In this document: positions 1-64,000 of the stretch, piece after piece | Numbering within the stretch: the first letter of the stretch is position 1 | How the letters are laid out: every line of letters begins with the position of its first letter | From: a virus | Lineage: Duplodnaviria; Caudoviricetes | DNA length: 64,000 nucleotides | Strand: one strand, 5' to 3' | Virus record (IMG/VR): IMGVR_UViG_3300034161_000008 | Location: 1 to 64,000 of that record | Program-made: the position numbers and the translations under genes | Notes under the pieces: generated by a model | What the model was told of the DNA's origin: nothing | The model's database searches: none | Seen by the model: only the letters and a program-made list of their open reading frames with translations

Positions 1-45
1 TCAGAAGACGCGGGTCGATATTTGGCTGATGTTTATTACCCATTG

Positions 46-465
46 TTAAGCACCGTTGTTAATGGACATGATGTTTTTGACCTTGGAACCGGCCGTTTCA
101 ATTAATGAGGCGAGTGAGTATTCTTTTCCTGCCTGTGTGACAGTGACAATCAGCTTCATGCCGAAACGAGCATCAGCCGAATCGTACAAAGTGGAGTCAA
201 TACTCGCCGACACGTTAGCCGTATCGAAATAACGGCTGAGGTAGGCCTCCAGACGCTGCTGGGTCTGCGTGGTGAGATCCAGTGGGTCATTGCCGTACGT
301 GTGGGTGATCCACGAGAGCGACGTCACAGCGCCTTCCACAAAGGAGGAGTTCTGTGAGTATTCAGCTTCGTAGAAATGAGCCATCAGGTTATCGGCTTTT
401 TCCTCGATTGCTGTAATCCAGCCTGCCGCTGTAAGCGACGGAGCGGGAATAATGGAGTCAGTCAT
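46..465 (-). CDS. Conserved jumbo-phage protein, putative virion/baseplate component
   Basis: 139-aa ORF with GGAG-like RBS, preceded by a terminator. Lies in the core block downstream of the nvRNAP subunit. Function inferred only. Confidence 0.6.
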   Translation of the reverse strand: MTDSIIPAPSLTAAGWITAIEEKADNLMAHFYEAEYSQNSSFVEGAVTSLSWITHTYGNDPLDLTTQTQQRLEAYLSRYFDTANVSASIDSTLYDSADARFGMKLIVTVTQAGKEYSLASLIETAGSKVKNIMSINNGA

Positions 466-481
466 GAGACACCTTCATAGG

Positions 482-527
482 CAAAAAAATAAGGACGGGG
501 AGCTAGTCATAGACTAACTCCACCGCC
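482..527 (-). terminator. Intrinsic terminator
   Basis: Minus strand GGAGTTAGTC-TAT-GACTAGCTCC hairpin followed by CCGTCCTTATTTTTTT, just after the stop of 535..1158. Confidence 0.8.
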
Positions 528-534
528 CCTACCC

Positions 535-1158
535 TTACAGTTTGGTCGCGTACGGCGACGTTGGATCTTCGCCGCCTGCATCCATGAAGATTCTCAACGC
601 TTCCCACGTGTTGAGGATATCCACTTTTTCTTCCAGGTCCAGATCGCGGTCACCTTCAACCAGATCGTCGATGTAGTGCGTGATCATCCAATCAGCATCA
701 TCATCTTCGACCAAGGTAACCATGGTCCCGTCCATTACCCGGCGATAGTCGTAGTGAGTTTCACCAACTGTACCCGGATGCATATCCACGTACGAGTCAG
801 AGTAGCCTTCACAGCGTTGCGCTTGCCAAACATGCCGCACAGCAGGGGCTGCCATGATCCAGCGTTGCATGATTGGTTTCGCGTGTTGGATCTTGCCCAT
901 TTCGACAAGTTCACGAATATCGTCGCGGTCCCAGATACTCTTCACTTTACGAACCGCTGCCTTGGCCAGACGAATTGCTTCCTCGCCATTGTAGCGGTCG
1001 TACAGTTCTACAGCGTCTGAGAAGAACGCCTTGCCTGCGTCGGTCAGGTTTTCAGCAAACCCCTGAACCTTTCGCATGAAGTAGCCTTGGTTGTCAGGAT
1101 GTTGATTCTGGTACGTGAGCGCGCTGAAAGTTCTTGCTCCGCCTGTTAACACCTGCAC
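535..1158 (-). CDS. Conserved chimallivirus hypothetical protein
   Basis: 207-aa ORF with RBS (GGAGA), directly downstream of the nvRNAP beta' gene. Confidence 0.75.
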   Translation of the reverse strand: MQVLTGGARTFSALTYQNQHPDNQGYFMRKVQGFAENLTDAGKAFFSDAVELYDRYNGEEAIRLAKAAVRKVKSIWDRDDIRELVEMGKIQHAKPIMQRWIMAAPAVRHVWQAQRCEGYSDSYVDMHPGTVGETHYDYRRVMDGTMVTLVEDDDADWMITHYIDDLVEGDRDLDLEEKVDILNTWEALRIFMDAGGEDPTSPYATKL

Positions 1159-1171
1159 TGTGCGTCTCCAT

Positions 1172-2668
1172 CTAAGCCACTAGTTTGTTTAGAGCTGCCT
1201 GTACCCGAGCTTCAAGTTCTCCCGGAGCCAGCTGCACGAAGTTGCTGTCGTCATGCACCCACGATGCGAATGTTGCCACCACAGTCTTGGGCATCGACAG
1301 GTTCGACGCTACGTTACGCGGCGCGTTCAAATCGAGCGTAGACTGGTGAGGTGCGAGTTTGTACAACTCGTCCGCAGTCATGTGGTCGATGCTGAGTGTG
1401 CCGTTGAGCTGATCGCCGTCGAAGTCGGCGTTGTAGCCTTTCACGATCAGGATGCTCAAGCTGACCGTTGGGATTTCTGTTTCTGGTTTGACCTTGGTGA
1501 TGATCAGCGACTGAGCCGAGCCGCGTTCCAAGGACGGGTTTCGTTGGAAGACTACCGGGATACCGCCGTATGGCGATTCGGAAATCAGCTCTTTGAACAA
1601 CCCATCGATGATGGGGCAGAACGTTTGTGCGTGAGAGTTGAGATGGCCCATGGCTCCGTTTGGAGTCATGTTGTGTTTTCGTACGAGCTTGTTGATCAGG
1701 TGCAGTCGCATCAGCGAGATGCCAATCCCCCACGGGATGTGCAGTTCGTCGTAGCGGTGCTGGTCTGTCAGCGAGGTGATAACCGCACGGAAGCTGAAGT
1801 GAGAGCGTGTCCCGTAGATGTGCTTACGGAAGATGCCGACCTTCTGTGCCAACGTGTCGCGATAGATCCCATCGTAGAACTCGCAGAACTGTTCGATCGA
1901 CTTAATAGTCCGATTCTCTTTTTGCTGCACTGACAGGTCAGCCGTGTCGCTGTCGATACCCAGCATGGTACGGATTGCATCTACCGCGCCTACTACGATC
2001 GGGTCAACGTACGTACCAACGTGCGTCTCTTCAATAACCAACAGACTCTTGTTCGGAATCGGTAGGTACTGGGAGAACAGGCAGTGGCGGTAATCTTGGA
2101 TCACCACTTGTAGCGGGTCAAGCGTGCCTTTCTTGGGACGGAATCCCTTCAGGCTGAACAGCGCCTCCATGATCATGTCGAAGTTATCGTAGAAGTTGTT
2201 GATACCGCGCGGCAGGTTCAGTGCCTCAACGTCTTCCATAATCGGTGGAATCTTTATTGCTGGTCGATAGTCCCTGTCCAAGAGCCATCGACAAATACTG
2301 AAACTTGAGCGTGTGAACTTCTCAGTCAGCATAGTCCAGAAGGTTGGGTTGATCAACGCTTTCACGCCAATCGGTGCTTTCATCCACAGAATCGGTTCCA
2401 GGTTCTGCTCGATTGGTGACACTACTTTAGAGTGGCACGTCGGACAGTGAACACCAATATTGAACTGCCCCACAATCTCACCACATTCACATGAGGGGAG
2501 GTTGCTGAGGAGGTCTTCGGTGTACTTGGTTCGGATCTGATCGTTGATGCGCTCCTTATCTTCTTCGGTCGTATCATCTACGACGTTAACGATGAGTGGG
2601 ATGTTTCTCAGCGTGGCAAAGCGCTGATCGAAATCGACAAGCCGTGTATGAACACCCAATTTACTCAC
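1172..2668 (-). CDS. Non-virion RNA polymerase beta' subunit (phiKZ gp55-like)
   Basis: Catalytic motif YNADFDGDQ, zinc-binding CECG...CPTC, RxPxL-like FQRNPSLE. Adjacent to chimallin as in phiKZ. Confidence 0.93.
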   Translation of the reverse strand: MSKLGVHTRLVDFDQRFATLRNIPLIVNVVDDTTEEDKERINDQIRTKYTEDLLSNLPSCECGEIVGQFNIGVHCPTCHSKVVSPIEQNLEPILWMKAPIGVKALINPTFWTMLTEKFTRSSFSICRWLLDRDYRPAIKIPPIMEDVEALNLPRGINNFYDNFDMIMEALFSLKGFRPKKGTLDPLQVVIQDYRHCLFSQYLPIPNKSLLVIEETHVGTYVDPIVVGAVDAIRTMLGIDSDTADLSVQQKENRTIKSIEQFCEFYDGIYRDTLAQKVGIFRKHIYGTRSHFSFRAVITSLTDQHRYDELHIPWGIGISLMRLHLINKLVRKHNMTPNGAMGHLNSHAQTFCPIIDGLFKELISESPYGGIPVVFQRNPSLERGSAQSLIITKVKPETEIPTVSLSILIVKGYNADFDGDQLNGTLSIDHMTADELYKLAPHQSTLDLNAPRNVASNLSMPKTVVATFASWVHDDSNFVQLAPGELEARVQAALNKLVA

Positions 2669-2683
2669 TCCGTAAAAGAGGGG

Positions 2684-2712
2684 AAAAAAAGAAGGAGCCC
2701 GAAGGCCCCTTC
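2684..2712 (-). terminator. Intrinsic terminator after chimallin
   Basis: Minus strand GAAGGGGCC-TTCG-GGCTCCTTC followed by T7. Confidence 0.85.
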
Positions 2713-2734
2713 TCTTCTTTTACAGCAGTGTTAC

Positions 2735-4636
2735 TTAACGAGCCCAGCGACCGAAGCCAGCTTGACGGTTGCCAGCGTAGCCAGCACCAGCTTGTTGACC
2801 GAAGGTGAACAGACCCGATGCAGCGCCGCCGCCCAGAACGCCAGATACGTTGTAGCCAACACGCTCGTAGGTGCCCATATCGGCAACTGGAGTGGTGTTA
2901 CGGATCTGGATGCCGGTGGCACGGATGCCCATCAGCAGTGCGTTGATGAAGGCGTCGGTGAAGGTCACGCGGCGTGCGAAGCCAGTGAACACAACGCTGT
3001 CGCCGAACACGCCGGTCAGGATCTTCTTGCGAGCAGCCAGACGGCTATCCAGCGAGAAGTCGGTACGGTTGAAGCTGTCCGACCACTGACGGATGATCGA
3101 CGGATCTTTCTCGCCGAGCAGGTTCAGTGCAGCCAGGTAGTCGAACTCACGCACGTCGCGCAGGCCGTCTTTGGTATCAACAGTACCCATGTGGATACGG
3201 TTGTACTCGTCGGTGCAGATCGGAGTGCCGACCGGGAAGTGCTTGCTGAAGTTGCCGTTGGTCAGGATCATCGCACCATCGATGATGCTGCTGTTGGCGC
3301 CTTCACTGCCCTCAGCTGCGGCAGCGAATACGTCGTTGTGCCAGGTATCAGCACCGCATTCGGAAACGTCCAGGGACATCACGAGACCAGGCTGGAAGGT
3401 CGCAGCAACCAGTTGACCCAGTTCTGCCAAGCCGAAGCTGTCCAGTTGGGTGTCCTTGATTTTGCTGCCGACGTTGCCAGGCTCGTTGGCCAGGTTGGCT
3501 TCGATGTTGACTGCGCCGATGTCGTGCCAGTTTTGGATGTCGCTGCCACGGCCTTTCTTTTGGAACGCCGGGAAGTGACCGTTGGATTCACGCAGGGTAG
3601 CGGCGACGGCCAGAGCCAGCAGCTGTGCAGGGATGGTCAGCAGATCACCGGTCTCGAGCGAGGTCATTACGAAACGGGCCATGTAGACCTGTTTGTTCTG
3701 AGCCACTTGAGGCTGGTAGATGTTCTGCACTTGTTGCTGTTGCACAGGAGCCCAGATCGGCTCTACGAAACCGGTGGCACGGGAGATGCCGACGGTACGG
3801 TCCATTGGCGAGACGCCTTGGGCACGGTTCTGGCTGGTGTTGCTGGTTGCGTTCAGATCGATGACCACGTCAGCGCGAACCGGGTTGCCAACGGCGTCCT
3901 GGATTTCTTGCTGGTTGAACAGGGTACGAATACCCAGCGTGGTATCTTTCTCGGCGCCGGCCAGGTTGATGTCGGCGAAGTCCGGGCGAGCAGTGTTCAG
4001 CAAAGTGGTAGTTGCTTTCGAGGCGTTGGCGCCCAGGGTGTGCAACAGCGCTTTGTCTTCCACGTTGAAACCGCGACGAACTACGCAGCCGGATGCGTCC
4101 AGCAGCATGGTGTTCGGGAACGCGCGCTGAACTTCAGCGAATACTGCATCGATCACGTCGGCGCTGTAAGCGTCGGAAGCCACACGCAGCTTCTCGATGT
4201 TCACGTTACCAACTTGTTCGTACAGCGGTTGGAACGGTTCGGCCGAGCCTTCCAGCATCAGGATGTGAACCGCGACGCCCAGTTCAGGCAGTTGCTTGTC
4301 TTGTACGCAAACGGCCAGGGCCGACAGCGGGAGCAGACGGTTGTTGTTCAGATCGATCGGCAACAGCTTGACGCCGTAGGATTGATCGCCTTCGCCGTAG
4401 AGTTCTTGCAAGCCTTTGGTCAGCTTGGTCAGGATTTCGCTGGCTGGGTTCTTGCCGAGGATACCGCGGTTCTTACGACCCAGTTCCGAGAAGCTGAACT
4501 GAGGTGCGCCGGTCGCAGTGGTCTGCGCCTGTGGTTGTTCTGGAGCGGCCGCGCGGAAACCTGGATTTGCTTGCTGCTGCTGTGCACTGTTATCCGACTG
4601 TGCGTTGCGGCGAGCTTGGTCGTCTTTGATACCCAT
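2735..4636 (-). CDS. chmA: Chimallin, major phage-nucleus shell protein (phiKZ gp54-like)
   Basis: About 633 aa from the ATG at 4636 (RBS AAGGAAAG). Q/A-rich disordered N-terminus, G-rich C-terminal tail, strong expression-type codon bias, position immediately upstream of nvRNAP beta'. Confidence 0.88.
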   Translation of the reverse strand: MGIKDDQARRNAQSDNSAQQQQANPGFRAAAPEQPQAQTTATGAPQFSFSELGRKNRGILGKNPASEILTKLTKGLQELYGEGDQSYGVKLLPIDLNNNRLLPLSALAVCVQDKQLPELGVAVHILMLEGSAEPFQPLYEQVGNVNIEKLRVASDAYSADVIDAVFAEVQRAFPNTMLLDASGCVVRRGFNVEDKALLHTLGANASKATTTLLNTARPDFADINLAGAEKDTTLGIRTLFNQQEIQDAVGNPVRADVVIDLNATSNTSQNRAQGVSPMDRTVGISRATGFVEPIWAPVQQQQVQNIYQPQVAQNKQVYMARFVMTSLETGDLLTIPAQLLALAVAATLRESNGHFPAFQKKGRGSDIQNWHDIGAVNIEANLANEPGNVGSKIKDTQLDSFGLAELGQLVAATFQPGLVMSLDVSECGADTWHNDVFAAAAEGSEGANSSIIDGAMILTNGNFSKHFPVGTPICTDEYNRIHMGTVDTKDGLRDVREFDYLAALNLLGEKDPSIIRQWSDSFNRTDFSLDSRLAARKKILTGVFGDSVVFTGFARRVTFTDAFINALLMGIRATGIQIRNTTPVADMGTYERVGYNVSGVLGGGAASGLFTFGQQAGAGYAGNRQAGFGRWAR

Positions 4637-4832
4637 GGTATTTCTTTCCTTCTTACTTGCGTGATATTTGGCCAAACAACACGATTCGTTGCGTATTGTC
4701 AGGTTGGTGATATGTGGTTGAAACGGCTTTGAATACAGCAAACTAGATAGTAGAGGCTAGGCCACTCATCCCGGATGTTGCACCGGGATAAGGGAGGGTT
4801 AAGACTAGCGGAACTATTCTCTATACAATGGA

Positions 4833-5606
4833 CTACCCAAGGTATTTTTTTACTGAATCAAGTTCGATCCTGGCCGAGCGACCCAGCAGTCTGAGCCACG
4901 CACGACGGAACCACGAGTAGTGGTCTTCGATAGTTGCACGGGCTGCCAGCGTTTCCAGATACATCATTTTGTTGAGGTTCTCCCGAGCCAGCGCTTCTAG
5001 ATCGGGATACGCATCCTTTAATAGATGCGGTCGCATCCGTTCCAAGTGCAGGCGCATCACGCGCTCACCCTTAGTATCGATTGCGATGTCGTTTTGCCAA
5101 CGACGCCAAAGATCGTGATCGGTGTGAGTCAAATTCGAAGGTTGTACGACACGACCATCGATAACACATATCGACCAACGAGGCTCGAGGATGTAAGTCC
5201 TCTTGACCACTTCGGGCTCTTCAGATGATGCAGTAGCTCCATCATTTTTTACACGGGGAGTTGCACGCCGGTCATGCTCGGTGCCGTCAAACTGCTGACG
5301 ATCTTCCTCACGCTCACGCAACCAACGCTCGTGCTCGCTATGGTTGCTGTCCGACGGTGGTATCAGGTGTTTTCCGAACTGCTCATTAGCAAAGTGTTTG
5401 CGATCGGTGCGTGACATGGGGTTTTCCTCTCGTCGCTCACGCAACCACCGAGCATGATCAAAATGCCGAGGGCTCGATGGAGGAATCACTTCCTCATCGA
5501 CGGTAACACGCAAGAAAGGCAAGTTTGGTTTGCGGGGTGGTTGCATGACAGTGCTCAGCATTAACTCATGAGGCGACCTAATGGATAGAGAAAGCGCCGC
5601 CACCAC
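4833..5606 (-). CDS. Hypothetical protein with internal repeat
   Basis: 257-aa ORF containing two copies of IPPS-x3-H-x2-H-x-RWLRER-x-E. True start may be internal. Confidence 0.6.
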   Translation of the reverse strand: MVAALSLSIRSPHELMLSTVMQPPRKPNLPFLRVTVDEEVIPPSSPRHFDHARWLRERREENPMSRTDRKHFANEQFGKHLIPPSDSNHSEHERWLREREEDRQQFDGTEHDRRATPRVKNDGATASSEEPEVVKRTYILEPRWSICVIDGRVVQPSNLTHTDHDLWRRWQNDIAIDTKGERVMRLHLERMRPHLLKDAYPDLEALARENLNKMMYLETLAARATIEDHYSWFRRAWLRLLGRSARIELDSVKKYLG

Positions 5607-5660
5607 GGCTGGCGCTTCTTCCTGTACTTGGTTTGGATGTGGGTCAGTACGACAGCCTGG

Positions 5661-6899
5661 TTAGGACTTCCAACCTTCTGGGGCTTCATTGCCTGGGATA
5701 CCTTTGTCCGTGATGTTTTCGTTAAACCATTTGCGCATCAGCTTGTAGTAATCGGCAACGTAGCTGATGTTGCAGCCGCCGCGACCAATCACAATTGTGC
5801 CGTCTTTATAACCCAGCGGCGCAACCAGGGTGGCATCGTAGGCGCCAAATGCTTCCCACTGTGCGTCAGTCATCTTTGCCTTCGCACCGGCAAACCACTC
5901 TTCGTCGTCCGCTTGTTGCTCGCTGCCTTCGAACGCTTTAATAGAAGGAGTGTGTTCAGGGGTGGTGCTGGCAGTCATCAACACTGGAAGCTTTTGCAGA
6001 TCTTCCGGCAGGGTGGACTTGTCGGCATGTACAGCCCAGTGCACATTGTTCTCACCGTATTCTTTCATCATGGCGCGCACGGTTGCAGCTGGATCTGGAT
6101 CAGCATCGTCAACCGCGAAGTGAATCACAGCACGTGGCTTTTCGTCCATTGCTTGAAGCACTTCACTGCGAACGTCTTCCAGGTCAGCGTTTGGAGCTTC
6201 ACCGATACCAACTTGCCACGCTTCGACGATGTATGGGTTCTTGGTCAGGTGCTGCAAGATTTCCTGAGCCAGTTTCACTACGGCATCGTTACCGTAAGAG
6301 CCCGACTGGATCGCACCGTCCATTACAACGCGGTGGAAATGCGTGGAAAGTTGACGGGCTTGCGGGTTGTAGTTGTTCAGCCCATCGGAACCGAGAACGG
6401 TTTCTTGGACTTCCAGAGGCTTCGCGATTTCACGAGTGGATTCCATCTCGCCGCCATGAGTAGGCAGCAGCTGCTTACCGAGCCATGCGTTGACTACGCC
6501 GGTGTGGGTATTGTTGGGCTCGATGAACATGACGTCGAAGCCAACATCACACTGTGGATCATCCCCACGCGCCTTAACAGCTTCAATGAGCCACGCCGAC
6601 AAAGTCTTCTGAACTATCTTGTCTTTGTACTCAGGCCAGTAGAACACGACAGGGGTGTCACCCTGACAGGCAGCTACGTCGAATGTGCCTTCCATATGCT
6701 GGTCGAAAGTGCGCACCATCTCTACGCCGCCTTTCAGACCTTCGATCTTTTCAGCTCGATGTTCGATCAAGGAGCGAATCGCGGCGCGGAGTGGTTCCGA
6801 CATCCAGCCGGGGAACGAAACTACGTGAGCCATTACGTTGGTATGGACGTACGGCAGCGGCCCAAGGTTCGCAAGGTCTGGCTTAAATGTTTCACTCAT
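5661..6899 (-). CDS. Conserved chimallivirus core-block protein
   Basis: ATG at 6899 preceded by AGGAGA. About 412 aa, located between the DNA polymerase and chimallin. Confidence 0.75.
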   Translation of the reverse strand: MSETFKPDLANLGPLPYVHTNVMAHVVSFPGWMSEPLRAAIRSLIEHRAEKIEGLKGGVEMVRTFDQHMEGTFDVAACQGDTPVVFYWPEYKDKIVQKTLSAWLIEAVKARGDDPQCDVGFDVMFIEPNNTHTGVVNAWLGKQLLPTHGGEMESTREIAKPLEVQETVLGSDGLNNYNPQARQLSTHFHRVVMDGAIQSGSYGNDAVVKLAQEILQHLTKNPYIVEAWQVGIGEAPNADLEDVRSEVLQAMDEKPRAVIHFAVDDADPDPAATVRAMMKEYGENNVHWAVHADKSTLPEDLQKLPVLMTASTTPEHTPSIKAFEGSEQQADDEEWFAGAKAKMTDAQWEAFGAYDATLVAPLGYKDGTIVIGRGGCNISYVADYYKLMRKWFNENITDKGIPGNEAPEGWKS

Positions 6900-6929
6900 T
6901 TTATGTATTCTCCTACTGGACGCAGTGGT

Positions 6930-8015
6930 ATGCAAAGTTTATTCAACATGACGCCACCGCAATCAGTGGGCGTCCTCAGATTTCCCGAATGGAATTACGT
7001 ACGTGACGGGATGCGCCGTAACGTAGCCACTGTGCTTGAGTTCTATCGCAAGAACCCGATGGCTGTTCAGTCATCACACCTGCTAGTCCGTCTGCTCCAC
7101 AGCATCACGATTCCACAATCCCAACCAATCGAACGCTATTACGACAACGTTGATAGTCTCGCACTTAATTTGTCGATGGCGTTAAATTTGACGTCGTCAA
7201 TCTTTAAGGGCAAGGTCTGGGATGGTGTGTTTTACGGAGAAGGCTCCAAAGAGATTCTGATTGCACACAACGATTGGTTTGATCCAGTGACAGCCCACAA
7301 GAACTGGAAAGGCCTACAGCCAATCCGAATCTTGCGCAGTCCGCACACAGACCTTGGGTACAACATACCTAATGGGAAACGTGCTGGCAGCGAAACGGGG
7401 TTGTCGGTTATCTCGATCAACATCCCGTTGCTTGCTATCCAGTATCGGGCATTCCGTCAGGAAGAGCAGCGCATTGCTGAGTACACCGGTAACGACTCAC
7501 AGCGGTCGATCTACCAGTTCGTTCACATGTACCCTCTAGTCAATGCTGTGATGTCTCAGACAGACACTGTCGTGTTCAATCGAGCGCATCGAGTTCTGAC
7601 TGGTGCTCCGATGGGTGAGTCTCTGCGAAAGCATAGCTTCTATTTGACTGACTATAGCCTCAAGCTTACGTCGGTCCACATGAAGATCATCGACAGCATC
7701 GAGAAGCACGGCAAAGACATGAACACGACTCTCCAGTCTGTTCCTCTGCCAATGCGTGACAACTTGGGCGATTGGTGCCAGCTGCCTGATATGGCTCCCA
7801 CCCGTCAAGTAGTCTGGGCATTAATAGTTGCGCGCCTGCCAGTGCTGAGTTTCCTATTCGAATCTGCTCGGGGTGGTCCGACAGCTCGAAACCAACAAGA
7901 GGTCAGCAAAGTCCTACGCACGATTAAAAGCATGCGGGCTGACTCGTTACTGCGCTCGAATCTGAGCGGCAGTGTGTTAGAAGAAGTGCAGGCTGAAGTC
8001 GATTCACTGATCTAA
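6930..8015 (+). CDS. Conserved jumbo-phage protein, putative virion structural protein
   Basis: C-terminal 361 aa of the 795-aa ORF (MQSLFNMT...). The upstream part is the antisense shadow of 5661..6899. Confidence 0.72.
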   Translation: MQSLFNMTPPQSVGVLRFPEWNYVRDGMRRNVATVLEFYRKNPMAVQSSHLLVRLLHSITIPQSQPIERYYDNVDSLALNLSMALNLTSSIFKGKVWDGVFYGEGSKEILIAHNDWFDPVTAHKNWKGLQPIRILRSPHTDLGYNIPNGKRAGSETGLSVISINIPLLAIQYRAFRQEEQRIAEYTGNDSQRSIYQFVHMYPLVNAVMSQTDTVVFNRAHRVLTGAPMGESLRKHSFYLTDYSLKLTSVHMKIIDSIEKHGKDMNTTLQSVPLPMRDNLGDWCQLPDMAPTRQVVWALIVARLPVLSFLFESARGGPTARNQQEVSKVLRTIKSMRADSLLRSNLSGSVLEEVQAEVDSLI

Positions 8016-8069
8016 CGGCATAAAGACCACTCCCCAGGGTAGCTTAAAGCTCCCTGGGGTTTATGTCGG
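8016..8069. terminator. Bidirectional hairpin with TTATG(C/T)CG boxes
   Basis: CGGCATAAA...CCCCAGGG-loop-CCCTGGGG-TTTATGTCGG fills the gap between two convergent stop codons. Confidence 0.7.
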
Positions 8070-10184
8070 TTAGTGGAAATCCGACACAAGTTTGGTGATC
8101 TTTGAATCGAGCCAGTAGTGCCCGAGCGTTTCGAGGATGATGTAAAACACTTTAGAGCTGTCCAGTACGATCTTCCGCACACCAATGCGGTCGAAGATTT
8201 CCGAAGGTATACCTTTGGATTGTAAGCATTGTTCTGGCAACTGGAACGTCGTTAGATTCTTACGGCCCGTACGGTCAACCCAACCCTGCATACGCGCAGC
8301 CAACGCACGATCTTCCATCCCATCGATCCAGTTCTTCAGATCGGTCTTGGTGTTGATGTCAGAAGACACCTTAACACACATGTAGGGTGGCTCTGGCGTG
8401 TCGCCGTATTTGGGTGCAAACACTTCCTGCCACAGCTGGTAGTGCATGAACGGAGATTCTTCAGCAGACTTCTTGTAGCCCTCGGCGTCTTTGATTTGAC
8501 CGATACGGAAATACTCGTAACTGCCAACACGCATGGACTCAATAATGTCGCGCTCAATCCGTGCTACCCACTTGAGGATATAATCAATGGAAATCTCGCC
8601 GTGTTCGATAAGCTGTTCCATGATGTAGATCATCATTTTCTTAGCTTCTTCCATGACGATCTTCGGCGCTTTAGAGGTCTTCAGGTGAACACCCTTGATC
8701 TCGTTCTTGTAAGCGTCGAACAAGTTACCTTCCTGGCAACCAATCAGTGCAAAGTAGTGTTTGGCTACCTGCGTCGGCGTGAAGACGTCGAACTTGAATT
8801 CGTTCTTCATCGCAATCTGGAACAGACGTTTGTTCTCGATACCGAAGTTGGCAGACATCTTGGCCAACACGTGTACGATAGTCTGAGCAGACAAAAAAAT
8901 CATAGTTGCAGCAAGCGCGTTGTCTTCGTCGCGGAAACCCAACTTACCTGCTTTCCAGATTACCCAATCCTGCACGGTGAAGATCGTGGAGTCAGTGTCC
9001 CCAGTCAATGCGGCTCGGCGGATACTGAAAGGGAAATATGCCACGGATGCTGGCATGTTGTCCGAAACCCACAGGCACTTAATCATGTCCCCGTATTCGG
9101 TCAGCACGTTCTGGATGTTCACGATGGTGGAGGCTACGATTGCAGCTTCACGAGTACCACCGATCTTGACGATCTCTTTACCCTTCATTTCCTGAGGGCA
9201 GATCTGGCACGCCAAGTGAACGTGATCTTCCATGGCATTCTTAATGACGCTGGCGGAGTCTGGATGTTCTTCACCCACACGCATGCTCAGACGACCTAAG
9301 AAGTCACGAACCAAGTTCTCGTTGTACTGCATCAGCCAATACAGATCGCCCGTGTAAACGAATGCTGCGCGTTGCAGGTCGTTCAGCTTGGAGACGATGC
9401 GATGAATGTCCAGATACTGACTGGTCGTTTGGAAGTACAGGCGCGCAGAGAACTCAATGCACGCCATCGTTTCGCGCACAGACGGAATGCGAATGTTGTA
9501 CTTCTCGACGACTGCTGCCAGCTTAGCGTAGTCCGTGTTACGAACAATGCTGATGATGTTGTTGCGAACGATGTCTGCGTTCCAGTAGTGACGATTGCCT
9601 GAGAGGAACTTCTCGTTGTTGGCGTTGCCGTAGCCTGCTGTCACGCGGCAGTTGCTGGTCAGCGTGGAGTGAGCCGTTTTGTTGTACAACGGCGTACCTG
9701 GTGTAACGTGGCCGCCGGAGATGGCGTTGTTAGCCAGCTTCTTACCCGTCTGCTCAATCTTCTTGATCTGACGGACTGGTTCGTTCTTTTCCATTTCAGC
9801 ACGGAACATTGCTTTCTTAGCAACACCCCGTGCAGCAACGTTTGAGTCGATGTACGCAACCAGCAGAGACTCCTGACGCTCTGTTGGAATGTACACGGTA
9901 AAGGTCGGAGCTACGAGGTTACGCTGCTCAACGATCTCACCCAAGTAACGAGTCAGTGGTTGTTGCTTCTTGGAGCGGTCACCGTTATCACCACGTTCAA
10001 AGAACTGAACGTTTGGATCAATCATCTTCTCCTTGGCTTTACGCTTAACGAAATCCAGACACGTCTGATAAGGTGCGCCTGTTTCGATTTGAAGTGCTAG
10101 AGCTCCGTCCTCCACGTAGTGATGGAGAACGTTAATATCTCGCTTGTAGTCTTGCTTAGGTAACACAAATGGATTTTCGAACAT
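8070..10184 (-). CDS. Family-B DNA polymerase, polymerase-domain subunit (phiKZ gp50-like split PolB)
   Basis: Motif C TGDTDSTIF and motif B-like KKLANNAISG. No exonuclease domain is apparent, consistent with the split PolB of phiKZ-like phages. Confidence 0.9.
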   Translation of the reverse strand: MFENPFVLPKQDYKRDINVLHHYVEDGALALQIETGAPYQTCLDFVKRKAKEKMIDPNVQFFERGDNGDRSKKQQPLTRYLGEIVEQRNLVAPTFTVYIPTERQESLLVAYIDSNVAARGVAKKAMFRAEMEKNEPVRQIKKIEQTGKKLANNAISGGHVTPGTPLYNKTAHSTLTSNCRVTAGYGNANNEKFLSGNRHYWNADIVRNNIISIVRNTDYAKLAAVVEKYNIRIPSVRETMACIEFSARLYFQTTSQYLDIHRIVSKLNDLQRAAFVYTGDLYWLMQYNENLVRDFLGRLSMRVGEEHPDSASVIKNAMEDHVHLACQICPQEMKGKEIVKIGGTREAAIVASTIVNIQNVLTEYGDMIKCLWVSDNMPASVAYFPFSIRRAALTGDTDSTIFTVQDWVIWKAGKLGFRDEDNALAATMIFLSAQTIVHVLAKMSANFGIENKRLFQIAMKNEFKFDVFTPTQVAKHYFALIGCQEGNLFDAYKNEIKGVHLKTSKAPKIVMEEAKKMMIYIMEQLIEHGEISIDYILKWVARIERDIIESMRVGSYEYFRIGQIKDAEGYKKSAEESPFMHYQLWQEVFAPKYGDTPEPPYMCVKVSSDINTKTDLKNWIDGMEDRALAARMQGWVDRTGRKNLTTFQLPEQCLQSKGIPSEIFDRIGVRKIVLDSSKVFYIILETLGHYWLDSKITKLVSDFH

Positions 10185-10267
10185 CTCAATTTCCCTGAAC
10201 GTGACTCACTACAGCATTGGTTGTCGGAGTAAAAAAACCTGCAACGGCATAAGAGGCAGCCACAAGG

Positions 10268-10310
10268 CCACCCGAGAGCAAAAAAAAAAAGAGGGAGTGT
10301 GAATCCCTCG
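10268..10310 (-). terminator. Intrinsic terminator
   Basis: Minus strand GAGGGA-TTCACAC-TCCCTC followed by a long T tract. Confidence 0.8.
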
Positions 10311-10319
10311 AATAGCCAT

Positions 10320-10545
10320 TTGCAACTTAAACTGGAAAGAGGCGGAAACCCCGCTGAGTGGCTTAGCGCAACCAGCAGCACAGAGGCAGCGGTTCGGGCC
10401 GATCGTCGTTAGCCAGCCACCACAAGGTGCGCTTAACGGGACCGGCAATTGCGCAACGGGTAAGGACGACAGTAGGCCGGGCGAGGCGAGTCGACAGTAC
10501 CACGAACAGCGGTCAGCGGGGTTTCCTATAACATGGCCATCTGCC
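10320..10545 (-). ncRNA. Candidate structured RNA or cis-element
   Basis: Perfect 14-bp inverted repeat GGAAACCCCGCTGA (10344-10357) / TCAGCGGGGTTTCC (10513-10526) enclosing nested short stems, followed by a terminator. Strand tentative. Confidence 0.45.
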
Positions 10546-10554
10546 AGTAATTTT

Positions 10555-10953
10555 TTACTCGAAGTTGACTTTGATGTTCGGGAAGCCGTTCTTGAGCAGA
10601 GCGGCTGCGATCTTCGGACCATCCTCAAGAGTGATGCCATCAATCACGACATTCGCGCGTTTGAACTCGACCACAGTTACCGTTGAGTCCTTGATCCAAG
10701 GGATTCCGATACACGTAATAGCGCCGGATTGGGTAAGGATTTTGATGTAGTTGTATCCACCGGGGTTGTTTGGAGTCCCCGACGGCAGGTACGGATACAC
10801 GTTTACGTGCATGGACTGGGTACTGATAATCTGGTTCGCCGAATCCTTGTCGAGGATCGCCAAAACTTTGACGTTCTTGAAGTCCGAGCCCAAGATTGCA
10901 TTGGGATAAACTTCGAACGTATACGTCAGTCCGATTTTGAAGTCGTAACTCAT
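10555..10953 (-). CDS. Conserved chimallivirus small beta-rich protein (phiKZ gp49-like by synteny)
   Basis: 132 aa, RBS GGAG, immediately upstream of the DNA polymerase. Confidence 0.75.
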   Translation of the reverse strand: MSYDFKIGLTYTFEVYPNAILGSDFKNVKVLAILDKDSANQIISTQSMHVNVYPYLPSGTPNNPGGYNYIKILTQSGAITCIGIPWIKDSTVTVVEFKRANVVIDGITLEDGPKIAAALLKNGFPNIKVNFE

Positions 10954-11254
10954 GGGTGAACTCCGAGAAGTCGTAGTGGATCAGTATCACGCTGGCTGCT
11001 GGGATTATGCTGATGCCCTCTGCATAATTTAAGCTGATTCCAATGCGATCTAGTTCCTCGCGGACCAAGTTGGAGTATTCGTAAAGATCGTTATCGGGAC
11101 ATTCGTTACCGCCTTCCAGGAGGTCGAACAGTTTGTCTTCAAATGCGGGCGGACAGACATCGCCATCCATGGCAAAGTCAGGATCACTGGACGCCAACAC
11201 AGCTGCCACGAAATCCTTCACGGCAGGTGATTCTATTAATAGTGTTACCATCAC
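10640..11254 (-). CDS. Hypothetical acidic protein. The N-terminal ~100 aa look coding; the C-terminus overlaps the next gene out of frame.
   Basis: N-terminal composition matches the neighbouring array. The frame runs 314 nt into 10555..10953. Confidence 0.5.
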   Translation of the reverse strand: MMVTLLIESPAVKDFVAAVLASSDPDFAMDGDVCPPAFEDKLFDLLEGGNECPDNDLYEYSNLVREELDRIGISLNYAEGISIIPAASVILIHYDFSEFTHELRLQNRTDVYVRSLSQCNLGLGLQERQSFGDPRQGFGEPDYQYPVHARKRVSVPAVGDSKQPRWIQLHQNPYPIRRYYVYRNPLDQGLNGNCGRVQTRECRD

Positions 11255-11260
11255 TGGTCT

Positions 11261-11638
11261 CTAGTATGGGAGTTTGGCCAACACTAAGTCTTTACCTAGT
11301 AGGTCGCTATAGAAATAGCCTAGGGTAGATTCAGCCTTGTACAAACCCAGTGCCTTGATTTCTGCCAGAACCGCTAAGCCTAAGTTCATCACAGCTATAC
11401 TCAATAACACACCGTCAGCCAGTAATTTTTCATCTTGTATCCTTACACCTAATCCGATGCAGGAATACATGAGGCTCATCGACTTCATTTGGTCTTCACA
11501 CTTCTCGCCAAGATTACACACGGCGATGATGCGGGCAAAGACTTCCTTGATGTCGACATCCGTGCCCTTGATGTGGCGTAACTCCCGTTCAAACTTCATC
11601 ACCGCAGGCCTCGTGCTAACGATGATTGCCCCCGGCAT
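11261..11638 (-). CDS. Hypothetical protein, paralog-array member
   Basis: Start MPGAII at 11638 (RBS GGAG). C-terminal motif ALGLYKAESTLGYFY. Confidence 0.72.
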   Translation of the reverse strand: MPGAIIVSTRPAVMKFERELRHIKGTDVDIKEVFARIIAVCNLGEKCEDQMKSMSLMYSCIGLGVRIQDEKLLADGVLLSIAVMNLGLAVLAEIKALGLYKAESTLGYFYSDLLGKDLVLAKLPY

Positions 11639-12017
11639 TTCCGACTTCTCCTTCATGCAAATCTCCACGCGTGAGCACAATGTCTGCATCGAGCAGCCAG
11701 CCTGTAGGTCGGTAACCCAAGGTGCCCTGTTCGTCGTACAAGCCGAGCTGAGTGCATTGCTCGCCTAGGTCACGGGCTAGCTCTAACTTAGCCTTGGTGA
11801 GGATCTCAGCGTCTCGGACACTCAAGTGATTGTCGTCAACGCTAGCCACTAACAGCTCAGCGCTTTCGTGCTTAGATGGCAATCCCACCGCTATCAGCAC
11901 CTCTTCCACAACTTCGTTCAAATCGTACTCGCACTGAGTCATCTTAGCAGCAGAAACCAAGAACTTCTTCACAGCCTTCTCAGAAGCGAGGATAACCACG
12001 TCCGGAAATGACGGCAT
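11616..12017 (-). CDS. Hypothetical protein, paralog-array member
   Basis: Start MPSFPD at 12017 (RBS GGAGG). Motif QLGLYDEQGTLGY. Confidence 0.75.
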   Translation of the reverse strand: MPSFPDVVILASEKAVKKFLVSAAKMTQCEYDLNEVVEEVLIAVGLPSKHESAELLVASVDDNHLSVRDAEILTKAKLELARDLGEQCTQLGLYDEQGTLGYRPTGWLLDADIVLTRGDLHEGEVGNAGGNHR

Positions 12018-12399
12018 CTTTATCCTCCCTGTCGTGATAAAGCAGCACGATACAATGATCGGCTGTGGTTGAGTGGTAAATCCACGGAAGCATGCCTTTA
12101 GTATCGTAGAGCCCATTTCGCCGAAATTCAGCATGGATAGCTGAAAGCATTTCTCCGGCAGCAGTGACTATTTGATTACCTGCTGGGAGGTCATCGTAGA
12201 GAAAGTCACCGGCCATCTCGTAAAGAAGCAACCCTGTCTGATATTCGATTTCATCTTCGATACCAACGGAATCCACGATTGCATTCATCCACGTGTCTAA
12301 CGGGTCCAGCCCCAGAGGATCGAGGTTGAGCGTTAGACGACGATACTGCTGAACAACCTCTTTTGTATCTGCAATAAATAAATCTGGGAGTGGATTCAT
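11980..12399 (-). CDS. Hypothetical protein, paralog-array member
   Basis: 139 aa. Motif RNGLYDTKGMLPWIY. Confidence 0.75.
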   Translation of the reverse strand: MNPLPDLFIADTKEVVQQYRRLTLNLDPLGLDPLDTWMNAIVDSVGIEDEIEYQTGLLLYEMAGDFLYDDLPAGNQIVTAAGEMLSAIHAEFRRNGLYDTKGMLPWIYHSTTADHCIVLLYHDREDKDAVISGRGYPRF

Positions 12400-12806
12400 T
12401 AGAACGTCCTAGCGTAAACCATTAGATCATCGTCAACCCATTGACAGAATCGAACGATCTCAAACTGCTGTCCATTGAAAAAGGTGTCCAAGAACTTCTG
12501 GACGTCGATCTCAATCAACTCCACAATCATCTCTAGTTCCGATAAATCCTGAACATCATCAGCCAATGGGACGTTGGAATGCAGGCACTCCAATTCGTAG
12601 TTTGTGTAATCTTCGATCATACTCCCCAGCAGATTGGATTGGCCATCCGTGGTCAAGGCCGTTCCGTTGGTCATTACAACAGCGTCACAAATAAGCCCCT
12701 TAACCCCGCCTCTATAAAAGAAGAAGCGTGGGTCAAGGAGCTTGTATTCTGCGACGAGTTCACGTGTGGGCAGTATAATCGCTGCAACCTCTAAGGGCTT
12801 TAGCAA
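12399..12806 (-). CDS. Hypothetical acidic protein
   Basis: 135 aa, stop/start coupled to its neighbours. Confidence 0.72.
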   Translation of the reverse strand: MLKPLEVAAIILPTRELVAEYKLLDPRFFFYRGGVKGLICDAVVMTNGTALTTDGQSNLLGSMIEDYTNYELECLHSNVPLADDVQDLSELEMIVELIEIDVQKFLDTFFNGQQFEIVRFCQWVDDDLMVYARTF

Positions 12807-13270
12807 CCTACAAACCTCCGGACACTTTCTGGGATGAAGTCACCGTTCTCGATCCCTTCTTGGACCTCTTCACGGACATGTATTGCAAACTGCTCCACTG
12901 CCGGAGTCTCAGGCGTTACCAAACAAGTGTCTGGCACGGTGATCTCAAGGTCCATGTTATCGTGAACCTTGAAGTGACAGTGGGTGGCGTTGCCATCGAG
13001 GTGTGGGATGTACGCCGTCACGAGATCCATGACGGTGTTGCAAACCTCGTGGTAGATCGCACTCGCATTGAACTCGTTGATCTCCTCCATCTTGAGGATA
13101 TCGATTGCGGTGAGATCGGGGTTGAGCGGACGCCCCAGAAAGATATCTTCCAAGATACTCTCAAAGAACGGTACAGAATCGTACAGGTCAGGATGCAGCA
13201 AGTGCATGCTCAAGCGGTTTTGCAGCAGTCCGTTTGCCTCTTGCAGCGGGACGAAGATGAGAGCTGGCAT
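12800..13270 (-). CDS. Hypothetical acidic protein
   Basis: 156 aa, translationally coupled. Confidence 0.72.
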   Translation of the reverse strand: MPALIFVPLQEANGLLQNRLSMHLLHPDLYDSVPFFESILEDIFLGRPLNPDLTAIDILKMEEINEFNASAIYHEVCNTVMDLVTAYIPHLDGNATHCHFKVHDNMDLEITVPDTCLVTPETPAVEQFAIHVREEVQEGIENGDFIPESVRRFVGC

Positions 13271-13890
13271 TACGCGCCCTTCATGTAAGGTGTTTTAGTC
13301 AGACGGTGGTATTCATAGATGCGGAAGTCATCGCCCTTATCAATGAACACGTCGCCCCCGATACGTCGAACGTGGTGAATGTTCCACGTAGGTCCGCGCA
13401 CAAATGCAGCCACCGGTTCGTAGATGTTGATCATCAGTACGTCACGAATGGTTTCAAACAACGCGATGTCATTGCGGCACTCTGGACGCAGCCAAGCCAA
13501 CAGAGTGGCGTCGCAGCTACCGCCAACCAACATCTCGTATTGCACTGCATCGTCTACAGCATCGCGTGCTGAGTCTTCCACCAGCTTACGTCCGATCCAG
13601 GGCGTAGTGGGTGCCAGAGAAAAGCCACGGCTGATATCCATAGCCGAGATGATCGTGACGTCGTGACGATCACACACAGGTGACGTGATGTCGTCGAGCT
13701 TGGTTACCGGCATGCCAGACAACTGACGATACTGGTTCAAGCGATCCAGAGTGATGCGGGGTACTTCCTCACCCTGCACGTAGATGGCCGGAGCTGGCTG
13801 GCTGAAGTATTCGCCATACAAGTTTTCAATCAGGTGCGCTACATGATCGGCGTCAATGATCAGCGTCGTGATTGGATCGTGTTCGGTCAT
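13270..13890 (-). CDS. Hypothetical protein
   Basis: Likely start MTEHDP at 13890, just after the stop of the upstream gene. Confidence 0.72.
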   Translation of the reverse strand: MTEHDPITTLIIDADHVAHLIENLYGEYFSQPAPAIYVQGEEVPRITLDRLNQYRQLSGMPVTKLDDITSPVCDRHDVTIISAMDISRGFSLAPTTPWIGRKLVEDSARDAVDDAVQYEMLVGGSCDATLLAWLRPECRNDIALFETIRDVLMINIYEPVAAFVRGPTWNIHHVRRIGGDVFIDKGDDFRIYEYHRLTKTPYMKGA

Positions 13891-13894
13891 CAAG

Positions 13895-14239
13895 CTAATC
13901 CCTAAAGTAGTAAATGTAGAGGTCACCACGGTCAATGCGTATTGAGATAGAGTCATTCAGCCATGTGGCTGGAGGCCCACGGAACACGCAATGGAAATAG
14001 CGCTCAACATCCGGGAACTTCTTTTTGGCAGCTTCAGCAACAGGTTCGAATATGCTGCCGCGAGAGTGATCTGCGACAATCATGTTGTAAACCGTTTCGA
14101 ACAATTCCTCGACATACCAGTGAAGAACCGTTTCAACAGGCCACCCCAACTGCTGTTCCATGATCACGTGCGCGATTGCCTCACGCAAGGGACTAAAGAA
14201 CTGTGACCCGTCCTGAATAAATGTTGCGTTCCATTCCAC
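13895..14239 (-). CDS. Hypothetical protein
   Basis: 114 aa, GTG start with GAAGGGG RBS. Confidence 0.68.
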   Translation of the reverse strand: MEWNATFIQDGSQFFSPLREAIAHVIMEQQLGWPVETVLHWYVEELFETVYNMIVADHSRGSIFEPVAEAAKKKFPDVERYFHCVFRGPPATWLNDSISIRIDRGDLYIYYFRD

Positions 14240-14266
14240 AGCAAGACCCCTTCTCCGCTATAGGAT

Positions 14267-14674
14267 TTAGGTAGCCGATCTTTCTTTACCTGAAAACATA
14301 GTCAGCAATACCGTGTAGGGCTTCGTGTAGCCGCTCACGTACGCCGTTACGTTACCAAACTCATCGTAGCAGCCCTGATCGATTAGGTGCTCTTGTACGA
14401 GCTTTAAGCCCGTTCTGAGTTCTTTGTGTATTTTGGCCAAAGGTGGGTCCGGGAACATGACATTGAGCACTTCGTCGATCGCAGCGAAGAACTCTTCGGA
14501 AGCCACACCGAAGTTGTCCACACGGTTCAGCACGTTGGCCACACCCTGCGAGATCATGTTCTGCATTTGTTGCGCTTGATCAGGAATGCATTCCAGTACC
14601 ACGAACATGTAATCCAGAAACTCTGACCCCGGATCAAGTTCAAACGACCAAGTTTTAGGTAGCTTCATTTCCAC
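14267..14674 (-). CDS. Hypothetical protein, paralog-array member
   Basis: 135 aa, RBS GGAG. Motif DQGCYDEFGNVTAY. Confidence 0.72.
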   Translation of the reverse strand: MEMKLPKTWSFELDPGSEFLDYMFVVLECIPDQAQQMQNMISQGVANVLNRVDNFGVASEEFFAAIDEVLNVMFPDPPLAKIHKELRTGLKLVQEHLIDQGCYDEFGNVTAYVSGYTKPYTVLLTMFSGKERSAT

Positions 14675-14706
14675 TCCGAAAAAGTTTGCGGCATAAAAGT
14701 TAGGTT

Positions 14707-15223
14707 GGCCCTCTCCCGATTATGCTCGCTATCATGATAGCATGCGATAACCTTGGTCCGGCTTCTCTTTCGAGTCCGGGGGAGAGTGGGCCGTCTTTGT
14801 TACTGTCGAGCTCTTGAGAGGGGGGTTCAGTCCACGTTACTCGGTTGCCAAAAAGCGCTTGAGCCAGTCGAACTGGTTTAAGTGCTGTTCCCGTGCCTTA
14901 CTCAAATAACCAGATTTCCACCATCCGGTGGTTAACCGAAACATGTCCGGCTTTATAGGGGGTCTGTCCGGCCTAGGATTGGCTTAGCCACTCGCCCGAT
15001 GAGTGTGGTCCCAATGTTCAGGGGCCTGCTTTTGCGCAAGTAGGTTATCAAAGTCCCGAGGGACCAGGATGATTACTAATCCTAGATGGAACAGGAGTTG
15101 CAGAATGAAGAGGACAAGCCCCAGCATTTAACAGTCCTAGCGTGTAGCGCTTGGCGAAGTGAGAGTCCTTGATCTGGGGTGGGTCGACCGGTTTTAATGG
15201 TGGACTTCTTCAGCTCTCACTCG
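14707..15223 (+). ncRNA. Candidate large structured non-coding RNA
   Basis: No credible ORF over ~550 nt. Long-range closing stem 14815-14835/15200-15219, nested helices and about ten G-U pairs that work only on the + strand. Confidence 0.62.
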
Positions 15224-15255
15224 CGAGCACTAAGCTTCAGGATGGATCAGTGCAA

Positions 15256-15519
15256 TCACCCGAGCAAACAAGAGCCATGATCTTGCGCTGGGTCATGCGA
15301 TTCCTTGTTGCGCCCGGAAGCCACTACCTGATCTGGATCATCCAACCCAGGGTAAAGGTCTTCGGGTTGACGGGGGTCTTCAATAGTCCACTCTTGCGTG
15401 CGTAGTGCGATCGGCAGGCGATTCTCGGCCACCGTGACACCATGACCCGCGAGAGCAACACCCAGGGCAAGGGCTAAACCCATGCCACCCCCGATAACGA
15501 GGATTCTTGATGAACGCAT
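15256..15519 (-). CDS. Small protein beginning with a Rossmann-like beta-alpha-beta (dinucleotide-binding) segment
   Basis: RILVIGGGMGLALALGVALAGHGVTVAE resembles the GxGxxG FAD-binding start. RBS AGGA. The segment could instead be a signal or TM helix. Confidence 0.6.
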   Translation of the reverse strand: MRSSRILVIGGGMGLALALGVALAGHGVTVAENRLPIALRTQEWTIEDPRQPEDLYPGLDDPDQVVASGRNKESHDPAQDHGSCLLG

Positions 15520-15539
15520 CGTGAATCCTTACTTCCTAT

Positions 15540-16535
15540 TTACAGGAAGAGGCCGTTGTTGTTTGGCTTGCTGCCGTCGCTGATACCTTTCACACTTTTG
15601 CGCGACTCTTGTTGCTGAGTCAGCTCAGTGATGCGGGCTTCCATTTCGCGAGTCTTCTCGATCAACAGACCTTCAGACGTGACGAAGTGGACAGGTGCTT
15701 TGGCGATGGCCGCCACGTTGCTGAAACCGCGGTAGCGAATGTCCGGGGTGATCGGCAGACTGTAGTCGGTGCCTGGAGCCATCAGCGTGACGGTGCTGAT
15801 AACTTGACCCAGTGCCGAGAAGGTCTCGTCTTTGTCGACCATGTTCAACGAAACCAGTTTGGCGTCGTTGTCGGTGCCGACAGTGTAGTTCTGCCAGTTG
15901 CGGATGTCCTTGCGGTCCAGGCCTTTGTTCTGGCGACTGAACAGCACTTGCAGGCCGGAGATCAGTTCTTGCACTTGTTCCTGCACCTGAGCAGTCGGTG
16001 TGCCACGGCCGTATTCGGCGTAGTACATCGCCAGCGGGTTACCGGATTCACGCGAGAAGTGGTCGTACGATTTCAGGCAGTTCAGGCTGTTGCGGATTTC
16101 TACTTTGTCGCCCCATGTTGCAATGCCAACAGCAACAATGGTAGACGCGCCGCGAGTCAGCAGCTCTTTGGCCAGGTAGCGTGCGAACACGGAACCGGTG
16201 CCGCCGGAAAGCGAGCTGATGATGACGACGCTGTCGCTTGGTGCGTGCTTGCTCAGCAGGTCCTTGATTACCAGGCCGATCTCTTCTGCGTTTTCAGCAG
16301 GGATCTTGCCAGAGCCATCCAGCTCTTCGCCATCGGAGGTCTTTTCGAGCAGGTAAATAGCTTCGGCCGGAATGGTGCTGTCCAGGTCGGAGGTGCTGGT
16401 ATCGATGTAAACCGAGTCCAGGGAAGCAAAGCCCGGAAGATCTTTGTTACGGTCCGCCTCGAACACTTTAGCGATGTCCGTTGCGATACCGCCACAAACG
16501 TACATGCTGATGCGACCTTTAACTTCGAGTTCCAT
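15540..16535 (-). CDS. phuZ: PhuZ phage tubulin
   Basis: CGG N-terminal loop, tubulin signature SLSGGTGS, T7-loop-like GLDRKD, short C-terminal tail ending GLFL, 331 aa. Confidence 0.95.
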   Translation of the reverse strand: MELEVKGRISMYVCGGIATDIAKVFEADRNKDLPGFASLDSVYIDTSTSDLDSTIPAEAIYLLEKTSDGEELDGSGKIPAENAEEIGLVIKDLLSKHAPSDSVVIISSLSGGTGSVFARYLAKELLTRGASTIVAVGIATWGDKVEIRNSLNCLKSYDHFSRESGNPLAMYYAEYGRGTPTAQVQEQVQELISGLQVLFSRQNKGLDRKDIRNWQNYTVGTDNDAKLVSLNMVDKDETFSALGQVISTVTLMAPGTDYSLPITPDIRYRGFSNVAAIAKAPVHFVTSEGLLIEKTREMEARITELTQQQESRKSVKGISDGSKPNNNGLFL

Positions 16536-16602
16536 GTGTTATTCCTAACAAAGAGTTGTAATGGCGTACTGCTACATAACAGTACGCTTTGGTGTATTTT
16601 TC

Positions 16603-16818
16603 TTACGGGGCGATCATGACGAAAGCACCAGCACTGAACAAAGCACCGCCGAGGAAAGCCAAAACAGCCAGCTTGCGAGGGGTGGTAGGTTGGTACATAA
16701 TGTTCTCGCGAAACAACAGGTGAATCCGCTTGACGTCAAACATCGTGGAGTACATCCCGAATATGCAGATGAACATCACGACAGAAATCCGCAATACCTG
16801 TTCTTGATGTGGTGTCAT
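16603..16818 (-). CDS. Small two-TM membrane protein
   Basis: 71 aa with two hydrophobic stretches. Confidence 0.6.
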   Translation of the reverse strand: MTPHQEQVLRISVVMFICIFGMYSTMFDVKRIHLLFRENIMYQPTTPRKLAVLAFLGGALFSAGAFVMIAP

Positions 16819-17288
16819 TATAACCCCCTTAGTGACATCGTGTCGGTAGTTCCTACTGGCGGTCCTGTCAGTAGTTTGGTCAGAGAGACCAATTGAAGTT
16901 CAGCATACGGCGACAGCCATTGATCAGACGAGATCATCTTGATTGGCAGTACCGCATACCCAGTATAATCCATTGCGGCTAGGAACACTGGCAAGAGTCG
17001 CATTGGTTCGCGCTCTGCTTCTGTAAATGCGTACTTCGCAAACTCACGGTCAATCGCATACGTGGTTACGCGACGGACTAACTTTGCGACAACATTCGTG
17101 GAGATTGGTTTGCCACCCAAGACCTGCTTGTAGTAGATCTTGATGATGGGGTCGATCGGGTCAAACACACGCTCCAGAGTTTCTGTAGTGCTTTCACCTT
17201 GACGCGATACCTCCCTCAGAAAAGCCTGTATACCAGTTCTCACTGGCTCGAATATTTCAGGTCTGAAGTAATCAGTCATCTGGGTCAT
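16818..17288 (-). CDS. Hypothetical protein
   Basis: 156 aa, coupled to the downstream ORF. Confidence 0.65.
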   Translation of the reverse strand: MTQMTDYFRPEIFEPVRTGIQAFLREVSRQGESTTETLERVFDPIDPIIKIYYKQVLGGKPISTNVVAKLVRRVTTYAIDREFAKYAFTEAEREPMRLLPVFLAAMDYTGYAVLPIKMISSDQWLSPYAELQLVSLTKLLTGPPVGTTDTMSLRGL

Positions 17289-17360
17289 TTTGCCTTTTCT
17301 TATGAACAGGGGACTATTGCTAGCACCATATCCATAACACTCCTTATTGATGTCACTCTA

Positions 17361-17369
17361 GTAATAAGT
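17361..17369 (-). promoter_or_regulatory. Putative phage early-type promoter (ACTTATTAC)
   Basis: The same 9-mer occurs at 25538 and 41687, always intergenic and upstream of minus-strand genes. It resembles the phiKZ early consensus TATATTAC. Confidence 0.55.
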
Positions 17370-17402
17370 AACTCAACGTTTTTTCACCAAGGACCTTTAA
17401 CA

Positions 17403-18206
17403 ATGAACGCAATCCAGAAGGCTTTGGATGAAGTCCAATTTCGCCTGCCCCGTCCGATCCTCGATACGGTGTTCATCAAGCGAGCCAAACACTACCGAGC
17501 TGGTGGTGCTAGCGTAACAGATCACATCCTTAACGAGGTGGTTCGTCCCCGTGTGTTAGTGGATTGCAACCTGTCTGGCGGTACTGAGGCTTTCATCAAC
17601 CTCAACAACCTGCACCCAGAGCGCACCAACGACTACACCCAAGTCTATCGCATCCCGAAAGAGGTGACTCAGGGTCGCAGCATCATGTCTGCACTGAACA
17701 TCACCTTTGCCGACCCAAACCGTTCGAGCTCCTACGGTGCCTCTGCAACCCAGGGTAGCTCTGCATTGCTGCAACTGGGTCAGTCTGTGATCGACGCAGG
17801 CCTACCGGTGCCTACAAGCTCCACAGCGTACGTTCAGTTGATCGGCGAGAACGTTGTGATGGTTCGTGACACCGCAGCACTGCCAGGCAACATCTTTCTG
17901 CGCTGCATCCTCGCTAACGACGAGAACATGTCGCACTTGCAGTTGAAGTCGTATCGTCACTTCTGCAAACTGGTCGAGCTGGCTGTCAAGGCTTACGTGT
18001 TCAACGAGTACGAAATCCTGATGGGCCAGACCGAGCTGTACGGCGGTATGGAGCTGGGTGTGTTCAAAGAACGTATCCTGAAGTGGGAAGAGTCTGAAGA
18101 GCTCTACCAGACCTATCTCGTCGAGAAGTGGGACAAGGTTGCGCTGATGAACGATCGTGAGAGCTGGACGCGTTTGCTGAAAGGCGTAGTGGGTGGTCCT
18201 CACTAA
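17403..18206 (+). CDS. Conserved virion structural protein (phiKZ gp35-like by synteny)
   Basis: Start MNAIQK at 17403 (RBS AAGGA). Structural-gene codon usage. Confidence 0.7.
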   Translation: MNAIQKALDEVQFRLPRPILDTVFIKRAKHYRAGGASVTDHILNEVVRPRVLVDCNLSGGTEAFINLNNLHPERTNDYTQVYRIPKEVTQGRSIMSALNITFADPNRSSSYGASATQGSSALLQLGQSVIDAGLPVPTSSTAYVQLIGENVVMVRDTAALPGNIFLRCILANDENMSHLQLKSYRHFCKLVELAVKAYVFNEYEILMGQTELYGGMELGVFKERILKWEESEELYQTYLVEKWDKVALMNDRESWTRLLKGVVGGPH

Positions 18207-18266
18207 TGGGTGGAGCCTTCGGGCTCCGCTTATGCCGCAAAAAAAGAAGGGCGATGCGCGCCCTTC
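18207..18266. terminator. Back-to-back terminators
   Basis: + strand GGAGCC-TTCG-GGCTCC then TTATGCCG. Minus strand GAAGGGCG/CGCCCTTC hairpin then T8. Confidence 0.8.
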
Positions 18267-18303
18267 TAAAAAGCTAACTCCCGAAGGAGTCAACCTGGCC
18301 ATT

Positions 18304-18849
18304 CTAGCCTTTCAAGTCGAGAGCTCGGTATTCGGTAAACACCCAGTCGCGTGTGCGGCCGAGGAGTTCGTAGAATTGCTCTTCGTTCAAACCGTCGATG
18401 ATTTCCGGGCGAGGCCAGAAAGCCTGACCAGAATCCGGCTGGCTGATGAAAACTTTGACACGCTTGCCGTAGGTGACTTCAACGTTCACCCAACGGTTGC
18501 GTTTATCATCACCCACCTGATGCATTGGGAATTTCCCTTTGCGATCGTGGCCTGGCAGCAGGCGTTTATGAAACTCACCCAAGATACGATAGATCTCTTC
18601 AGTCTGAGTGATTTGTAGCGGTAGGTGGTCAGGCAGTTGTACAGTCTCGACGATGCCGTTATTTTCCAAGCGCCGCTTCTCAGCACGGTCACCCATTTCT
18701 ACAACGATACGATCAGCCTGTTCGCCACTGAAGATCTCACGATCGCCAATGACGTCCACGATATCGCTAACGATCGTGTAGGCTGGCAAACGTTTCAGCA
18801 AAGCATGCAAAGAGACCAAGTTGAGATCTTCCAATACGAGAGTGCCCAT
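18304..18849 (-). CDS. Hypothetical protein
   Basis: 181 aa, coupled to the upstream ORF. Confidence 0.7.
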   Translation of the reverse strand: MGTLVLEDLNLVSLHALLKRLPAYTIVSDIVDVIGDREIFSGEQADRIVVEMGDRAEKRRLENNGIVETVQLPDHLPLQITQTEEIYRILGEFHKRLLPGHDRKGKFPMHQVGDDKRNRWVNVEVTYGKRVKVFISQPDSGQAFWPRPEIIDGLNEEQFYELLGRTRDWVFTEYRALDLKG

Positions 18850-19487
18850 TAATAGCCCGCCACTGTTTTCATGTGTTCGACGATCTCGGTAATCCGGACC
18901 GCAGTGAATTTACGCTCTACGCCAATGTACGACAACAGCTCACCGACCTTGACTGAGCGAGGAAGTTCTACTATCAGTTCATCCAAACCGTAGTAGACCT
19001 CTTTGTTGCTTTCGTGCTCAGTGATGAACAGGTTAACCCGCGCCCTGATCGAACCGCAGATTTTCTTTGCAACAGTTTCATCCAACGCGTAATGCTGGAG
19101 CATGTAAGAAACATCATGCCCCAGACAGTTGTTCATTGTTACGTTGTACTCGTACAGCTTGATGCCAGTCACGCCATTCAAGATGGATGCGACTACAACT
19201 TTGCCGTCAGTCAGGTTAAACATGTTTGTCAGTTCGTACTCCCCAACCTGATTTGCTTTAAGCAATGTCTGCGAATCAGCCAGAGTTTCGTAGACGGCGT
19301 ACAGCCCAGGCAAAGTGACACGTTGTGCTTCCTTTATTGCCTGCTGACTTTCAGTCTTGGTGAACATCCCTTCGGCAGCAGCCGTTGGAAACTTATTCAA
19401 GATCTCGCTCCAATCGTGACCGGAAAGCTGACGAGGAGTCATTGAAAGGACTTCGTCAGTTGGCACGTTGCGTTCTTCTTTATTCAT
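18849..19487 (-). CDS. Hypothetical protein
   Basis: Likely start MNKEE at 19487 (RBS GGAG) or 19499. Confidence 0.7.
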   Translation of the reverse strand: MNKEERNVPTDEVLSMTPRQLSGHDWSEILNKFPTAAAEGMFTKTESQQAIKEAQRVTLPGLYAVYETLADSQTLLKANQVGEYELTNMFNLTDGKVVVASILNGVTGIKLYEYNVTMNNCLGHDVSYMLQHYALDETVAKKICGSIRARVNLFITEHESNKEVYYGLDELIVELPRSVKVGELLSYIGVERKFTAVRITEIVEHMKTVAGY

Positions 19488-19503
19488 CTCTAACTCCATT
19501 AGG

Positions 19504-19533
19504 CGGCATAAGGGCCAGTCCGAAGACTGGCCC
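19504..19533 (-). terminator. UUCG hairpin plus TTATGCCG box
   Basis: Minus strand GGGCCAGTC-TTCG-GACTGGCCC-TTATGCCG. Confidence 0.7.
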
Positions 19534-19540
19534 CAGTAGA

Positions 19541-20071
19541 TCAACGCTTGCGGAAATCGCCGGAGCTAACCAGAGACTTCAGTTCTTCCAGCGAGTGTAC
19601 AACATGACCGCCGGTAGCCAGCACCATGGATTCCATGGCATTGGTCAGCAGTTCATAGCGCTCTTCCACACCGCCCGCATCACCGTTGGGACCTGGCTGG
19701 GTAGCGTCAGTCACGAGGATGAAGCGATCGGCGTCTGGACCGCCTTCCACAGTCGCGGCTGCGACCTTTACAACGTCATCTTCCGATGGCTGGTTCTTCG
19801 AAACGCCGTAGACGGTCAGCGGACCGAGGTGCATTTCCACCTCGTTAAACAGAGCGTCTGCGATGATGCGAGCGTACTCGGCATCTTGCGCTTGGGTTTC
19901 GAGTGCAGGCTTGCCGGAGACTGGATCATCATTTGCATAGGCCACGTTGAGGGCCTTACGATAGATTTCAGCCAACGGGCCCTGCATCACAATAGAAGTT
20001 TCTTCTTCTGGTTGTTCTTGGGCATCAGCACCCAACAGAGCAACACGCAGGTTAATCGACATAAGGGACAC
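19541..20071 (-). CDS. Conserved jumbo-phage hypothetical protein
   Basis: 176 aa, biased codon usage. Confidence 0.75.
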   Translation of the reverse strand: MSLMSINLRVALLGADAQEQPEEETSIVMQGPLAEIYRKALNVAYANDDPVSGKPALETQAQDAEYARIIADALFNEVEMHLGPLTVYGVSKNQPSEDDVVKVAAATVEGGPDADRFILVTDATQPGPNGDAGGVEERYELLTNAMESMVLATGGHVVHSLEELKSLVSSGDFRKR

Positions 20072-20095
20072 CTTGAGTTTGGGCGGTACACAGTA

Positions 20096-20386
20096 TTACT
20101 GTTTCTTGCCCAGCACCTTTTCAATCGTGTTGATGATCTGGTCAGCAACGTTCGCTGCGTTCTCTTTGATGAGCTTGTCGAAGGCTTCGCGCTGAGTATC
20201 GTCGAGGAGATGATAAACTGCATGGCGGGTGTAGTGTATCGAGCCCATCAGTTTCGCCAGTTCCACTGGATCTGCTAAGCGCTCTTCCAGCTGTTCTTCC
20301 GTCAAGGCGATGAGTTGTGCCAGCTCGCTCAACTGCTTGACAGCGATCCCAACCTTAGCCTTTTGCAGCTCTTCCATTACGTTCAT
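20096..20386 (-). CDS. Hypothetical helical protein
   Basis: 96 aa, ATGA coupling. Confidence 0.7.
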   Translation of the reverse strand: MNVMEELQKAKVGIAVKQLSELAQLIALTEEQLEERLADPVELAKLMGSIHYTRHAVYHLLDDTQREAFDKLIKENAANVADQIINTIEKVLGKKQ

Positions 20387-20616
20387 CGCAACAAGCCCCG
20401 GATAGCCAGTTGCTCACGAACCTGATACTCAGGAATGTCGTGAAGCTCCAGCAACGCCTGAGAAGCCACGCGCATTTCAGTAGCCATACGCAGGCATTCC
20501 GAACGATCACCCAGCCGTTCGCTGATCTGTGCGGTGGTCGGAACTTTGCACAAATCGAGACTCAAGCTCTGAAGCATTATAATCAAGTTCGGGTTCAAAC
20601 CAGTCTCAGTAGACAT
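20383..20616 (-). CDS. Hypothetical protein
   Basis: Likely start MSTETG at 20616 (RBS AAGGAAGG). Confidence 0.62.
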   Translation of the reverse strand: MSTETGLNPNLIIMLQSLSLDLCKVPTTAQISERLGDRSECLRMATEMRVASQALLELHDIPEYQVREQLAIRGLLR

Positions 20617-21007
20617 ACAAGCCTTCCTTACGCATGTTAGAGAATACGATCTCGCACGAGCGAGCAACGTACTTAGGGACTTTCTGACCAGTCAACAGAT
20701 TCCTACAGTCGCCTGGAGTTACTTTGATGTTCTTGCTCAGACCTTCAATGGTCGTGAGTTGCAGATTAACGTTGCCCATAAAAGGCGGGGCTATTGCATT
20801 TTGTTCCAGAGTGCTCTCCAGCAGTTCCAGAATCAAGCGACCACGAAAGCCGTCGCGGGTCTCAGCAGTCCAAGGCGTTTCGCCTGCCCAAGTACGGAAG
20901 CAGTATTTCGAAAGGTCTGGAGCCAAGTGACGCTCAGTAACTTCTTTGAGCGCTTTCTTGAAGCGGGTGATCAAGCGTGCATCCGTTGCAGAGATTACTT
21001 TTTTCAT
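20606..21007 (-). CDS. Hypothetical protein
   Basis: 133-aa ORF in an operon-like run. Confidence 0.65.
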   Translation of the reverse strand: MKKVISATDARLITRFKKALKEVTERHLAPDLSKYCFRTWAGETPWTAETRDGFRGRLILELLESTLEQNAIAPPFMGNVNLQLTTIEGLSKNIKVTPGDCRNLLTGQKVPKYVARSCEIVFSNMRKEGLYVY

Positions 21008-21069
21008 TCTTAAGATTCCGTAGCAAATGGTTGGGTAAACGAGGGAGGCTCATTGTCCTCCCTTCTGTT

Positions 21070-22200
21070 TTATTTGTGGCGGCGTTTCTTTGGACCTTTG
21101 TTGCGGGTTGTTACTTTGGGAAGCAAAGCGCGACTAGCGATATTAGTTTCGATATCGATAGCAAAAGCAGGGTTGTAATAGTGCGGAAGAGGCGACTTGT
21201 AAAACTCCCCAGCATTTACCGGCGCAATGACAGTACAGTAGCCGTGACCGTACTCTCGGCTGTAGCGAAGGGTAATAACCGGATCGGTTTTCACGTGGGT
21301 GAAACCCAGCCGGCGAGTAAGTGCATTCATTCGCATGTAACTGCGATATTGCTCAACAGGCATTGGCCAACCGAGATGACCATCCGAAACCATGTTACGA
21401 AGTTTCATGCCACTAAACGACGCGTTCTGAATCTTGGCAGTGCCGTCACCGCTAAAACGAGCTCCCATCGCACGAGTGCGCTTGCCCATGCGATACATCC
21501 CATCAAGAGCCGAATAGATCAACGGCTGTTGGTAGTCGCGCGGAAGAAAGCCATCGTGCTCCAGATCTACGTGTCCGCCGATACCGCGCAAACGAGTAGC
21601 GCCATGGAAGCCGTTGTTGATCAGCTTTTTCTGGTGGTACAGGGCAGCTCGTTCAGCGGCACTTGGGCCAGCGTACTCCTCATCCCAGAACGTCTGGTGC
21701 TTGTTGGCCAGCATTCGATCGCTCATCGGCTGATATGGACTGCCAGCAACAACCAGCGCTAACTCGCCACGACTAAAGCCGCCACCGATACGGCGCTTAG
21801 GATCAAGGAAAGTCCCCGACCAATCCATCGTAATGTCCGAGCGATCTGGATTGGAGAAATAGCTGAGGCCATAGCTCCCATCATCCGGCGCCAGATGATC
21901 GAACAGGTTGTCGCCTTCCTTCAGTTCTGGAGTGATCGAAAACATCTTCCCGCCAATCGACATCGTGGCGTGCTCGACACCAGGATCGACCCCAATAAAC
22001 AACAGACGCAACACGCTCTCCACCGCGATCTGTGGATACTTCTCATGGATCTCTTCGGCATACTTCTGCTTCAGAGTCATGTTGTCGCGCAAGTTCCACT
22101 TGCCCAACGCAAGATCGGTCATGATCTCAGTAGAGAGCTTCTGACCAAACTCAACTGTGCGAGTAATCGCGTCTCGCAGATCCTTCGGTTCTTCATTCAT
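21070..22200 (-). CDS. Hypothetical mosaic protein
   Basis: 376 aa, basic C-terminus, internal segment GGGFSRGELALVVAGSP. Confidence 0.7.
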   Translation of the reverse strand: MNEEPKDLRDAITRTVEFGQKLSTEIMTDLALGKWNLRDNMTLKQKYAEEIHEKYPQIAVESVLRLLFIGVDPGVEHATMSIGGKMFSITPELKEGDNLFDHLAPDDGSYGLSYFSNPDRSDITMDWSGTFLDPKRRIGGGFSRGELALVVAGSPYQPMSDRMLANKHQTFWDEEYAGPSAAERAALYHQKKLINNGFHGATRLRGIGGHVDLEHDGFLPRDYQQPLIYSALDGMYRMGKRTRAMGARFSGDGTAKIQNASFSGMKLRNMVSDGHLGWPMPVEQYRSYMRMNALTRRLGFTHVKTDPVITLRYSREYGHGYCTVIAPVNAGEFYKSPLPHYYNPAFAIDIETNIASRALLPKVTTRNKGPKKRRHK

Positions 22201-22406
22201 CCTAACTTCCTCACTTTCGATTGCAGTTGATTGAGACGATTGCGCAGGTATTCTGCACGCAGACGGCTGATCTCGATACTGTCAGCAATGCGATCCATCC
22301 TGCGATCCACTGCGTCGGTAGTGATGACCATGAGAGTAATGTGATTGAGCACATTACCTCTTTGCGTGATTGCATCGTCCACAATCCCTAGTTTACCTAA
22401 AAGCAT
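22197..22406 (-). CDS. Hypothetical coiled-coil protein
   Basis: 69 aa, GTGA/ATGA coupling, RBS GAGGAGG. Confidence 0.6.
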   Translation of the reverse strand: MLLGKLGIVDDAITQRGNVLNHITLMVITTDAVDRRMDRIADSIEISRLRAEYLRNRLNQLQSKVRKLG

Positions 22407-22455
22407 AAATCCCTCCTCATCCTTAAAGCAACGGTATTACACTACGAGGTACTTC

Positions 22456-23223
22456 CTAAACCTCGGACTTGAACGTGTAGCCCAACATTACAGCCCGATT
22501 GTGCGCCTCAGCAAACTGCGGCGGATAGTCCTCAGGTTTAATAGTCGGGAAGTAATGCGGATTGAATGACTCATAATCCCCATCCCTTGCCCCGTACTGT
22601 GCGATCAGCGTTGGTAGTAATGGAGACTGTAACCCTAGGTACAGGTCATAGTCTTCAAAGAACCCCAATGGGATATGGGCAGTCTTGGAATAGCAAGCAA
22701 AACGTGCCCGAGGATAGAAATCAGAATCCCAAAGGATAGAGATCACACTATCGGATGCGCGAGCTTTGCCGCCCACTATAGACAAACCGTCTTTCACCAA
22801 AAACACTTTGCGTCGAATGAGAGCATCCCTGAACTCAGAATGCAGTTGAGCGTCGATCTTGTTCATGCTGAAGGGATCAATGATATCGCCAGCGTACGGC
22901 GCTGTGGCGTTCTCGGCAATACCCAACAGCTGACGAACATTGCTTCTGAAAACCATGTCCTCCCGCCGGGCAGCTCGTGCTTCCCATTCCTCTGCACGCT
23001 CAGCTTCCGTGAGACGTTTAGGCGGTTCTTCCTCTTCCAGGTTCGCATCAAAGTCAAGACTGACGCAAGGCACTTCAACACCGTTACGCCAAACGCTACT
23101 TACCTTCACCACGTTGATGCTTTGGTTACCAAACCCTTCGGGATGCACGAAGCATACTTCAGGATCATCGACACCTGGGGTGTCTAGTGTTGCCAGTAGC
23201 TCAATCAGTTTAGAACGTTTCAT
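22456..23223 (-). CDS. Hypothetical protein
   Basis: Start MKRSKL at 23223 (RBS GAGGA). Confidence 0.7.
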   Translation of the reverse strand: MKRSKLIELLATLDTPGVDDPEVCFVHPEGFGNQSINVVKVSSVWRNGVEVPCVSLDFDANLEEEEPPKRLTEAERAEEWEARAARREDMVFRSNVRQLLGIAENATAPYAGDIIDPFSMNKIDAQLHSEFRDALIRRKVFLVKDGLSIVGGKARASDSVISILWDSDFYPRARFACYSKTAHIPLGFFEDYDLYLGLQSPLLPTLIAQYGARDGDYESFNPHYFPTIKPEDYPPQFAEAHNRAVMLGYTFKSEV

Positions 23224-23379
23224 TAGTCCTCTTCCCCCTTTCCCCCACAAAGCAACTGTGGTGTCGTCTGTTCCAGACTCCGCTAGGCTCGCATCTTCGC
23301 TTACGCTACGACACTCGCTTTAAACACTCACACAGATCAACAGCGTGGAGCGTTCAAACAATCACTAGAGCCAGTTTTT

Positions 23380-23745
23380 TTAAGACTGTAGTTGATGACG
23401 CAGGAATGCTTTTAGAAGCTTGTGGAAGTGCTCACGCTCATCCTGAGTCTTTGGCTTTATCTTCCCTTGCAACACTGCTCTTGAGAGATCGATACCGATC
23501 GACTCGAACAAGCGACGTAGGTGATAAGCCTCAAACTCCAACGTATCGCTCTTCTTTGGCGGTACACTAATAGCAGCCCCCAACAATGCATCTATCCCTC
23601 TGGCAGCTTTCACAGAAAGCCCTCCTATCGGTTGGGGCGTTAGATCGTCGAAACGAACCCAAGGACCTTCAGGATGCTCGACAAGCTTACCGCCCTTAGC
23701 GCAATGCACGTCAGGAAGTAAGATGTAGCGTTTGAGATTATTCAT
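23380..23745 (-). CDS. Hypothetical protein
   Basis: 121 aa, coupled. Confidence 0.65.
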   Translation of the reverse strand: MNNLKRYILLPDVHCAKGGKLVEHPEGPWVRFDDLTPQPIGGLSVKAARGIDALLGAAISVPPKKSDTLEFEAYHLRRLFESIGIDLSRAVLQGKIKPKTQDEREHFHKLLKAFLRHQLQS

Positions 23746-23977
23746 TCGCCCTGTTCCGTTGTTCCTGATTTACTTTGCGAGTATCTAAGGCCATTGCGCG
23801 CAGGATACTTTCAAAGGTTTCGTTATCGCAGGTGAGTAGATCTTTCCTCGACAACTCACGCATGCGAGCCATTAACATACCGGTCCGGATGTAAGGCGTC
23901 AGCTCAGCTTCCACGCTCATGTGCTTTACGTGAAAGAACACGCGGCGACATTTGTGTATCAGTTCGTGAAGACGCAT
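23738..23977 (-). CDS. Hypothetical protein
   Basis: 79 aa, coupled. Confidence 0.62.
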   Translation of the reverse strand: MRLHELIHKCRRVFFHVKHMSVEAELTPYIRTGMLMARMRELSRKDLLTCDNETFESILRAMALDTRKVNQEQRNRANE

Positions 23978-24888
23978 TATTCCACCCGGAGTGTACGAGC
24001 GATTGGATTAGCGCGCTGACCAAGTTCCCACTTCAGCAACTCAAGTGGTGCTTCGGTGTAAAGGCGATGGCTGTCAGGATAGAGGTTGAAGTAACGCTCA
24101 GCCAGAACGTCTTGGAAGAACTTATCCAGAGGCACTGGGTTCAAAGACGCATTGACTTCCGGCGCAGGCACAGGCTTGCGTTCAGACAACAGATGCTTCA
24201 TGTTGATGAAGATCTGCGGAGTGATCATTGCCTCAGTACCTGCGTTACGCATTTTCATGAGGTACTTGACGTGCGACTGAATCCCGTCTTGCAAATTCAC
24301 GATACTCGGGATCAGTGAGTGCAGCGACAGCGGCAGGTAGCGCATTTCTGGCTGCTGTTCCAGAGCCATCATCGTGAACAGACTGCGAGCGAAGTACAGG
24401 AAAGCTTTGACGTCAGTCAGTCCAGACTCGTCAACTTTCTGCATTTCTTTGAACGCGATGCTGTGGTGGTTGTACCAGTGCGGCACGCGGTTGAAGTAAA
24501 CCATCGAAAGCTTGCGCAGCTCACTGATGAATTCCGTTGGGCCGAAACCGTTAGCCTGCCACAACAACTCCGATGGGAAAGTGTTGGACTTGCGGATGAG
24601 TTTCAGATATTGCTTGAGCTCGTAACCGTGGAACTCAAGGTGTTCGTCCAGTTTGAACACGATGTTTGTATCTGGCAAAGGATCGAGCTGCGCGTAACGG
24701 TTCTTGGAGAACACGTACACGAACTGGATATCGTGATCGCTTTCCGGCGACTGGAAACCCCAAGCTCTCGAGCCCATGGTGGCGACGTGAATCACGCGGC
24801 AGCCGTAGGTGTACTCGATTTTGTCGATCGCTTCTCGTACCAGCGGATGCATTTCTTTGTCCATCCGCAGCTTTTCTTCAGGGTGCAT
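23977..24888 (-). CDS. Pol-beta-superfamily nucleotidyltransferase, RlaP/Nuc-transf-like
   Basis: Signature GSRAWGFQSPESDHDIQFVY (GS...SDxD), later ELKQYLKLIRKSN and helical C-terminal domain typical of this family. Confidence 0.85.
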   Translation of the reverse strand: MHPEEKLRMDKEMHPLVREAIDKIEYTYGCRVIHVATMGSRAWGFQSPESDHDIQFVYVFSKNRYAQLDPLPDTNIVFKLDEHLEFHGYELKQYLKLIRKSNTFPSELLWQANGFGPTEFISELRKLSMVYFNRVPHWYNHHSIAFKEMQKVDESGLTDVKAFLYFARSLFTMMALEQQPEMRYLPLSLHSLIPSIVNLQDGIQSHVKYLMKMRNAGTEAMITPQIFINMKHLLSERKPVPAPEVNASLNPVPLDKFFQDVLAERYFNLYPDSHRLYTEAPLELLKWELGQRANPIARTLRVE

Positions 24889-24900
24889 TTTATTTCCTTA

Positions 24901-24930
24901 GGGCATAGACGGAGGACCGAAGCCCTCCGC
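24901..24930 (-). terminator. UUCG hairpin plus CTATGCCC box
   Basis: Minus strand GCGGAGGGC-TTCG-GTCCTCCGT-CTATGCCC after the stop at 24941. Confidence 0.65.
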
Positions 24931-24940
24931 TACACCACGC

Positions 24941-25198
24941 TTATTTGAGAACTTCGTCTACGGTCTTGACCAACTCTTTCCGGAGCTCATCAAGTTGTTG
25001 TTTGCTTGGCTCGTAGCCCTGAGCTTTAGCACGTGCCAGGATGTACTGACCCAGGAACTTACTCAGATCCTGAGCTTCACTTGGAGCGTAAAACTGACGA
25101 GACATTTCGCCTCCTTTTTGAGATTGCTCTAAGCGACATCTGTCCATCCAGTCATTAACTTCCTTATCAGAAAGTTTGACTCCATCAAGCCAGGGCAT
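24941..25198 (-). CDS. Hypothetical protein
   Basis: 85 aa, coupled. Confidence 0.65.
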   Translation of the reverse strand: MPWLDGVKLSDKEVNDWMDRCRLEQSQKGGEMSRQFYAPSEAQDLSKFLGQYILARAKAQGYEPSKQQLDELRKELVKTVDEVLK

Positions 25199-25491
25199 TA
25201 GTTCACCGTGAAATTGCCGTTGTGCAGATACAGGGTAATGCTGCCGTTCTCTTTGTCGAACACGACAGTGACACCGATAGCTTCCAGGCGCTCTACAGCT
25301 TTGGGGTTCAGCTTGCCCTCTTCCAAGAGGATCGCACGAACAGTTTCTTTCAGTTTGCAGTATTCCGCATCGACGTAGAAATCGATACTCTGCGAGGACT
25401 TCACATCCTGGTGGGTGCCCAGATCATTGTCTAAAGTCACCAACCAACCAACGAGTTGATCAGTGCTTCCGATTGCAGTTGAATCCAACAT
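25198..25491 (-). CDS. Hypothetical protein
   Basis: 97 aa, RBS AGGAG, first gene after the promoter motif. Confidence 0.68.
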   Translation of the reverse strand: MLDSTAIGSTDQLVGWLVTLDNDLGTHQDVKSSQSIDFYVDAEYCKLKETVRAILLEEGKLNPKAVERLEAIGVTVVFDKENGSITLYLHNGNFTVN

Positions 25492-25537
25492 CTTCGAGTT
25501 ACTCCTGAGTAGCTTGTGGGTGGTGGTATTCTAACAG

Positions 25538-25546
25538 GTAATAAGT
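25538..25546 (-). promoter_or_regulatory. Putative phage early-type promoter (ACTTATTAC)
   Basis: Repeated 9-mer heading the 25.5-18.3 kb minus-strand accessory run. Confidence 0.58.
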
Positions 25547-25613
25547 AATCATATTACATTTGAATCGCCAAATCGTAATTGTGTGAGTAACCTCTCCTTT
25601 TGGACAATTCCCT

Positions 25614-26879
25614 ATGGCCGATCTTCTGGTACGCGACGTCTTCAATGACGAGTGTAAAAACCTTGCCATCGACGCGAAACTCGCCAAGCGTATTCATGCG
25701 TATCAGGTTGGCTTCGTGAACAAAAACGAGGAACATATTACGTTCTTCGGTGGTAATCTGTTGGGGGTGCAAGTTGTACGTTTCGGTGATGCTGACAGAG
25801 ATCGCTGGTTCGACGACATCCTCGACGCTGATGACGTTGCTCTTGAGCGACGTATACACGACCTGCCAAATATCAACCCAGAGTTCAACGTCTCTTCTGA
25901 CGTAATGAACCTCTCTTGCATTTGGTTGCTCCATAAGCTGTTCAACTCAAAGCTTCCTGAGAAAGTAAAGCATGAAGCAATGATTGACGTGATGCTGGTG
26001 TTGCAGTACAAGTTTTTCACCAGCCGCTTGTTCCGTCACTTCCGATATCCTGCCGACAAAGCTGTAGCTGAGGCGACCTATGCTCAGCTGTCAAACAAAT
26101 TCGATATCAAGGTGTACGGTAGCTGGACTGCGTTGTTCCGCGCCAAGGCTGAATCTACGATCACTGCCAAAGACCCTTCTACGGGTAAACCATCGATCCA
26201 CTATCAAACGATTGTGAAGATGGACGACGATTTGGAAGTGGTGTACTTCGCCAACGACGCGCAAGGACGCATTCGGGATATGCTCAAGAACTTGTACAAC
26301 GAGTTCCTGAAGACGCACAAACAAGGTACTCGGATCAGTTCGGTGAGTTCGATTGTTGAACACGACGGAGCGGAGATCCTCAAGGATCGGTCCAAGAACC
26401 TGACGGCATACACCCGGTATCTGCACGCAATCGTCACCGACAAGGAGTCATTTATTCATGAAGAATTGATGACGATCATCTGCCGCGTGATGCACACCAT
26501 GCCACCACACCTGCTAACCGAGACCCTCGAATGGATGTCGAGGAACTACCGTCAGTCAAAAGCTGAAATCGTGGAAGAAGTTCTGGATGACGTTTTGATC
26601 CACGCCTTCGACTACCTGGTGAACAATCGGTCGGCAGTAAAGGCAAGCAGTGATCTCCCCGGTTTGATCTCTAAACTGCGGGGCGTTTATATGTCGTCCC
26701 GGTCCACTGATCCAGCCCTGCTTTCGCTCCGTGAGAAAACAGAAAAGATCGTGTCGCAGGCAACGGGTAAACCAGAGTCCAGTAGTGTGGTGTCCAGTGT
26801 TCGTACAGGGACGTTGCTTTATTGTGTTCTGCGTGCCTTCACCATGCAGCATTACACCCAGACCGGTATCGTCGCTTAG
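25614..26879 (+). CDS. Conserved virion structural protein (phiKZ gp32-like by synteny)
   Basis: 421 aa, convergent on the terminase. Confidence 0.7.
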   Translation: MADLLVRDVFNDECKNLAIDAKLAKRIHAYQVGFVNKNEEHITFFGGNLLGVQVVRFGDADRDRWFDDILDADDVALERRIHDLPNINPEFNVSSDVMNLSCIWLLHKLFNSKLPEKVKHEAMIDVMLVLQYKFFTSRLFRHFRYPADKAVAEATYAQLSNKFDIKVYGSWTALFRAKAESTITAKDPSTGKPSIHYQTIVKMDDDLEVVYFANDAQGRIRDMLKNLYNEFLKTHKQGTRISSVSSIVEHDGAEILKDRSKNLTAYTRYLHAIVTDKESFIHEELMTIICRVMHTMPPHLLTETLEWMSRNYRQSKAEIVEEVLDDVLIHAFDYLVNNRSAVKASSDLPGLISKLRGVYMSSRSTDPALLSLREKTEKIVSQATGKPESSSVVSSVRTGTLLYCVLRAFTMQHYTQTGIVA

Positions 26880-26919
26880 CCTAAGGTGCGTCAACGCTCA
26901 ATGAGAAGAGGAATGCGTC

Positions 26920-27324
26920 ATGCGCCTTGTTCGATTGTTAGCGTCCTTGATGACCTATTGGGTCGAGAAACTTAAGGGGCCGAGAACGACCGAAGAAGTC
27001 GTGGTTCCGAGAACAAGGTCGGAAGGTCTAACAGGCCACTCCGTTTCTGGGTACGAGATCAGTATCCATTGTCAGGAACGGCGTTACAAAATCCGCTACA
27101 AACGCTGGTGGATCTCTACTGAAGAGTTTCGCATGCATCACGTCTATGCAACGTTATCGGGTGATTCCCCTGACCGTCTCAAAGAAGCATGTAAACTTGA
27201 TCTAGCCTTCCCGCCTTTGCTGCCCAAATGGTCGTCAGCAAAGAAGCAACGAGAAGCAGCCATTGCAGCCTACCTCGATGTTTTGATCGCGAGACTCGAA
27301 ACCAGTGTGATCTTCAGTGCCTGA
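26920..27324 (+). CDS. Hypothetical protein
   Basis: 134 aa, RBS GAGGA. Confidence 0.62.
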   Translation: MRLVRLLASLMTYWVEKLKGPRTTEEVVVPRTRSEGLTGHSVSGYEISIHCQERRYKIRYKRWWISTEEFRMHHVYATLSGDSPDRLKEACKLDLAFPPLLPKWSSAKKQREAAIAAYLDVLIARLETSVIFSA

Positions 27325-27361
27325 CAGCATAAAGCCCGGCCTTGCGCCGGGCCTTATGCCG
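27325..27361. terminator. Bidirectional hairpin with TTATGC(C/T)G boxes
   Basis: CAGCATAAA-GCCCGGC-CTTGC-GCCGGGC-CTTATGCCG between convergent stops. Confidence 0.72.
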
Positions 27362-27366
27362 CTTTG

Positions 27367-29592
27367 TTACGCTCGCAGGTCGAACGCAGTCAAAGGACGA
27401 TCGTAAGAAACCTGTACGCCATTCACCGTAGGAGGCTTAGGCTTCCAGCTTTGATCACCCACCACGCTACGGTTCTTGGCTGCAAACTTCTGACGCTTAC
27501 GTTCTTGAGCCTGACGAATCAGACCGTCGACCGAGTAGATCTCGTCAGTTTCCAAGATCACTTGCTGATCCAGTTTACGCAACTCCATCTCCAGACGCAT
27601 CGACACAAAGTCGTCTTGCTCGTTGGAGAGCTCGTCGTACAAGACTTCCATACGCTTGCGCAGCACGGCTTGCTCTTCTTTGATCCAGATCTCCTCTTGA
27701 GTTTCGGTTGCCTTGCCTGCGATGTTGGTCATGATCTTTGTCGGATCGAGACCGTACCACTCAGGCTTGTTAGCAAAGCCCAAGAACCAGTGAACCAACA
27801 GCCAGCCGATTACCAAGTCATCGTGCTCGCCATCAGGGTGATCCACCCGTCCGTTGCGATACTCGAGCGAAAGGATTTGGTCGATCAGCGATTTGTCGTA
27901 CACGCGGTCCGAGGCACGCTTGGTGGCGTTCTGCAAAGCCAGACCATACAGACCTTTACGGCTAGTCTTACCCGAAGCCGATGTAGCGTAACCAAAGGAC
28001 TTCTTGAAGCGCACGTAGATGTCTGGATTGCGGCGAGACATTGGCAGGCGAATCTCGTTGAAGTGGTCTGGGTTCTCTTCGTAGTCGTTGACCACGGTGT
28101 TGAACAGACGACGGAACGGATCGATGCCATGCATAGGCAACTGACGCAGCAGGAAGTCAAGCAGCATCGCACCAGTGGAACGACGCTCAATGACGGCAGT
28201 GATGTTTGGGAACCGGACCAACCACTCGCACACCCACTCCGAGAACGTAATCAAGTTCGTCTCGTTGTACGTACCGACTGCAAGAGTCTCCAAGTTCTCA
28301 ACGTCCACCAATACCAGAGAGATATCATCTCCGCCGGATGCTTCCGAGGTATCCATACCCAGGATGAACTTGCCATTGGCCAGACGGCGTTCAATCTCCT
28401 CTTCCGCGATGTACCAGCGAGTAACGTAGGAGTTGGTCCCAGAGATCGAGGTGTATGCCACAGTGCGGTGAGAGGCGGCAATCTTGGTACGTACCCATTC
28501 CAGCAATGGACTGGTCTGACTACCCGACGACCACATGTTGAAGAAATCTCGGTTGGCGTCATCGCCTTCAGCCAAAGCTTCCTCTACCTTCTCACGCAAC
28601 CACTTGTCATCCTTACCCAACTGGGTGTGATTGAAAGTAGCGTTCACAGCAAAGCGGCGTTTGCGCGAAGCACCACGAACCATGCGGTCCAGTTTCTTGT
28701 GGTTTTCAGCGTCAAAGAACATCTCGGTCCAAACGGCGGCATCCGATACGATGTTGTACACGTACGCGCCATCCTTGTCATCCTTACGACCCGCAGTCGT
28801 GGTCAGGATTGTACCGTACGGCGCTCCTACGCGCTTAGCGGCGTCCACAGCGGCACCCATGGCAGACAAAGCCGCAGGCAAAGCAATGGAGATGTTGATT
28901 TGGAACGGAGGTTCGTCGATGTGGAAGATTGCGGTGGTCAAACCACGACCCATGTTCAGTGCGCGCTTAGGCGAGGACTGTGGAACGTGAGTGGTGTAGG
29001 TGTTGCCCAGACGGTCTACAGAAATCTCTTCTGTGTTGTTGGAGTCGTGGCGAGTCTGTTGCTGTAGATATCGCGGCAGCTCATCCCGGATGTCTTTAAT
29101 CCGCTGGATGTTCTTACGGCGAAGGATATCGTCCTTGGTCATCAAGTTGATAGCCGTGTCCTTGCAGAGCACGTTGAGCAGCAGGTTCATCAGGATGTCT
29201 ACGTTGAAAGACTTACCCGTCTGACGAATCTGGATCAGGATGATGAAGATGTGGTTGAAGAAACACCAGAACAACGCAATGTTGCCACGGTTGGCTTCCA
29301 GAGGTACGGCGTCACTACCAGACATGGCAGGAGCTCGTGCACACTCACGGAAGAAGTACCATGGGTTTAAGCGACACTCAACGCCGATAGCGGCCATCTG
29401 AGCTTGAGTCAAATTCGGGTCATGCGGATCTACACCTTGTAGTGCAGGGTTTACCAGTGCCAAAAGGAATGCGTGGTTCTCAATCCCCATCGCACGATAC
29501 TTCGAAGCCAGTACAACCCAGCTACGATTCTTCGTTTCTGTATCTGGGATGGCGGTTGGCCACTTCGCCCAGTCTTCTAAAAACAAGATCAT
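27367..29592 (-). CDS. terL: Terminase large subunit
   Basis: Walker A QIRQTGKS, Walker B FHIDE, RNase-H-like nuclease LGMDTSEA and terminal HDDLVIG. Confidence 0.93.
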   Translation of the reverse strand: MILFLEDWAKWPTAIPDTETKNRSWVVLASKYRAMGIENHAFLLALVNPALQGVDPHDPNLTQAQMAAIGVECRLNPWYFFRECARAPAMSGSDAVPLEANRGNIALFWCFFNHIFIILIQIRQTGKSFNVDILMNLLLNVLCKDTAINLMTKDDILRRKNIQRIKDIRDELPRYLQQQTRHDSNNTEEISVDRLGNTYTTHVPQSSPKRALNMGRGLTTAIFHIDEPPFQINISIALPAALSAMGAAVDAAKRVGAPYGTILTTTAGRKDDKDGAYVYNIVSDAAVWTEMFFDAENHKKLDRMVRGASRKRRFAVNATFNHTQLGKDDKWLREKVEEALAEGDDANRDFFNMWSSGSQTSPLLEWVRTKIAASHRTVAYTSISGTNSYVTRWYIAEEEIERRLANGKFILGMDTSEASGGDDISLVLVDVENLETLAVGTYNETNLITFSEWVCEWLVRFPNITAVIERRSTGAMLLDFLLRQLPMHGIDPFRRLFNTVVNDYEENPDHFNEIRLPMSRRNPDIYVRFKKSFGYATSASGKTSRKGLYGLALQNATKRASDRVYDKSLIDQILSLEYRNGRVDHPDGEHDDLVIGWLLVHWFLGFANKPEWYGLDPTKIMTNIAGKATETQEEIWIKEEQAVLRKRMEVLYDELSNEQDDFVSMRLEMELRKLDQQVILETDEIYSVDGLIRQAQERKRQKFAAKNRSVVGDQSWKPKPPTVNGVQVSYDRPLTAFDLRA

Positions 29593-29653
29593 CTTGCAAT
29601 CTCCAGCAAGCGCTCACGTCCACCCCACTACAGGGTGGACGCGGCACTGCCTT

Positions 29654-31390
29654 TTACGGGTTGGTTTGACGAATCACCATGCCCGCAACAGCGAGCTGGA
29701 TGTCGTTGTCGTTGGTGCGTTTGAAGAACTCAATGAACAGCGTACCGTTGTTCGTGAGACCGTTGCCGACAATCATCTCCTGGTTCCACTGGGACATCTG
29801 GCATTCGATGCTCTGAGTGCCAGTTGCGTTGCTGAACTTGATCCGGAAGAAGTTAGGCACAGGTGCGGTGGCTTCTTTGGCCGGGTCGGTCAGCGGCTTG
29901 GCGTTCCAGTACAGTTGCTGCAACCAGTCTTCTTTCGAAGCAGCACCGAAGCCCAAACGCAGTTTCCAGTAGTTGTAGTTGACGAAGTCCGTTTCGGCGA
30001 AGATGTTCTTGCCGTACGGAGGGTTCTGTGCAGGATCGTAAGCTACGGTCCATGGCGTGCCCGCTTCGTCGCCTTCCTGAGCCAGTACCAGTTCGATCGT
30101 TTGGGTGAAGTTGTAATCCGCCCACAACGAGTTCACTGTTTTCAGGTTCAGTGTCACGATCAGCTTCTGGGAGATACCATAAGCTGTAGGGTCGAATGGA
30201 CGGCTGGAAGCGCCGATCTTGACCCATGGAGTGACCTTGAACACAGCCTGACGATCCAGGTTGTACATGAACCACTCCAGACGATAGCCCGACACTTTGT
30301 CGATCCAGACTGGGTAGCAGAACAGCTTGAGCGTGTAAGCGCCCTCTGCTTTGGTGGTTACTGCACGGAACGACTCGGTGATCGCGTGGTTCTCACCCAG
30401 CGTGGTTTGATACGCCACTTCGCCCGGAGACAGAGTGTACGCAGCGACGATTGGCAGTTCCTGACCGATGATGGTCGAGACGAAGTTATCGAAGCCCAGC
30501 AGGTTGAAGCGACCGTTGTTGTCGATGTTCTGTTCCTGCGAAGAACCGTCGGAGTAGTGAACCACCCCTTTGGCAACCAGCGACTTCAGCGGAACGTTGA
30601 TCGGGTACTGCAACAGACGCGGATCGGCAGCCGACAAGAACGGAGACTTGAGCGAGATGCCCGTCACGTACTTAGTCGAGGAGTCGGTCGAACGAATGAA
30701 CGCCGTGTTGATGATCCGGCACTGACGCCACGAGACCACAGCATCGAGGTCCGAGTAGAACACCACGGTCACCAATTCACCATCGAGCAACTTCTCTTTG
30801 GTGAAACACTGCATCACCGTTTTCTCGGCGTAGTTGGTAGCGGTGGAGATCTTCTTCAGTTCCAGTGGAACTTCGTCACCCAAGAGGTTGCCTTGGTTGT
30901 CGTAGAAGGTCGAGATCACCTTACCATTCGGCCCGAGGTTCGCACCCTTGAAGATCTTGGCGTACGAGCACATCGAACCACCCACCGACAAACGAGCATC
31001 CACAGACAACGTGAATGGCAGAGTCGATTGGTCAAGCAGCACACGGTAGGTATCGGCTTGAGTGCCGGGACCAGGGCCAGTCAGGATATCGTCGTCAGTC
31101 AGATCACCAGGATCTTTCGGAGGCACGATCGACTTCAGCGTAGCCACACCCGTGGTTTCGTCTACCGCAGTCACGCGATACCATTTCCACAGGTCGTTGT
31201 CCACGACGACGTCGCGAACGTTTGGAATCCAACGATGCTCACCAATGTCTGGCAATACCGCTGCGGAGCCATCGCCCAGGACGTACGCCCAGAGCTCCAA
31301 GATGTCCCACTGGGTCCAGCGACGCTCCGGCTCGTGAACCGGAACACCCCCATCACTACCCGTGACGTAAATCGTAGTAGGAGTCGTCAT
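29654..31390 (-). CDS. Virion structural protein (phiKZ gp26-like)
   Basis: 578 aa, beta-rich, in the conserved terminase-sheath block. Confidence 0.75.
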   Translation of the reverse strand: MTTPTTIYVTGSDGGVPVHEPERRWTQWDILELWAYVLGDGSAAVLPDIGEHRWIPNVRDVVVDNDLWKWYRVTAVDETTGVATLKSIVPPKDPGDLTDDDILTGPGPGTQADTYRVLLDQSTLPFTLSVDARLSVGGSMCSYAKIFKGANLGPNGKVISTFYDNQGNLLGDEVPLELKKISTATNYAEKTVMQCFTKEKLLDGELVTVVFYSDLDAVVSWRQCRIINTAFIRSTDSSTKYVTGISLKSPFLSAADPRLLQYPINVPLKSLVAKGVVHYSDGSSQEQNIDNNGRFNLLGFDNFVSTIIGQELPIVAAYTLSPGEVAYQTTLGENHAITESFRAVTTKAEGAYTLKLFCYPVWIDKVSGYRLEWFMYNLDRQAVFKVTPWVKIGASSRPFDPTAYGISQKLIVTLNLKTVNSLWADYNFTQTIELVLAQEGDEAGTPWTVAYDPAQNPPYGKNIFAETDFVNYNYWKLRLGFGAASKEDWLQQLYWNAKPLTDPAKEATAPVPNFFRIKFSNATGTQSIECQMSQWNQEMIVGNGLTNNGTLFIEFFKRTNDNDIQLAVAGMVIRQTNP

Positions 31391-33969
31391 CAGAATTTCT
31401 CTACGCGAATGAAAGGAGCAAGGTTGATCAGACCATTACAGTAGATCTTGACCGCACGGGCCAAGAACCGGTTCTGGTAGATACCCATGTCCACAGTTAT
31501 ATTCAGACAGTGCGGATGGATCGAGACGTAACGATCATCTACCTTGGTCTCCAGCTGAGTCGGGTCGTACTTGAGCAGATACTCGTAGCCCTTACAGATG
31601 TCCAGCACGTCAGCATCGTTGAACTGCTCGAAGATTCGAGGGTCGTCCAGGATACCGAGGTTCAGGTCACTGATCAGCTTCTGCACGAACGGGGAATACA
31701 CCACCCAGCGCTCTGGGATGATGTTTGGGCCGCTCTTCACAGGCTCTGGTAGTTTGATCGTCATGTAGTCGGAGATCGCGTTATCGATGACTATAGAGGC
31801 TGCGCGCAGCGTATAGGTATCGGTCGGAGTCATCCCCCGCAACGGAACCACGATGTCCCGGATCTGGTAAGGCACCCCGTTAGGAATCGTCGGCGTATAA
31901 ACGCCTGAGTCATCTTCAGAGAACTTCAGATCCTTACGATCCCACACACGACCACCCGCCACAATCCGCAGAATCTTGTCGTCACGAATATCGTAACGGC
32001 GGTTGTGCGACAGCATGCCGTATTCGACAAAGCCTGAGTCCAGCTGCTTTTGCAGAGAACCATCAGCTTGGCAGAAGCCAGACAAACGGACAGTGATCTT
32101 CTGGTTGTCCACGAATGGATTAACCAAGAACTTCTGGTTGATGATCACAATCTCGACGCCCCGGATGAAGTAGTCCACCCCATAAACCAGAGCATTGCCG
32201 TTCAACCACAGATCCAACTCACCCAGCAGAACCTCCAGCACCCGCTTGCCACGCACACCCAAACGAGTCTGGTAGTGAGTAAGGCTGAAACGATAGATGC
32301 CGTCCTGAGGATTGAGCAACAGGTCGTAGGTCAGGATTCGGCCATCGGTACGCACCAGTGTTTGGAACTTGGTACGATCAACCAGCCAATGCACAGCACC
32401 ATTAACAATGCTGTACTCCAAGCCACCCGTCACATCCGTCCAGACCTTACCAGCCACAGCGTTAACCACAGGGGTCACGTAGAAGCGATAGTTGAGGGTA
32501 GGGTCGATCACCACAGGCACGTCGCCGTAGTAATCGTCTGTGTCCTCACCGCTGGTCCCCGAAAGGATTTCTACCGTGCGAGCCAGATTACTGGAACAGG
32601 CATAAACAGAACCAATCGTGTGGTTGTGATAACCCAGTAGCTTGCCTTGGGCATCGTACTCGTATACGGTGGACTTGGTCTGCAAACCGTACGGAACGTC
32701 AACCAACTGCAAACCCGACGACAGTCGAGTAGTCTGTGGCGTATCGCCCAACAACTTGGCGATGGCGTTGTATCCGTAGGCTTGTTCAACCAGAGCTGGA
32801 GTGATGTCTTCACCATTGACACGCATGACCTTGGTGTAAGCCGAAGCTTCCAAAGTCTCAGCACGCCAGTTCTCCACCACCGAGTCCAAACCCAACATTG
32901 CTTTACGCAAGTCCAGATCGTTGAGTTTGTACAGCTCTTTAATACGGTTGTTCTCGTTGACCAGAGGACGCTCGTACCCGGAGTGACGAATGTGCAGACG
33001 CAACACTTTCCCACGCAAGTCGTCCACGGTCTGGCCGTTGGCGACAAAGCTGAGCAGGTTAGCCACAGGAACCGAGTAGTCCTTGTGAGTCACCATCCGA
33101 AGGGCATCCACGGCATTGCGATGGTAATAGACGCCTGTGTGGCTACCATCGTCTTTGCGCGTGAGCAGGAATACGTCGAGGTCGTCCTGATACTCGATGT
33201 TGTCTTCACCCGTTCCGGCCTGATGCAGGAGGTACTTGGTGTGAGGATCGAGGCTCGACTCAAACGTGCGCAGACTGTCGATCGGGAAATCAACTACCTT
33301 AAAGATAGAAGAGTCGTACACGTATTCGGCCACGTCATCGATCTTCACCGTCAATAGGTTCAGAGCCGATACCTTGTAGCCGTTCACGAATGCGTAGACT
33401 TGCCCCGGCAGCTTCTTGTATTTCTCGAACTCGTTCTGGAGCGTGGTGATCTGCTTAGTCGTGAGCATGCGACCACCACCGACACGGATAAAGTCATCCA
33501 GTGGATCAGAGCGCAGGCTGTTGAAATAAGCGTTGCTGTAAACACGCAAAAAAAGATCGTTGTAGCCCAGGTCCACCCCGATGCGGTCCTGCACCTTGAC
33601 TGCGACAATCAAGTTCTTATCGCGGGTCGTCATGAACCACGACTCCGTACGAGGGAACTCAACGCCCAGACCAGTGTACAGATCCACCAACATCTTTTCT
33701 TCGTTGCACGATTTGGCAAACGTAGTCCAGACGTTTCGTTTCGGGAACAGACCCATCAGCAAGGGATGCAGTTGGCCAATTTGGTATACGTGGAACCGCA
33801 CGCCCTTCTCAGGCAAAGCATAGTTCTGCCAGAGTACGGTGAACTTGGTCCAGACCCCTTCTTTGGGAGTGAGTCTGGCCAGTTTTACGATCGACTGCAT
33901 ATCTTGGTCTGGAGTACACCAGACGTTCTTGATAGCGTGATCAGTGATGAAATTGTACATGCAGCCCAC
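31390..33969 (-). CDS. Virion structural protein (phiKZ gp27-like)
   Basis: 859 aa, synteny. Confidence 0.75.
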   Translation of the reverse strand: MGCMYNFITDHAIKNVWCTPDQDMQSIVKLARLTPKEGVWTKFTVLWQNYALPEKGVRFHVYQIGQLHPLLMGLFPKRNVWTTFAKSCNEEKMLVDLYTGLGVEFPRTESWFMTTRDKNLIVAVKVQDRIGVDLGYNDLFLRVYSNAYFNSLRSDPLDDFIRVGGGRMLTTKQITTLQNEFEKYKKLPGQVYAFVNGYKVSALNLLTVKIDDVAEYVYDSSIFKVVDFPIDSLRTFESSLDPHTKYLLHQAGTGEDNIEYQDDLDVFLLTRKDDGSHTGVYYHRNAVDALRMVTHKDYSVPVANLLSFVANGQTVDDLRGKVLRLHIRHSGYERPLVNENNRIKELYKLNDLDLRKAMLGLDSVVENWRAETLEASAYTKVMRVNGEDITPALVEQAYGYNAIAKLLGDTPQTTRLSSGLQLVDVPYGLQTKSTVYEYDAQGKLLGYHNHTIGSVYACSSNLARTVEILSGTSGEDTDDYYGDVPVVIDPTLNYRFYVTPVVNAVAGKVWTDVTGGLEYSIVNGAVHWLVDRTKFQTLVRTDGRILTYDLLLNPQDGIYRFSLTHYQTRLGVRGKRVLEVLLGELDLWLNGNALVYGVDYFIRGVEIVIINQKFLVNPFVDNQKITVRLSGFCQADGSLQKQLDSGFVEYGMLSHNRRYDIRDDKILRIVAGGRVWDRKDLKFSEDDSGVYTPTIPNGVPYQIRDIVVPLRGMTPTDTYTLRAASIVIDNAISDYMTIKLPEPVKSGPNIIPERWVVYSPFVQKLISDLNLGILDDPRIFEQFNDADVLDICKGYEYLLKYDPTQLETKVDDRYVSIHPHCLNITVDMGIYQNRFLARAVKIYCNGLINLAPFIRVEKF

Positions 33970-33976
33970 CTGCCTT

Positions 33977-34891
33977 TTATTGGCCGACGATGTCGTTGGT
34001 CATTTTGATGACCGAACGCAAGTAGTTCTGACCAGCTTGGTTGCGGTCCTTGATCTCAGCCACGCGAGCGACTTGCGAGTTCTTGAACGTGCGGGACTGA
34101 TAGCATGCAGCAACGATGGCCAACCAAGTCGGCGGATGCTCGAGCGCTACAGCGATCATTTCTTTGTGGTTGTGGCCAAACCAGCTACCACCGAGCAGGG
34201 TAATCAGCAGCGCAGGATTGAGCTCTTTCAAGCGAACCGAGCCTGTGATCTTTTCCGCATGCGCACAAAAATCAGAAATACTCTGAAGGACAGGTAGATC
34301 CGACAACAGATTGTAAACCTGTTCGGCACTCGCACTAACGCTCATCGATACGGCTTTAACCACACGGCCAAGTTCACGCTCATCGAACTTTTCCGCGTCA
34401 GTGAACAAGCACTGGTAATGGTAAGCAGACAGCACCGCCAAGCGGAGTTGTTCTTCGGGGTCCAACACAAAGCGACGAGTAATCGACTCAGCCATCCATG
34501 CAGCAAAGATCTGTGCAGGGAGCTGGGAGATGTCGCGCAGAATGTTTGGCGTTTCAGTCAACCAAACGTAGTTCAACTTGGCGCGTAGCGTCGCGGTGTC
34601 GTACTGGATGCCATCGCGCACAACGAACGACGAAGTCATGCGATCAACCTTACCGAAAGGTCGGGCATCGTAAGCAATAAAGAACTGCTTATCGGAATCC
34701 TCGATCCAAAGGGGGTGCTCGAATTGCGGTACGGCGTCTACAACAGAACGACCGCCCTCAACAACGCGCACGCCGTTGGCCTGTACTTTCAGCTCACCGC
34801 TGATCCACGCACGTTGGATGGCGTCCACCGTTTTGTCCATACGAAAACCCTGCGTGGCAGTGGTATCGTAGGCTGTTTTGAAAATAGTCAT
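33977..34891 (-). CDS. Virion structural protein (phiKZ gp28-like)
   Basis: 304 aa, divergent from the sheath gene as in phiKZ-like phages. Confidence 0.72.
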   Translation of the reverse strand: MTIFKTAYDTTATQGFRMDKTVDAIQRAWISGELKVQANGVRVVEGGRSVVDAVPQFEHPLWIEDSDKQFFIAYDARPFGKVDRMTSSFVVRDGIQYDTATLRAKLNYVWLTETPNILRDISQLPAQIFAAWMAESITRRFVLDPEEQLRLAVLSAYHYQCLFTDAEKFDERELGRVVKAVSMSVSASAEQVYNLLSDLPVLQSISDFCAHAEKITGSVRLKELNPALLITLLGGSWFGHNHKEMIAVALEHPPTWLAIVAACYQSRTFKNSQVARVAEIKDRNQAGQNYLRSVIKMTNDIVGQ

Positions 34892-35006
34892 TTGGAGCGC
34901 CCCACCTTTTCCATATAAAGCCTTTAGGACGGTCGATATACTGCATTACTATGATGTACGACATCGACCCCGTTAACCATACCATTTAGCAATAGGACTG
35001 ACACAG

Positions 35007-37112
35007 ATGACAAGTCCCCTGAATGCTACCCCACAATCGATTCTGCTCGGTATTGATGACCAGAGTACGGTTGCGTTGGTGGCGGAAGCCGAACAGCTTC
35101 CTACGCACTTGCCGAAACTCTACTTCTACGCCAAGAAAGGTCCTACTGAGCCTCAATTGGTCGTGGGTAACAGCCGTTCCATCATGTACGGGGTCGACTC
35201 CTTTGACCTGCGTAAGCCCTGGGCTAACCACGCCACGGTGCTGGCCAACCTGATCAATGCTCAGGGTAACGCCGGTATGTACGAGCGCGTCAAACCAGCA
35301 GACGCTGGCCCGAACGCCTCGATCCGCGTATCGATCGACGTACTGCCTATGGCCGTACCGTTGTATCAGCGCAACTCCGACGGTTCGATCAAGGTCGATG
35401 CACAGAACAACCCAGTGCCTATGGCCGACGGTTCGACTACCACCGGTTATAAGGTCAAGTTCATCGGCGAGCCGATCGAATACCTGCCGCCTGAAGAAGA
35501 AGGTGGTGAGGCAATCTCCACTTACGGCCTCGGCGAAGAAGGTGCTGGCGACCAGGTCGACGAGCAATCGCAGACCACTTCCGTCCGCTACCCGCTGTTC
35601 GATACCGAGACTCCGGACTTCGGTGCCGACGGCAACCTGCGCGGTATCCGCCTGTGGGCTCCGACTACCAAGTCGAGCAACCCGATCGACCCTACCCTGC
35701 TGACGCAGAACAAGGTCTATCCGCTGCGTATGTCCTGCGTTCTGAAAGACAGCGCTGAGTCGACTCCGACTACCAAACCAACCACCGCTGCTGAGCAGTA
35801 CGTGGACATCGGTTTTGTGCCGGGTGCGATCAACAAGCGTACCGACAAGATCACTTTCGTTGAGGAAGTGTTCGTCCAGTCGTACCAGAATCTGGAAGAC
35901 CCATCGGTTCCGCCTGTCTGGGGCCCGTTCGGCAAATTCCATCTGTACCAGGAAAACGTCGACAAGCTGGTCAAGCTGTTCTACGCAGCTGAAAAGCCGC
36001 ACAGCATCGGCTCGGTCGATTTCGACCAATCCGAAGGCGAAGAGTACCGCTTCAACTTCATCGGTGGCACCGACTCTCAGGGCGTTCCGTACCAGTCTTA
36101 CATCTTCTCGAAAGATGCTGGCTCCGTGCGTCTGACCGAGAACTCGACCATCTATGCTTCGGGCGGTTCCGACGGCACCATGAACGACGTCGAGTTCGCT
36201 AAACTGGTTTCTGCTTCTGTGAAGAAGTACGCAGACCCGGACAGCGAGTTCCAGAATACTGCGAAGTATCCTGAATCGATGATTTGGGACTCCGGCTACC
36301 CGCTGGAAACCAAGTACGACCTGATCAGCTTTATCGCCAACCGTAAGGACACCGGCGTAGGCCTGTGCACTCACACCGTCGGCGGTGCTGAACTGACTGC
36401 TTCGGAAGAGTCGGCTCTGGCTGTTGCTCTGCGCACCCGTCTGGGCATGTTCCCAGAATCCGAAACCTTCGGCACCTCCGTGGTCCGTGGTATCGTGGTG
36501 GGTCGTTCGGGCAAACTGATCAACTCGCAATACACTCAGCCCCTGCCGCTGATCCTCGAGATCGCCAGCAAGACTGCCCAGTACATGGGTGCCGGTAACG
36601 GCAAGTGGAAATCGGGTCAGTCGTTCGACAAGGCTCCTCGCAGCAAAGTCACGATGTTCCGCGACATCAACGTCACCTTCACTCCGTTCACCGTCCGCAA
36701 CAAGGACTGGGCAAACGGCTTGAACTGGGTTGAGTCGTTCGACCGTCGTAGCTTCAGCTTCCCTGCTCTGAAGACCGCTTACGACAACGATACGTCGGTG
36801 TTGACCAGCTTCTTCACCATGATGGGCTGCATCGAAGTCGAGAAAGTTGCTGACCGCTGCTGGCGTGAATTCCGCGGTGTCGACACTCTGTCGAACGCGC
36901 AGATCATCAAGCAGGTCAACCAGTTCTTCAACGACAACCTGGTGGGCCGTTTCGACAACCGCTTCACCATCAACCCTGAAGCCTACTTCACCGCGCAGGA
37001 TATCGCGCGCGGCTACAGCTACTCGGTTCGTGTGAAGGTTTACGCCAACAACATGAAGACTGTCCAGACAATGGTTCTGGAAGCTCATCGCATTGAGGAT
37101 CTCGCAGCATGA
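35007..37112 (+). CDS. Contractile tail sheath protein
   Basis: 701 aa, very strong codon bias, sheath-like C-terminus (DSGYP...; ...YSYSVRVKVYANNMKTV), followed by the tube gene. Confidence 0.88.
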   Translation: MTSPLNATPQSILLGIDDQSTVALVAEAEQLPTHLPKLYFYAKKGPTEPQLVVGNSRSIMYGVDSFDLRKPWANHATVLANLINAQGNAGMYERVKPADAGPNASIRVSIDVLPMAVPLYQRNSDGSIKVDAQNNPVPMADGSTTTGYKVKFIGEPIEYLPPEEEGGEAISTYGLGEEGAGDQVDEQSQTTSVRYPLFDTETPDFGADGNLRGIRLWAPTTKSSNPIDPTLLTQNKVYPLRMSCVLKDSAESTPTTKPTTAAEQYVDIGFVPGAINKRTDKITFVEEVFVQSYQNLEDPSVPPVWGPFGKFHLYQENVDKLVKLFYAAEKPHSIGSVDFDQSEGEEYRFNFIGGTDSQGVPYQSYIFSKDAGSVRLTENSTIYASGGSDGTMNDVEFAKLVSASVKKYADPDSEFQNTAKYPESMIWDSGYPLETKYDLISFIANRKDTGVGLCTHTVGGAELTASEESALAVALRTRLGMFPESETFGTSVVRGIVVGRSGKLINSQYTQPLPLILEIASKTAQYMGAGNGKWKSGQSFDKAPRSKVTMFRDINVTFTPFTVRNKDWANGLNWVESFDRRSFSFPALKTAYDNDTSVLTSFFTMMGCIEVEKVADRCWREFRGVDTLSNAQIIKQVNQFFNDNLVGRFDNRFTINPEAYFTAQDIARGYSYSVRVKVYANNMKTVQTMVLEAHRIEDLAA

Positions 37113-37975
37113 GCCGTATCCGCGACGCAATTCTCGCAGAGAACACGGCCTACCACGTTGGCAAGACCAATCCCATGATTGATCTCCAATACGGCGGGCA
37201 GCAGGGCTACGCGCCCGATCTCACCGAATGGGTAAGCAACCAAGCTTACATTGGCAAAAACCTGATCTGCCTGCTGGTCGAGGCCCCTAAGGGCTTCGGC
37301 TACTTGCCGGACGCCGACGCATGGGTTGGTACTCTCCGTGCGCTGGTCGAGCTGCACCCAATGTCCATCACTGGTCTGTCGGCCGGTCTGGAAGTGGAAG
37401 TAACCGAAAACGCCGCTGGCGGTGCCGGTGAAATGCAGCAAGACTTCACTGACGTGAAACGTGCTCGTTCCAACCCAGTTTTCCGCTGGAACGAGAAATA
37501 CGGCATGCCGGTGCAGACCTTCCTGCAAGGTTGGATCACCTACCTGATGATGGACCCGGCTTCCAAGTACCCGAACGTTGCGACCTTGAGTGGTAGCAAA
37601 CCTACGGACTTGCTGGCCGACCAGTACGCAGCCACGATGATCTTCATCGAGCCAGATCCGACCCACACCAAAGTGGTTAAGGCCTGGCTGTGCACCAACA
37701 TGTGGCCAATGAACACGGGCGAGATGATCGGCCGTCGTGAACTGGCTGCTGCTGGTGAACCGACTACTTACGACATTCCTTTCACTGCGCTGACTCAGTT
37801 CGGCGCTGGTGTGGATCTGCTCGCTGAGAAGTTGCTGGCTGGTATCAACATCACCGGTGCAAACCCTTACCAGCGTCCTGCTTTCTTGGACGCCATCGAC
37901 GCCGACGTTCTGGCAGCCCGCAAGGGTTACGAGAGCCAAGTCGAAGAGCTGGGTTCGCAAGCAATCCGCGTATAG
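37109..37975 (+). CDS. Tail tube protein
   Basis: 288 aa directly after the sheath (ATGA coupling). Contains tube-like IFIEPDPT...KAWLCTNMWP. Confidence 0.85.
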   Translation: MSRIRDAILAENTAYHVGKTNPMIDLQYGGQQGYAPDLTEWVSNQAYIGKNLICLLVEAPKGFGYLPDADAWVGTLRALVELHPMSITGLSAGLEVEVTENAAGGAGEMQQDFTDVKRARSNPVFRWNEKYGMPVQTFLQGWITYLMMDPASKYPNVATLSGSKPTDLLADQYAATMIFIEPDPTHTKVVKAWLCTNMWPMNTGEMIGRRELAAAGEPTTYDIPFTALTQFGAGVDLLAEKLLAGINITGANPYQRPAFLDAIDADVLAARKGYESQVEELGSQAIRV

Positions 37976-38017
37976 CGGCATAAGGAGAGCAGCCTTTCGG
38001 GGCTGCTCTCTATGCTG
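37976..38017. terminator. Bidirectional hairpin with TATGC(C/T)G boxes
   Basis: CGGCATAA-GGAGAGCAGCC-TTTCGG-GGCTGCTCT-CTATGCTG between convergent stops. Confidence 0.72.
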
Positions 38018-38021
38018 TAAA

Positions 38022-38432
38022 TTAACGAATGTCGGGGTTGTTGGCACGATCCAGATCAACCATGCGTTGGGTGCGCGCTTGCAGTGCAGCCATCGAATGT
38101 TGTAGATGGTACAGAGCTTCTGCGTTCTCGGCCGAAGCGAACGGACCGGCTTGGAAGTCAGTCAGGCGATCTATACAGACAGCCATCAGAGATTCCATGG
38201 TAATGCCGACCAGATCTTTATCTGGCATTGGGCGTTCATTCTGGAAGATCAACGACAGCTTGGAGAACGACGCACGATAGCCGTCGTCGTCAGCGTTGGC
38301 GGTGTTGAGAGCAGTGTCAAAGCCAGTGATCTGGTAGTGAGTGTGACCACCACCTGCACCTACGACACCCACAGCTTTCACAACAACGTTGGTTTCAGCG
38401 CCTTCAACGTGGTGTACGGTAACTTCTTTCAT
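38022..38432 (-). CDS. tad1: Tad1-family immune-signal sponge protein (anti-Thoeris/anti-CBASS candidate)
   Basis: Start MKEVTV at 38432 (RBS AAGGAAG). GxGGxHxHY loop, IFQ, then IDRLTDFQAGPFASAENAEALYHL, matching the Tad1 hallmark DRLxxFQxGPFxxxENxxAL. Confidence 0.82.
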   Translation of the reverse strand: MKEVTVHHVEGAETNVVVKAVGVVGAGGGHTHYQITGFDTALNTANADDDGYRASFSKLSLIFQNERPMPDKDLVGITMESLMAVCIDRLTDFQAGPFASAENAEALYHLQHSMAALQARTQRMVDLDRANNPDIR

Positions 38433-38560
38433 GAGACTTCCTTTCGTGATTAATCGGAGTACACAAAATCCACCAAACAAATAAAAAAAAAAGAGTGTCG
38501 GGTAGTCCCGGCTTTTATGCCGTCATAGACGGAAGACCGAAGTCTCCCGCCTACTCAGGT

Positions 38561-39289
38561 TTAGCTTTCGTGCGGTGACAGACCGTTAGGACTGTTGTAG
38601 AAGCTGGCGCGACTGGGCAAGAACCGGTAGAACATGTTCTTCTTCTCAACTTGAACCAAACGATTCATGATTGAGGAGTGTATCGGCATCAAGCTTTCGG
38701 CAGCCTGCTGCGAACTGGAGTACAGAAACAATGCCCAGTGGAAAGCATCAACAACGGCTGTGGTCAAACACATCCGAGGCGAACTACCCAAGCCATCTTC
38801 GTAGTCGGTAATTGCCGAAGACATATCGCCAACAGCCGAGATGAAGTGAATCAAGCCATCGAACTGGCTAGGCATCTTTCCAACAGCCATATTGCACTTG
38901 TGGCGGTACATGTACGAAGCCATGTTGCCAACGTTGACATTGTCGGAATGTTCTTTCAGTGTCTCAGCTACGTAACCACCCAGGTTGATTTGCAGGGTGT
39001 TGGCCATTGACATCGCAATGATTACAGCATCAACAACCTTGCGACGAAACTCACGCAGGTTGTCAGCCTGATGCAGCTCCATCAGATTACCGCCGTACTT
39101 GCCCATGTGCAACACGAAGTGCGTCAGCTTCTGAGCCAGTGGCAAGGTGTGGATCTCGTGGTGGAAGTAACGGTCGTGTTGTTCTTGCAACCACTGGACT
39201 TCAAGAACTTTATCAGCGAAGAACTGATTCATTCGTGGAGCCGGAGGAGCAACTTGAATACCACAACCATCAGATGAATCGAGGATCAT
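38561..39289 (-). CDS. All-alpha protein, possibly MazG-like NTP pyrophosphatase fold
   Basis: 242 aa, two similar helical halves (HMGKYGG...VVDAVII and HFISAVGD...VVDAFHW). Family assignment is inference. Confidence 0.45.
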   Translation of the reverse strand: MILDSSDGCGIQVAPPAPRMNQFFADKVLEVQWLQEQHDRYFHHEIHTLPLAQKLTHFVLHMGKYGGNLMELHQADNLREFRRKVVDAVIIAMSMANTLQINLGGYVAETLKEHSDNVNVGNMASYMYRHKCNMAVGKMPSQFDGLIHFISAVGDMSSAITDYEDGLGSSPRMCLTTAVVDAFHWALFLYSSSQQAAESLMPIHSSIMNRLVQVEKKNMFYRFLPSRASFYNSPNGLSPHES

Positions 39290-39555
39290 TCTTCTAACTC
39301 CATCTTTACTTTCTTAACGATTTGGGATACCCGGCCAGGAGACAGCTTAAAGACACTAGCGACGTCTTTAGCTTTAGATCCACCCAGTACGGCGAAGTAG
39401 ATAAACTTGTCGCGAAGTTTTACAACCTCCTCCTGCAATTCTTTAAGCTGCCCAACTTCCGTGTCGGTAAACAATCGTCCTTCATCAAGGCTAGCTTTAG
39501 CTTTATCCAAAGCTCTGCTTGCGTGTTCCAGATGACTCAATGCCAATCTTCCCAT
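39286..39555 (-). CDS. Helix-turn-helix DNA-binding protein
   Basis: C-terminal KAKDVASVFKLSPGRVSQIVKK is a classic HTH of the sigma-4/LuxR-like pattern. Confidence 0.75.
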   Translation of the reverse strand: MGRLALSHLEHASRALDKAKASLDEGRLFTDTEVGQLKELQEEVVKLRDKFIYFAVLGGSKAKDVASVFKLSPGRVSQIVKKVKMELEE

Positions 39556-39572
39556 ACGAAGTCTCCAGAGAT

Positions 39573-39615
39573 AAAAAAAATAGTAACCTAAGATGGGGAG
39601 TTCTTAGGTTACTAC
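39573..39615 (-). terminator. Intrinsic terminator
   Basis: Minus strand TAGTAACCTAAGA-loop-TCTTAGGTTACTA followed by a T tract. Confidence 0.85.
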
Positions 39616-39660
39616 GCTAACAGGCATACGCTGAAAGAAGGAGTGAACAGCGCAGCAGGA

Positions 39661-40023
39661 CTAGCCAAGTGCCCCCAAGTTGAGGTTAACGAAACCGGCG
39701 ACCACACCCGCGACTTCTGATTGAGTCGGTGGGCGGAATCGATCGAATCCTTGAAACTGTTTGTAGCGTAATGCAAAGACTTCACTAAGAGGAAAGCCTC
39801 CGTAGAAATAAGGTTCAGGCTCGTGTGCTTTCCGATGCTTGTAGAAAGGAGAGTACGTTGAGAAACGGTTCCAGCAAGTTGATGCGTCCAAACGGTCTGC
39901 CCATCCTGAGAGCCATTCGTCTATTGCTTTAAGGGGGTCCTGTGTCTCTTGTGGAGAGAAGTGAAGCGGGAATTCCATCCGCGCTATTGGTTTCTCCAGC
40001 AGTTCCTTTATTGTGGCCATCAT
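39661..40023 (-). CDS. Hypothetical protein
   Basis: Likely start MMATIK at about 40023. Confidence 0.55.
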   Translation of the reverse strand: MMATIKELLEKPIARMEFPLHFSPQETQDPLKAIDEWLSGWADRLDASTCWNRFSTYSPFYKHRKAHEPEPYFYGGFPLSEVFALRYKQFQGFDRFRPPTQSEVAGVVAGFVNLNLGALG

Positions 40024-40423
40024 CCGATACCCTAGGAAAGTGTTGGGTGTTCGCTTTTGTGATCTCTCCACAAAGCGTAACTTCAATACCGTGTGCTTCC
40101 AGATATTTCTTCACCACCATTATCAGCAGGTGACGGTGACAGAATTGTCCGGCTCGACAGTAACAGGCGAGTGCAACAGTATCATACCCTTTAAGTTCCT
40201 CCCAACGCCCAGGATTCAATTCCTGAGATTCAGCCATCTTGGCTAGGTAGAGTCTGGTGTATTCCTCCTCAGACATCTTGCCATTTTTGTAATCCCACAC
40301 CTTGCTCATGTCCGGAGCGAAGGCGGCGATCCCACTCTTAGCGGTCGTATCGAGCATCTCAATGCCTAACGACTTACAGAGCCTCCATTGCGCGATCTGA
40401 ACGGTGTAGATCCTAATTGCCAC
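39929..40423 (-). CDS. DUF488-family protein
   Basis: GTG start at 40423 (RBS GGAG). IYTVQ start, LAP-like FAPD, EEEYTRLY and VALACYC-x4-FCHRHLL. Confidence 0.75.
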   Translation of the reverse strand: MAIRIYTVQIAQWRLCKSLGIEMLDTTAKSGIAAFAPDMSKVWDYKNGKMSEEEYTRLYLAKMAESQELNPGRWEELKGYDTVALACYCRAGQFCHRHLLIMVVKKYLEAHGIEVTLCGEITKANTQHFPRVSDDGHNKGTAGETNSADGIPASLLSTRDTGPP

Positions 40424-40582
40424 GCGATGTACTCCTTGCAGCATAAAACGCTGCCAAGCCCCTTGCAGGACCCGGCAGCGTACACAGTGCTCACAACAGC
40501 TCCGTTGAATGTCAATGTTTTCGGCGTACCGAAGTACCCGATGGGCTGACCAGCTCCTGCTCTGTTGCTCGCGAGTGTTTAG

Positions 40583-40762
40583 TTAGACATGGCTGAGGGA
40601 CATTTCAACTTCGTGCTTCCACCACTTCTGCTCACCGTCACGCACAATCGGTTGTACAGAACGAGTGGAAGCCATCATGCTGACGAATACCTCAGCGCCG
40701 CGTTCTTCCAGTGCGGCCAGGACCATGTCCTTGAGCTGGTTGATGTCGATCAACTCGCCCAT
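40583..40762 (-). CDS. Small hypothetical protein missing from the ORF track (59 aa)
   Basis: ATG at 40762, 2 nt after the upstream stop. Reads MGELIDINQLKDMVLAALEERGAEVF...EMSLSHV, with stop at 40583-40585. Confidence 0.68.
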   Translation of the reverse strand: MGELIDINQLKDMVLAALEERGAEVFVSMMASTRSVQPIVRDGEQKWWKHEVEMSLSHV

Positions 40763-40764
40763 TG

Positions 40765-41271
40765 TTACTTGCCAGCCAGCGCTTCCAGCGCCAGTGCCGA
40801 GAGATAGGATTTGACTTTGGTCACTTCGCCACGGTTCTTGGTGCCGTAGATCTGGTGATCGATTTGAACCTGGCCCATCTTGGTGATGGTGCCTTTGGTT
40901 TGCTGATCCGGGAAAGTACGCTCGCGCTCGAAGTTAGCGCGGATGACGTCCTTGCCGATGGTCGGCAGTTGCAGGTTGATCTTTTGCAGCTCTTTGTCGG
41001 CGACGAACGCAGGAACGCCCAGCTCACCAGCAGCTTTACCCATGGCCGGGTACAGGACGCTGTGGAACTTGGCGAAGCCTTCAGCTTGCTCGATGGTCAG
41101 GCCTTCGGGCAGCAGGGAAGCGTACAGCGCAGCGCTGGCAACGTGGTCGCCGCCTTCGATCTTGCCATCGGCCTTGACACCAGCGACGATGCGCTCGGAC
41201 AGTGCGGCAACTTCTGGATTGATCTTGGCCAGGAGGTCAGCTGCTTTCTCAACGGTATTTACTGCGGACAT
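40765..41271 (-). CDS. Conserved, probably highly expressed jumbo-phage protein
   Basis: 168 aa, extreme codon bias, RBS GAAGGAAG. Confidence 0.75.
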   Translation of the reverse strand: MSAVNTVEKAADLLAKINPEVAALSERIVAGVKADGKIEGGDHVASAALYASLLPEGLTIEQAEGFAKFHSVLYPAMGKAAGELGVPAFVADKELQKINLQLPTIGKDVIRANFERERTFPDQQTKGTITKMGQVQIDHQIYGTKNRGEVTKVKSYLSALALEALAGK

Positions 41272-41305
41272 GTGAATCTTCCTTCTTGCGGGTTTTTTGA
41301 GTGAG

Positions 41306-41629
41306 TTAGATTTTTGCTTTCTTCAAAGCGAAGGGCGAGATGAATCGCCCAGGTACTTCGGTACGTTCCAGCGTGTGTGCCTGATGGATCTTGTGGTTGC
41401 CCAAAAGGACGATCAGCGCACCACCGCGTTTGGTGTAAACGACTTCTTCCACAGTCGGATTAGGATGCGGAGGAGAGAGTTCACCAGCCAGATCACCGAT
41501 GGTAAGTTCTGCGACTTTTACCTTTTCGATGCGGGCTTGTTTTGCGAGTGCGACAACGGCTTCGAGATCGTAAAGGGCATCGTTCCAACGAAGCACTTGG
41601 CGACCCTGAGAGTTAATCCGCATGAGCAT
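41306..41629 (-). CDS. Hypothetical protein
   Basis: Start MLMRIN at 41629 (RBS AAGGAAA). Confidence 0.68.
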   Translation of the reverse strand: MLMRINSQGRQVLRWNDALYDLEAVVALAKQARIEKVKVAELTIGDLAGELSPPHPNPTVEEVVYTKRGGALIVLLGNHKIHQAHTLERTEVPGRFISPFALKKAKI

Positions 41630-41686
41630 TGTTTCCTTGTCGTTTTCTATACCAAGACGTAACACCGTTATTTTCTACTCGTGTTA

Positions 41687-41695
41687 GTAATAAGT
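41687..41695 (-). promoter_or_regulatory. Putative phage early-type promoter (ACTTATTAC)
   Basis: Third copy of the 9-mer, upstream of the 41.6-38.0 kb run. Confidence 0.55.
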
Positions 41696-41715
41696 GGCTG
41701 AGATTTATTTGATTG

Positions 41716-41743
41716 CGGCATAAGGGCAGCCCTAAGGCCGCCC
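41716..41743 (-). terminator. Hairpin plus TTATGCCG box
   Basis: Minus strand GGGCGGCC-TTAG-GGCTGCCC-TTATGCCG directly after the protease stop. Confidence 0.7.
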
Positions 41744-41748
41744 CTATG

Positions 41749-42504
41749 TTACCAGCGCAGGAACGCTGGACGTTCAACAGGCTTGTTGGACCAGCCCATC
41801 GAAGCGAACAACTCAGCACCACTGAGGATAACGGACTCTTGAGCGATGCCCGCAACCACACTTTGGCTCTGAGCGCGTTCGATATCGCCGCGAGTAAAGG
41901 TCTGATCGAACTGACCCTCCAGTGCAGGAGACATCCACTTCTCAGCCACCGACAACCCAGGCTCGTTCACGTAGTCCCACGTGACGACAGTCTTGAGGTG
42001 ACGATGTACAATCCCGCCCAGCCGGTGATCGTCTGTGAAGGCCCGGATAGAGAAACAGACGTTCTCGTTAGGGTTCTTCAACGAACGCTCCAGAGCAGCA
42101 CCGTGAGGGCCCGCAGGGAGGATATCGCCGATGATGGCGATGATCGGATTCCCTTTGGCGTCCTTGATGCTGTTGAAGTCCAGCTCCAGGTTCATGATGT
42201 GGTGGGAGACTTTGTCTTCCCAGATCGACATCACGCGGTTAGCGAACTCGTTGCTGGATTGACCCGGCAGCGGTTTCGGGTGGCCGTATTCCCCACGCAG
42301 TGCGCCCTTTGCACAACGACGCATCAGCTGGCTCGAATTCTCGAACAAAGCTTTTGCAGGCTCGTAAGCATAGAACTCACCAGCAGAGTTGAACATGTTC
42401 AGGGCACCGAGCACGACACGGTAGTAGCCTTGCTCGTTTTGCTTGAGGTTACCGACTTTGTTTATACCGGCCAAAGCCGTACAAACGAACTTAATGGAAT
42501 TCAT
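41749..42504 (-). CDS. Prohead (head maturation) protease, phiKZ gp175-like
   Basis: GEYGHP histidine motif and FSIR serine motif, 251 aa, canonical position upstream of the virion RNAP. Confidence 0.85.
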   Translation of the reverse strand: MNSIKFVCTALAGINKVGNLKQNEQGYYRVVLGALNMFNSAGEFYAYEPAKALFENSSQLMRRCAKGALRGEYGHPKPLPGQSSNEFANRVMSIWEDKVSHHIMNLELDFNSIKDAKGNPIIAIIGDILPAGPHGAALERSLKNPNENVCFSIRAFTDDHRLGGIVHRHLKTVVTWDYVNEPGLSVAEKWMSPALEGQFDQTFTRGDIERAQSQSVVAGIAQESVILSGAELFASMGWSNKPVERPAFLRW

Positions 42505-42506
42505 GA

Positions 42507-43232
42507 CTAACGCCTCAATAGCCCCTCGATTCGCTCCACACGCTCGGCAGGTGAGATCAATGCCGACTGAAGTCCATCAGAGAAGTAGCTCCCCATGATT
42601 TTGGTGGTGGTGTCGGTAGCTTGGTAAACCACGCTACGCAACGGGATAAATGCTGGAGGCCGCAGGATAGAATCCGCTTCAGACTTCACAGTCTGGCGGT
42701 AATACTTCGTGCGATCTTTCTGATCACGAGCGACCATCGAAACGATCAACTCAGTAACCTCACGTTGACGACCAACGCTTGCACCAGCGTGGTGACCGGC
42801 TGTCTCAAAGATTTTGCCGAGGTCGTTGTAACTCAAGTACCAAGGCACCCGACCTTTAGCGAAGATCTCGTCGTAAATCTTAAACGTCAGTGTATCCGTT
42901 TTGACGAGATCGATGTTGGAGACAACAGTAGCGCCCGGCTCGAAATAGAACTCGAAGTATTCCTCTTCGTCGATCTTGATTCGCATCGTGGTCGTAGGTT
43001 CGATCCGCATCATGGCATTGACGACCCACACACCGTAGTATTTGTCATCCACTACAATGGCAGCCATCCCCACAATGTTGGTCTCAACCCCAACCTGTGC
43101 CAAGCCACGCTCGGCGTACCGCGAAGGGATATAAATCTTGCACCCCTTCGTGGTCACCAAACGCTTGTCTTCCAACTCTTTCAGAACAGCATGGATCTTC
43201 GGCGCATCACGTGTGAGTGTTCGAGGGTCCAT
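42507..43232 (-). CDS. Virion/head protein (phiKZ gp176-like)
   Basis: 241 aa, synteny between gp177-like and the protease. Confidence 0.7.
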   Translation of the reverse strand: MDPRTLTRDAPKIHAVLKELEDKRLVTTKGCKIYIPSRYAERGLAQVGVETNIVGMAAIVVDDKYYGVWVVNAMMRIEPTTTMRIKIDEEEYFEFYFEPGATVVSNIDLVKTDTLTFKIYDEIFAKGRVPWYLSYNDLGKIFETAGHHAGASVGRQREVTELIVSMVARDQKDRTKYYRQTVKSEADSILRPPAFIPLRSVVYQATDTTTKIMGSYFSDGLQSALISPAERVERIEGLLRR

Positions 43233-43241
43233 GCTTGCTCC

Positions 43242-44657
43242 TTAGACGCCGACTTTGAACTGCTCGGCAACCCACTTGGCCGCGTAACGAGCGGCAGAGA
43301 TTGCAGCAGCTTCGCGGATGTCCAGTTTAGGGTTGGCCACCATCGCAGCATTCACACCATCGAGGATGGCAAATGCAGCAGTGTGTGGGTAACGGGCAGC
43401 ACACACCAGACGCAGGCACAGGCTATCGATGCACTCGATTTCCTGACTACGCACGCCAGACAGCAGTTCTACGAACGTGCTGAACACAGTGGCAGCGTTG
43501 CCGATGTTGGTGGTGTCGGTGTCTTCTTGCAGCTGCTTGTGGAAATGCAGCGACAGGAATTGCTTGACGCGCTCAAACTTGCGGTTGGCTTCAGCCGACG
43601 CAACGTAGGTGGAGTGCTCGTTCCACGCTTTGAGCAGACGACTGGCGTTCTCGTTGATCGAGGCCACCGAACCCAGTACGGGCTTGCTCAGCAAGTTGCC
43701 GTACAGAACTTCGTTGGTGCCGCCTGCTTCAATCCACTGGCGATACACTTCGGAGTTGACAGTGATCGTGCGCTCGGTGTTGGAGCGAACCAGCGCGCCG
43801 TTCTTGACGTCGGTCTCGTAGAGCTCGAGAGCCACAGCCAGCGTACGGGCCGATTGGTTACGGAACTCTACCATCAGAGCCTCGTAAGCTTTCAGACCCA
43901 TCTCGGTGCCTTCCAGGGGCGATGCGCTGTACAGCTTGCGCGCCAGCAGGAAGATGGCAATCGTGCTGTCCAGATCTTTCATCAGATCCGAGAAAGTGAT
44001 CGTGCCAACTTCTTCACCATTCACGCCGTTCTGGAATGCCAGACGCCACAGGTTGAGCAACCAGCCTTCACCTTTGACAGCCAACCATTCGTCGACGTCT
44101 TTGTCCAGACGACCCGAACCAGCCGACATGATCTCGCGCAGCTCAGCCGCAGTTTGATCAGGGCATTTGAAGCCCAGGCGTGGATGGTCGAAAGGAGTTT
44201 CGGCGTACGGACGCACCGCAGTTGCCAGCAGTGGGTTCGAAACCAGCGCAGGCATTTCTTCGATGATCACTTCCATGCCCAGCAACGAGCTCACCGATTG
44301 GTCAGCCAGAGACTGACGCACGGAGTCGGCCAGCGACTGGACGTCTGGAGCCACGACGGTACGGGCAAACACCAAGTGCTCGCGCACGGCGTTGATCACT
44401 ACCGGAACAATTTCGTCCTGACACATGTCGTGCATGGACGCATTGATTTCCGCCATCGGGCAGTTTGCCATGTATTCGATGGCAGTGATGTCCGGTACGT
44501 AGCCAGGCTCGTTGGAGATCAGCATCTCGCCGGGCTGGCGCGAAGCATTAACCAACGCAGCCAGTGGAGTGTTGTCCACAGGACGCAGCACTACGCCGGA
44601 GGCATCCAGCTTTTCTGTAAGAGCGTAGGCGCTCTCGACCGCTTCACGAGTAAGCAT
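43242..44657 (-). CDS. Virion/head protein (phiKZ gp177-like)
   Basis: 471 aa, synteny. Confidence 0.7.
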   Translation of the reverse strand: MLTREAVESAYALTEKLDASGVVLRPVDNTPLAALVNASRQPGEMLISNEPGYVPDITAIEYMANCPMAEINASMHDMCQDEIVPVVINAVREHLVFARTVVAPDVQSLADSVRQSLADQSVSSLLGMEVIIEEMPALVSNPLLATAVRPYAETPFDHPRLGFKCPDQTAAELREIMSAGSGRLDKDVDEWLAVKGEGWLLNLWRLAFQNGVNGEEVGTITFSDLMKDLDSTIAIFLLARKLYSASPLEGTEMGLKAYEALMVEFRNQSARTLAVALELYETDVKNGALVRSNTERTITVNSEVYRQWIEAGGTNEVLYGNLLSKPVLGSVASINENASRLLKAWNEHSTYVASAEANRKFERVKQFLSLHFHKQLQEDTDTTNIGNAATVFSTFVELLSGVRSQEIECIDSLCLRLVCAARYPHTAAFAILDGVNAAMVANPKLDIREAAAISAARYAAKWVAEQFKVGV

Positions 44658-44860
44658 TACTTGCCCCCCAAGTATTTGGCAACGCTGGATTGGAACTCCG
44701 ACTGAGCGAAGTCGTAAATCACCTGACGAGTCAGGGGACTGCCGTTCAGGGTGTCGGCAACTTCGTTACCAACAATCCCTTGGACGATGTGACGCACCAG
44801 CTCGGCTGCGTTCGCCAGCGTTACCAAGGTTGTTTCAGACTGTTTGTTTTGCATGATCAT
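44657..44860 (-). CDS. Small hypothetical protein
   Basis: About 60-67 aa, coupled on both sides. Confidence 0.6.
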   Translation of the reverse strand: MIMQNKQSETTLVTLANAAELVRHIVQGIVGNEVADTLNGSPLTRQVIYDFAQSEFQSSVAKYLGGK

Positions 44861-47800
44861 TTACCCTTGTAGATCTTGGCGGCTTGCTTGCCGATGACAT
44901 CCAACAACGTTGTGGTGGTGCCAATGATTTCTGGGGAGAGTACGATACGGGCAGAGATCGACATGTAACCGAAGATTGCATCGATTGGTGTACCGTCTTC
45001 GGTAGTGGTGTCGTCATCCATCACTCGACCAATTACAGTCTTGAGCTGGTTGCCGAACACGCCTTTGTCACCCACACCCATGGCAACGTCACCCGTGATG
45101 TAAATACGGATAGCCATAGTGTCGAGCATCAGCGGATTACCATCTACACGGAAGCTTTCGTCAACCGAGCCATTCAGCACACGTTTGCCTTGGCTTTTGC
45201 TACGCTGAGCGAGTGCGCGGTCGGCAGAGGATGCGATAGCCTGCAACGACTCCGTCATGTCCTCTTTGTCGCCATGGTAGAACACTTCAATCCGTTCTAC
45301 TGTGCCGTGCGCTTTGGCCGTTGGAGTTTGAGCACCCAGGAGACGCAAGGTATCCAGAGACTCAGCATCAAACAACCCAGTGTTAGCAGTGACAGCGTCC
45401 TCAATAGTACATAAAATATCCTCGCCTTCTACACTTGCCCCCACTTTAACCAGTCGAGCAACAGACTGTTCAAAGTTAACTACGATGGTGCGAACCTTCG
45501 TAATTTTGGTGGTCAACTGAGCAGAGATCCGTTTAGCGATCACCGAGGAGTCTTCCAGGGTATCCGTCGATTCGAAAATCGCCGTGTTCACCATGACGCC
45601 AGCTTTCCACACAACGTTGTTCGGGTCGAGAATGTCTCGCTCGAAGAAGTCGGAGTTATAGCTGAGCACTGCACCCTTCTTGAACTTTGCCCCTACTTTA
45701 AGATCGGTGCGAACCTCGTGAGGAATCACCAACCCCGCAGCATTACCATAACGACGACCCAACTCAATACCACGAGTCTCGCCATCGTTGTACTCCACGA
45801 CGATACCGGTAGGGGTGACGTCGATTACTTTGCCGTCTTTACGCGCAGTGTAAGCGAAGAGATCGCTTGTGCGGTGTGCAAGGACTTGCTCGTAACCAGT
45901 ACGTACAGGCGATGAAACGTAACCCAGACACGCCACGCCATGACTCTGCTGAATAGCCGCAAAGTTAGCACGCTTTGGATCGTCTTGGTCCGTACCTACT
46001 TGCAGCAGACTTGTAGTCGACAGCAAAGCAGTTGCGCCCGTCTTGCCATTCACGTAACGACGCGAAGCACCACGCAAGGACGTGAACTGCGGGTCAGCAC
46101 TTGTTTGAGTGTTGATCGCAACGTCCGAGGAGTCCACGGTCGATTCGGAGATGGTCCCCATGTCGTTCGGGTGATACAGACGAGTCTTCTTCGTCATCGA
46201 GCGGCTGTTACGACCACCCGTACCCGAGTACGTCACTGCTTCCTGTTCCTTGAGGTTCTGGATAGGGTTGATGTCCACTACCAGCGCCACCGAAGGGTCG
46301 GTCGCAATTGCCTTCCAAACTGCGAAAGGGTTGATGTCGATCGGCTGTTTAGCACGACCCGGACGACCAGAGTGGTCACGCAGGCCTTTCACCATCTCGG
46401 CGTAAACAGCACCCGCCACACGTTCGTAACCTTTGATACGCATGAACTCAGAATCAAGTTCATCAGGGTGAGTGTCGGTCATCAGCATTTCAGCCGAACG
46501 CAACAACAGCCCACGGAAATCAGTAGGCTCACCCATTTCGATCAGCAGGTCCCGAGTAATCGGTTCCACGAACATCCGGTACATCAGATCGATCTCACGG
46601 ATCGTACGAGCACCACCACCACCTTGGTCCAGCACCGACAGGTACACGCCCGGTTTGTCAAACTCGTAAACAGAGTATTGACGGATGGCGCGGTGGAACT
46701 CGTTGAAGCCAGCCAGAATCAGCGAAGCGTAACGATCATCTTTCAGGAACACCAGCGTCTCGTCAGCAAACACGATCGAATACTCGTGCTGCTCCATCTG
46801 TACACGCTGACCAGCCGGTACGCGACGAGGCTGAACTTTGAGCAAGCGCAGGAGTTTATCCAGCCCCATTTCGTAGCCCAGGATAATAGCCAGTGGAACC
46901 GTACGACCACGAACCTTGAGCTCGGTGAACTCAACCGGTGCTTTGTGCACGTCCAGCCCGATCAATGTTTCGATAGGGTAGAACTCAACGATTGTGTCGC
47001 CATCGACGATGTACAACTCGCCGCCAGTATCCATCACCAGCATTTGGCCAGTTTTAGGATTCTTGGCACACAACACGACGCCGTCTTTCTCGTACTGTTC
47101 AATCGCAGCTTCGCCATACAGCGTAGCGCGTTTGGTTTGGTCCCACGAGAAGTCAAAGCCCTTGACAGTAAAGCTCTTGAACTGCATCGCGATCGTGGAG
47201 TAGACCTTAGGGCACTCAAAGCGCGGATCGAACACATCAGTCGGTTTGAGGTTGGTGATAGAGTCATCCTCATCATCCAGCCCTTTGGCCATGATCTGGT
47301 TGCACAACCAGTCCTGATAGTTGTTGACCTGCTTAGCCGAGCGCATCACGAACAGCTTGCCGAAGTACGACGTCAGTGCCACTTTGTCAGGGGCAACTTT
47401 ACGAATAGGCATGTCGCCACGCTGTTTACGCAGACGGTACTTGGTGCCGTTGGCAGTGTACGTGCCGTCTTCTTCGAACACCGGGATCTTGAAGCGCCAG
47501 TTACCGGTAGCACCCTCAACAGGTTCCAGCCGAACAGTGAAGCTATCGTACGCACCAGTCACGTCTTCCATACGTTCGACTTGGTAGTCACTAACGATGG
47601 TGCCTGCGTTCTGGAACATCATCACCATGCCCGCGATGTCTTTGGGCAGAACCTGTTGGATGTACTTCTCGTCAAACTCCAACAAGCTCGACTTGAGCAT
47701 CGTTTTGTCAGGCACGGTAGCGATGTCAGGAATCGACGGCGACTCGTGGATCATCAGCACTTCAGGATCGATGTGGATGAACTCAGCCAGCGTACCCTTG

Positions 47801-49146
47801 CCGTCAGGCGCAGGCAGTTTACGGAAGGTCGAAGCGCGTTCGATGTAGCGCTTGTATTCCTTGGCTGACATACCAGTCAAAGCCAGCTTGTCGCACAGAG
47901 CTACGATGCCGTCTTCAGGAGCACCTAAGCCCTTCGATACGATTTCGATCTCGTGCTGCTCACCGTCTTCATTGACATCCGGTGCCACCAACTCCAAAGC
48001 AGAGAGGTCTTTCTCAAGCTGGGCTTCTTCAGCCTCAGAATGAGTTATGTCCTCTGGGCGCGTTGTTGCGCCTTCAAGATCCCCCGTTTCGTGCGGGAGT
48101 TCTGTCTGTTCGGTTTTGGTGTGGAAGACGCCTGTTTCAGGGTCAAGTACCGGGATCGATGCAGGGACAACTGTAACCGTTGCTGTTGGGTCTTTTGGTT
48201 TAGTAGACTCTGACCCTTCGGACTTTGGGTCAGTTGCATCGCCTTCGCCAGAGCCGCGAACTTCGAAGACCGCCATCGCCATCCGCAGGACGCGACGTTG
48301 GAGTTGCGACGGGTCGAGCCCTTTGATGTTGGTGGGTCGTAACTCTTCAGGGTGATCTTTCGCATACGCCAACTCTTCCTTGGAGGATTTGCGCCACTTG
48401 TCCAACAGACCCAAGTTCACCGCAAACCAACGACCCGATTCCTGGAACACGAGGTTGACTCGGTCCATTTTCTCAGGTGGGCAGTTGTTCAGCACGGAGT
48501 CTGCACGGTTGTCGCCCAACCACTTCCACAGCTCCAGCAGGAACAACGACTCTTGGTCCGGGAACAGCTTGAGGACTTTTTGAGTGATGCCAGCCGAAGC
48601 AATGTTCAGGTTTGGGATCGATGGCAGGATCAACGGCAGTTTGCAGAAGATGAACTGGTTGCGATCGGTAGTCGTAGCAATCTCTGCCACGTTCTTCCAC
48701 AGCGCAGCCTGGATGTTCCACCACTTGTAATACTCGGAGTAGAACGAGCGTTGGTAGCGGTACATCCGTGGCAACAAACCGTAGCTATAAACAGCCAACA
48801 TCAGTTCGTCACGAGTCGCCGTTTCCAGCGACTTCATCTTGCGCACACGGCGGTTCTTGATGTGGTAGCTGTTGATCAGTGGACCGGGAGCCATTGGCAG
48901 CTTGCGCGGCGAGCCCTTGGTGTCACCGATCTCAGTCACGAAGCCCAGCATTACAGGCTTGGTGTTGTTGCGGAACAGGAAGTCATCGCCAGCCGGACCC
49001 AAGTCTCCCACGTCACCACCAACGTAGTGCAGCAAAGAACGCTTAGGCAACTCCAGCGTTTGAATCATTGGCAGTGGTGGAGACATCAACTGCTCCACCC
49101 GACGCACGCCATTTTTACGATACCAAGTTTCGTAAAGTTGCTGCAC
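44857..49146 (-). CDS. Virion RNA polymerase beta subunit (phiKZ gp178-like)
   Basis: 1429 aa with RpoB-like motifs: SESTVDSSDVAIN, NFAAIQQSH, VRTGYE, GDKGVFGNQLKTVI, IDAIF. Confidence 0.92.
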   Translation of the reverse strand: MQQLYETWYRKNGVRRVEQLMSPPLPMIQTLELPKRSLLHYVGGDVGDLGPAGDDFLFRNNTKPVMLGFVTEIGDTKGSPRKLPMAPGPLINSYHIKNRRVRKMKSLETATRDELMLAVYSYGLLPRMYRYQRSFYSEYYKWWNIQAALWKNVAEIATTTDRNQFIFCKLPLILPSIPNLNIASAGITQKVLKLFPDQESLFLLELWKWLGDNRADSVLNNCPPEKMDRVNLVFQESGRWFAVNLGLLDKWRKSSKEELAYAKDHPEELRPTNIKGLDPSQLQRRVLRMAMAVFEVRGSGEGDATDPKSEGSESTKPKDPTATVTVVPASIPVLDPETGVFHTKTEQTELPHETGDLEGATTRPEDITHSEAEEAQLEKDLSALELVAPDVNEDGEQHEIEIVSKGLGAPEDGIVALCDKLALTGMSAKEYKRYIERASTFRKLPAPDGKGTLAEFIHIDPEVLMIHESPSIPDIATVPDKTMLKSSLLEFDEKYIQQVLPKDIAGMVMMFQNAGTIVSDYQVERMEDVTGAYDSFTVRLEPVEGATGNWRFKIPVFEEDGTYTANGTKYRLRKQRGDMPIRKVAPDKVALTSYFGKLFVMRSAKQVNNYQDWLCNQIMAKGLDDEDDSITNLKPTDVFDPRFECPKVYSTIAMQFKSFTVKGFDFSWDQTKRATLYGEAAIEQYEKDGVVLCAKNPKTGQMLVMDTGGELYIVDGDTIVEFYPIETLIGLDVHKAPVEFTELKVRGRTVPLAIILGYEMGLDKLLRLLKVQPRRVPAGQRVQMEQHEYSIVFADETLVFLKDDRYASLILAGFNEFHRAIRQYSVYEFDKPGVYLSVLDQGGGGARTIREIDLMYRMFVEPITRDLLIEMGEPTDFRGLLLRSAEMLMTDTHPDELDSEFMRIKGYERVAGAVYAEMVKGLRDHSGRPGRAKQPIDINPFAVWKAIATDPSVALVVDINPIQNLKEQEAVTYSGTGGRNSRSMTKKTRLYHPNDMGTISESTVDSSDVAINTQTSADPQFTSLRGASRRYVNGKTGATALLSTTSLLQVGTDQDDPKRANFAAIQQSHGVACLGYVSSPVRTGYEQVLAHRTSDLFAYTARKDGKVIDVTPTGIVVEYNDGETRGIELGRRYGNAAGLVIPHEVRTDLKVGAKFKKGAVLSYNSDFFERDILDPNNVVWKAGVMVNTAIFESTDTLEDSSVIAKRISAQLTTKITKVRTIVVNFEQSVARLVKVGASVEGEDILCTIEDAVTANTGLFDAESLDTLRLLGAQTPTAKAHGTVERIEVFYHGDKEDMTESLQAIASSADRALAQRSKSQGKRVLNGSVDESFRVDGNPLMLDTMAIRIYITGDVAMGVGDKGVFGNQLKTVIGRVMDDDTTTEDGTPIDAIFGYMSISARIVLSPEIIGTTTTLLDVIGKQAAKIYKGK

Positions 49147-49148
49147 GG

Positions 49149-50771
49149 TTAATCCCCAGTCATGTTGTGCATCACGAGATCGACAGTCATTACGCTGATA
49201 CTGGCCAAGAAACGACCATCCGTTCCAACGTATGCTTTCTTGGTTTGCAAGAACGCATTGACTTCTGCAATGGACTCGTCTGAATACGTGGCGTTACCTG
49301 ACGCAGTGTCGCCGTCAAAGTCAGCACCCAAAGCCTCCAAGTGGGCCGAGTGCGGAACCAACGAATCCAAGAACTCGCCACCGGCGATAGGAAACTCGTA
49401 AGCGGTGAAAGATTCATCTTGAGGTTCCCAGCCAGTGGAAAGCTCGCGACGTTGTTCGGCTTTAATCGTGGTGCGAACGTAAGCGATCGATGGATAGATC
49501 GAACCTACGCCAGTCACCGGGTAACGGGTCACAAACAGAGGATGCTTGTTGATCACGCGGTAGGTGGACAGATACAGCAATTCAGCGAACGTCAGTGGGT
49601 GCACGTCTTTTGGATCGCGAGACTCTGGCAACTCATCGATGGAGTGCATCAGCTTGAACGTGCCGTCCGGTCCTTTATACACCAGACCTACGTAGCGCCC
49701 ATCAATCTCTAGTGGCTTGTGGCGGAGCGACAAGTCAAAGAAACTGGTGATGACCTTTTCCAAACCCTCGTCTGTAGCCCAGCGGTCAAAGTGCTGAGAC
49801 TTCAGCTGCACCAACTCTGTCTTGAGAGTCTTCTTGTTGACCAGCACCGCAGGGGAGCTGACCGAACGGAAGACCTCACTCAAGAACCCGTTACGCAAAT
49901 GGTAACGAGCCACAGGCATAATTGCCTTGAGCATTTGGTACAGACCCAACACCGTGCTATTAAAGCCAGGGTTGCCGGGAGCCCCGAGATACGGAGATGC
50001 TGTGTCCATCGCGGTAATCACGTTACGCGTACCGTTGAAGATACGTCGCGAACCGTACTTGCCGAGGATCAGCTTCTTCTTACCTTCGAGCATGTTCTCG
50101 ATGGTGTCGTACAACTCGTTGAACTTGGACTGCATGTTCCAGCGCGCAGTGTTCGATTGCTCTGGGTTCAGACGAATTGCAGCATCAGTAATCGTGTTGG
50201 ACACACCCAGCAAAGCACGGTAGAGGGAGTTGATCTCATCCTCTTTCATGCGGCCGGAGTCGTCCACTTCTAAGTCGCGCATACCCGCAGGCATAACGAC
50301 GATTTTAGAAGTCATGGCCTTGTCTTTGTATTTCTCGATGATTTTGATGTTCTGTTCACGAGACGTACTTTTCGACAGGCCGTGGTTGATGTCCTTCCAG
50401 TGGTTCAGGAAGAAGTGAAAACCAGTCTTGCCGTTGACAGGGTCAGACTTCTCAAAGTCCTTTACCGTGGGGTCCCAGATAGCGTGTTCTTGCCCGGAGA
50501 TGATCCCAGCATACAGCCGCTTCAAAGCTACGATTGCACGAAACACAATCGGGTGAAAGATCTCAACCTTGATGTCGATGTAGGAGAATCGCATCGAACG
50601 ACGCTCATCTCCTACACGACCAAAGATAGATGTTGAAAACAACCCATTCTCATGGAAATTGTCGCTTGCCCCGTCGAAGATGTCCAGAACGGTGACAGGC
50701 TTGAGCCCACTCAATCGCTGCGGGTTCAGCTCCAACAACGAGACATTGAAGGGGATCTGTTGTCTTTTCAT
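49149..50771 (-). CDS. Virion RNA polymerase beta' subunit (phiKZ gp180-like)
   Basis: Catalytic GADFDGD, RIFNGTRNVIT, VTRYPV. Confidence 0.92.
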   Translation of the reverse strand: MKRQQIPFNVSLLELNPQRLSGLKPVTVLDIFDGASDNFHENGLFSTSIFGRVGDERRSMRFSYIDIKVEIFHPIVFRAIVALKRLYAGIISGQEHAIWDPTVKDFEKSDPVNGKTGFHFFLNHWKDINHGLSKSTSREQNIKIIEKYKDKAMTSKIVVMPAGMRDLEVDDSGRMKEDEINSLYRALLGVSNTITDAAIRLNPEQSNTARWNMQSKFNELYDTIENMLEGKKKLILGKYGSRRIFNGTRNVITAMDTASPYLGAPGNPGFNSTVLGLYQMLKAIMPVARYHLRNGFLSEVFRSVSSPAVLVNKKTLKTELVQLKSQHFDRWATDEGLEKVITSFFDLSLRHKPLEIDGRYVGLVYKGPDGTFKLMHSIDELPESRDPKDVHPLTFAELLYLSTYRVINKHPLFVTRYPVTGVGSIYPSIAYVRTTIKAEQRRELSTGWEPQDESFTAYEFPIAGGEFLDSLVPHSAHLEALGADFDGDTASGNATYSDESIAEVNAFLQTKKAYVGTDGRFLASISVMTVDLVMHNMTGD

Positions 50772-50840
50772 TTAAGAAAGCTCCGGCCCAACACTGAAAT
50801 TATGAGAGCTGTAAGAATTAATGCCCACTAGGAGCACGTC

Positions 50841-53800
50841 ATGGCCACTAAAAAGGGCGGACCAGGCAACTTCGAGGCGGATGACTACGATTTCGATAGC
50901 GGTCTGGACATGCCAGACTTTGACTTCGATGCCAAAGAGCCGCCCGACAATCGAAAGCCTACGACCAAGATCGCAACAAGCTTCGCAGCCGGTGCCAAAG
51001 ACGCTGTTCTCAGCGGTAGTTTTTTGCGTAACCAGATCAAGCGAAATCTTCCACAGGGGTATGGCAAAGGTCTTGATTTAGCGGACCAAAGCGTAGCCAC
51101 CCTCAGGAACCTATACAATACTAGCGCCACCGAGCTTAAGCCGATGGTCAGCGAGCTTAAGCGCACGACCAAGCGCATTATGCCCGCCGCTAGTAAGTTC
51201 ATGCCTAAAGGTGCGGCAGATTTGCTCACCCAGTGGTCGAACAATGAAGACAAAAAAGGTGGCACCCTTAGCGCTGACCAGATCCGTGAAGACGGTCTGA
51301 ACTCGCAACTGGGCGACATCTTTAAGTATCAGCAACAGCAGGAAGGCCAGAACAAAGCAGAGGCTGACGCTAAGGCAGGGATCAACGAGCAGATCGCTCT
51401 GTCCCGCCACCGCGACCAGCTCGGCCAGCTCGATGCCATCCGTCTGTCCACCAGTGCCCTGCAACAGTATCAGGACAAAGTCACGTCCCAGTACCAGCGC
51501 AAGTCTCTGGAGCTGCAATACCGTTCGTACTTCGTAGCCATGGATGCGCTCGAAGAACAAAAGAAAGTCAACGTCACAACCACCGAACAACTGGCTAACA
51601 TTGCCAAGAACACAGCATTGCCGGAATATGTAAAGATTACCCAATCTGAGCGTGCTGCCGAGATGCTGCGTAACAAGTTCATGTCCGGTGTGGCTGACAC
51701 GATCTTCAACAAGCGCAATGGATTCTTGCGTGACTTCCAGAAGAACTTGGTCAAGGGTGTCAAAACCCGAGTCGGGGACTTCGCCAGTAATGTTCGCTCA
51801 GGCATCAGTGCCGCAGACTCAATCCTCGACATCCAAGAGATGCAAAACGAGATGGGTGGTGGTCCGGAAGCTTCCGAGATCATTGCGAACATGGCGGGTG
51901 GTGCAGTTGGTGATTCCCTGGGCGGTCGTCTGGGTAAAGCCATCGGCAAGGTGCTCAAGAAGAACAAAGGCGTGCGTAAGTTTGGCAACAAGCTTGCGTA
52001 TACCGCTGAGAACCTCCCACAGACCGCCTGGGACTACGCAGAAGGTAACAAGCATGATGACGCACCTATTATTGGTGGCATCGTCAGGCTCATCAAGGAA
52101 GCTGCTGGCAACGGTCGTGCAGACAACTCGATGGACGTTGATTCCCTGAAGTCGATGCAACAACCGGGGATCTTTACCAACCAAACCCGCAAGACGATCA
52201 ACGAAGTTATTCCGGGTCTCTTGGCACGCATGTATCAAGAGCTCCAGATCATCCGTACAGGCGACTCGTCTATCGACCTGATGCGGTATGACTTCAAAAA
52301 GAACAAGTTTGCTGCGGACAAAACAATCCGTCAGGAAGCTTACTCCAAACTGGTCTCCAAGTCTGACATTGACTCGCACCAAGAGGACGTCGACAAACTC
52401 CTCAACGAAGTCGATCCAGAAAAAACCAAGCTGTCGCCTGAAGCACGCAAAGCATTGGGTCAACAACTGCTTCGAGATAACCTCAAGAACAAGTTGGCCT
52501 CTCCGGAACGTCTCTCTGACTACAACACGTGGTCGGGTGGTGCAACGGGTGCGCATGCTGATAACATCTCTGAAGTTTTCGGCGAACACTTTAAAGGTGA
52601 CGACGAAGGCGCCCGTGCTCTGAAGTTCTCCCAAGGCTACAACCGCCTTGGTCGTGGGTTCTCCGATACACGGGAGCAAACCCAAGAGTACCTCAACGCA
52701 GGTTTCCATGACTTGTTGAGAGACATGGGGCTGCTGGGTGATGATGGGCAGTTCGACCAAAACAAACTGGTGGACTACTACAATGGTTCTGCAACCTACG
52801 ATGCCAAAGGCTCACTCGCAACTGGTGGTGTCCGTAAGCGGGGACTTGGTGGGCCACGTGGTGGTAAGCCTGGTCCTCGCAACAACGGACCTCAACCTCG
52901 CGGTCCAGTACCTCCAACTCCATCAGGCCCAACTGATGGCGGACTGGTGGGTCGCCTCGACACTTCGAAACTTGAGTCCCTGGTCTCGGAAACCTCAGTC
53001 AAGTCTGAAGTAACTCAGATCGTTGACATCCTCACCAAGATCGCTGCTGGTCTGGAAAAGGGTATCAACCTGAACCTGACTGACGACGACGCTGATCCAG
53101 ATTCTGTCCGTGGCCGTAAACGCAAGAAGTTCTCCGACTACACTGTCAAAGATGGTATCGACGGTGCTGCTGGTGGTTTGCGTTGGGGCTTTAATAAAGG
53201 CAGCAAGTTTGCCAACGAGCTGTATGGCAATGCTTTCTCTGCGGGCAAGAAGGCGTGGGGCGGTATCAAGTCTGGTTTCGGCAAGGGTAAGGATTGGGCC
53301 AAAGGTAAGCTTGACGATTTCTCCGACGTTTATATCGACGGCAAAGTCACACCACTCTTGCAATCCTGGAGACTCAAGGGCGGCAAGTACAAGGATGAGG
53401 CTACTGGCCTGATCCTCAAGAAGTGGAGCGACGCAACTGGAGCTATCCGGGACATCGAAACAGGTGAGCTGATTACGCCTGAGCAGATGAAAGACGCCTT
53501 CTCCAAAACCAAGTACGGCAAAGCGTTGTTCACGAAAGTGGCTGAGCTTAAAGACTGGGGGATGAAGAAGCTGGGTCAGGGCATCACCATGGCAAACACC
53601 GTTTATGGCGGTGCATGGACTCTGGCTAAGCACGCCTATGGTCTCCTCGACCAACCGTGTGATGTTTACGTACAGGGCCGTTCTGAGCCTGTGCTGCTTG
53701 CGATGATGATGCGTGCTGGTAACGCTTACTTCTCCAAGCTGAACAAACACCCGATCACCAAACCTAGCCAGATTGACGGGCCGGTGGTGAACGAGAAAGG

Positions 53801-56800
53801 CGAGGAAGTTCTGACGGAGGAGATGCTCAAAGGCGGGATCTACGGTCAAGACGGTAAGGTGCTCAAAACAGGCTGGCGTAAAGCGCTTCAGTTTGGGGTG
53901 GACATTGCAACCAAAGGCTGGGACCGCCTGAAGAAGATGGGCAAGTGGGCTAAGGACAAAGCAACCGGTTTGTACAACGGAGCTTCTGATCTCTTGGGTG
54001 GTGCTATCGGCAAGATCACAGGACCAGACGGTCTGATTGTTGCTGGCGGCTCCAAGATCCATGACGTGCTCATCGACATCTACAACTTGCTCGATATGCG
54101 ACTGAAAGGGAAACCTACAGGTCTGCACGCTGGGCAAGGCTCCACAGGCGGCAAAGGTGGTGGTATCGCTAGCGGTGCTTCTCGTCTGCGTCAGGGTCTG
54201 AAAGAACGTTTCAAAGAAGCCAAGCTTGAAGAGAAGCTTGAGGCTGCTAAAGCCAAAGTCAAGAAGGTTGTAGGGGATCTTGACGGTGACGGCATTCGCG
54301 ACGGTAGCTGGCAGGACACCGCCCGCAAGAAAGCTCAACTCGCCCGCGACAAACTGACCTCCCTCGGTAGTCAGGGTCGTGACAAAGGTGAAGGCCTTTT
54401 TGCCAAGGGTAAAGGTGGTTTGGCATCCCTGTTGGCTGGCTGGCGTAAAAAAGATGAAGATAAGAAAGAGGACGACAAAGGGGAAGATTCCAGCCTTGAT
54501 CTGGGCGATGGTCCTGAGAAGGAGTCCAAAGCCGACAAGCGTGCGCGCAAGCGTGCTGAACGTCGTCGCATGTCTCGAGCTCGAGCTCGTCCTGGTATGG
54601 GCGGTCGCTTCGCTCGTGGAGCTGCTCGTGGCCGTACCGCAGCTGGGATGCTTGGTCGTGGTTTGGGAACTGCTGCTCGCGTCGCAGGTTCTGGTCTGGG
54701 TAGCACTGCTATGGGTGCCGCTCGATTAGGTGGTGCTGCGCTGATGGGTGGTGGCGGCCTGGCAGTCGATTTGGCTGTAGGTGCTGCTGGCATGATCCCA
54801 GGTTTGGTTGGTGGGGTTATGGGTGTTGGTGGTGCGCTGTTGTCTGGTGCTGCTGCATTGCTTGCGTCTCCTGTTGTATTGGGGGCGCTGGCAGTTGGTG
54901 CATTGGGTGCTGCCGCGTACTACGGCTACAAGTACCTGACTAAGAAGCGCCTGGATACCTTGAGCACAGTGCGTTACGCTCAGTATGGTTTCATCGCTTC
55001 CGACGAAGATCACTTGCAACCAGTGATGGGTCTGGAAGACAAAGTGTTCAAAGGCGTTAAGTTCACTGACGGGGTGGCAACACTCTCGATGGATGGGCTG
55101 GACGTTAAAGACATGGCGGAATCTTTCGGGGTCGATCTCAAGAACGCTGCCCAAGTCAACTCTTGGTTTGGCTGGTTCAAAGACCGTTTCAAACCTGTGT
55201 ATTTGACAGCGTTGACTGCGGCCTACAAAACGAACCCTAAAGTCAAACTCGAAGACGTAGACAAAGACCTGTCGGCCACTGAGCGACAAACGTTCTTGAA
55301 CTTGTCTAAGTTCTTGGAAGGTCCGTACAACGTCCTCAACTCTCCGTTCGATGCTACGAAGTTGTTGCAGGCTGATTACTCGGTGGTGAAAACTGCTGTG
55401 GAACTGGCTGAAGCAACCATCGCTAAACTGGTAGCGGATCATCCTGCTACAGAAGCTGAGAAGCTCGCACAAGCTGCTGCATTGGGCAAAGGCGCAGCGA
55501 CGATGGATCAACTTAAGGACGCAGAGGGTAACCGCTTTAAGACAGACGCTGAAAAGGCGGCGTACGACAAAGCACATCCGAAGATCAATGCGGGCAACCG
55601 CATGCTAATCGGCGGTGGGATGGGTGCGGCTACAGCTTTGACCATAGCGGGTGCAAACCTGCCGAAGTCGCGTATCCAGGATGGTAAAGTCGATGCTCTG
55701 ACGTGCGTTCGTTACAAGACGTACGGTTTGGTTGAGATGGAACTGCCTAAAGTGAAGGCTATCGATGCGCTCGAAATGGCGATGGAGAAAGACCTGACCT
55801 TTGGCTCCACTGGTATTGCGACGTGGAAAGGCGACCCTAACGTACTGATGACCGCTCATGGTGGTGACTTCGGTGTCGTGGGGACAACTAACCAGAAGGC
55901 TCAGGATTGGCTGGCGTGGTTTAACTACCGCTACCTCCCGACGTACCTGAACTATGCGACGTCTATCAAACGCAACACTGGTAAGGAATCACCCTCCCAA
56001 GGTTCGGACGCTTTGAAACCGGTCCAAGCCATTGACGTAGCCACAGCGATCTACACCACCACGTCGGCTTACGACTCCCGGATGCTTCCTGTCTGGACGG
56101 TGACTCGCTCGCCATTCTTTGGCTACGTTCTGAACGGTGACGTTAAGTCCGTTGATGCGAACATGCAGGCGTTGAAAAACGTAGCTAAGTCGGTAATCCT
56201 CAACGAGGCGAAAGGGAAGATCACTGACGATACTCTGAACAAACCAGAGAACGCGTTGCTCAAAAAGCAGATCGACCAATACGCACCGAAGAAAGGGGTT
56301 GATTTCAGCAAGAACCCATCGATGCTGCTCTCGACGGTTGAGAAAGGCAAGAACATGGACATGACCAAGTTCACCGGCGCTTATCGCGGTGGCCAAGGTC
56401 AGGGTTACTCGATGTTGCTTAACGGGGCTGGTGGTTACACCGGCGGCGGTGCTGTAAACCATCCGGGTAATGGTACTGGCGGAGACATCAACAAACTGCC
56501 AGATGCTACGGGCAAAGGCTGGGCAGCAACCAAAGACACCATTATGGGTGCTGCTGCAATGGCGGGGGTTGATCCAAGTCTGATGGCGGCCATTGCTGCT
56601 GTTGAGTCTGGGTTCGATCCTAAGGTCGGTGCGGGTACTTCGTCGGCTACAGGTCTCTATCAGTTCATCGATAGTACGTGGAAATCGATGTTGTCCAAGT
56701 ATGGTGCCAAGTACGGGATTGATCCTAGTACCAAGCCTACTGACGCACGAGCTAACGCCTTGCTGGGTGCGGAGTTCATGAAGGAGAACATGGCGTCGCT

Positions 56801-57761
56801 GAAAAGCTCGCTTGATCGCCCTATCACGGACGTGGACGTTTACATGGCTCACTTCCTCGGCCCTTCTGGGGCTAAGAAGTTCCTGTCGGCAAGTCCTAAC
56901 ACGATCGCTGCGCAACTGATGCCTGATGCGGCTAGTGCGAACCAACCTATCTTCTACGATGGTAGTCGCGCTCGTACGACTGGTGAAATCTACCAGTTGC
57001 TCGGTAACCGTATCAAGACTCGTCTCGGCGAGTTTGGTGTCAAGGTGGGCGCTGCTGCTGCTGCTGCCCCAGCAACTCCGGGCGGCATGCCAGCACTCCC
57101 ACCTGCTGCAAACGATCCATCCGCTACTCCATCGGCTGCTCCTGCTGTTCCGTCGATGCTTGCTCCAATGGGTCCAAAAGCGTCGGGGGCTCCTGCTCCT
57201 GAAGGCATGACGCTACCGGGCCCAACGTCTGCTGAGATTGCAGCGAAGAAAGCTTACGACATTGCAAACCCACTGCAAGCTACTCCTGCGGTGTTGGCTG
57301 CCCGTAAGCAGACTGAAGATGCGATGAATGAGTCCGCGCCTGCCGCGGCTCCCGCCTCTACTGCGAACCCTCTGGGGATCAAAGTACGAGACACCTCCCC
57401 TGCTCCTGTAGCTGCCTCCATGGGCAGTCAGGTTCCTGCTGCGGTGCCTTCGGGTCCGTCGGTAGATCCTGAGGTAGGTCGTTCTCTCATGGCGCTCTCT
57501 CCTCGTGCTCGTAACGGCGAGACTCAGCAGGCTGATAGTGCAGCTTCTGTTGCCGCTGCCGCAAACGGTACTACCGCTGCGGTTCTGGCAGGTAACGAGA
57601 TCGCGACAGCACAGCTTGATGTAATGAAGCAAGTGTTGGCTGAGATCAAACGGAATGGTTCGGGCAACCCAATGACGCAGCAAAGCGGTGCCCCACAGGC
57701 ACAACCCCGCCAAGCTGGTTTGACGCCAACGGGTCCGATCAGTCTGAAGAAGCCTGCGTAA
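50841..57761 (+). CDS. Tape-measure-like tail protein with C-terminal lytic transglycosylase (phiKZ gp181-like)
   Basis: 2306 aa. SLT motifs AAIAAVESGF and ATGLYQFIDSTW, later YMAHFLG. G/A-rich hydrophobic stretch. Divergent from vRNAP beta'. Confidence 0.9.
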   Translation: MATKKGGPGNFEADDYDFDSGLDMPDFDFDAKEPPDNRKPTTKIATSFAAGAKDAVLSGSFLRNQIKRNLPQGYGKGLDLADQSVATLRNLYNTSATELKPMVSELKRTTKRIMPAASKFMPKGAADLLTQWSNNEDKKGGTLSADQIREDGLNSQLGDIFKYQQQQEGQNKAEADAKAGINEQIALSRHRDQLGQLDAIRLSTSALQQYQDKVTSQYQRKSLELQYRSYFVAMDALEEQKKVNVTTTEQLANIAKNTALPEYVKITQSERAAEMLRNKFMSGVADTIFNKRNGFLRDFQKNLVKGVKTRVGDFASNVRSGISAADSILDIQEMQNEMGGGPEASEIIANMAGGAVGDSLGGRLGKAIGKVLKKNKGVRKFGNKLAYTAENLPQTAWDYAEGNKHDDAPIIGGIVRLIKEAAGNGRADNSMDVDSLKSMQQPGIFTNQTRKTINEVIPGLLARMYQELQIIRTGDSSIDLMRYDFKKNKFAADKTIRQEAYSKLVSKSDIDSHQEDVDKLLNEVDPEKTKLSPEARKALGQQLLRDNLKNKLASPERLSDYNTWSGGATGAHADNISEVFGEHFKGDDEGARALKFSQGYNRLGRGFSDTREQTQEYLNAGFHDLLRDMGLLGDDGQFDQNKLVDYYNGSATYDAKGSLATGGVRKRGLGGPRGGKPGPRNNGPQPRGPVPPTPSGPTDGGLVGRLDTSKLESLVSETSVKSEVTQIVDILTKIAAGLEKGINLNLTDDDADPDSVRGRKRKKFSDYTVKDGIDGAAGGLRWGFNKGSKFANELYGNAFSAGKKAWGGIKSGFGKGKDWAKGKLDDFSDVYIDGKVTPLLQSWRLKGGKYKDEATGLILKKWSDATGAIRDIETGELITPEQMKDAFSKTKYGKALFTKVAELKDWGMKKLGQGITMANTVYGGAWTLAKHAYGLLDQPCDVYVQGRSEPVLLAMMMRAGNAYFSKLNKHPITKPSQIDGPVVNEKGEEVLTEEMLKGGIYGQDGKVLKTGWRKALQFGVDIATKGWDRLKKMGKWAKDKATGLYNGASDLLGGAIGKITGPDGLIVAGGSKIHDVLIDIYNLLDMRLKGKPTGLHAGQGSTGGKGGGIASGASRLRQGLKERFKEAKLEEKLEAAKAKVKKVVGDLDGDGIRDGSWQDTARKKAQLARDKLTSLGSQGRDKGEGLFAKGKGGLASLLAGWRKKDEDKKEDDKGEDSSLDLGDGPEKESKADKRARKRAERRRMSRARARPGMGGRFARGAARGRTAAGMLGRGLGTAARVAGSGLGSTAMGAARLGGAALMGGGGLAVDLAVGAAGMIPGLVGGVMGVGGALLSGAAALLASPVVLGALAVGALGAAAYYGYKYLTKKRLDTLSTVRYAQYGFIASDEDHLQPVMGLEDKVFKGVKFTDGVATLSMDGLDVKDMAESFGVDLKNAAQVNSWFGWFKDRFKPVYLTALTAAYKTNPKVKLEDVDKDLSATERQTFLNLSKFLEGPYNVLNSPFDATKLLQADYSVVKTAVELAEATIAKLVADHPATEAEKLAQAAALGKGAATMDQLKDAEGNRFKTDAEKAAYDKAHPKINAGNRMLIGGGMGAATALTIAGANLPKSRIQDGKVDALTCVRYKTYGLVEMELPKVKAIDALEMAMEKDLTFGSTGIATWKGDPNVLMTAHGGDFGVVGTTNQKAQDWLAWFNYRYLPTYLNYATSIKRNTGKESPSQGSDALKPVQAIDVATAIYTTTSAYDSRMLPVWTVTRSPFFGYVLNGDVKSVDANMQALKNVAKSVILNEAKGKITDDTLNKPENALLKKQIDQYAPKKGVDFSKNPSMLLSTVEKGKNMDMTKFTGAYRGGQGQGYSMLLNGAGGYTGGGAVNHPGNGTGGDINKLPDATGKGWAATKDTIMGAAAMAGVDPSLMAAIAAVESGFDPKVGAGTSSATGLYQFIDSTWKSMLSKYGAKYGIDPSTKPTDARANALLGAEFMKENMASLKSSLDRPITDVDVYMAHFLGPSGAKKFLSASPNTIAAQLMPDAASANQPIFYDGSRARTTGEIYQLLGNRIKTRLGEFGVKVGAAAAAAPATPGGMPALPPAANDPSATPSAAPAVPSMLAPMGPKASGAPAPEGMTLPGPTSAEIAAKKAYDIANPLQATPAVLAARKQTEDAMNESAPAAAPASTANPLGIKVRDTSPAPVAASMGSQVPAAVPSGPSVDPEVGRSLMALSPRARNGETQQADSAASVAAAANGTTAAVLAGNEIATAQLDVMKQVLAEIKRNGSGNPMTQQSGAPQAQPRQAGLTPTGPISLKKPA

Positions 57762-57828
57762 ACGGTCATCGATCCCACAAGGACGTGGGATTGTATGATT
57801 ATCTTTAACTCTTGTTAGGAGTAGGAAA

Positions 57829-59787
57829 ATGGGTCCTCTGTTGAAGGACGCCAGTTGGGTCCGTCAGTCCTTCCTTGTGGAAGCGGAATACCTCGAAGAC
57901 ATTGACCTGGCGAACCGAACGTTCTCCTCAGTTTCGACGAAATTCACTGACACAACTCCTGGTGGCAGTTTTGCTATTAACGCTCCACCCCAATTCACAC
58001 GACACGCTGATATCAAGCGCAAAGGTATCTTTGTCGGTTCCAAAGGCATGGGTCGCTACTACAGCGAGGCTATCGACGACAACAGCCGTCTAGTCCACAT
58101 GCGTTTCGGCGTGCCTCAGTTCAACAGCCTGACCACGTTCTTCACCGGGTTCTATAACTCAGGTGCTGGGCAGTTGGCTCGCACGGGTCGATCCAAGGGT
58201 TTGTTCTTCCTGATTGGTCGTGCGGTAGGCTTTGTGGTGACAACCCTGCACTGGCTGCCACTGGCGGTTAGTATTCTGGGTTACGGTTTGCGGTTCTTCC
58301 TGAACAAGCCTTCGAGCAAGTTCTATTACCTCAAGCCAACGATGGGTCTGTATTGGAACGCCGTGACCACCATCGTCAACCAGTTGGCGGTTTACACAGG
58401 CGTGATCCCTCGCTCAGGGGGTACTCCTGATTCCAACGAGAAGATGGGGGACCAATACGAGTTTGACGCTGCGGCACTCCAGAAGATGCACGAGCTGCTA
58501 CCTGACATCTTTAAAGAAGGTGGTGGTATCGACGTGTATGCTCTGGCGAACCGGGCACAACGTCTGGCCAACCGTCAGATCAAAGAAGTTCAGAAAGCGA
58601 TGGAAGAAGAGCAATCCGGTGCTGCACTGGCTGCTCGTCTGCGTAAGATCCGTTTGACCGCTGACAACAAGCCGGACCTGAACGATCACCTGTCGTACTA
58701 CTGGAAGTCCGAACCGTCCAAGCCTAAAGAAGCGACCACCTCGCCTATTAACGCTGACGGCACTGTGGCTACCGGCACTGATCCAACTCAGGCTCAACAA
58801 TCGGGTAACCTGTTCCAAGGCGACACCACGATTGAAGAAGGTCAGAAAGGTGAGAGCTGGTGGAGTGGCTTCAAAGAGTTCTTGAAAGCTGAACTGGATG
58901 ACGGTTCTGCCTTCGCGACCTTCCGTGTGGATGCTGGTGGTTCTGTGTCGGAGACTTTCTCCAGCACCGTAACCGAGTCGGAGATCGCGAACAAGATTAA
59001 CGACATGTCGTCTGAAAACCGTAAGTCCAACTTCAACTTCGCTGGTGGTAACATCATCGGGGGTGCGCTGGGTTCTGCGGTCGGTATGGTGACTGGCGCC
59101 GTTAAAGATTTGGTGGCGGGTATTGGTGAACAGATCCAGGTCTCTGGTCTGGCTGCATTGGGTGGTTCGGCTTTCGTAGACATCCCTAAACACTGGCAGA
59201 ACTCTTCGGCTAGCGTTGCAGCACCTTCGTACACGTTCTCCCTGATCTCTCCGTACGGCAACCCGATCAGTTTGTTGACCAACATCTACATCCCACTGGC
59301 AATGTTGCTGGCGGGTAGTCTGCCTCTGTCCACCGGTAAACAGTCCTACACCTCTCCATTCATTTGCGAGCTGTACGACCAAGGCCGTTGCCAGACACGA
59401 CTGGGGATGATTGACAACCTACAGATCACTCGCGGTGGCGGTAACCTGGGCTTCACTAACGAAGGCCAAGTTCTCCAGATCGACGTGAGCTTCTCTGTAG
59501 TGGACATGTCGTCCGTGCTGCACATGCCAATCACCAGTGGCTTCTCTTTGAACCCACTGGAAGGCGTGTTCGACGACGAAACCATCTTCACCGACTACAT
59601 GGCTGTTCTGGCAGGTTTGGGTCTGGCTGACCAGATCTATCCTTCACGCAAGATGAAACTGAACTGGACGCGCAAGATGGCGAACTGGGACAGCTTCTTC
59701 TCGACCACTCACTTTACAAGCTTTTTGGGGGATACCCCTCCGGGGCGTCTCTTCAGTGCCTTCTACCGTGGGACGAGTCGTTTTTAG
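57829..59787 (+). CDS. Tail/baseplate structural protein (phiKZ gp182-like)
   Basis: 652 aa following the tape measure. C-terminal tube/baseplate-like GMIDNLQITRGGG...IDVSFSVVD. Confidence 0.75.
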   Translation: MGPLLKDASWVRQSFLVEAEYLEDIDLANRTFSSVSTKFTDTTPGGSFAINAPPQFTRHADIKRKGIFVGSKGMGRYYSEAIDDNSRLVHMRFGVPQFNSLTTFFTGFYNSGAGQLARTGRSKGLFFLIGRAVGFVVTTLHWLPLAVSILGYGLRFFLNKPSSKFYYLKPTMGLYWNAVTTIVNQLAVYTGVIPRSGGTPDSNEKMGDQYEFDAAALQKMHELLPDIFKEGGGIDVYALANRAQRLANRQIKEVQKAMEEEQSGAALAARLRKIRLTADNKPDLNDHLSYYWKSEPSKPKEATTSPINADGTVATGTDPTQAQQSGNLFQGDTTIEEGQKGESWWSGFKEFLKAELDDGSAFATFRVDAGGSVSETFSSTVTESEIANKINDMSSENRKSNFNFAGGNIIGGALGSAVGMVTGAVKDLVAGIGEQIQVSGLAALGGSAFVDIPKHWQNSSASVAAPSYTFSLISPYGNPISLLTNIYIPLAMLLAGSLPLSTGKQSYTSPFICELYDQGRCQTRLGMIDNLQITRGGGNLGFTNEGQVLQIDVSFSVVDMSSVLHMPITSGFSLNPLEGVFDDETIFTDYMAVLAGLGLADQIYPSRKMKLNWTRKMANWDSFFSTTHFTSFLGDTPPGRLFSAFYRGTSRF

Positions 59788-59830
59788 CGTCATAGGCCCC
59801 AGCCCCGAAAAGGGCTGGGGCTGTATGCTG
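59788..59830. terminator. Bidirectional hairpin with TATG boxes
   Basis: CGTCATAG-GCCCCAGCCC-CGAAAA-GGGCTGGGGC-TGTATGCTG spans stop to stop. Confidence 0.72.
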
Positions 59831-61018
59831 TCAGAAGTAGATGTTCTTCACTTTCTCGAACAGGTTCATGTCTGTCGAGTAAGCATCCTGTTTGGCTTTC
59901 TCTGCTTTGTAACCAGCCAGCCCAGTCAGTTGCAGTGGGTTGTCGGTGAGGCGCGAGTCTGCTTTGGCAGGTGCTTGGTAGGTGATAGGCGTAGTGGTGA
60001 TCGCCGGAGAGAAAGCCGCTGCCGAGAAATCAGACTTCAGACTGTCCGCTACAGAGGTCGACGAGAACACGTTAGCCAAAGAGTACATCGAACGATCTTT
60101 GGAATCATCCGAGGACTGGTTGGTAGACGCAGCACCAATGGCCGACTTAGCTGCCGGGGAAGCACCTTGAATCGTGGTGATGTCGGTGATCTTGCTGCCC
60201 AGACGAGAAGCTTTGTCCCAACCATTGTCTACAGCATCAAACGCACGAAAGATGCTCGAACCTTCAGACTGCAAGTCACGAACCGAGTTGTACGCAGGGT
60301 TGGTGTAGTTGCGGGAGAAGTCATTGAGAAGCTGAGGGTTCACAGCCTTCAGTACGCCCTGTGCGGTCCCTGCCGCTACACCGAGTAGGCCAGCGGTGTC
60401 AGAACCTCCCACAATGGCTGGTAGGATGTTACCGGCCACACGGTTTATGATGTTCGGGTCACGAATGGCCGAAACGATACCACCGAAGCTATTGGGGATG
60501 CCCAGTGCTGTCGCTTCGTTGATAATCCCCGTGTAGAGACCTGCCAGACCATCGTTGTCCTTGACCACGAAGTCGTAAGCGTCACCCGCCACATCAGAGA
60601 TCAGCGAACCCAAAGCTTTCACGTCAGCCACAGCTGAGGAACTAACTTTGGAGATCACACCACCGATGGATGCAAACACACCATCCTTTTCGTCGAACGC
60701 TCCGAGGATGCCATCCCCCACTTTGCTGGACAGGTCTTTAAAGCCAGCCAGTAGTCCCGAGTTAGAACCAATCACGCGTCCGATCAAAGCAGACTTGTCG
60801 ATGACCAACCCGGCAGCATCGATACCACGAACCACAGAGCCCATAGCAGCACTGAAGTCACCACCGCGCATGCTAGACAGCTTCGTCGTGTCAAAGCGCG
60901 TACGGATGTCCTGGATGCTGTTGATCACGGTGTTCGAAGACTTGGCGTAGACGTCTACCGTTGCGGCGGCGTCCTTGGCACCCGACGAGAAGGAGGTGGT
61001 CGTTAATGAACCAGCCAT
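59831..61018 (-). CDS. Putative virion protein, S/A/G-rich
   Basis: Start MAGSLT at 61018 (RBS GGAGG). Confidence 0.68.
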   Translation of the reverse strand: MAGSLTTTSFSSGAKDAAATVDVYAKSSNTVINSIQDIRTRFDTTKLSSMRGGDFSAAMGSVVRGIDAAGLVIDKSALIGRVIGSNSGLLAGFKDLSSKVGDGILGAFDEKDGVFASIGGVISKVSSSAVADVKALGSLISDVAGDAYDFVVKDNDGLAGLYTGIINEATALGIPNSFGGIVSAIRDPNIINRVAGNILPAIVGGSDTAGLLGVAAGTAQGVLKAVNPQLLNDFSRNYTNPAYNSVRDLQSEGSSIFRAFDAVDNGWDKASRLGSKITDITTIQGASPAAKSAIGAASTNQSSDDSKDRSMYSLANVFSSTSVADSLKSDFSAAAFSPAITTTPITYQAPAKADSRLTDNPLQLTGLAGYKAEKAKQDAYSTDMNLFEKVKNIYF

Positions 61019-61037
61019 AAAAACCTCCAAATAAACC

Positions 61038-61062
61038 AAAAAAAGAAGGACCGAAGTCCTTC
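61038..61062 (-). terminator. Intrinsic terminator
   Basis: Minus strand GAAGGAC-TTCG-GTCCTTC followed by T7. Confidence 0.85.
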
Positions 61063-61081
61063 TAGTTAAGAGCGCCCAACC

Positions 61082-61585
61082 CTAGGGGTTAGACGCCACC
61101 TGTAGCTTTAGGTGCTTGCGGATCTTCTCCAAGCCCTCCATCAGCCAATCATAACCTAAAGGACGAATGGTGACTTGCCCATTGCCGCTCAGGTAGTAGT
61201 GCTTGAATGGCAGTGTGGATTCGACCATCAGTTGTTTAAGCACTGGGTTCTGGTTGAACTTGTGCCAGTTGCCAGCAATGATGATCTCGTGAAAGTTCTC
61301 AACCCTTACAGTCTCCACTGTACGGCCGAATGCTTTGGCTTGGTAGCCGACCATGTCACGCAAACACTGAACCGCAGGGTCTTCTGGGTTCTTGAGTTTG
61401 ATCCAGATCCAGAAAGCTTCCATGGACTTGAAAGCCCCATAGGTAGGATGGACAAACTCAGAGTACGCAAAGTGCGACGCCCGACGACCTATCTCCGTTT
61501 CGCCTTTGCTGTAGACGTTGATGAAGTCGACACCGTCTTTACCTTCGATGTCGTTGATCGCATTCTTGGGTGTTGGTTTACTCAT
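61082..61585 (-). CDS. NADAR-like protein (T4 gp30.3-type)
   Basis: INVYSKGETEIGRRASHF, F-x-S-M-E-A-F-W, AKAFGR, KFNQNPVLKQLM, matching the NADAR pattern. Confidence 0.68.
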   Translation of the reverse strand: MSKPTPKNAINDIEGKDGVDFINVYSKGETEIGRRASHFAYSEFVHPTYGAFKSMEAFWIWIKLKNPEDPAVQCLRDMVGYQAKAFGRTVETVRVENFHEIIIAGNWHKFNQNPVLKQLMVESTLPFKHYYLSGNGQVTIRPLGYDWLMEGLEKIRKHLKLQVASNP

Positions 61586-62097
61586 ACCGTCTCCGCAGCC
61601 TTGAGATCTAGCAGACCTTGTTCCTGATTCTGCTCACGCTCTTCAGCATCTTCTGGTTCGTCTTCCAACTCGCCTTCGATTTCAGGTTCAGCAGTGTCTT
61701 CCAACATTTGTTGCATTGAGATGTTACCCAATGGAACGTTAACCGTGTGGATCGTTGGGTTGGGTTTACCCGCGTGCGTCGCCTCGATTGTAATCTTGAG
61801 GTGGACGATGTGCAGAAAACGCATGGCCTTCACGAAGACTTTCCAAGTCATCTGAGGTCGTGCAAATTCTTTAGTGATATTGCCACGGATACTCGTTTGA
61901 TCGCGCTTGTTGTTGGGAACCCCGTTTCGTACATCGTTGATAAACGAATGCATCAGAACACCCCAACGCATTGGGTTGATGCCATTGTCCAGCAACATGA
62001 TTCGGAACATGCGCGACAGTACACCGTTCACACCGGTAGTACGGTTTACTCCTTTGTCCGGAGACGTCAGAAGTTGAGTGATCTTATTTCTGGCCAC
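61582..62097 (-). CDS. Conserved hypothetical protein with acidic tail
   Basis: 171 aa, ATGA coupling. Confidence 0.72.
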   Translation of the reverse strand: MARNKITQLLTSPDKGVNRTTGVNGVLSRMFRIMLLDNGINPMRWGVLMHSFINDVRNGVPNNKRDQTSIRGNITKEFARPQMTWKVFVKAMRFLHIVHLKITIEATHAGKPNPTIHTVNVPLGNISMQQMLEDTAEPEIEGELEDEPEDAEEREQNQEQGLLDLKAAETV

Positions 62098-62109
62098 AGT
62101 ACAACCCTC

Positions 62110-62622
62110 TTATTTGCGATAAGCAATAGACAGCAATGCTCTCGTCAAAGTCTGGATGTCGGCAAACACGTGCGTGAGCATTCTTAAGTTGTGCTCATAG
62201 TGCGCGTGGGTCTCACCCTCGTCTTTGTCCATGGCCATACAGATGCCTTGGGCGTGACGCTTGAAGGTTGCGACAGCCATTGAGATTTCCATGATGTAAC
62301 CATCTTTGGTCACCAGGTAATCTTCAAGGTTTGTTACGGTACGATCGATCTTCACCACGTCCGGGGTGATGTGTCGACCATTCTTCAGCTTGAAGGCGAT
62401 GTCCTGCAAGTTGTTGAAGAACAGATCAACGTTCGGATACAGCATTTTCAGCTCCAGCTGAAAACCTTGCATCGGCTGATAAGTATCGAACTGATCAGTT
62501 TGAAGCAGCTCTAAAAGCTCCCAGGTCTGTACGCGATCCGGCTCGTACGGTTTGACTGGTTCGCCTCGCGTCACTTGCTTGACACGATAATTGAGCAATC
62601 GACGTTTTATCCACATGGACAA
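62110..62622 (-). CDS. Conserved hypothetical protein
   Basis: 170 aa, RBS CGGAG. Confidence 0.72.
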   Translation of the reverse strand: MSMWIKRRLLNYRVKQVTRGEPVKPYEPDRVQTWELLELLQTDQFDTYQPMQGFQLELKMLYPNVDLFFNNLQDIAFKLKNGRHITPDVVKIDRTVTNLEDYLVTKDGYIMEISMAVATFKRHAQGICMAMDKDEGETHAHYEHNLRMLTHVFADIQTLTRALLSIAYRK

Positions 62623-62709
62623 CTCCGCTTAAAATGAACCCATTGATAGAACATAGCGTAACCACTACACCTAGATGATATGTGTTTCAAATTAACTTGG
62701 TGGTGTGAT

Positions 62710-63162
62710 ATGTCTCAGGTAGAAGTCGTGGACAGAGACGACGCCGTCCTTGATTATACTCAAGGCGTGCTGCGCGATCTCACGCAAGACATCCTCAAGA
62801 AGGGTGTTGCAGAAGTAGGCGACGACGATAAGAAACTTTTATTGGTCGCGTTAAGAGATATGGCTGGTACGGCCATTGGTCGTAAACGCATCAAAGTTGA
62901 AGAACGTGTAGCTGACACTGCTGAAGGTACTGCTGGTCTGATTGCTCAGATCCTGCACGACTCCACGCTGATGAACCACTTCCGGGCAGATCCTAAAGAC
63001 ATTACTCCTCGTGCGAAAGTTGTATTGGGTAGTGATGTTCCGGAACCAACGTTCCTGCCGGGCGAGATGGACATCCAGACCGCACAGCAAGACGTTGAGA
63101 GCTTCATGGCGCGCACGGCGCACCTGTCTGAACAGTTTGACGACGACGAAGGCGACGAGTAA
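62710..63162 (+). CDS. Hypothetical protein
   Basis: Likely start MSQVEV at 62710. Acidic C-terminus. Confidence 0.7.
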   Translation: MSQVEVVDRDDAVLDYTQGVLRDLTQDILKKGVAEVGDDDKKLLLVALRDMAGTAIGRKRIKVEERVADTAEGTAGLIAQILHDSTLMNHFRADPKDITPRAKVVLGSDVPEPTFLPGEMDIQTAQQDVESFMARTAHLSEQFDDDEGDE

Positions 63163-63207
63163 AGCTAGGTCATAGCGGGCAGGGTCTACCCCTGCCCGCT
63201 TATGCCG
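63163..63207. terminator. Bidirectional hairpin with TATG boxes
   Basis: GGTCATAG-CGGGCAGGG-loop-CCCTGCCCG-CTTATGCCG between convergent stops. Confidence 0.72.
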
Positions 63208-63963
63208 TCAAGTCATGTCACGAGGTCGGAACGCAGAGAAGAACTTGATATCGACCAAATTCAATTCCACCAGAGGACTCGCGGCAGCCTCAACGGCTTT
63301 GAACGGGTGCATTGCCTCTGCTTTGAGTTTAGCCATGTCCTGATCACTCGGCAGCGTGTCCTCGAAATACAACTCGGGGGCAAACATCGTGATCTCAGGA
63401 ATACGGCACTTCATGAAGTTTCCGTTCTCGGTGTTTGATTCCAGGAACGAGTTGTAGTCGTACACCACCATCATCGAGTAATGGTCTTTGCAGTATTTCG
63501 GGGTGAGTCGAGCAGGCGGAATGGACCGCATGTAAACTTTACCCATCCCCAACACTTTCGCGTTGAAGATTTTCTGATACTCCTCGATGATCAATGTCGA
63601 CAACTGGTAAGGCCAGTAGTTGACGACAAACGCAGCGCCGTCATGAAACGGACGCTTGATGGCTTGTTCACGCAGCACGCCTGCCAGATGGCACATCAGA
63701 GCCACGCCGTCGGTCATCACAGACTTAGACAGCGTCACCACGTCACGCTTGGCATAGAGCGCTTTGAAAGCCTCCATGTCCACACCCTCGAACTTGTTCT
63801 GGATGCGTGAGTGGTAGTTGTTGTTGGCCACCTGCGTAGCCAACTCATCTGACATTCGAGCAATGGTGCCAAGCACCGTGTCAACCAAACAATCGAGTTC
63901 GAAGTAAATCGTTTCCTCTTTGCCCGTCTGACCCAGTGAGGCTGCACGATTGCGTTTAGCCAT
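63208..63963 (-). CDS. Conserved hypothetical protein
   Basis: 251 aa, ORF complete within the window. Confidence 0.72.
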   Translation of the reverse strand: MAKRNRAASLGQTGKEETIYFELDCLVDTVLGTIARMSDELATQVANNNYHSRIQNKFEGVDMEAFKALYAKRDVVTLSKSVMTDGVALMCHLAGVLREQAIKRPFHDGAAFVVNYWPYQLSTLIIEEYQKIFNAKVLGMGKVYMRSIPPARLTPKYCKDHYSMMVVYDYNSFLESNTENGNFMKCRIPEITMFAPELYFEDTLPSDQDMAKLKAEAMHPFKAVEAAASPLVELNLVDIKFFSAFRPRDMT

Positions 63964-64000
63964 TACTTATTCCCCTTCTCCGGCGGAGCATCAGGATCTG

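What the first reader, a model, noticed from the sequence alone, without database searches (positions are those of the whole stretch)
8016..63207. Recurrent hairpin + YTATG(C/A/T)(C/T)G element: a U-tract-free terminator class?
Seen: about 19 copies of a box TTATGCCG / CTATGCTG / CTATGACG, nearly all directly 3' of a GC-rich hairpin. Minus strand: 8016, 10245, 14689, 19504, 24901, 27325, 37976, 38521, 40439, 41716, 59788, 63168. Plus strand: 8060, 18230, 27353, 38010, 38513, 59823, 63200. At five convergent junctions (8016-8069, 27325-27361, 37976-38017, 59788-59830, 63163-63207) the unit fills nearly the whole gap between the stops, with one box per strand and no poly-U. Classical U-tract terminators also occur (482, 2684, 10268, 18239, 39573, 61038), twice in tandem or back-to-back with this element. 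Established: phiKZ late promoters use a TATG core. Inference: at convergent junctions a promoter would only make antisense RNA, so a sequence-specific termination or RNA-processing signal for one of the two phage RNA polymerases is more likely.
Basis: partly seen in the sequence, partly recalled or inferred. Interest (0 to 1): 0.72.

Follow-up and report, generated by a model that had tools for sequence, protein, structure and literature searches.

The report
Jumbo-phage terminator hairpins with TATG box

Summary
Observation confirmed. All 19 listed boxes are present and sit 0-4 nt (once 9 nt) after a GC-rich hairpin. The loose pattern YTATGHYG is not enriched by itself. However, TATG is the most enriched 4-mer right after GC-rich hairpins in the whole 218-kb genome (36 vs 3.4 expected). 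About 59 units exist genome-wide, with consensus hairpin-YYTATGCYGY.

Units lie at gene 3' ends. They occupy 14 of 20 convergent junctions (mostly one box per strand), 0 of 20 divergent junctions and 17 of 202 co-directional junctions. All 51 strong hairpins differ in sequence while the box stays fixed.

The window is a chimallivirus (chimallin, split RNAP beta subunit, phiKZ synteny). Putzeys et al. 2024 mapped 61 phiKZ transcript 3' ends to a stem-loop followed by YTTATKYYGT. Motif A of 201phi2-1 resembles it. I found the same box after hairpins in phiKZ, Burkholderia FLC9, Ralstonia RP12, Xanthomonas Xoo-sp14 and an Erwinia phage. U-rich tails replace it at orthologous junctions of more distant relatives.

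Verdict: a phiKZ-type intrinsic terminator, bidirectional at convergent genes. This is a new member of a known kind, and this scan has reached the same conclusion on at least 24 other genomes. Still open: why the box contains the nvRNAP late-promoter core TATG, and which phage polymerase reads it.

The parts
8016..8069 (.). Bidirectional terminator unit filling the convergent gap. Hairpin 8032-8059. Plus-strand box is TTTATGTCG at 8060-8068. Minus-strand box is TTATGCCG at 8016-8023, 9 nt after the stem.
10244..10273 (-). Hairpin + TTATGCCG unit. It sits directly downstream, in tandem, of a classical hairpin+T11 terminator at about 10280-10309(-).
14688..14725 (-). TTATGCCG box with only a weak upstream hairpin. 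An SD (Shine-Dalgarno ribosome-binding site) and a start codon follow 27 nt downstream.
18210..18238 (+). Hairpin (UUCG loop) + TTATGCCG, 4 nt after the stop of gene 17403-18206. It lies back-to-back with two minus-strand U-tract terminators at about 18239-18294.
19503..19534 (-). Co-directional unit: hairpin (UUCG loop) + TTATGCCG, 7 nt after the upstream stop. SD and start of the next gene lie 23 nt downstream.
24900..24930 (-). Co-directional unit: hairpin (UUCG loop) + CTATGCCC. The next start codon is 19 nt downstream.
27324..27362 (.). Bidirectional unit between ORF 26920-27324(+) and the terminase gene 27367-29592(-). It forms an extended palindrome, GCATAA-hairpin-TTATGC.
37975..38018 (.). 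Bidirectional unit between the gp30-like virion gene 37109-37975(+) and gene 38022-38432(-). The orthologous junction carries a unit in phiKZ, FLC9, RP12, Xoo-sp14, BUCT660 and Bosolaphorus.
38497..38551 (.). Two adjacent hairpins whose boxes overlap at 38515-38528. The minus unit (38520-38551, CTATGACG) is sense to the flanking genes. The plus unit (38497-38523, TTTTATGCCG) is antisense.
40438..40479 (-). Long hairpin (-23 kcal/mol) + TTTTATGCTG, followed by AAGGAG and a GTG start 22 nt downstream.
41715..41752 (.). Palindromic unit in a co-directional (minus) junction. The sense box is TTATGCCG at 41716-41723. The antisense box is CTATGTTA at 41744-41751.
57770..57801 (+). The next start is 35 nt downstream.
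59787..59831 (.). Bidirectional unit filling the 43-nt convergent gap (hairpin about -24 kcal/mol). Boxes are CTATGACG(-) and GTATGCTG(+).
63167..63208 (.). Bidirectional unit filling the 45-nt convergent gap. Boxes are GCTATGACC(-) and TTATGCCG(+).
2684..2712 (-). Classical hairpin (UUCG loop) + T7 terminator after the chimallin gene 2735-4636(-). Included for comparison.
39570..39615 (-). Classical hairpin + T8 terminator. Included for comparison.
61038..61062 (-). Classical hairpin (UUCG loop) + T7 terminator. Included for comparison.

Best explanation
Each unit is a factor-independent (intrinsic) transcription terminator of the phiKZ type. The nascent RNA folds into a GC-rich stem-loop (median 10 bp, often a UUCG or other tetraloop). 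A short conserved tail, YY-UAUG-C-Y-G-Y, follows at once and takes the place of the usual U-tract. Transcription by the phage's own multisubunit RNA polymerase(s) ends there.

At convergent gene pairs one hairpin serves both directions, so the box appears on both strands as CATA...hairpin...TATG and the unit fills the gap between the two stop codons.

Shown here: the anatomy, the statistics, the gene-end placement, conservation of the box across distant relatives, and its interchange with U-rich tails. Taken from the literature on relatives: RNA 3' ends map to this motif. Inferred: that the same holds in this uncultured phage, and how the box acts. Candidate actions are a short UUAU weak hybrid plus a pause-like YG step, or direct recognition of TATG.
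For: 1. All listed sites are present.
2. TATG is the most enriched 4-mer after GC-rich hairpins, 36 vs 3.4 expected. 46/499 TATGs against 6/1500 random positions have a strong upstream fold.
3. Placement: 14/20 convergent, 0/20 divergent and 17/202 co-directional junctions (p=3e-6). The TATG typically lies 25-60 nt past the stop of the gene upstream, on the same strand.
4. The position weight matrix of 59 units gives YYTATGCYGY, with a pyrimidine at +5 in 59/59. Hairpin-free TATGs at divergent junctions lack this flank.
5. All 51 strong hairpins have different sequences, so structure and box are conserved but stem sequence is not.
6. The genome is a chimallivirus: chimallin, RNAP beta subunit, and terminase-to-sheath synteny with phiKZ.
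7. Literature: 61 phiKZ terminators mapped by ONT-cappable-seq share stem-loop + YTTATKYYGT, and 6 are bidirectional (PMC10914365). 201phi2-1 motif A (n=59) resembles it, and eight selected 201phi2-1 terminators (chosen to cover the different motifs) worked in a reporter (PMC11512511).
8. TATG enrichment after hairpins in relatives: phiKZ 13x, FLC9 18x, RP12 16x, Xoo-sp14 10.5x, Erwinia Bosolaphorus 9.4x, across 37-58% GC.
9. At the orthologous junction after the gp30-like gene, hairpin+box in seven phages is replaced by hairpin+U-rich tail in RSL2, SPFM2 and Vibrio XC32.
10. In IMG/VR, palindromic CGGCATAA-hairpin-TTATGCCG units with a strong hairpin lie mostly in contigs of 110 kb or more: 13/20 against 2/60 for hairpin-less matches, p=2e-8.
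Against: There is no RNA 3'-end evidence for this phage itself. Only short assembled contigs of public runs were available, and they cannot show transcript ends.

The published 3' ends in relatives could in principle be processed or trimmed ends rather than true termination points.

The box contains TATG, the core of the phiKZ nvRNAP late promoter (PMC4666361). In 13 or so co-directional units no other TATG lies between the box and the next start codon, so a promoter role there is not excluded.
Confidence: 0.85

Rival explanations
1. Composite terminator-promoter module. The hairpin stops the upstream transcript, and the TATG of the box is at the same time a working nvRNAP late promoter (start at its G) that restarts transcription for the next gene. 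At convergent junctions it would then make antisense RNA.
For: TATG with G as the start site is the essential phiKZ late-promoter core (PMC4666361). It is read on the non-template strand by the beta-like lobe (PMC12809450). In 17 co-directional units an SD and a start codon follow 17-95 nt after the TATG, usually with no other TATG in between. Bare TATG and its complement CATA rank 4th and 2nd among the most depleted 4-mers inside genes, on both strands (obs/exp 0.47 and 0.43), as expected for a promoter core.
Against: No hairpin+box unit lies at any of the 20 divergent junctions, where only promoters are expected. Hairpin-free TATGs sit there instead, with A/T-rich flanks and no CYG. About half of all units face the 3' end of a convergent gene. 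The region from -3 to -25 is a GC-rich stem that would be hard to melt. TATG alone is not sufficient in phiKZ, where replacing the downstream promoter sequence cut transcription about 30-fold. The validated phiKZ promoter P119L has no upstream hairpin. Three or four co-directional junctions carry a separate hairpin-free TATG closer to the start codon.
Confidence: 0.2
2. RNA processing or stability element. Transcripts read through, a host or phage endonuclease cuts in the single-stranded UUAUG tail, and the hairpin then protects the new 3' end.
For: The AU-rich single-stranded tail next to a stable stem-loop resembles typical endonuclease entry sites (general knowledge, not tested here). 3'-end mapping in relatives cannot by itself tell termination from processing.
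Against: The conserved G-C-Y-G part of the box is not explained by an AU-rich cleavage preference. The box is interchangeable with plain U-tracts at orthologous junctions and on the opposite face of the same hairpin. Selected 201phi2-1 terminators blocked downstream reporter expression in a terminator trap.
Confidence: 0.1
3. Dispersed mobile palindromic repeat (REP- or MITE-like), or a compositional accident.
For: There are many copies in intergenic DNA and some are perfect palindromes. The degenerate 8-mer alone is not enriched over shuffles.
Against: All 51 hairpins differ in sequence and only the 8-10 nt box is shared. Orientation is strictly tied to gene ends. The same box occurs in phages of 37-58% GC. 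Enrichment after hairpins is 10-fold.
Confidence: 0.01

Closest known systems
Conserved intrinsic-terminator motif of Pseudomonas phage phiKZ (Putzeys et al. 2024, Microlife, PMC10914365) and motif A of phage 201phi2-1 (PMC11512511)
   Same: A GC-rich stem-loop is followed immediately by YTTAT(G/T)YYGT. Units lie just after stop codons and form bidirectional versions between convergent genes. The host phage is a nucleus-forming jumbo phage with two multisubunit RNAPs. I found the identical box in phiKZ DNA itself.
   Different: This is an uncultured 52.7% GC phage whose nearest cultured relatives infect Burkholderia and Ralstonia (54-57% protein identity in one virion gene). Its stems are longer and more varied than the phiKZ GCCCTCCC type. 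The fourth box base is almost always G here, whereas phiKZ also uses T. No RNA ends have been mapped.
phiKZ nvRNAP late promoter (TATG, G = +1; Yakunina et al. 2015, PMC4666361; structure PMC12809450)
   Same: It shares the invariant tetranucleotide TATG. TATG is strongly avoided inside genes in this genome.
   Different: Promoters need no upstream hairpin and show no conserved downstream bases. The units have a GC-rich stem at -3 to -25 and a conserved C-Y-G after TATG. They sit at gene 3' ends and never at divergent junctions.
Canonical bacterial intrinsic terminator (GC hairpin + U-tract)
   Same: Both have a GC-rich hairpin with a tetraloop, a U-rich first 3-4 tail bases (YUUAU), placement after stop codons, and bidirectional use. 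The two types are interchangeable at orthologous junctions and coexist in this genome.
   Different: The tail is a fixed heteropolymeric word, not a run of 5 or more U. A standard terminator scan finds only the few units that happen to read TTTTATG.

Membership tests
phiKZ-type conserved terminator motif | GC-rich stem-loop immediately followed by YTTAT(G/T)YYGT | tested here: met
   The position weight matrix of 59 units gives YYTATGCYGY, with a gap of 0-4 nt after the stem. The same box occurs in phiKZ DNA.
phiKZ-type conserved terminator motif | Located at 3' ends of genes or operons, bidirectional between convergent genes | tested here: met
   Units occupy 14/20 convergent, 0/20 divergent and 17/202 co-directional junctions. 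The TATG lies typically 25-60 nt past the upstream stop.
phiKZ-type conserved terminator motif | Carried by a phiKZ-like (chimallivirus) phage with its own multisubunit RNAPs | tested here: met
   Chimallin, RNAP beta subunit, and terminase-sheath synteny with phiKZ. Sigma-70-like promoters are depleted.
phiKZ-type conserved terminator motif | Transcript 3' ends map to the element | not testable with these tools
   Only assembled contigs of public runs were available, and they cannot show RNA ends.
phiKZ-type conserved terminator motif | Termination activity in a reporter or in vitro assay | not tested
   Needs bench work. It has been done only for eight 201phi2-1 terminators.
phiKZ nvRNAP late promoter | TATG core | tested here: met
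   TATG is invariant in the units, though it was also the anchor used to collect them. An independent test is.
phiKZ nvRNAP late promoter | Placed upstream of genes irrespective of an upstream gene end, including divergent junctions | tested here: not met
   0/20 divergent junctions carry a hairpin+box unit. About half of the units point into the 3' end of a convergent gene.
phiKZ nvRNAP late promoter | Transcription start at the G of TATG | not testable with these tools
   There are no 5'-end data for this phage.
Canonical intrinsic terminator | Run of U (at least 5 of 8) right after the stem | tested here: not met
   A standard scan of 27-42 kb finds only the TTTTATG variants of the units. 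The tail consensus is YYUAUGCYG.
REP/MITE-like dispersed repeat | Copies share sequence over their whole length | tested here: not met
   There are 51 distinct hairpin sequences among 51 units.

The most novel reading that the evidence does not exclude
The box may not be a mere weak U-tract. It could be a polymerase-specific stop word. Under this reading the elongating non-virion RNAP re-reads the non-template TATG with the same beta-lobe pocket that recognises its late promoter. It pauses there, and the adjacent hairpin then releases the RNA.

On this view the TATG-box terminators would belong to nvRNAP (middle/late) transcription units. Plain U-tract terminators would serve the virion RNAP (early) units. 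This fits a weak trend seen here: the box follows structural and DNA-polymerase genes, and U-tracts follow chimallin and unknown small genes. It also fits the TATT/U-rich tails in small-gene blocks of phiKZ that I presume to be early.
Probability: 0.2. Interest if true: 0.6.

Novelty: new member of a known kind. Interest (0 to 1): 0.25.

Why it matters
The result lets transcription units of this and other uncultured chimalliviruses be delimited from sequence alone, where standard terminator finders miss most of these sites. It also shows that the phiKZ terminator box is conserved across phages of Pseudomonas, Burkholderia, Ralstonia, Xanthomonas and Erwinia despite GC contents of 37-58%. That conservation argues that the box is read by conserved phage machinery.

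The one open question of wider interest is why a terminator tail carries the nvRNAP promoter core, a word the phage otherwise avoids in its genes. The termination mechanism of these sigma-embedded, split-subunit RNAPs has not been studied in vitro: I found no paper on it.

Tried and rejected
1. The degenerate 8-mer count alone is not enriched. A maximal-order Markov 8-mer test was too conservative to show anything.
2. My first crude gene caller mis-called shadow ORFs. I replaced it with a hexamer model.
3. Public sequencing runs gave only Logan contigs. The metatranscriptome pieces are 150-270 nt and cannot show RNA ends or strands, so there is no evidence either way. One RNA contig ends at 63179, inside the 63167-63208 hairpin, which is anecdotal only.
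4. The search for related loci with the gp30-like protein found no close relative in IMG/VR.
5. Rfam has no family matching anything in the window.
6. A k-mer and AT-rich-window search for an early-promoter motif gave nothing clear. Genes could therefore not be assigned to early or late classes by promoter.
7. ORFs starting at the ATG inside the box have a median of 17 codons, so a start-codon role is rejected.
8. The supplementary TSS/TTS tables of the phiKZ and 201phi2-1 papers are not held. Ceyssens 2014 is not held either. Overlap of mapped TSSs with box TATGs could therefore not be checked.
It is usable only after filtering for an inner hairpin.

Full report
WHAT THE WINDOW IS

The window is the first 64 kb of a 218,436-bp IMG/VR virus record with direct terminal repeats and 52.7% GC. 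PHROG matches identify a nuclear shell protein (chimallin, 2735-4741-), a 1429-aa RNAP beta-like subunit and a DNA polymerase. They also identify a terminase, a tail sheath and a 2306-aa tail/lysin protein. Gene order from terminase to sheath matches phiKZ gp25-gp30. The phage is therefore a phiKZ-like, nucleus-forming jumbo phage.

The nearest cultured relatives are Burkholderia phage FLC9 and Ralstonia phage RP12. They share 54-57% protein identity in the gp30-like virion gene and about 72% nucleotide identity in the sheath gene. Sigma-70-like promoters are depleted in the window (1 against 8.9 +/- 3.5 in shuffles). This fits transcription by the phage's own polymerases.

CHECKING THE OBSERVATION

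The loose pattern YTATGHYG is not enriched by itself: 21 matches against 15.8 +/- 3.9. The association with hairpins is what is significant.
- Over the whole genome, TATG is the most enriched tetramer in the 0-4 nt after GC-rich perfect stems: 36 against 3.4 expected.
- 46 of 499 TATGs have an upstream 34-nt fold of -14 kcal/mol or lower, against 6 of 1500 random positions.

With hexamer-model gene calls (243 genes, 93.7% coding) I collected 51 clear units plus 8 with weaker or long-loop hairpins. The consensus around the anchor is stem-Y-Y-T-A-T-G-C-Y-G-Y. The second base after TATG is a pyrimidine in 59 of 59 units.

The 51 hairpins are all different in sequence. Median stem length is 10 bp and median energy is -18 kcal/mol. 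UUCG is the commonest loop. What is conserved is therefore a structure plus a short word, not a repeat.

The five convergent junctions are filled from stop codon to stop codon exactly as described. ORF 26920-27324 has a homologue in FLC9 (E=7.5e-24), which makes 27325-27366 a true convergent gap.

WHERE THE UNITS SIT

- Convergent junctions: 14 of 20 carry units, mostly with one box per strand. Several of the remaining six have boxes with weaker hairpins, or rest on doubtful small gene calls.
- Divergent junctions: 0 of 20 carry a unit.
- Co-directional junctions: 17 of 202 carry a unit on the sense strand. Fisher's test for convergent against divergent gives p=3e-6.

The TATG typically lies 25-60 nt past the stop codon of the gene upstream on the same strand. 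Several co-directional hairpins have a U-tract on the sense side and the box on the antisense side, or both in tandem. The two tails are thus alternatives on the same kind of hairpin.

Divergent junctions instead hold hairpin-free TATGs with A/T-rich surroundings and no C-Y-G. These are the likely late promoters. This distribution is what a terminator predicts and what a promoter does not.

WHAT IS ALREADY KNOWN

Putzeys et al. 2024 (PMC10914365) mapped 133 termination regions in phiKZ by ONT-cappable-seq. They reported that 61 share a stem-loop followed by a TTAT region, with consensus ...GGBYTTATKYYGT. Six were bidirectional terminators between convergent genes. The 201phi2-1 study (PMC11512511) found a motif A (n=59) that "strongly resembles" it. 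That study showed eight selected terminators (chosen to cover the different motifs) to be active in a reporter in Pseudomonas chlororaphis.

Neither paper mentions that the tail contains TATG. TATG is the essential core of the phiKZ nvRNAP late promoter, with G as +1 (PMC4666361). It is read on the non-template strand by the beta-like lobe (PMC12809450). I found no study of termination by these polymerases.

RELATIVES

I ran the same unbiased test (which tetramer follows GC-rich hairpins) on 145 kb of phiKZ and on about 40 kb from each of eight other chimalliviruses.

Phages where TATG ranks first:

| Phage | Enrichment |
|---|---|
| phiKZ | 13x |
| Burkholderia FLC9 | 18x |
| Ralstonia RP12 | 16x |
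| Xanthomonas Xoo-sp14 | 10.5x |
| Erwinia Bosolaphorus | 9.4x |
| Ralstonia RSL2 | 6x (4 cases only) |

Serratia BUCT660 and Vibrio XC32 show mainly TTAT/TATT. Salmonella SPFM2 shows U-rich tails.

At the orthologous junction after the gp30-like gene every phage has a hairpin. The tail is the TATG box in this phage, FLC9, RP12 (two in tandem), Xoo-sp14, phiKZ, BUCT660 and Bosolaphorus. The tail is U-rich in RSL2, SPFM2 and Vibrio XC32. This interchange with ordinary U-tracts at the same gene end is good comparative evidence that the box does a terminator's job.

The validated phiKZ late promoter P119L lies in a divergent gap and has no hairpin upstream of its TATG.

I scanned IMG/VR for the palindromic form CGGCATAA-N14-30-TTATGCCG. 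Only 29 of 115 matches enclose a strong hairpin. Of the 20 such matches with a listed contig size, 13 lie in contigs of 110 kb or more. Only 2 of 60 hairpin-less matches do (p=2e-8). The unit is thus a signature of jumbo viral genomes.

The earlier notes of this scan report the same element and the same reading in at least 24 other genomes.

MECHANISM

I commit to an intrinsic terminator (confidence 0.85). The hairpin forms in the nascent RNA, and the polymerase stops within or just beyond YUUAUGCYG.
- Shown: structure, placement, conservation, and equivalence to U-tracts.
- Borrowed from relatives: that 3' ends map there.
- Inferred: how the tail works.

Three ideas for the tail are compatible with the data.
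1. UUAU acts as a short weak hybrid next to the stem.
2. The conserved Y-G step acts as a pause point, by analogy with bacterial elemental pauses.
3. The polymerase's promoter-reading pocket directly recognises the non-template TATG.

THE TATG PUZZLE

Inside genes, TATG and its complement CATA rank 4th and 2nd among all 256 tetramers for depletion against synonymous-codon shuffles (obs/exp 0.47 and 0.43). The depletion does not depend on the next base. Intergenic density is 4.7-fold higher than genic density.

Equal avoidance on both strands is what one expects for a promoter core. Yet the phage places this word at nearly every terminator, including those that face a convergent gene. Either the GC-rich stem and the lack of suitable downstream sequence keep the box silent as a promoter, or the word has a second role in elongation.

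A restart-promoter role at co-directional units cannot be excluded (rival, 0.2). The absence of units from divergent junctions argues against it. So do the distinct flanks and the separate hairpin-free TATGs in three or four co-directional gaps.

WHICH POLYMERASE

This is only a weak trend. Among genes whose terminators I annotated, 9 of 16 box-terminated genes are virion or packaging genes. These include the major head protein, internal head protein, baseplate and terminase. Two more are DNA polymerases. Among U-tract-terminated genes, 1 of 11 is structural and one is chimallin (p=0.018). The genes were not chosen at random.

In phiKZ, the plus-strand small-gene blocks at 1-12 kb and 105-115 kb mostly have TATT/U-rich tails, whereas structural regions have TATG tails. 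gp14 in the first block is described as early-expressed (PMC11849849 abstract). The early/late assignment of these blocks otherwise rests on my own recollection and was not verified.

VERDICT

The element belongs to a terminator class already described experimentally in phiKZ and 201phi2-1. This is a new member of a known kind, and interest is low to moderate. The residual interest lies in the unexplained identity of the terminator tail with the late-promoter core, and in a possible division of labour between the two phage polymerases.

Noticed in passing
whole genome G000 (window included): TATG and its complement CATA rank 4th and 2nd among the 256 tetramers for depletion inside genes against synonymous-codon shuffles (obs/exp 0.47 and 0.43). 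The depletion is equal on both strands and independent of the next base. AATT, TTTT, AAAA, ATAT and GAGG are also strongly depleted.
   Followed up: partly
window 2684-2712(-) and G000:C1 about 124-143 kb and 168-190 kb: Classical U-tract terminators follow chimallin and clusters of unknown-function genes. TATG-box terminators follow mostly virion, packaging and DNA-polymerase genes (1/11 vs 9/16 structural, p=0.018). In phiKZ, small-gene blocks at 1-12 kb and 105-115 kb likewise favour TATT/U-rich tails. This may reflect a division between the two phage RNAPs.
   Followed up: partly
G000:C1 68987-69047, 187073-187137, 195015-195094: These convergent junctions carry one box per strand. The boxes are preceded by G-rich tracts that pair only weakly over long loops (about 15-27 nt) instead of forming a compact hairpin. 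They look like a degenerate or different-geometry variant of the unit.
   Followed up: no
window 27000-42000: Sigma-70-type promoter-like sites are strongly depleted (1 found against 8.9 +/- 3.5 in shuffles). This is consistent with host-RNAP-independent transcription.
   Followed up: no
L015 (Ralstonia phage RSL2) 20867-20935: The orthologous terminator has a U-tract followed by GCCG (stem-TTTTTGCCGCC). It looks like a hybrid of the U-tract and the distal part of the box, which hints that the GYYG part has a role of its own.
   Followed up: no
G000:C1 146616 and 147836 (minus strand): Two near-identical hairpins lie 1.2 kb apart. One is followed by TATGCTAC and the other by AAACCCG. Both carry CTTATTACGG on the opposite strand. 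This may be a local duplication with loss of the box.
   Followed up: no
window 5628-8015(+): The 795-aa ORF is partly a shadow. Only residues 435-795 match phage families. The real gene is about 7011-8015(+), with a separate minus-strand gene at 5661-6899.
   Followed up: partly
window 63181-63189: A roughly 96%-identical relative in a wastewater run differs by a 1-nt insertion and a 1-nt deletion within the 63167-63208 terminator hairpin. It keeps the surrounding unit (contig evidence only).
   Followed up: no

Follow-up and report, generated by a model that had tools for sequence, protein, structure and literature searches.

The locus behind the tubulin gene phuZ raises the question of what a gap of more than half a kilobase contributes to an otherwise gene-dense phage genome, and from which of its two strands that contribution is read. 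The original prediction, drawn from a single genome, described a gap of about 550 nt with no credible ORF and proposed that it folds hierarchically into an RNA of roughly 500 nt, transcribed from the plus strand and antisense to every flanking gene. The gap is indeed present, with a length of 581-587 nt (Table 1). Comparison with related phages bears out the notion of a structured RNA of no recognised family and adds that this structure is conserved and covarying, but the size, the hierarchy and the supposed absence of an ORF have to be revised, and probably the strand as well.

The locus and its distribution

The source record, IMGVR_UViG_3300034161_000008, comprises 218,436 bp and carries direct terminal repeats; the window, that is the whole stretch of DNA analysed here, consists of its first 64 kb. 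The record represents an uncultivated nucleus-forming jumbo phage (chimallivirus). Every gene between 8 and 16.5 kb resides on the minus strand, including those for PhuZ, a divergent family B DNA polymerase and a small protein of 87 aa that follows PhuZ. Homologues of the 87-aa gene are found in L062 and L045 and, uncalled, in L047 and L048; in the clade of the latter two the uncalled homologue occupies most of what seems to be additional gap. None of the cultured phages is close, the top PhuZ identity being 36%.

PhuZ homologues in a large protein collection gave access to related loci on contigs that share the gene order. These comprise near-identical phages (L046, L053 and L055-L061; next gene identical or PhuZ 95% identical), intermediate lineages (L054 and L062; about 86%), two further lineages with PhuZ identities of 61% (L045 and L052) and 50% (L064), a second clade (L047-L051; 52%) and the next relatives (L065 and L066; 39%). 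An ORF-poor stretch after phuZ is retained in all of them. In L065 and L066 the sequence in this slot is unrelated to the gap of the window and matches no family, and in the chimalliviruses L027 and L033 the same slot is occupied by genes for tRNA-Thr and tRNA-Ser on the sense strand. Searches of a cultured-phage collection yielded no match, neither at the DNA level with the gap or with 10 kb around it nor by tblastn with the next gene. Scans of IMG/VR with PhuZ and with two DNA patterns returned nothing, and a scan of metagenomes returned nothing with a PhuZ alignment and one partial locus, L053, with a DNA pattern. Forty-three relatives from IMG/VR, the DNA polymerases of which are 32-58% identical to that of the window, share no DNA with the gap according to blastn or nhmmer. 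The sequencing runs containing the sequence are labelled peat, wetland and wastewater. The element is limited to a narrow uncultivated clade from such samples.

Table 1. Features in and around the gap behind phuZ, in window coordinates
Feature	Position	Strand	Remarks
Divergent family B DNA polymerase	8070-10184	minus	
Gap between 87-aa gene and next gene	14675-15255		581-587 nt; start of next gene 14668/14674
TTATGCCG motif	14689-14696	minus	predicted late-type promoter of next gene; predicted start site = G of TATG (14692)
Three-way junction	14707-14792	minus	P1, Pa and Pb
P1	14780-14792/14707-14717	minus	closes three-way junction
Pb	14724-14745	minus	contains 14-bp palindrome 14728-14741
Invariant 59-nt block	14754-14812	minus	single-stranded junction (GAGCUCGACAGUAACAAAGAC), P1 5' arm and hairpin Pa
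Pa	14758-14779	minus	GAAA loop
Variable domain	14814-14905	minus	stem UUGAG (14901-14905)/CUCAA (14814-14818) closing 78-nt cassette 14819-14896
Hairpin h5	14918-14931	minus	CCACC-GGAU-GGUGG
Hairpin h4	14935-14951	minus	six different arm pairs, all still paired
Small ORF	14984-15127	minus	47 aa; hydrophobic N-terminal helix, polar tail ending DHTHRASG
Hairpin hB	14989-15005	minus	CACUC-AUCGGGC-GAGUG; spans last codons of small ORF
Hairpin hA	15007-15026	minus	3' part of small ORF
Hairpin h2	15053-15064	minus	GUCC-CUCG-GGAC; within small ORF
Leader, 87-aa gene stop to small ORF	15128-15255	minus	hairpins 15227-15253, 15214-15224/15154-15165 and 15139-15151
87-aa gene	15256-15519	minus	from ORF list and translation; small protein, hydrophobic N-terminus
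PhuZ	15540-16535	minus	PHROG 4733, E 7e-62

Small gene, conserved helices and strand

The statement that the gap is devoid of a credible ORF does not hold. What is expected of a small-protein gene, namely a conserved frame, a start codon with a ribosome-binding site, in-frame indels and synonymous changes, is found for an ORF on the minus strand that covers a quarter of the gap. Its ATG is preceded at a distance of 9 nt by a Shine-Dalgarno sequence (AGGA), and the ORF and this sequence are located at the same place in six lineages (window, L062, L054, L045/L052, L064 and L047/L048). The homologues are 47-67 aa long with a hydrophobic helix at the N-terminus, the 6-nt and 3-nt indels preserve the frame, and the differences between L045 and L064, as read from the sequences, are mostly synonymous; an excess of third-position changes is clear in some pairs of lineages (9/7/17 and 4/2/8) and absent in others (10/9/10). 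Gene callers annotated the ORF in L046, L055-L061, L045 and L062, and no match was obtained among the PHROG families. Judged by these features it is likely to be a genuine membrane-protein gene that had previously been left unannotated. In L047-L051 it follows almost directly upon the uncalled homologue of the 87-aa gene. The leader that separates the two genes in the window exists only in the window's own group and can be aligned with L045/L052 only in short words.

Ten short helices are conserved across the gap, and at least eight of these keep pairing through two-sided changes, which are distributed over four to six lineages. Within the small ORF, the arms of h2 change from GUCC/GGAC to CUCC/GGAG in L062 and to CCCC/GGGG in L045, with a UUCG loop in L055, while hA has three positions that are changed on both sides across the lineages. 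Hairpin hB turns from CACUC/GAGUG into CCAUC/GAUGG in L047 and CCAAC/GUUGG in L048; its loop sequence UCGGG and the downstream UGGCUAA are kept in all lineages, the latter despite a reading frame over it that differs between lineages and clades. Beyond the ORF, h5, which is the CCACC/GGTGG helix of the original prediction, has the arms UACC/GGUA in L045 and GCGC/GCGU in L047/L048, and the stem that closes the cassette shows a change from U-A to C-G in L045. The arms of P1 read GGCCCUCC/GGAGGGCC in L047 and GGCUCUCC/GGAGAGCC in L048, including a C-G to U-A change, and in Pb a U-A pair is replaced by C-G (L057 and L054) and a G-C pair by C-G (L045), with U.G, C-G and U-A all occurring at one position. 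Independent lineages number only about six, and part of the covariation falls in coding sequence.

When a covariance model of the four-hairpin core is derived from the window's group only, it matches the second clade at the syntenic position and on the sense strand (L047, E=0.0012; L048, E=0.034; filters off), where the hairpins follow in the same order and the helices have different sequences. The same model finds no match in the 43 distant IMG/VR loci or in L065, and in its own genome it finds one copy and nothing elsewhere. Within the window's group alone, only two pairs of the core have changed on both sides, and the covariation score of 0.112, as compared to 0.079 in shuffles, is reached by 1 of 500 shuffles. 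The 10-bp helix 14973-14982/15076-15085, which had been thought to close a multiway junction of four hairpins, is compensated once and broken twice, and a small hairpin (14971-14983) is an alternative to it. Two further interactions were considered and rejected: a switch helix between the hB 3' arm and the P1 5' arm, suggested by RNAalifold on the sense strand, has invariant partners and, as read from the sequence, no complementarity in L047; the case for a pseudoknot joining the hB loop to the h4 5' arm, likewise read from the sequences, is ambiguous, as the change in question strengthens h4 too.

Taken together, the comparison indicates a conserved RNA structure that is backed by covariation and belongs to no catalogued family, with a conserved folded part of about 150-290 nt (some 290 nt corresponding to 14697-14990) instead of the roughly 500 nt once envisaged. 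With regard to known families the original prediction was right: neither the 64-kb window nor any of nine related loci matches an Rfam 15 family at gathering score, with GOLLD, ROOL, RNase P, tmRNA, group I/II introns and self-cleaving ribozymes among the families covered, the only two matches at E<=10 being chance hits to miRNA and snoRNA models (E 1.1 and 3.2), and ARAGORN reports neither tRNA nor tmRNA in the window or in the loci carrying the element.

The conserved helices probably lie on the minus strand, i.e. in the sense of the genes, as judged from the pair statistics. When the curated helices are read on this strand they contain 147 Watson-Crick, 12 G-U and 2 A-C pairs; both A-C pairs sit at a single position, in hA, where the window's group has C.A and the second clade (L047/L048) has U.G. 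On the plus strand the 12 G-U pairs, among them those of h4, would become A-C mismatches, and the GNRA (GAAA) and UUCG loops read correctly on the minus strand only. Folding of the region from the small-ORF stop to the promoter gives z values against dinucleotide shuffles of -1.6 to -3.0 for the sense strand and +0.5 to -2.1 for the antisense strand, with the sense strand being the better one in all seven lineages. In L055 and L057 the plus strand of the 3' region, with z values of 0.04 and 0.48, folds no better than shuffles. Summed hairpin energies amount to -250 kcal/mol for sense and -231 kcal/mol for antisense, although the plus strand is the one richer in G+U. RNAalifold energies and SCI do not separate the strands. 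Some local features fit the plus strand better, namely the cassette in its forms A and B, hA in the window's group and the 10-bp helix 14973-14982/15076-15085.

The gap also stands out by its constraint at the nucleotide level. In an alignment of 6.3 kb of synteny between the window and L045 (PhuZ 61% identical), the three longest identical runs are all located in the gap (14754-14812, 59 nt; 14976-15011, 36 nt, enclosing hB; 14689-14717, 29 nt), while the longest one outside has 23 nt. Going by these runs, nucleotide conservation in the gap exceeds that of every neighbouring coding region, including the tubulin gene. The identical runs alternate with diverged stretches, so a single recent transfer does not suffice as an explanation. 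A peptide encoded by the 59-nt block was considered as well and dismissed because L055-L057 have one extra nucleotide in the Pa loop and synonymous changes are lacking altogether.

Exchanged cassette and 3' end

All helices listed in the original prediction are present in the window at the positions given there, including the 14-bp palindrome, and so are their G-U pairs on the plus strand; their fate in related phages is a different matter. The stem 14815-14835/15200-15219, which was to close the whole structure, the 13-bp hairpin and the long-range helix CTGTTCC/GGAACAG each have one arm in the cassette 14819-14896 and are specific for one allele, since the cassette has a different sequence in phages with flanks of 97-100% identity. 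The closing stem is not even used in the minimum free energy fold of the gap, and folding of the entire gap is unremarkable, with z values against dinucleotide shuffles of -1.56 (plus) and -1.28 (minus) and 10 of 100 shuffles folding as well on either strand. In L062 and L045, GCCCCAG/CTGGGGT is weaker, at -5.5 instead of -12.0 kcal/mol. From the original list, only CCACC/GGTGG, the hairpins inside the supposed multiway junction and the domain 14707-14792 survive the comparison, with a mixed record for the 10-bp helix 14973-14982/15076-15085. A helix map derived from one genome can settle on the wrong strand and on helices that exist in a single allele.

The cassette occurs in four forms, of which the window has form A, and these do not track the flanks. 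Window and L058 are 99-100% identical in the flanks and 64% identical in the cassette, whereas window and L054 are 98.7% identical in the cassette and 86.9% identical in the upstream flank. This discordance shows that the cassette has been exchanged horizontally between phages. The variable domain is missing from L047-L051. Judged against mononucleotide shuffles, forms A and B fit the plus strand better, with z values of -2.5 and -2.65. On the minus strand U5 comes after the cassette hairpin and on the plus strand A5 comes before it, an arrangement that resembles a shared two-way terminator.

At its downstream end the element runs up to the motif TTATGCCG, which is kept in all relatives and occurs 25 times in the genome as compared to about 7 expected copies, most of them placed between a G+C-rich hairpin, which they follow directly, and a gene. 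The copy in the gap is positioned 21 nt before the ATG at 14668, so that a TATG motif lies directly upstream of the next gene with a short leader, as in a late-promoter unit; the late promoter of phiKZ is TATG, with the last G as the start site (PMC4666361). The family of hairpins with TTATGCCG and the phiKZ TATG together place the three-way junction at the end of the upstream transcript, where one would expect a terminator hairpin. P1 differs from the plain hairpins found elsewhere in the genome: 8 nt separate it from the U run, and it lies 10 nt further upstream of TTATGCCG than the hairpins of the other copies.

Three metatranscriptomes yielded contigs that span both genes and gap, at low depth and with the cassette in form C; X15 and X16 carry this form across the cassette place. 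The contig 15034-15252 reaches a depth of 27.9, as compared to 3-5 for its neighbours, a difference to be read with the reservation that these are assembled contigs, the depth and holes of which can neither rank genes nor show level or strand. On this contig a Read-1 adapter follows position 15252, the first base of the hairpin 15227-15253. This end would fit the 5' end of a minus-strand RNA if the library was dUTP-stranded, which we take as a weak hint.

Interpretation and relation to known RNAs

The element is a folded non-coding RNA element of the phage that stands outside the catalogued families. With moderate confidence we interpret the gap as a composite on the sense strand, in which a leader is followed by a small gene for a membrane protein, and the phuZ transcription unit then closes with a structured 3' end that has invariant unpaired runs and a swappable peripheral domain. 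In the order of the minus strand the 87-aa gene would be followed by the leader, the 47-aa gene and approximately 290 nt of folded RNA; the fold would start in the last third of the small gene with h2, hA and hB, continue with h4, h5 and the stem-closed variable domain, and lead via the invariant unpaired junction to the three-way junction as the RNA end. Transcription would proceed only from upstream promoters and terminate at the junction, which would take the place of a plain terminator hairpin 10 nt before the TATG-type late promoter of the next gene. The structure may thus define and protect the 3' end of a transcript comprising phuZ, the 87-aa gene and the small ORF, the invariant unpaired segments most likely serving as a surface to which a factor of the phage or the host binds, and release as a stable RNA bears consideration. 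A more far-reaching and rather unlikely version is that chimalliviruses possess an RNA of a new class, set free as a stable molecule where the phuZ operon ends, in which hA, hB, h4, h5 and the three-way junction with its invariant unpaired runs would form a conserved scaffold for a swapped specificity domain, acting for example as a decoy or regulator with a target that differs between hosts or competing phages.

The plus-strand antisense RNA of roughly 500 nt, a single hierarchical unit closed by 14815-14835/15200-15219, has energies of individual helices in its favour: in the window the closing stem reaches -20.8 kcal/mol on the plus and -17.6 kcal/mol on the minus strand, the 13-bp hairpin -19.1 and -7.5 kcal/mol, respectively, the cassette region of forms A and B beats shuffles on the plus strand only, the plus-strand partner of the closing stem still pairs to some degree with other cassette forms (-10 to -14 kcal/mol), and a plus-strand hairpin with a U run is located at 15007-15035. 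We nevertheless consider it very unlikely, since its key helices need a cassette that L047-L051 lack and for which near-identical phages carry a replacement, the conserved helices would have 12 A-C mismatches on that strand, neither the 3' region in L055 and L057 nor the gap as a whole folds convincingly better than shuffles, no recurrent promoter motif was found on the plus strand, terminator-like sites occur at chance level (2 found, 1.9 expected), and the opposite strand codes for a conserved protein. An antisense RNA also figures in a second proposal, a module similar to type I toxin-antitoxin systems or a timing module, in which a harmful or lytic peptide would be encoded by an mRNA with translation-limiting structure and a convergent antisense RNA would overlap its 3' end, both strands then being functional. 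The single-helix hydrophobic peptide is consistent with this, as are a hairpin that pairs the start codon in the window's group (AUG/CAU, GUG/CAC in L045) and the mixed strand signals, with local hairpins favouring the minus and cassette hairpin and hA the plus strand; the U5/A5 arrangement of the cassette hairpin would suit a two-way terminator, and the invariant runs could result from both strands being constrained. Yet an antisense promoter was not found, the start-codon hairpin is lost in L047 as read from the sequence, and the cassette, which would be the overlap, is missing in L047-L051, which makes this proposal improbable. Lytic chimalliviruses are not known to carry type I systems.

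Much the same doubt attaches to the view of the gap as an ordinary spacer made up of the small gene, a terminator and a promoter, with hairpins of no further function. The insignificant fold of the whole gap, the membership of the last hairpin and TTATGCCG in a genome-wide regulatory family and the unrelated sequence in the slot of the more distant L065/L066 agree with it, but a spacer would hardly be conserved beyond all neighbouring coding regions, covary in its helices across lineages with 52-61% PhuZ identity and be consistently more stable than shuffles on the sense strand. Slighter still is the chance that the conservation acts on DNA, be it as a replication origin, as a packaging or partition site, or as promoter or operator of the next gene with the palindrome binding a protein dimer. 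The invariant runs do lie 15-120 nt upstream of the predicted start site, from which the centre of the palindrome ATCATGAT is about 43 nt away on the same side, and the locus adjoins phuZ at 4.5 kb from the DNA polymerase gene. Duplex DNA, however, needs neither compensatory changes nor G-U pairs restricted to one strand, and in L045 the palindrome turns asymmetric exactly as a U.G pair would; iterons, an AT-rich unwinding stretch and a GC-skew signal of an origin were not found at the locus.

In nucleus-forming phages transcription and translation are physically separated, and one expects signals in the RNA itself that direct 3' end formation, stability or export; the sense-strand composite offers a concrete candidate, an element that is more conserved than the adjoining tubulin gene, covaries and carries a domain exchanged between phages. 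The neighbourhood of phuZ in addition gains a predicted small membrane protein that had escaped annotation. To our knowledge the non-coding RNAs of nucleus-forming phages are barely charted, the few short ones mapped all being from cultured Pseudomonas phages, and in the full-text literature no description of an RNA at this locus was found.

Several known systems share single traits with the element. In type I toxin mRNAs (hok/sok, bsrG/SR4 type) a gene for a short hydrophobic peptide is embedded in a highly structured mRNA, and the small hydrophobic ORF with its long folded 3' part is reminiscent of these, albeit in the different setting of a lytic jumbo phage. T4-type phages possess mobile promoter/stem-loop cassettes, which the element resembles down to the exchanged internal segment. 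It has in common with GOLLD, ROOL and the occupants of tRNA/stable-RNA slots that it is a phage-borne multi-helix RNA of no known function, but its conserved fold extends over about 150-290 nt, not 600-800 nt, and no covariance-model match was obtained at E<=10. As in the phiKZ-type late-promoter units of hairpin and TATG (PMC4666361), a G+C-rich helix is followed by UUUUAUGCCG directly before the next gene. Compared with the plain hairpin and TTATGCCG units of the same genome (20-40 nt), however, an 86-nt three-way junction is situated 10 nt further off, and some 200 nt of additional conserved structure with invariant unpaired runs precede it. Small RNAs of phiKZ and 201phi2-1 have been mapped by ONT-cappable-seq, for example sRNA005 upstream of a tail gene; these are shorter than 250 nt, and most of them arise from 5' UTRs through early termination (PMC11512511). 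The element differs from them in its position at the 3' end of a unit, its overlap with the end of a small gene and its unrelated sequence, and none of the cultured phages searched carries it. What it shares with them is the nature of a conserved folded RNA in nucleus-forming phages, retained in synteny and most probably on the sense strand of the flanking genes.

Non-coding genes and small genes next to phuZ

The slot following phuZ seems to be a recurrent home of non-coding genes. In two relatives it is occupied by a pair of tRNA genes, and in L065 and L066, whose PhuZ proteins share 39% identity with that of the window, it contains an ORF-poor, G+C-rich stretch whose end is formed by a long UUCG hairpin and a U run. 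This stretch has no match in Rfam and is unrelated to the element at 14675-15255 of the window, that is the conserved folded RNA with its small ORF.

Homologues of the window's 87-aa gene are present in L047 and L048 from the second clade of related phage loci but are omitted from the published gene calls. The window protein and these homologues are all hydrophobic at the N-terminus and contain the word (W/Y)T(I)xDPR. The phuZ gene of an IMG/VR relative (L030, 2967-4334) matches as two pieces, residues 6-112 and 113-320, with about 400 nt between them, and this interruption of the tubulin gene may be an intron or other insertion.

Table. Features in the window, elsewhere in the phage genome (G000) and in related loci (L-numbers)
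Feature	Position	Strand	Setting
tRNA-Thr(UGU) + tRNA-Ser(UGA)	L027:5461-5627; L033:5460-5626	sense	slot directly after phuZ
ORF-poor, G+C-rich stretch, 426 nt	L065:5277-5702; L066:5277-5702		after phuZ and 86-aa gene
Homologue of 87-aa gene, uncalled	L047:7024-7310; L048:7027-7295		3' of phuZ
Hairpin + TTATGCCG, examples	window 8023, 10252, 19511, 37983, 41723	minus	
Hairpin + TTATGCCG, examples	window 18230, 27354, 38515	plus	
TTACTTATTAC(C/T)	window 17366, 25543, 41692	minus	upstream of genes
TTACTTATTAC(C/T)	G000 107373, 123610		upstream of genes

Other conserved or ORF-free stretches

Identity to L045 is unusually high in a second stretch too, 11211-11329, at the start of a 204-aa gene and just upstream of it; it reaches 85-87% over 120 nt and includes runs of 20-23 nt. 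Upstream of the DNA polymerase gene, 10185-10640 is free of ORFs, and such a stretch recurs before the polymerase gene in six related loci (L006, L009, L010, L012, L013 and L032; about 567 nt). This stretch corresponds to the 'second structured element' that the original prediction had listed separately. Within a small-gene island, the minus strand at 40152-40165 carries the 14-nt word TGTTACTGTCGAGC, which is exactly complementary to 14798-14811, part of the element's invariant junction; chance alone would be expected to produce about one match of this kind.

Hairpins and promoter-like motifs across the genome

Twenty-five G+C-rich hairpins, each followed by the predicted late-type promoter motif TTATGCCG, form one genome-wide family. 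Some of them are symmetrically bordered by CGGCATAA and TTATGCCG (e.g. G000 195031/195082), so that the same unit can be read on either strand. The recurrent word TTACTTATTAC(C/T) is similar to the motifs of early or middle promoters in phiKZ-like phages, which are AT-rich.

Follow-up and report, generated by a model that had tools for sequence, protein, structure and literature searches.

A divergent, stand-alone Tad1-family homologue encoded by a probable nucleus-forming phage

A gene on the minus strand of a phage genome encodes a 136-residue protein, P0001, which by sequence and by predicted fold is a homologue of the Tad1 (Thoeris anti-defence 1) family. The gene lies within a stretch of 64,000 nucleotides (hereafter the window), which belongs to a virus record of 218,436 bp that is complete and has terminal repeats. 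Our preferred reading, to which we assign a probability of about 0.62, is that the gene encodes a stand-alone, cytoplasmically made Tad1-family sponge that would trap adenine-containing immune messengers between its protomers.

Family membership and predicted fold of P0001

The translation contains all of the strings quoted in the original prediction, i.e. GAGGGHTHY, LIFQ, IDRLTDFQAGPFASAENAEALYHLQHS and the C-terminal tail RMVDLDRANNPDIR, and the motif that it gave for Tad1, DRLxxFQxGPFxxRENxxAL, is shown by CbTad1 in the printed alignment. When P0001 was compared with all PDB chains using phmmer, the only significant matches were to Tad1 proteins (CbTad1, E 2.4e-8; phiKZ gp184, 5.9e-7; CmTad1, 1.4e-3). 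An exhaustive search of 1.84 billion representatives returned 1368 relatives at E<=0.001, and a profile of 131 family members searched against the PDB matched the same three proteins (gp184, 8.8e-29; CbTad1, 2.7e-26; CmTad1, 4.1e-21) and no other solved protein at E<=0.01. P0001 is also matched by three PHROGs of unknown function and carries a precomputed Pfam assignment to PF24729 Acb2_Tad1_hairpin (version PF24729.3). A local Pfam-A scan of P0001 gave no family even at E 10, and a search of the genome with PF24729.2 found nothing; we treat this null result as an effect of the model version (PF24729.2 versus PF24729.3), and not as evidence against Tad1 membership. PADLOC reported nothing for P0001 or its neighbours.

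The AF2 model of P0001 (mean pLDDT 96, pTM 0.85) consists of a beta-sheet followed by two long helices:

N-terminal antiparallel beta-sheet (AF2), strands at residues 2-4, 17-20, 32-36 and 58-63
Helix alpha1 (AF2), residues 79-95
Helix alpha2 (AF2), residues 101-131

The original prediction had proposed comparison with solved Tad1 structures as a check, and in a Foldseek search of the PDB with this model ranks 1-20 were all Tad1 (best E 3.3e-8, TM 0.71/0.81), with nothing significant beyond Tad1 (rank 21 at E 0.26). P0001 agrees with the experimentally characterised Tad1 proteins in sequence homology, in fold (beta-sheet then two helices) and in being phage-encoded, and the proposed family membership was upheld by the pairwise, profile and fold searches alike.

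Membership of the Acb2 (anti-CBASS 2) family was considered and rejected, since searches of the PDB by sequence, profile or fold returned no Acb2 chain and since P0001 has a beta-sheet. Acb2 shares with P0001 the helical hairpin recognised by PF24729 Acb2_Tad1_hairpin, but its protomer is an all-helical hairpin that lacks the beta-sheet of Tad1, whereas P0001 has an N-terminal beta-sheet. The Acb2 hexamer binds two cyclic trinucleotides in a mode that its authors likened to that of Tad1 (bioRxiv 10.1101/2023.11.15.567273).

Self-association of P0001 is predicted by a four-copy complex model, which reached 0.87, against 0.01 for the best control, with contact agreement of at least 92% and partner pLDDT of at least 84; the 0.87 mark is reached by 20 of 30 solved homo-pairs and by 1 of 23 single chains, although the job used four copies, unlike the calibration. 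Solved Tad1 oligomers exist, and the four-copy pass may mirror no more than likeness to them, or their memorisation by the model, and is silent on the hexamer. A hexamer is not assured for P0001, because the interface residues are not conserved: R90, T97, E101, M104, W105 and R108 of the CbTad1/CmTad1 hexamer interface correspond to Ala, Tyr, His, Ala, Ala and Ala, respectively.

Stand-alone proteins account for 83 of 146 near representatives (within the best 150 of the 1368); another 47, about a third, are extended at the N-terminus by 40 to 460 residues, as is phiKZ gp184, and 16 are extended at the C-terminus. A further database protein from outside the window, P0008 (1527 residues), gives 16 separate matches to residues 52-88 of P0001 (E 5.6e-29) and is a long protein made of repeats of one Tad1 fragment, which runs from strand beta4 to the start of helix alpha1.

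The phage and the tad1 locus

The window carries a homologue of the nuclear-shell protein chimallin at 2735-4741 (phrog_4795, E 8.9e-83; phiKZ gp54, E 1.8e-14). Because chimallin is encoded, the phage is very probably nucleus-forming. This agrees with the original prediction, and the genome also has phiKZ-type split RNA polymerase beta subunits, a phiKZ-type protease, virion proteins and phiKZ-type tail genes, in a gene set that includes tail sheath, tail tube, terminase and virion RNA polymerase. The nuclear shell of such phages keeps out DNA-targeting nucleases, but not signalling or abortive-infection systems. The tail sheath is ∼50% identical to those of the Ralstonia phages RP12/RP31 and of Burkholderia phage FLC9, and a megablast search with 3.5 kb against deposited phages gave no match. 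The complete genome has one Tad1 locus only, with the following features:

37976-38015, no strand assigned: palindromic CATA-hairpin-TATG element between the convergent tail-tube gene (which ends at 37975) and tad1 (which ends at 38022)
38022-38432, minus strand: tad1-like gene encoding P0001 (open reading frame and translation, 136 amino acids plus stop)
38437-38444, minus strand: Shine-Dalgarno-like AAAGGAAG, which precedes the ATG at 38432 by 4 nt (read from the sequence; putative function)
38457-38496, minus strand: 5' leader (ACTC, T10, ATTTGTTTGG..ATTTTGTGTACTC) directly upstream of tad1
38524-38549, minus strand: hairpin (GGGAGAC-TTCG-GTCTTCC) then TATG, upstream of the tad1 leader (read from the sequence)
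38561-39289, minus strand: gene for a 242-aa protein, upstream of tad1; phrog_19333 match, function unknown
39286-39555, minus strand: gene for an 89-aa protein with a sub-threshold sigma-70 region 4-like helix-turn-helix
39929-40444, minus strand: gene for a 171-aa protein; PF22751 DUF488-N3a ('active DUF488-N3 subclade', E 3.7e-8), phrog_2450

The ATG at 38432 was chosen as the start of tad1 because AAAGGAAG lies 4 nt upstream of it and because homologues begin with MKEVT/MKIVT; the same Met opens four homologues with 65-83% identity to P0001, and a similar GAAGGGAAG stands in the place of AAAGGAAG in a 150-kb contig of a related phage (L008). A longer TTG start at 38480 was rejected, as the homologue N-termini give it no support.

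A block of small minus-strand genes that starts at the head protease (41749-42504) ends with tad1, which is convergent with the genes for the tail sheath (35007-37112) and the tail tube (37109-37975; PF23806, E 1.5e-111). An orthologue with 68% identity occupies the same position in L008, where the order is virion RNA polymerase, protease, small genes including DUF488-N3a, tad1, and convergent tail tube and sheath; tad1 has kept its place in this diverged relative as neighbouring genes changed.

The 40-nt leader of tad1 may be a promoter or leader element: a near-identical string precedes the orthologue in L008, and the string occurs once in the 218-kb genome. The order upstream of tad1 is the hairpin-TATG unit, then the T10 tract, then the 40-nt leader, and L008 has a hairpin followed by TTATG at the place corresponding to 38524-38549. 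TATG is the late-promoter motif of phiKZ, although it is frequent and insufficient alone (PMC4666361). By this analogy the hairpin-TATG unit gives only a hint about expression timing, and as a resemblance to phiKZ late promoters it counts against a sponge, for which late timing would be odd if the protein is not packaged. The palindrome at 37976-38015 presents a hairpin and then TATG on both strands; a consensus scan made no intrinsic-terminator call there (the element lacks a T-run), and it may mark a transcript boundary. No sigma-70 promoter was found in a scan, which carries no weight, because the phage uses its own polymerases and such an absence is expected. Sequencing runs labelled RNA that cover the stretch are probably DNA and provide contigs only, and one of them has no cover over most of tad1.

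Several further observations concern the surroundings of the gene. In the tad1-proximal part of the accessory block (38200-40200) the G+C content is 0.47-0.50, lower than the 0.56-0.60 of the structural genes on either side. Close relatives represented by two long DNA contigs, of 140 kb and 215 kb, have 87 different bases in place of the 98 at 38528-38627, which span the end of the 242-aa gene together with the hairpin-TATG unit; both flanks align, and this small replaced segment sits at the 5' boundary of tad1. The 242-aa gene has no Pfam match and no PDB sequence match; by language-model features its product lies near unnamed clusters (0.92), with a weaker nearness (0.86-0.88, a lead only) to all-alpha NTP pyrophosphohydrolases of the MazG / PRA-PH / dUTPase_2 type. 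Functional coupling of this gene with tad1 was considered and rejected, since the gene is absent at the syntenic locus of L008 and the junction is replaced in environmental relatives. The DUF488-N3a gene is also found in the corresponding island of L008. The helix-turn-helix of the 89-aa protein is matched by PF04545 at E 3.8e-4, with 20.4 bits against a cut-off of 24.1.

Ligand-binding sites and selection

We mapped the residues of P0001 onto CbTad1 by an alignment without gaps between the FQ motif of strand beta4 and the end of helix alpha2, in which the CbTad1 numbering reproduces the residues named in the papers. Frequencies below refer to the near family, i.e. 155 aligned domains from the best 150 of the 1368 representatives, and phylogeny to a tree of 131 domains.

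Eleven residues of CbTad1 contact gcADPR (Leavitt et al., bioRxiv 10.1101/2022.05.03.490397), of which five are identical in P0001 and six differ. Those kept are on the adenine side of the pocket (F93, F98, N103, R120 and R89 of P0001, for F82, F87, N92, R109 and R78 of CbTad1); in CbTad1, F82 and R109 stack the adenine, N92 reads its Hoogsteen edge and F87 lies on the ribose (bioRxiv 10.1101/2022.05.03.490397). Retention in the near family is high for N92 (151/155), R109 (153/155) and F82 (137/155), and Y33, R89, F93, N103 and R120, which stack and read the adenine, are near-invariant there and invariant in the clade formed by P0001-P0004. P0001 therefore most likely still clamps an adenine nucleotide, as judged from these residues.

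The opposite side of the pocket is not kept. The contacts to the diphosphate and ribose linkage, R57, R113, H29 and G55, and those of the lid (G120 and N122), are all missing from P0001. R113 corresponds to Met124, with Arg123 one position earlier (R123-M124 at the place of D112-R113), and R57 corresponds to Pro68, with Arg67 adjacent (E66-R67-P68 at the place of G55-A56-R57), so that, apart from R109, both arginines that contact the diphosphate are shifted by one residue; H29 corresponds to Thr31, which is flanked by two His. The lid itself (CbTad1 116-122) has no counterpart, as helix alpha2 of the AF2 model runs to residue 131, and P0001 has no RGVEG-type lid, so that its C-terminus does not match the family consensus ...RTxxRxxRGVEG. 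Two claims of the original prediction, that P0001 diverges at ligand-contacting positions and that its tail differs from that of Tad1, were thus borne out. R113 is missing from 34 of the 155 near-family domains, none of which has the lid motif, and the lid-less state has at least five origins in the tree. Because the phosphate and ribose contacts and the lid are rebuilt, the exact ligand preferences of P0001 probably differ from those of CbTad1. For comparison, substitutions in the canonical gcADPR/dinucleotide pocket have been reported for 12% of homologues.

We also compared tad1 with its relatives to gauge the selection acting on it. Between P0001 and its L008 orthologue dN/dS is ∼0.14 for residues 1-124 (a rough value, as dS is near saturation) and ∼0.69 for the last 12 residues of P0001. 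Contigs of relatives that cover tad1 come from wastewater, biofilm and peat assemblies, and their listed differences are almost all at third codon positions, except in the PMPDKD loop and the C-terminal tail, where there are indels; the tail varies in this way between phages that are ∼93% identical. The body of the gene is therefore under strong purifying selection and is selectively maintained.

These features raise the question of whether the pocket has been re-tooled, i.e. whether P0001-P0004 keep the adenine clamp and have rebuilt the rest of the pocket for a different adenine-containing immune signal, which in place of gcADPR or cGAMP could be His-ADPR (type II Thoeris), N7-cADPR (type IV Thoeris) or an unknown signal. 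P0001-P0004 form a well-supported clade (100/94) in which H29 is Thr/Ser, R113 is Met/Phe with the Arg/Lys shifted to the neighbouring residue, and the lid motif is missing, and among the 155 domains from the best 150 representatives G55 is replaced by Glu only in this clade; the remodelled C-terminus together with the shifts at R113, H29 and G55 plausibly leaves room for a changed specificity of the main pocket. The contrast in dN/dS between body and tail points in the same direction, as does the switching of ligands in sister families, in which Acb2 homologues bind 3'cADPR and Tad2 homologues bind cUMP or N7-cADPR (PMC12393519). However, the 20 Tad1 proteins tested in the same study inhibited CBASS and type I Thoeris, and no new Tad1 specificity was reported (PMC12393519); a one-position shift of an arginine and the loss of the lid may only tune affinity, and at least five lid-less origins look more like a tolerated loss than a specific innovation. 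We regard a re-tooled pocket as unlikely, though as the most probable of the alternatives to the preferred reading. A stricter form, in which the four-member clade is a Tad1 lineage retargeted to an adenine-containing immune signal that no Tad1 is known to bind, we consider rather doubtful; candidates for that signal would be His-ADPR, N7-cADPR or a Thoeris-like messenger, as yet undescribed, from hosts of the Burkholderiales type. A new ligand for P0001 is thus a plausible but minority reading of the residue changes.

The original prediction rested its altered ligand spectrum on the Ala that precedes EN in place of the usual Arg. The change is real, as Ala101 of P0001 corresponds to R90 of CbTad1, but Arg is usual only in CbTad1-like proteins: of the 155 near-family domains (best 150 of 1368 representatives), 14 have Arg at this position, against 30 with Ala, the commonest residue, 28 with Glu and 19 with Asp. 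Moreover, R90 lies outside the gcADPR pocket. At the three-fold interface of the hexamer, R90 and T97 (Tyr108 in P0001) together bind the three cA3/cAAG phosphates (Li et al., bioRxiv 10.1101/2023.11.15.567273), and both residues also contribute to hexamer formation (bioRxiv 10.1101/2023.11.15.567273). In CbTad1, R90A or T97A markedly reduces cA3 binding and leaves gcADPR binding intact (bioRxiv 10.1101/2023.11.15.567273). The Arg-to-Ala change therefore argues for the loss of one known ligand class, not for the gain of a new one, and we infer that P0001, from which both canonical residues are absent (A101, Y108), has lost the canonical cyclic-trinucleotide site.

This bears on the possibility that P0001 is a fully canonical Tad1, which would bind gcADPR and cyclic di- and trinucleotides as CbTad1 does, with other residues of the three-fold pocket compensating. 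The predicted fold and self-association are conserved, and the family is described as keeping both sites, with the trinucleotide site substituted in 6% of homologues in the authors' own set, a figure not directly comparable with ours because the 155-domain set is biased to relatives of P0001. Against it, both phosphate binders are replaced in P0001, when a single substitution of either is enough to impair cA3 binding in CbTad1; the hydrophobic hexamer contacts M104/W105 are Ala/Ala; and Arg together with Thr/Ser at the two positions occurs in only 10 of the 155 near domains from the best 150 of 1368 representatives. We judge a fully canonical Tad1 to be improbable. Re-use of the Tad1 fold beyond signal sequestration (for instance in scaffolding or protein binding), or decay of the gene, could account for the six differing gcADPR contacts and the missing lid, but is very improbable given the strong purifying selection on the body, the retention of the gene at its locus while neighbours change, and the adenine-reading residues that are invariant in the clade.

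Proposed function and relation to known Tad1 proteins

On the preferred reading of P0001 as a sponge, the protein would form head-to-tail dimers like those of the solved Tad1 proteins, and perhaps larger assemblies. Its pocket, lying between protomers, would capture gcADPR isomers of Thoeris and/or cyclic dinucleotides of CBASS, and with the messenger trapped the host effector would stay off. The phosphate and ribose contacts and the closing lid would have been rebuilt in this protein, with a helical, fast-evolving tail taking the place of the RGVEG lid, and the pocket may in consequence bind poorly or bind something else. P0001 is presumably expressed during infection and not injected, because it has no N-terminal capsid-anchoring extension, unlike phiKZ gp184.

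A close solved relative is CbTad1, from a Clostridium botulinum prophage (PDB 7UAV, 7UAW, 8SMD, 8KBE-8KBH), which has the same fold, a similar size and ∼27% identity. P0001 shares its DRLxxFQAGPFxxxEN core and its adenine clamp (F82/N92/R109, with F87 and R78 as well), but differs in having Ala/Tyr for R90/T97, Met for R113, Thr for H29, Glu for G55 and Pro for R57, and a predicted helical tail where CbTad1 has its lid at 116-122.

Contrary to what the original prediction had implied, a Tad1 in a nucleus-forming phage is not in itself new, since gp184 of the nucleus-forming Pseudomonas phage phiKZ (PDB 8Y6V chain I) is a published Tad1. The protein sits with its N-terminus wedged into the capsid and is reported to undergo processing, after which the freed C-terminal part is injected (bioRxiv 10.1101/2025.11.23.690004). 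It is the best PDB match of the family profile and is 25% identical to P0001 over 111 residues (E 6e-12 pairwise); like P0001, it lacks Arg at the R90 position, where it has Glu. The two differ in that gp184 has 230-239 residues, whereas P0001 is a bare domain of 136 residues in which the Tad1 domain starts at residue 1, and in that gp184 retains the second Arg, at +4, as well as a lid-like QGTEG motif, neither of which is present in P0001.

The closest match among deposited phages is the unannotated gp131 of Burkholderia phage FLC9 (338 residues; 41% identity over 124 residues, E 2e-24), a phage that is also among the closest by tail sheath. In gp131 the Tad1 domain forms the C-terminal third, and the gene lies at ∼135 kb, as opposed to beside the tail tube for P0001. 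Both gp184 and FLC9 gp131 have 110-200 extra N-terminal residues, and P0001 has no such extension.

Ligand range is documented to vary within the Tad1, Tad2 and Acb2 families (PMC12393519), and a 2026 review describes the Tad1 of phiKZ as the only anti-defence protein so far described in jumbo phages (PMC13282480). P0001 is an incremental addition to this picture and does not overturn current understanding. Nucleus-forming phages are shielded from DNA-targeting nucleases but still exposed to Thoeris and CBASS signalling, and the present locus indicates that Tad1 also occurs in a distant chimallivirus lineage related to the Ralstonia/Burkholderia jumbo phages, as a bare domain and not in the capsid-packaged form. 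In the near family of P0001 the trinucleotide residues are mostly absent and the lid and second arginine have been lost repeatedly, and these proteins therefore provide natural variants with which the determinants of ligand range in Tad1 could be tested.
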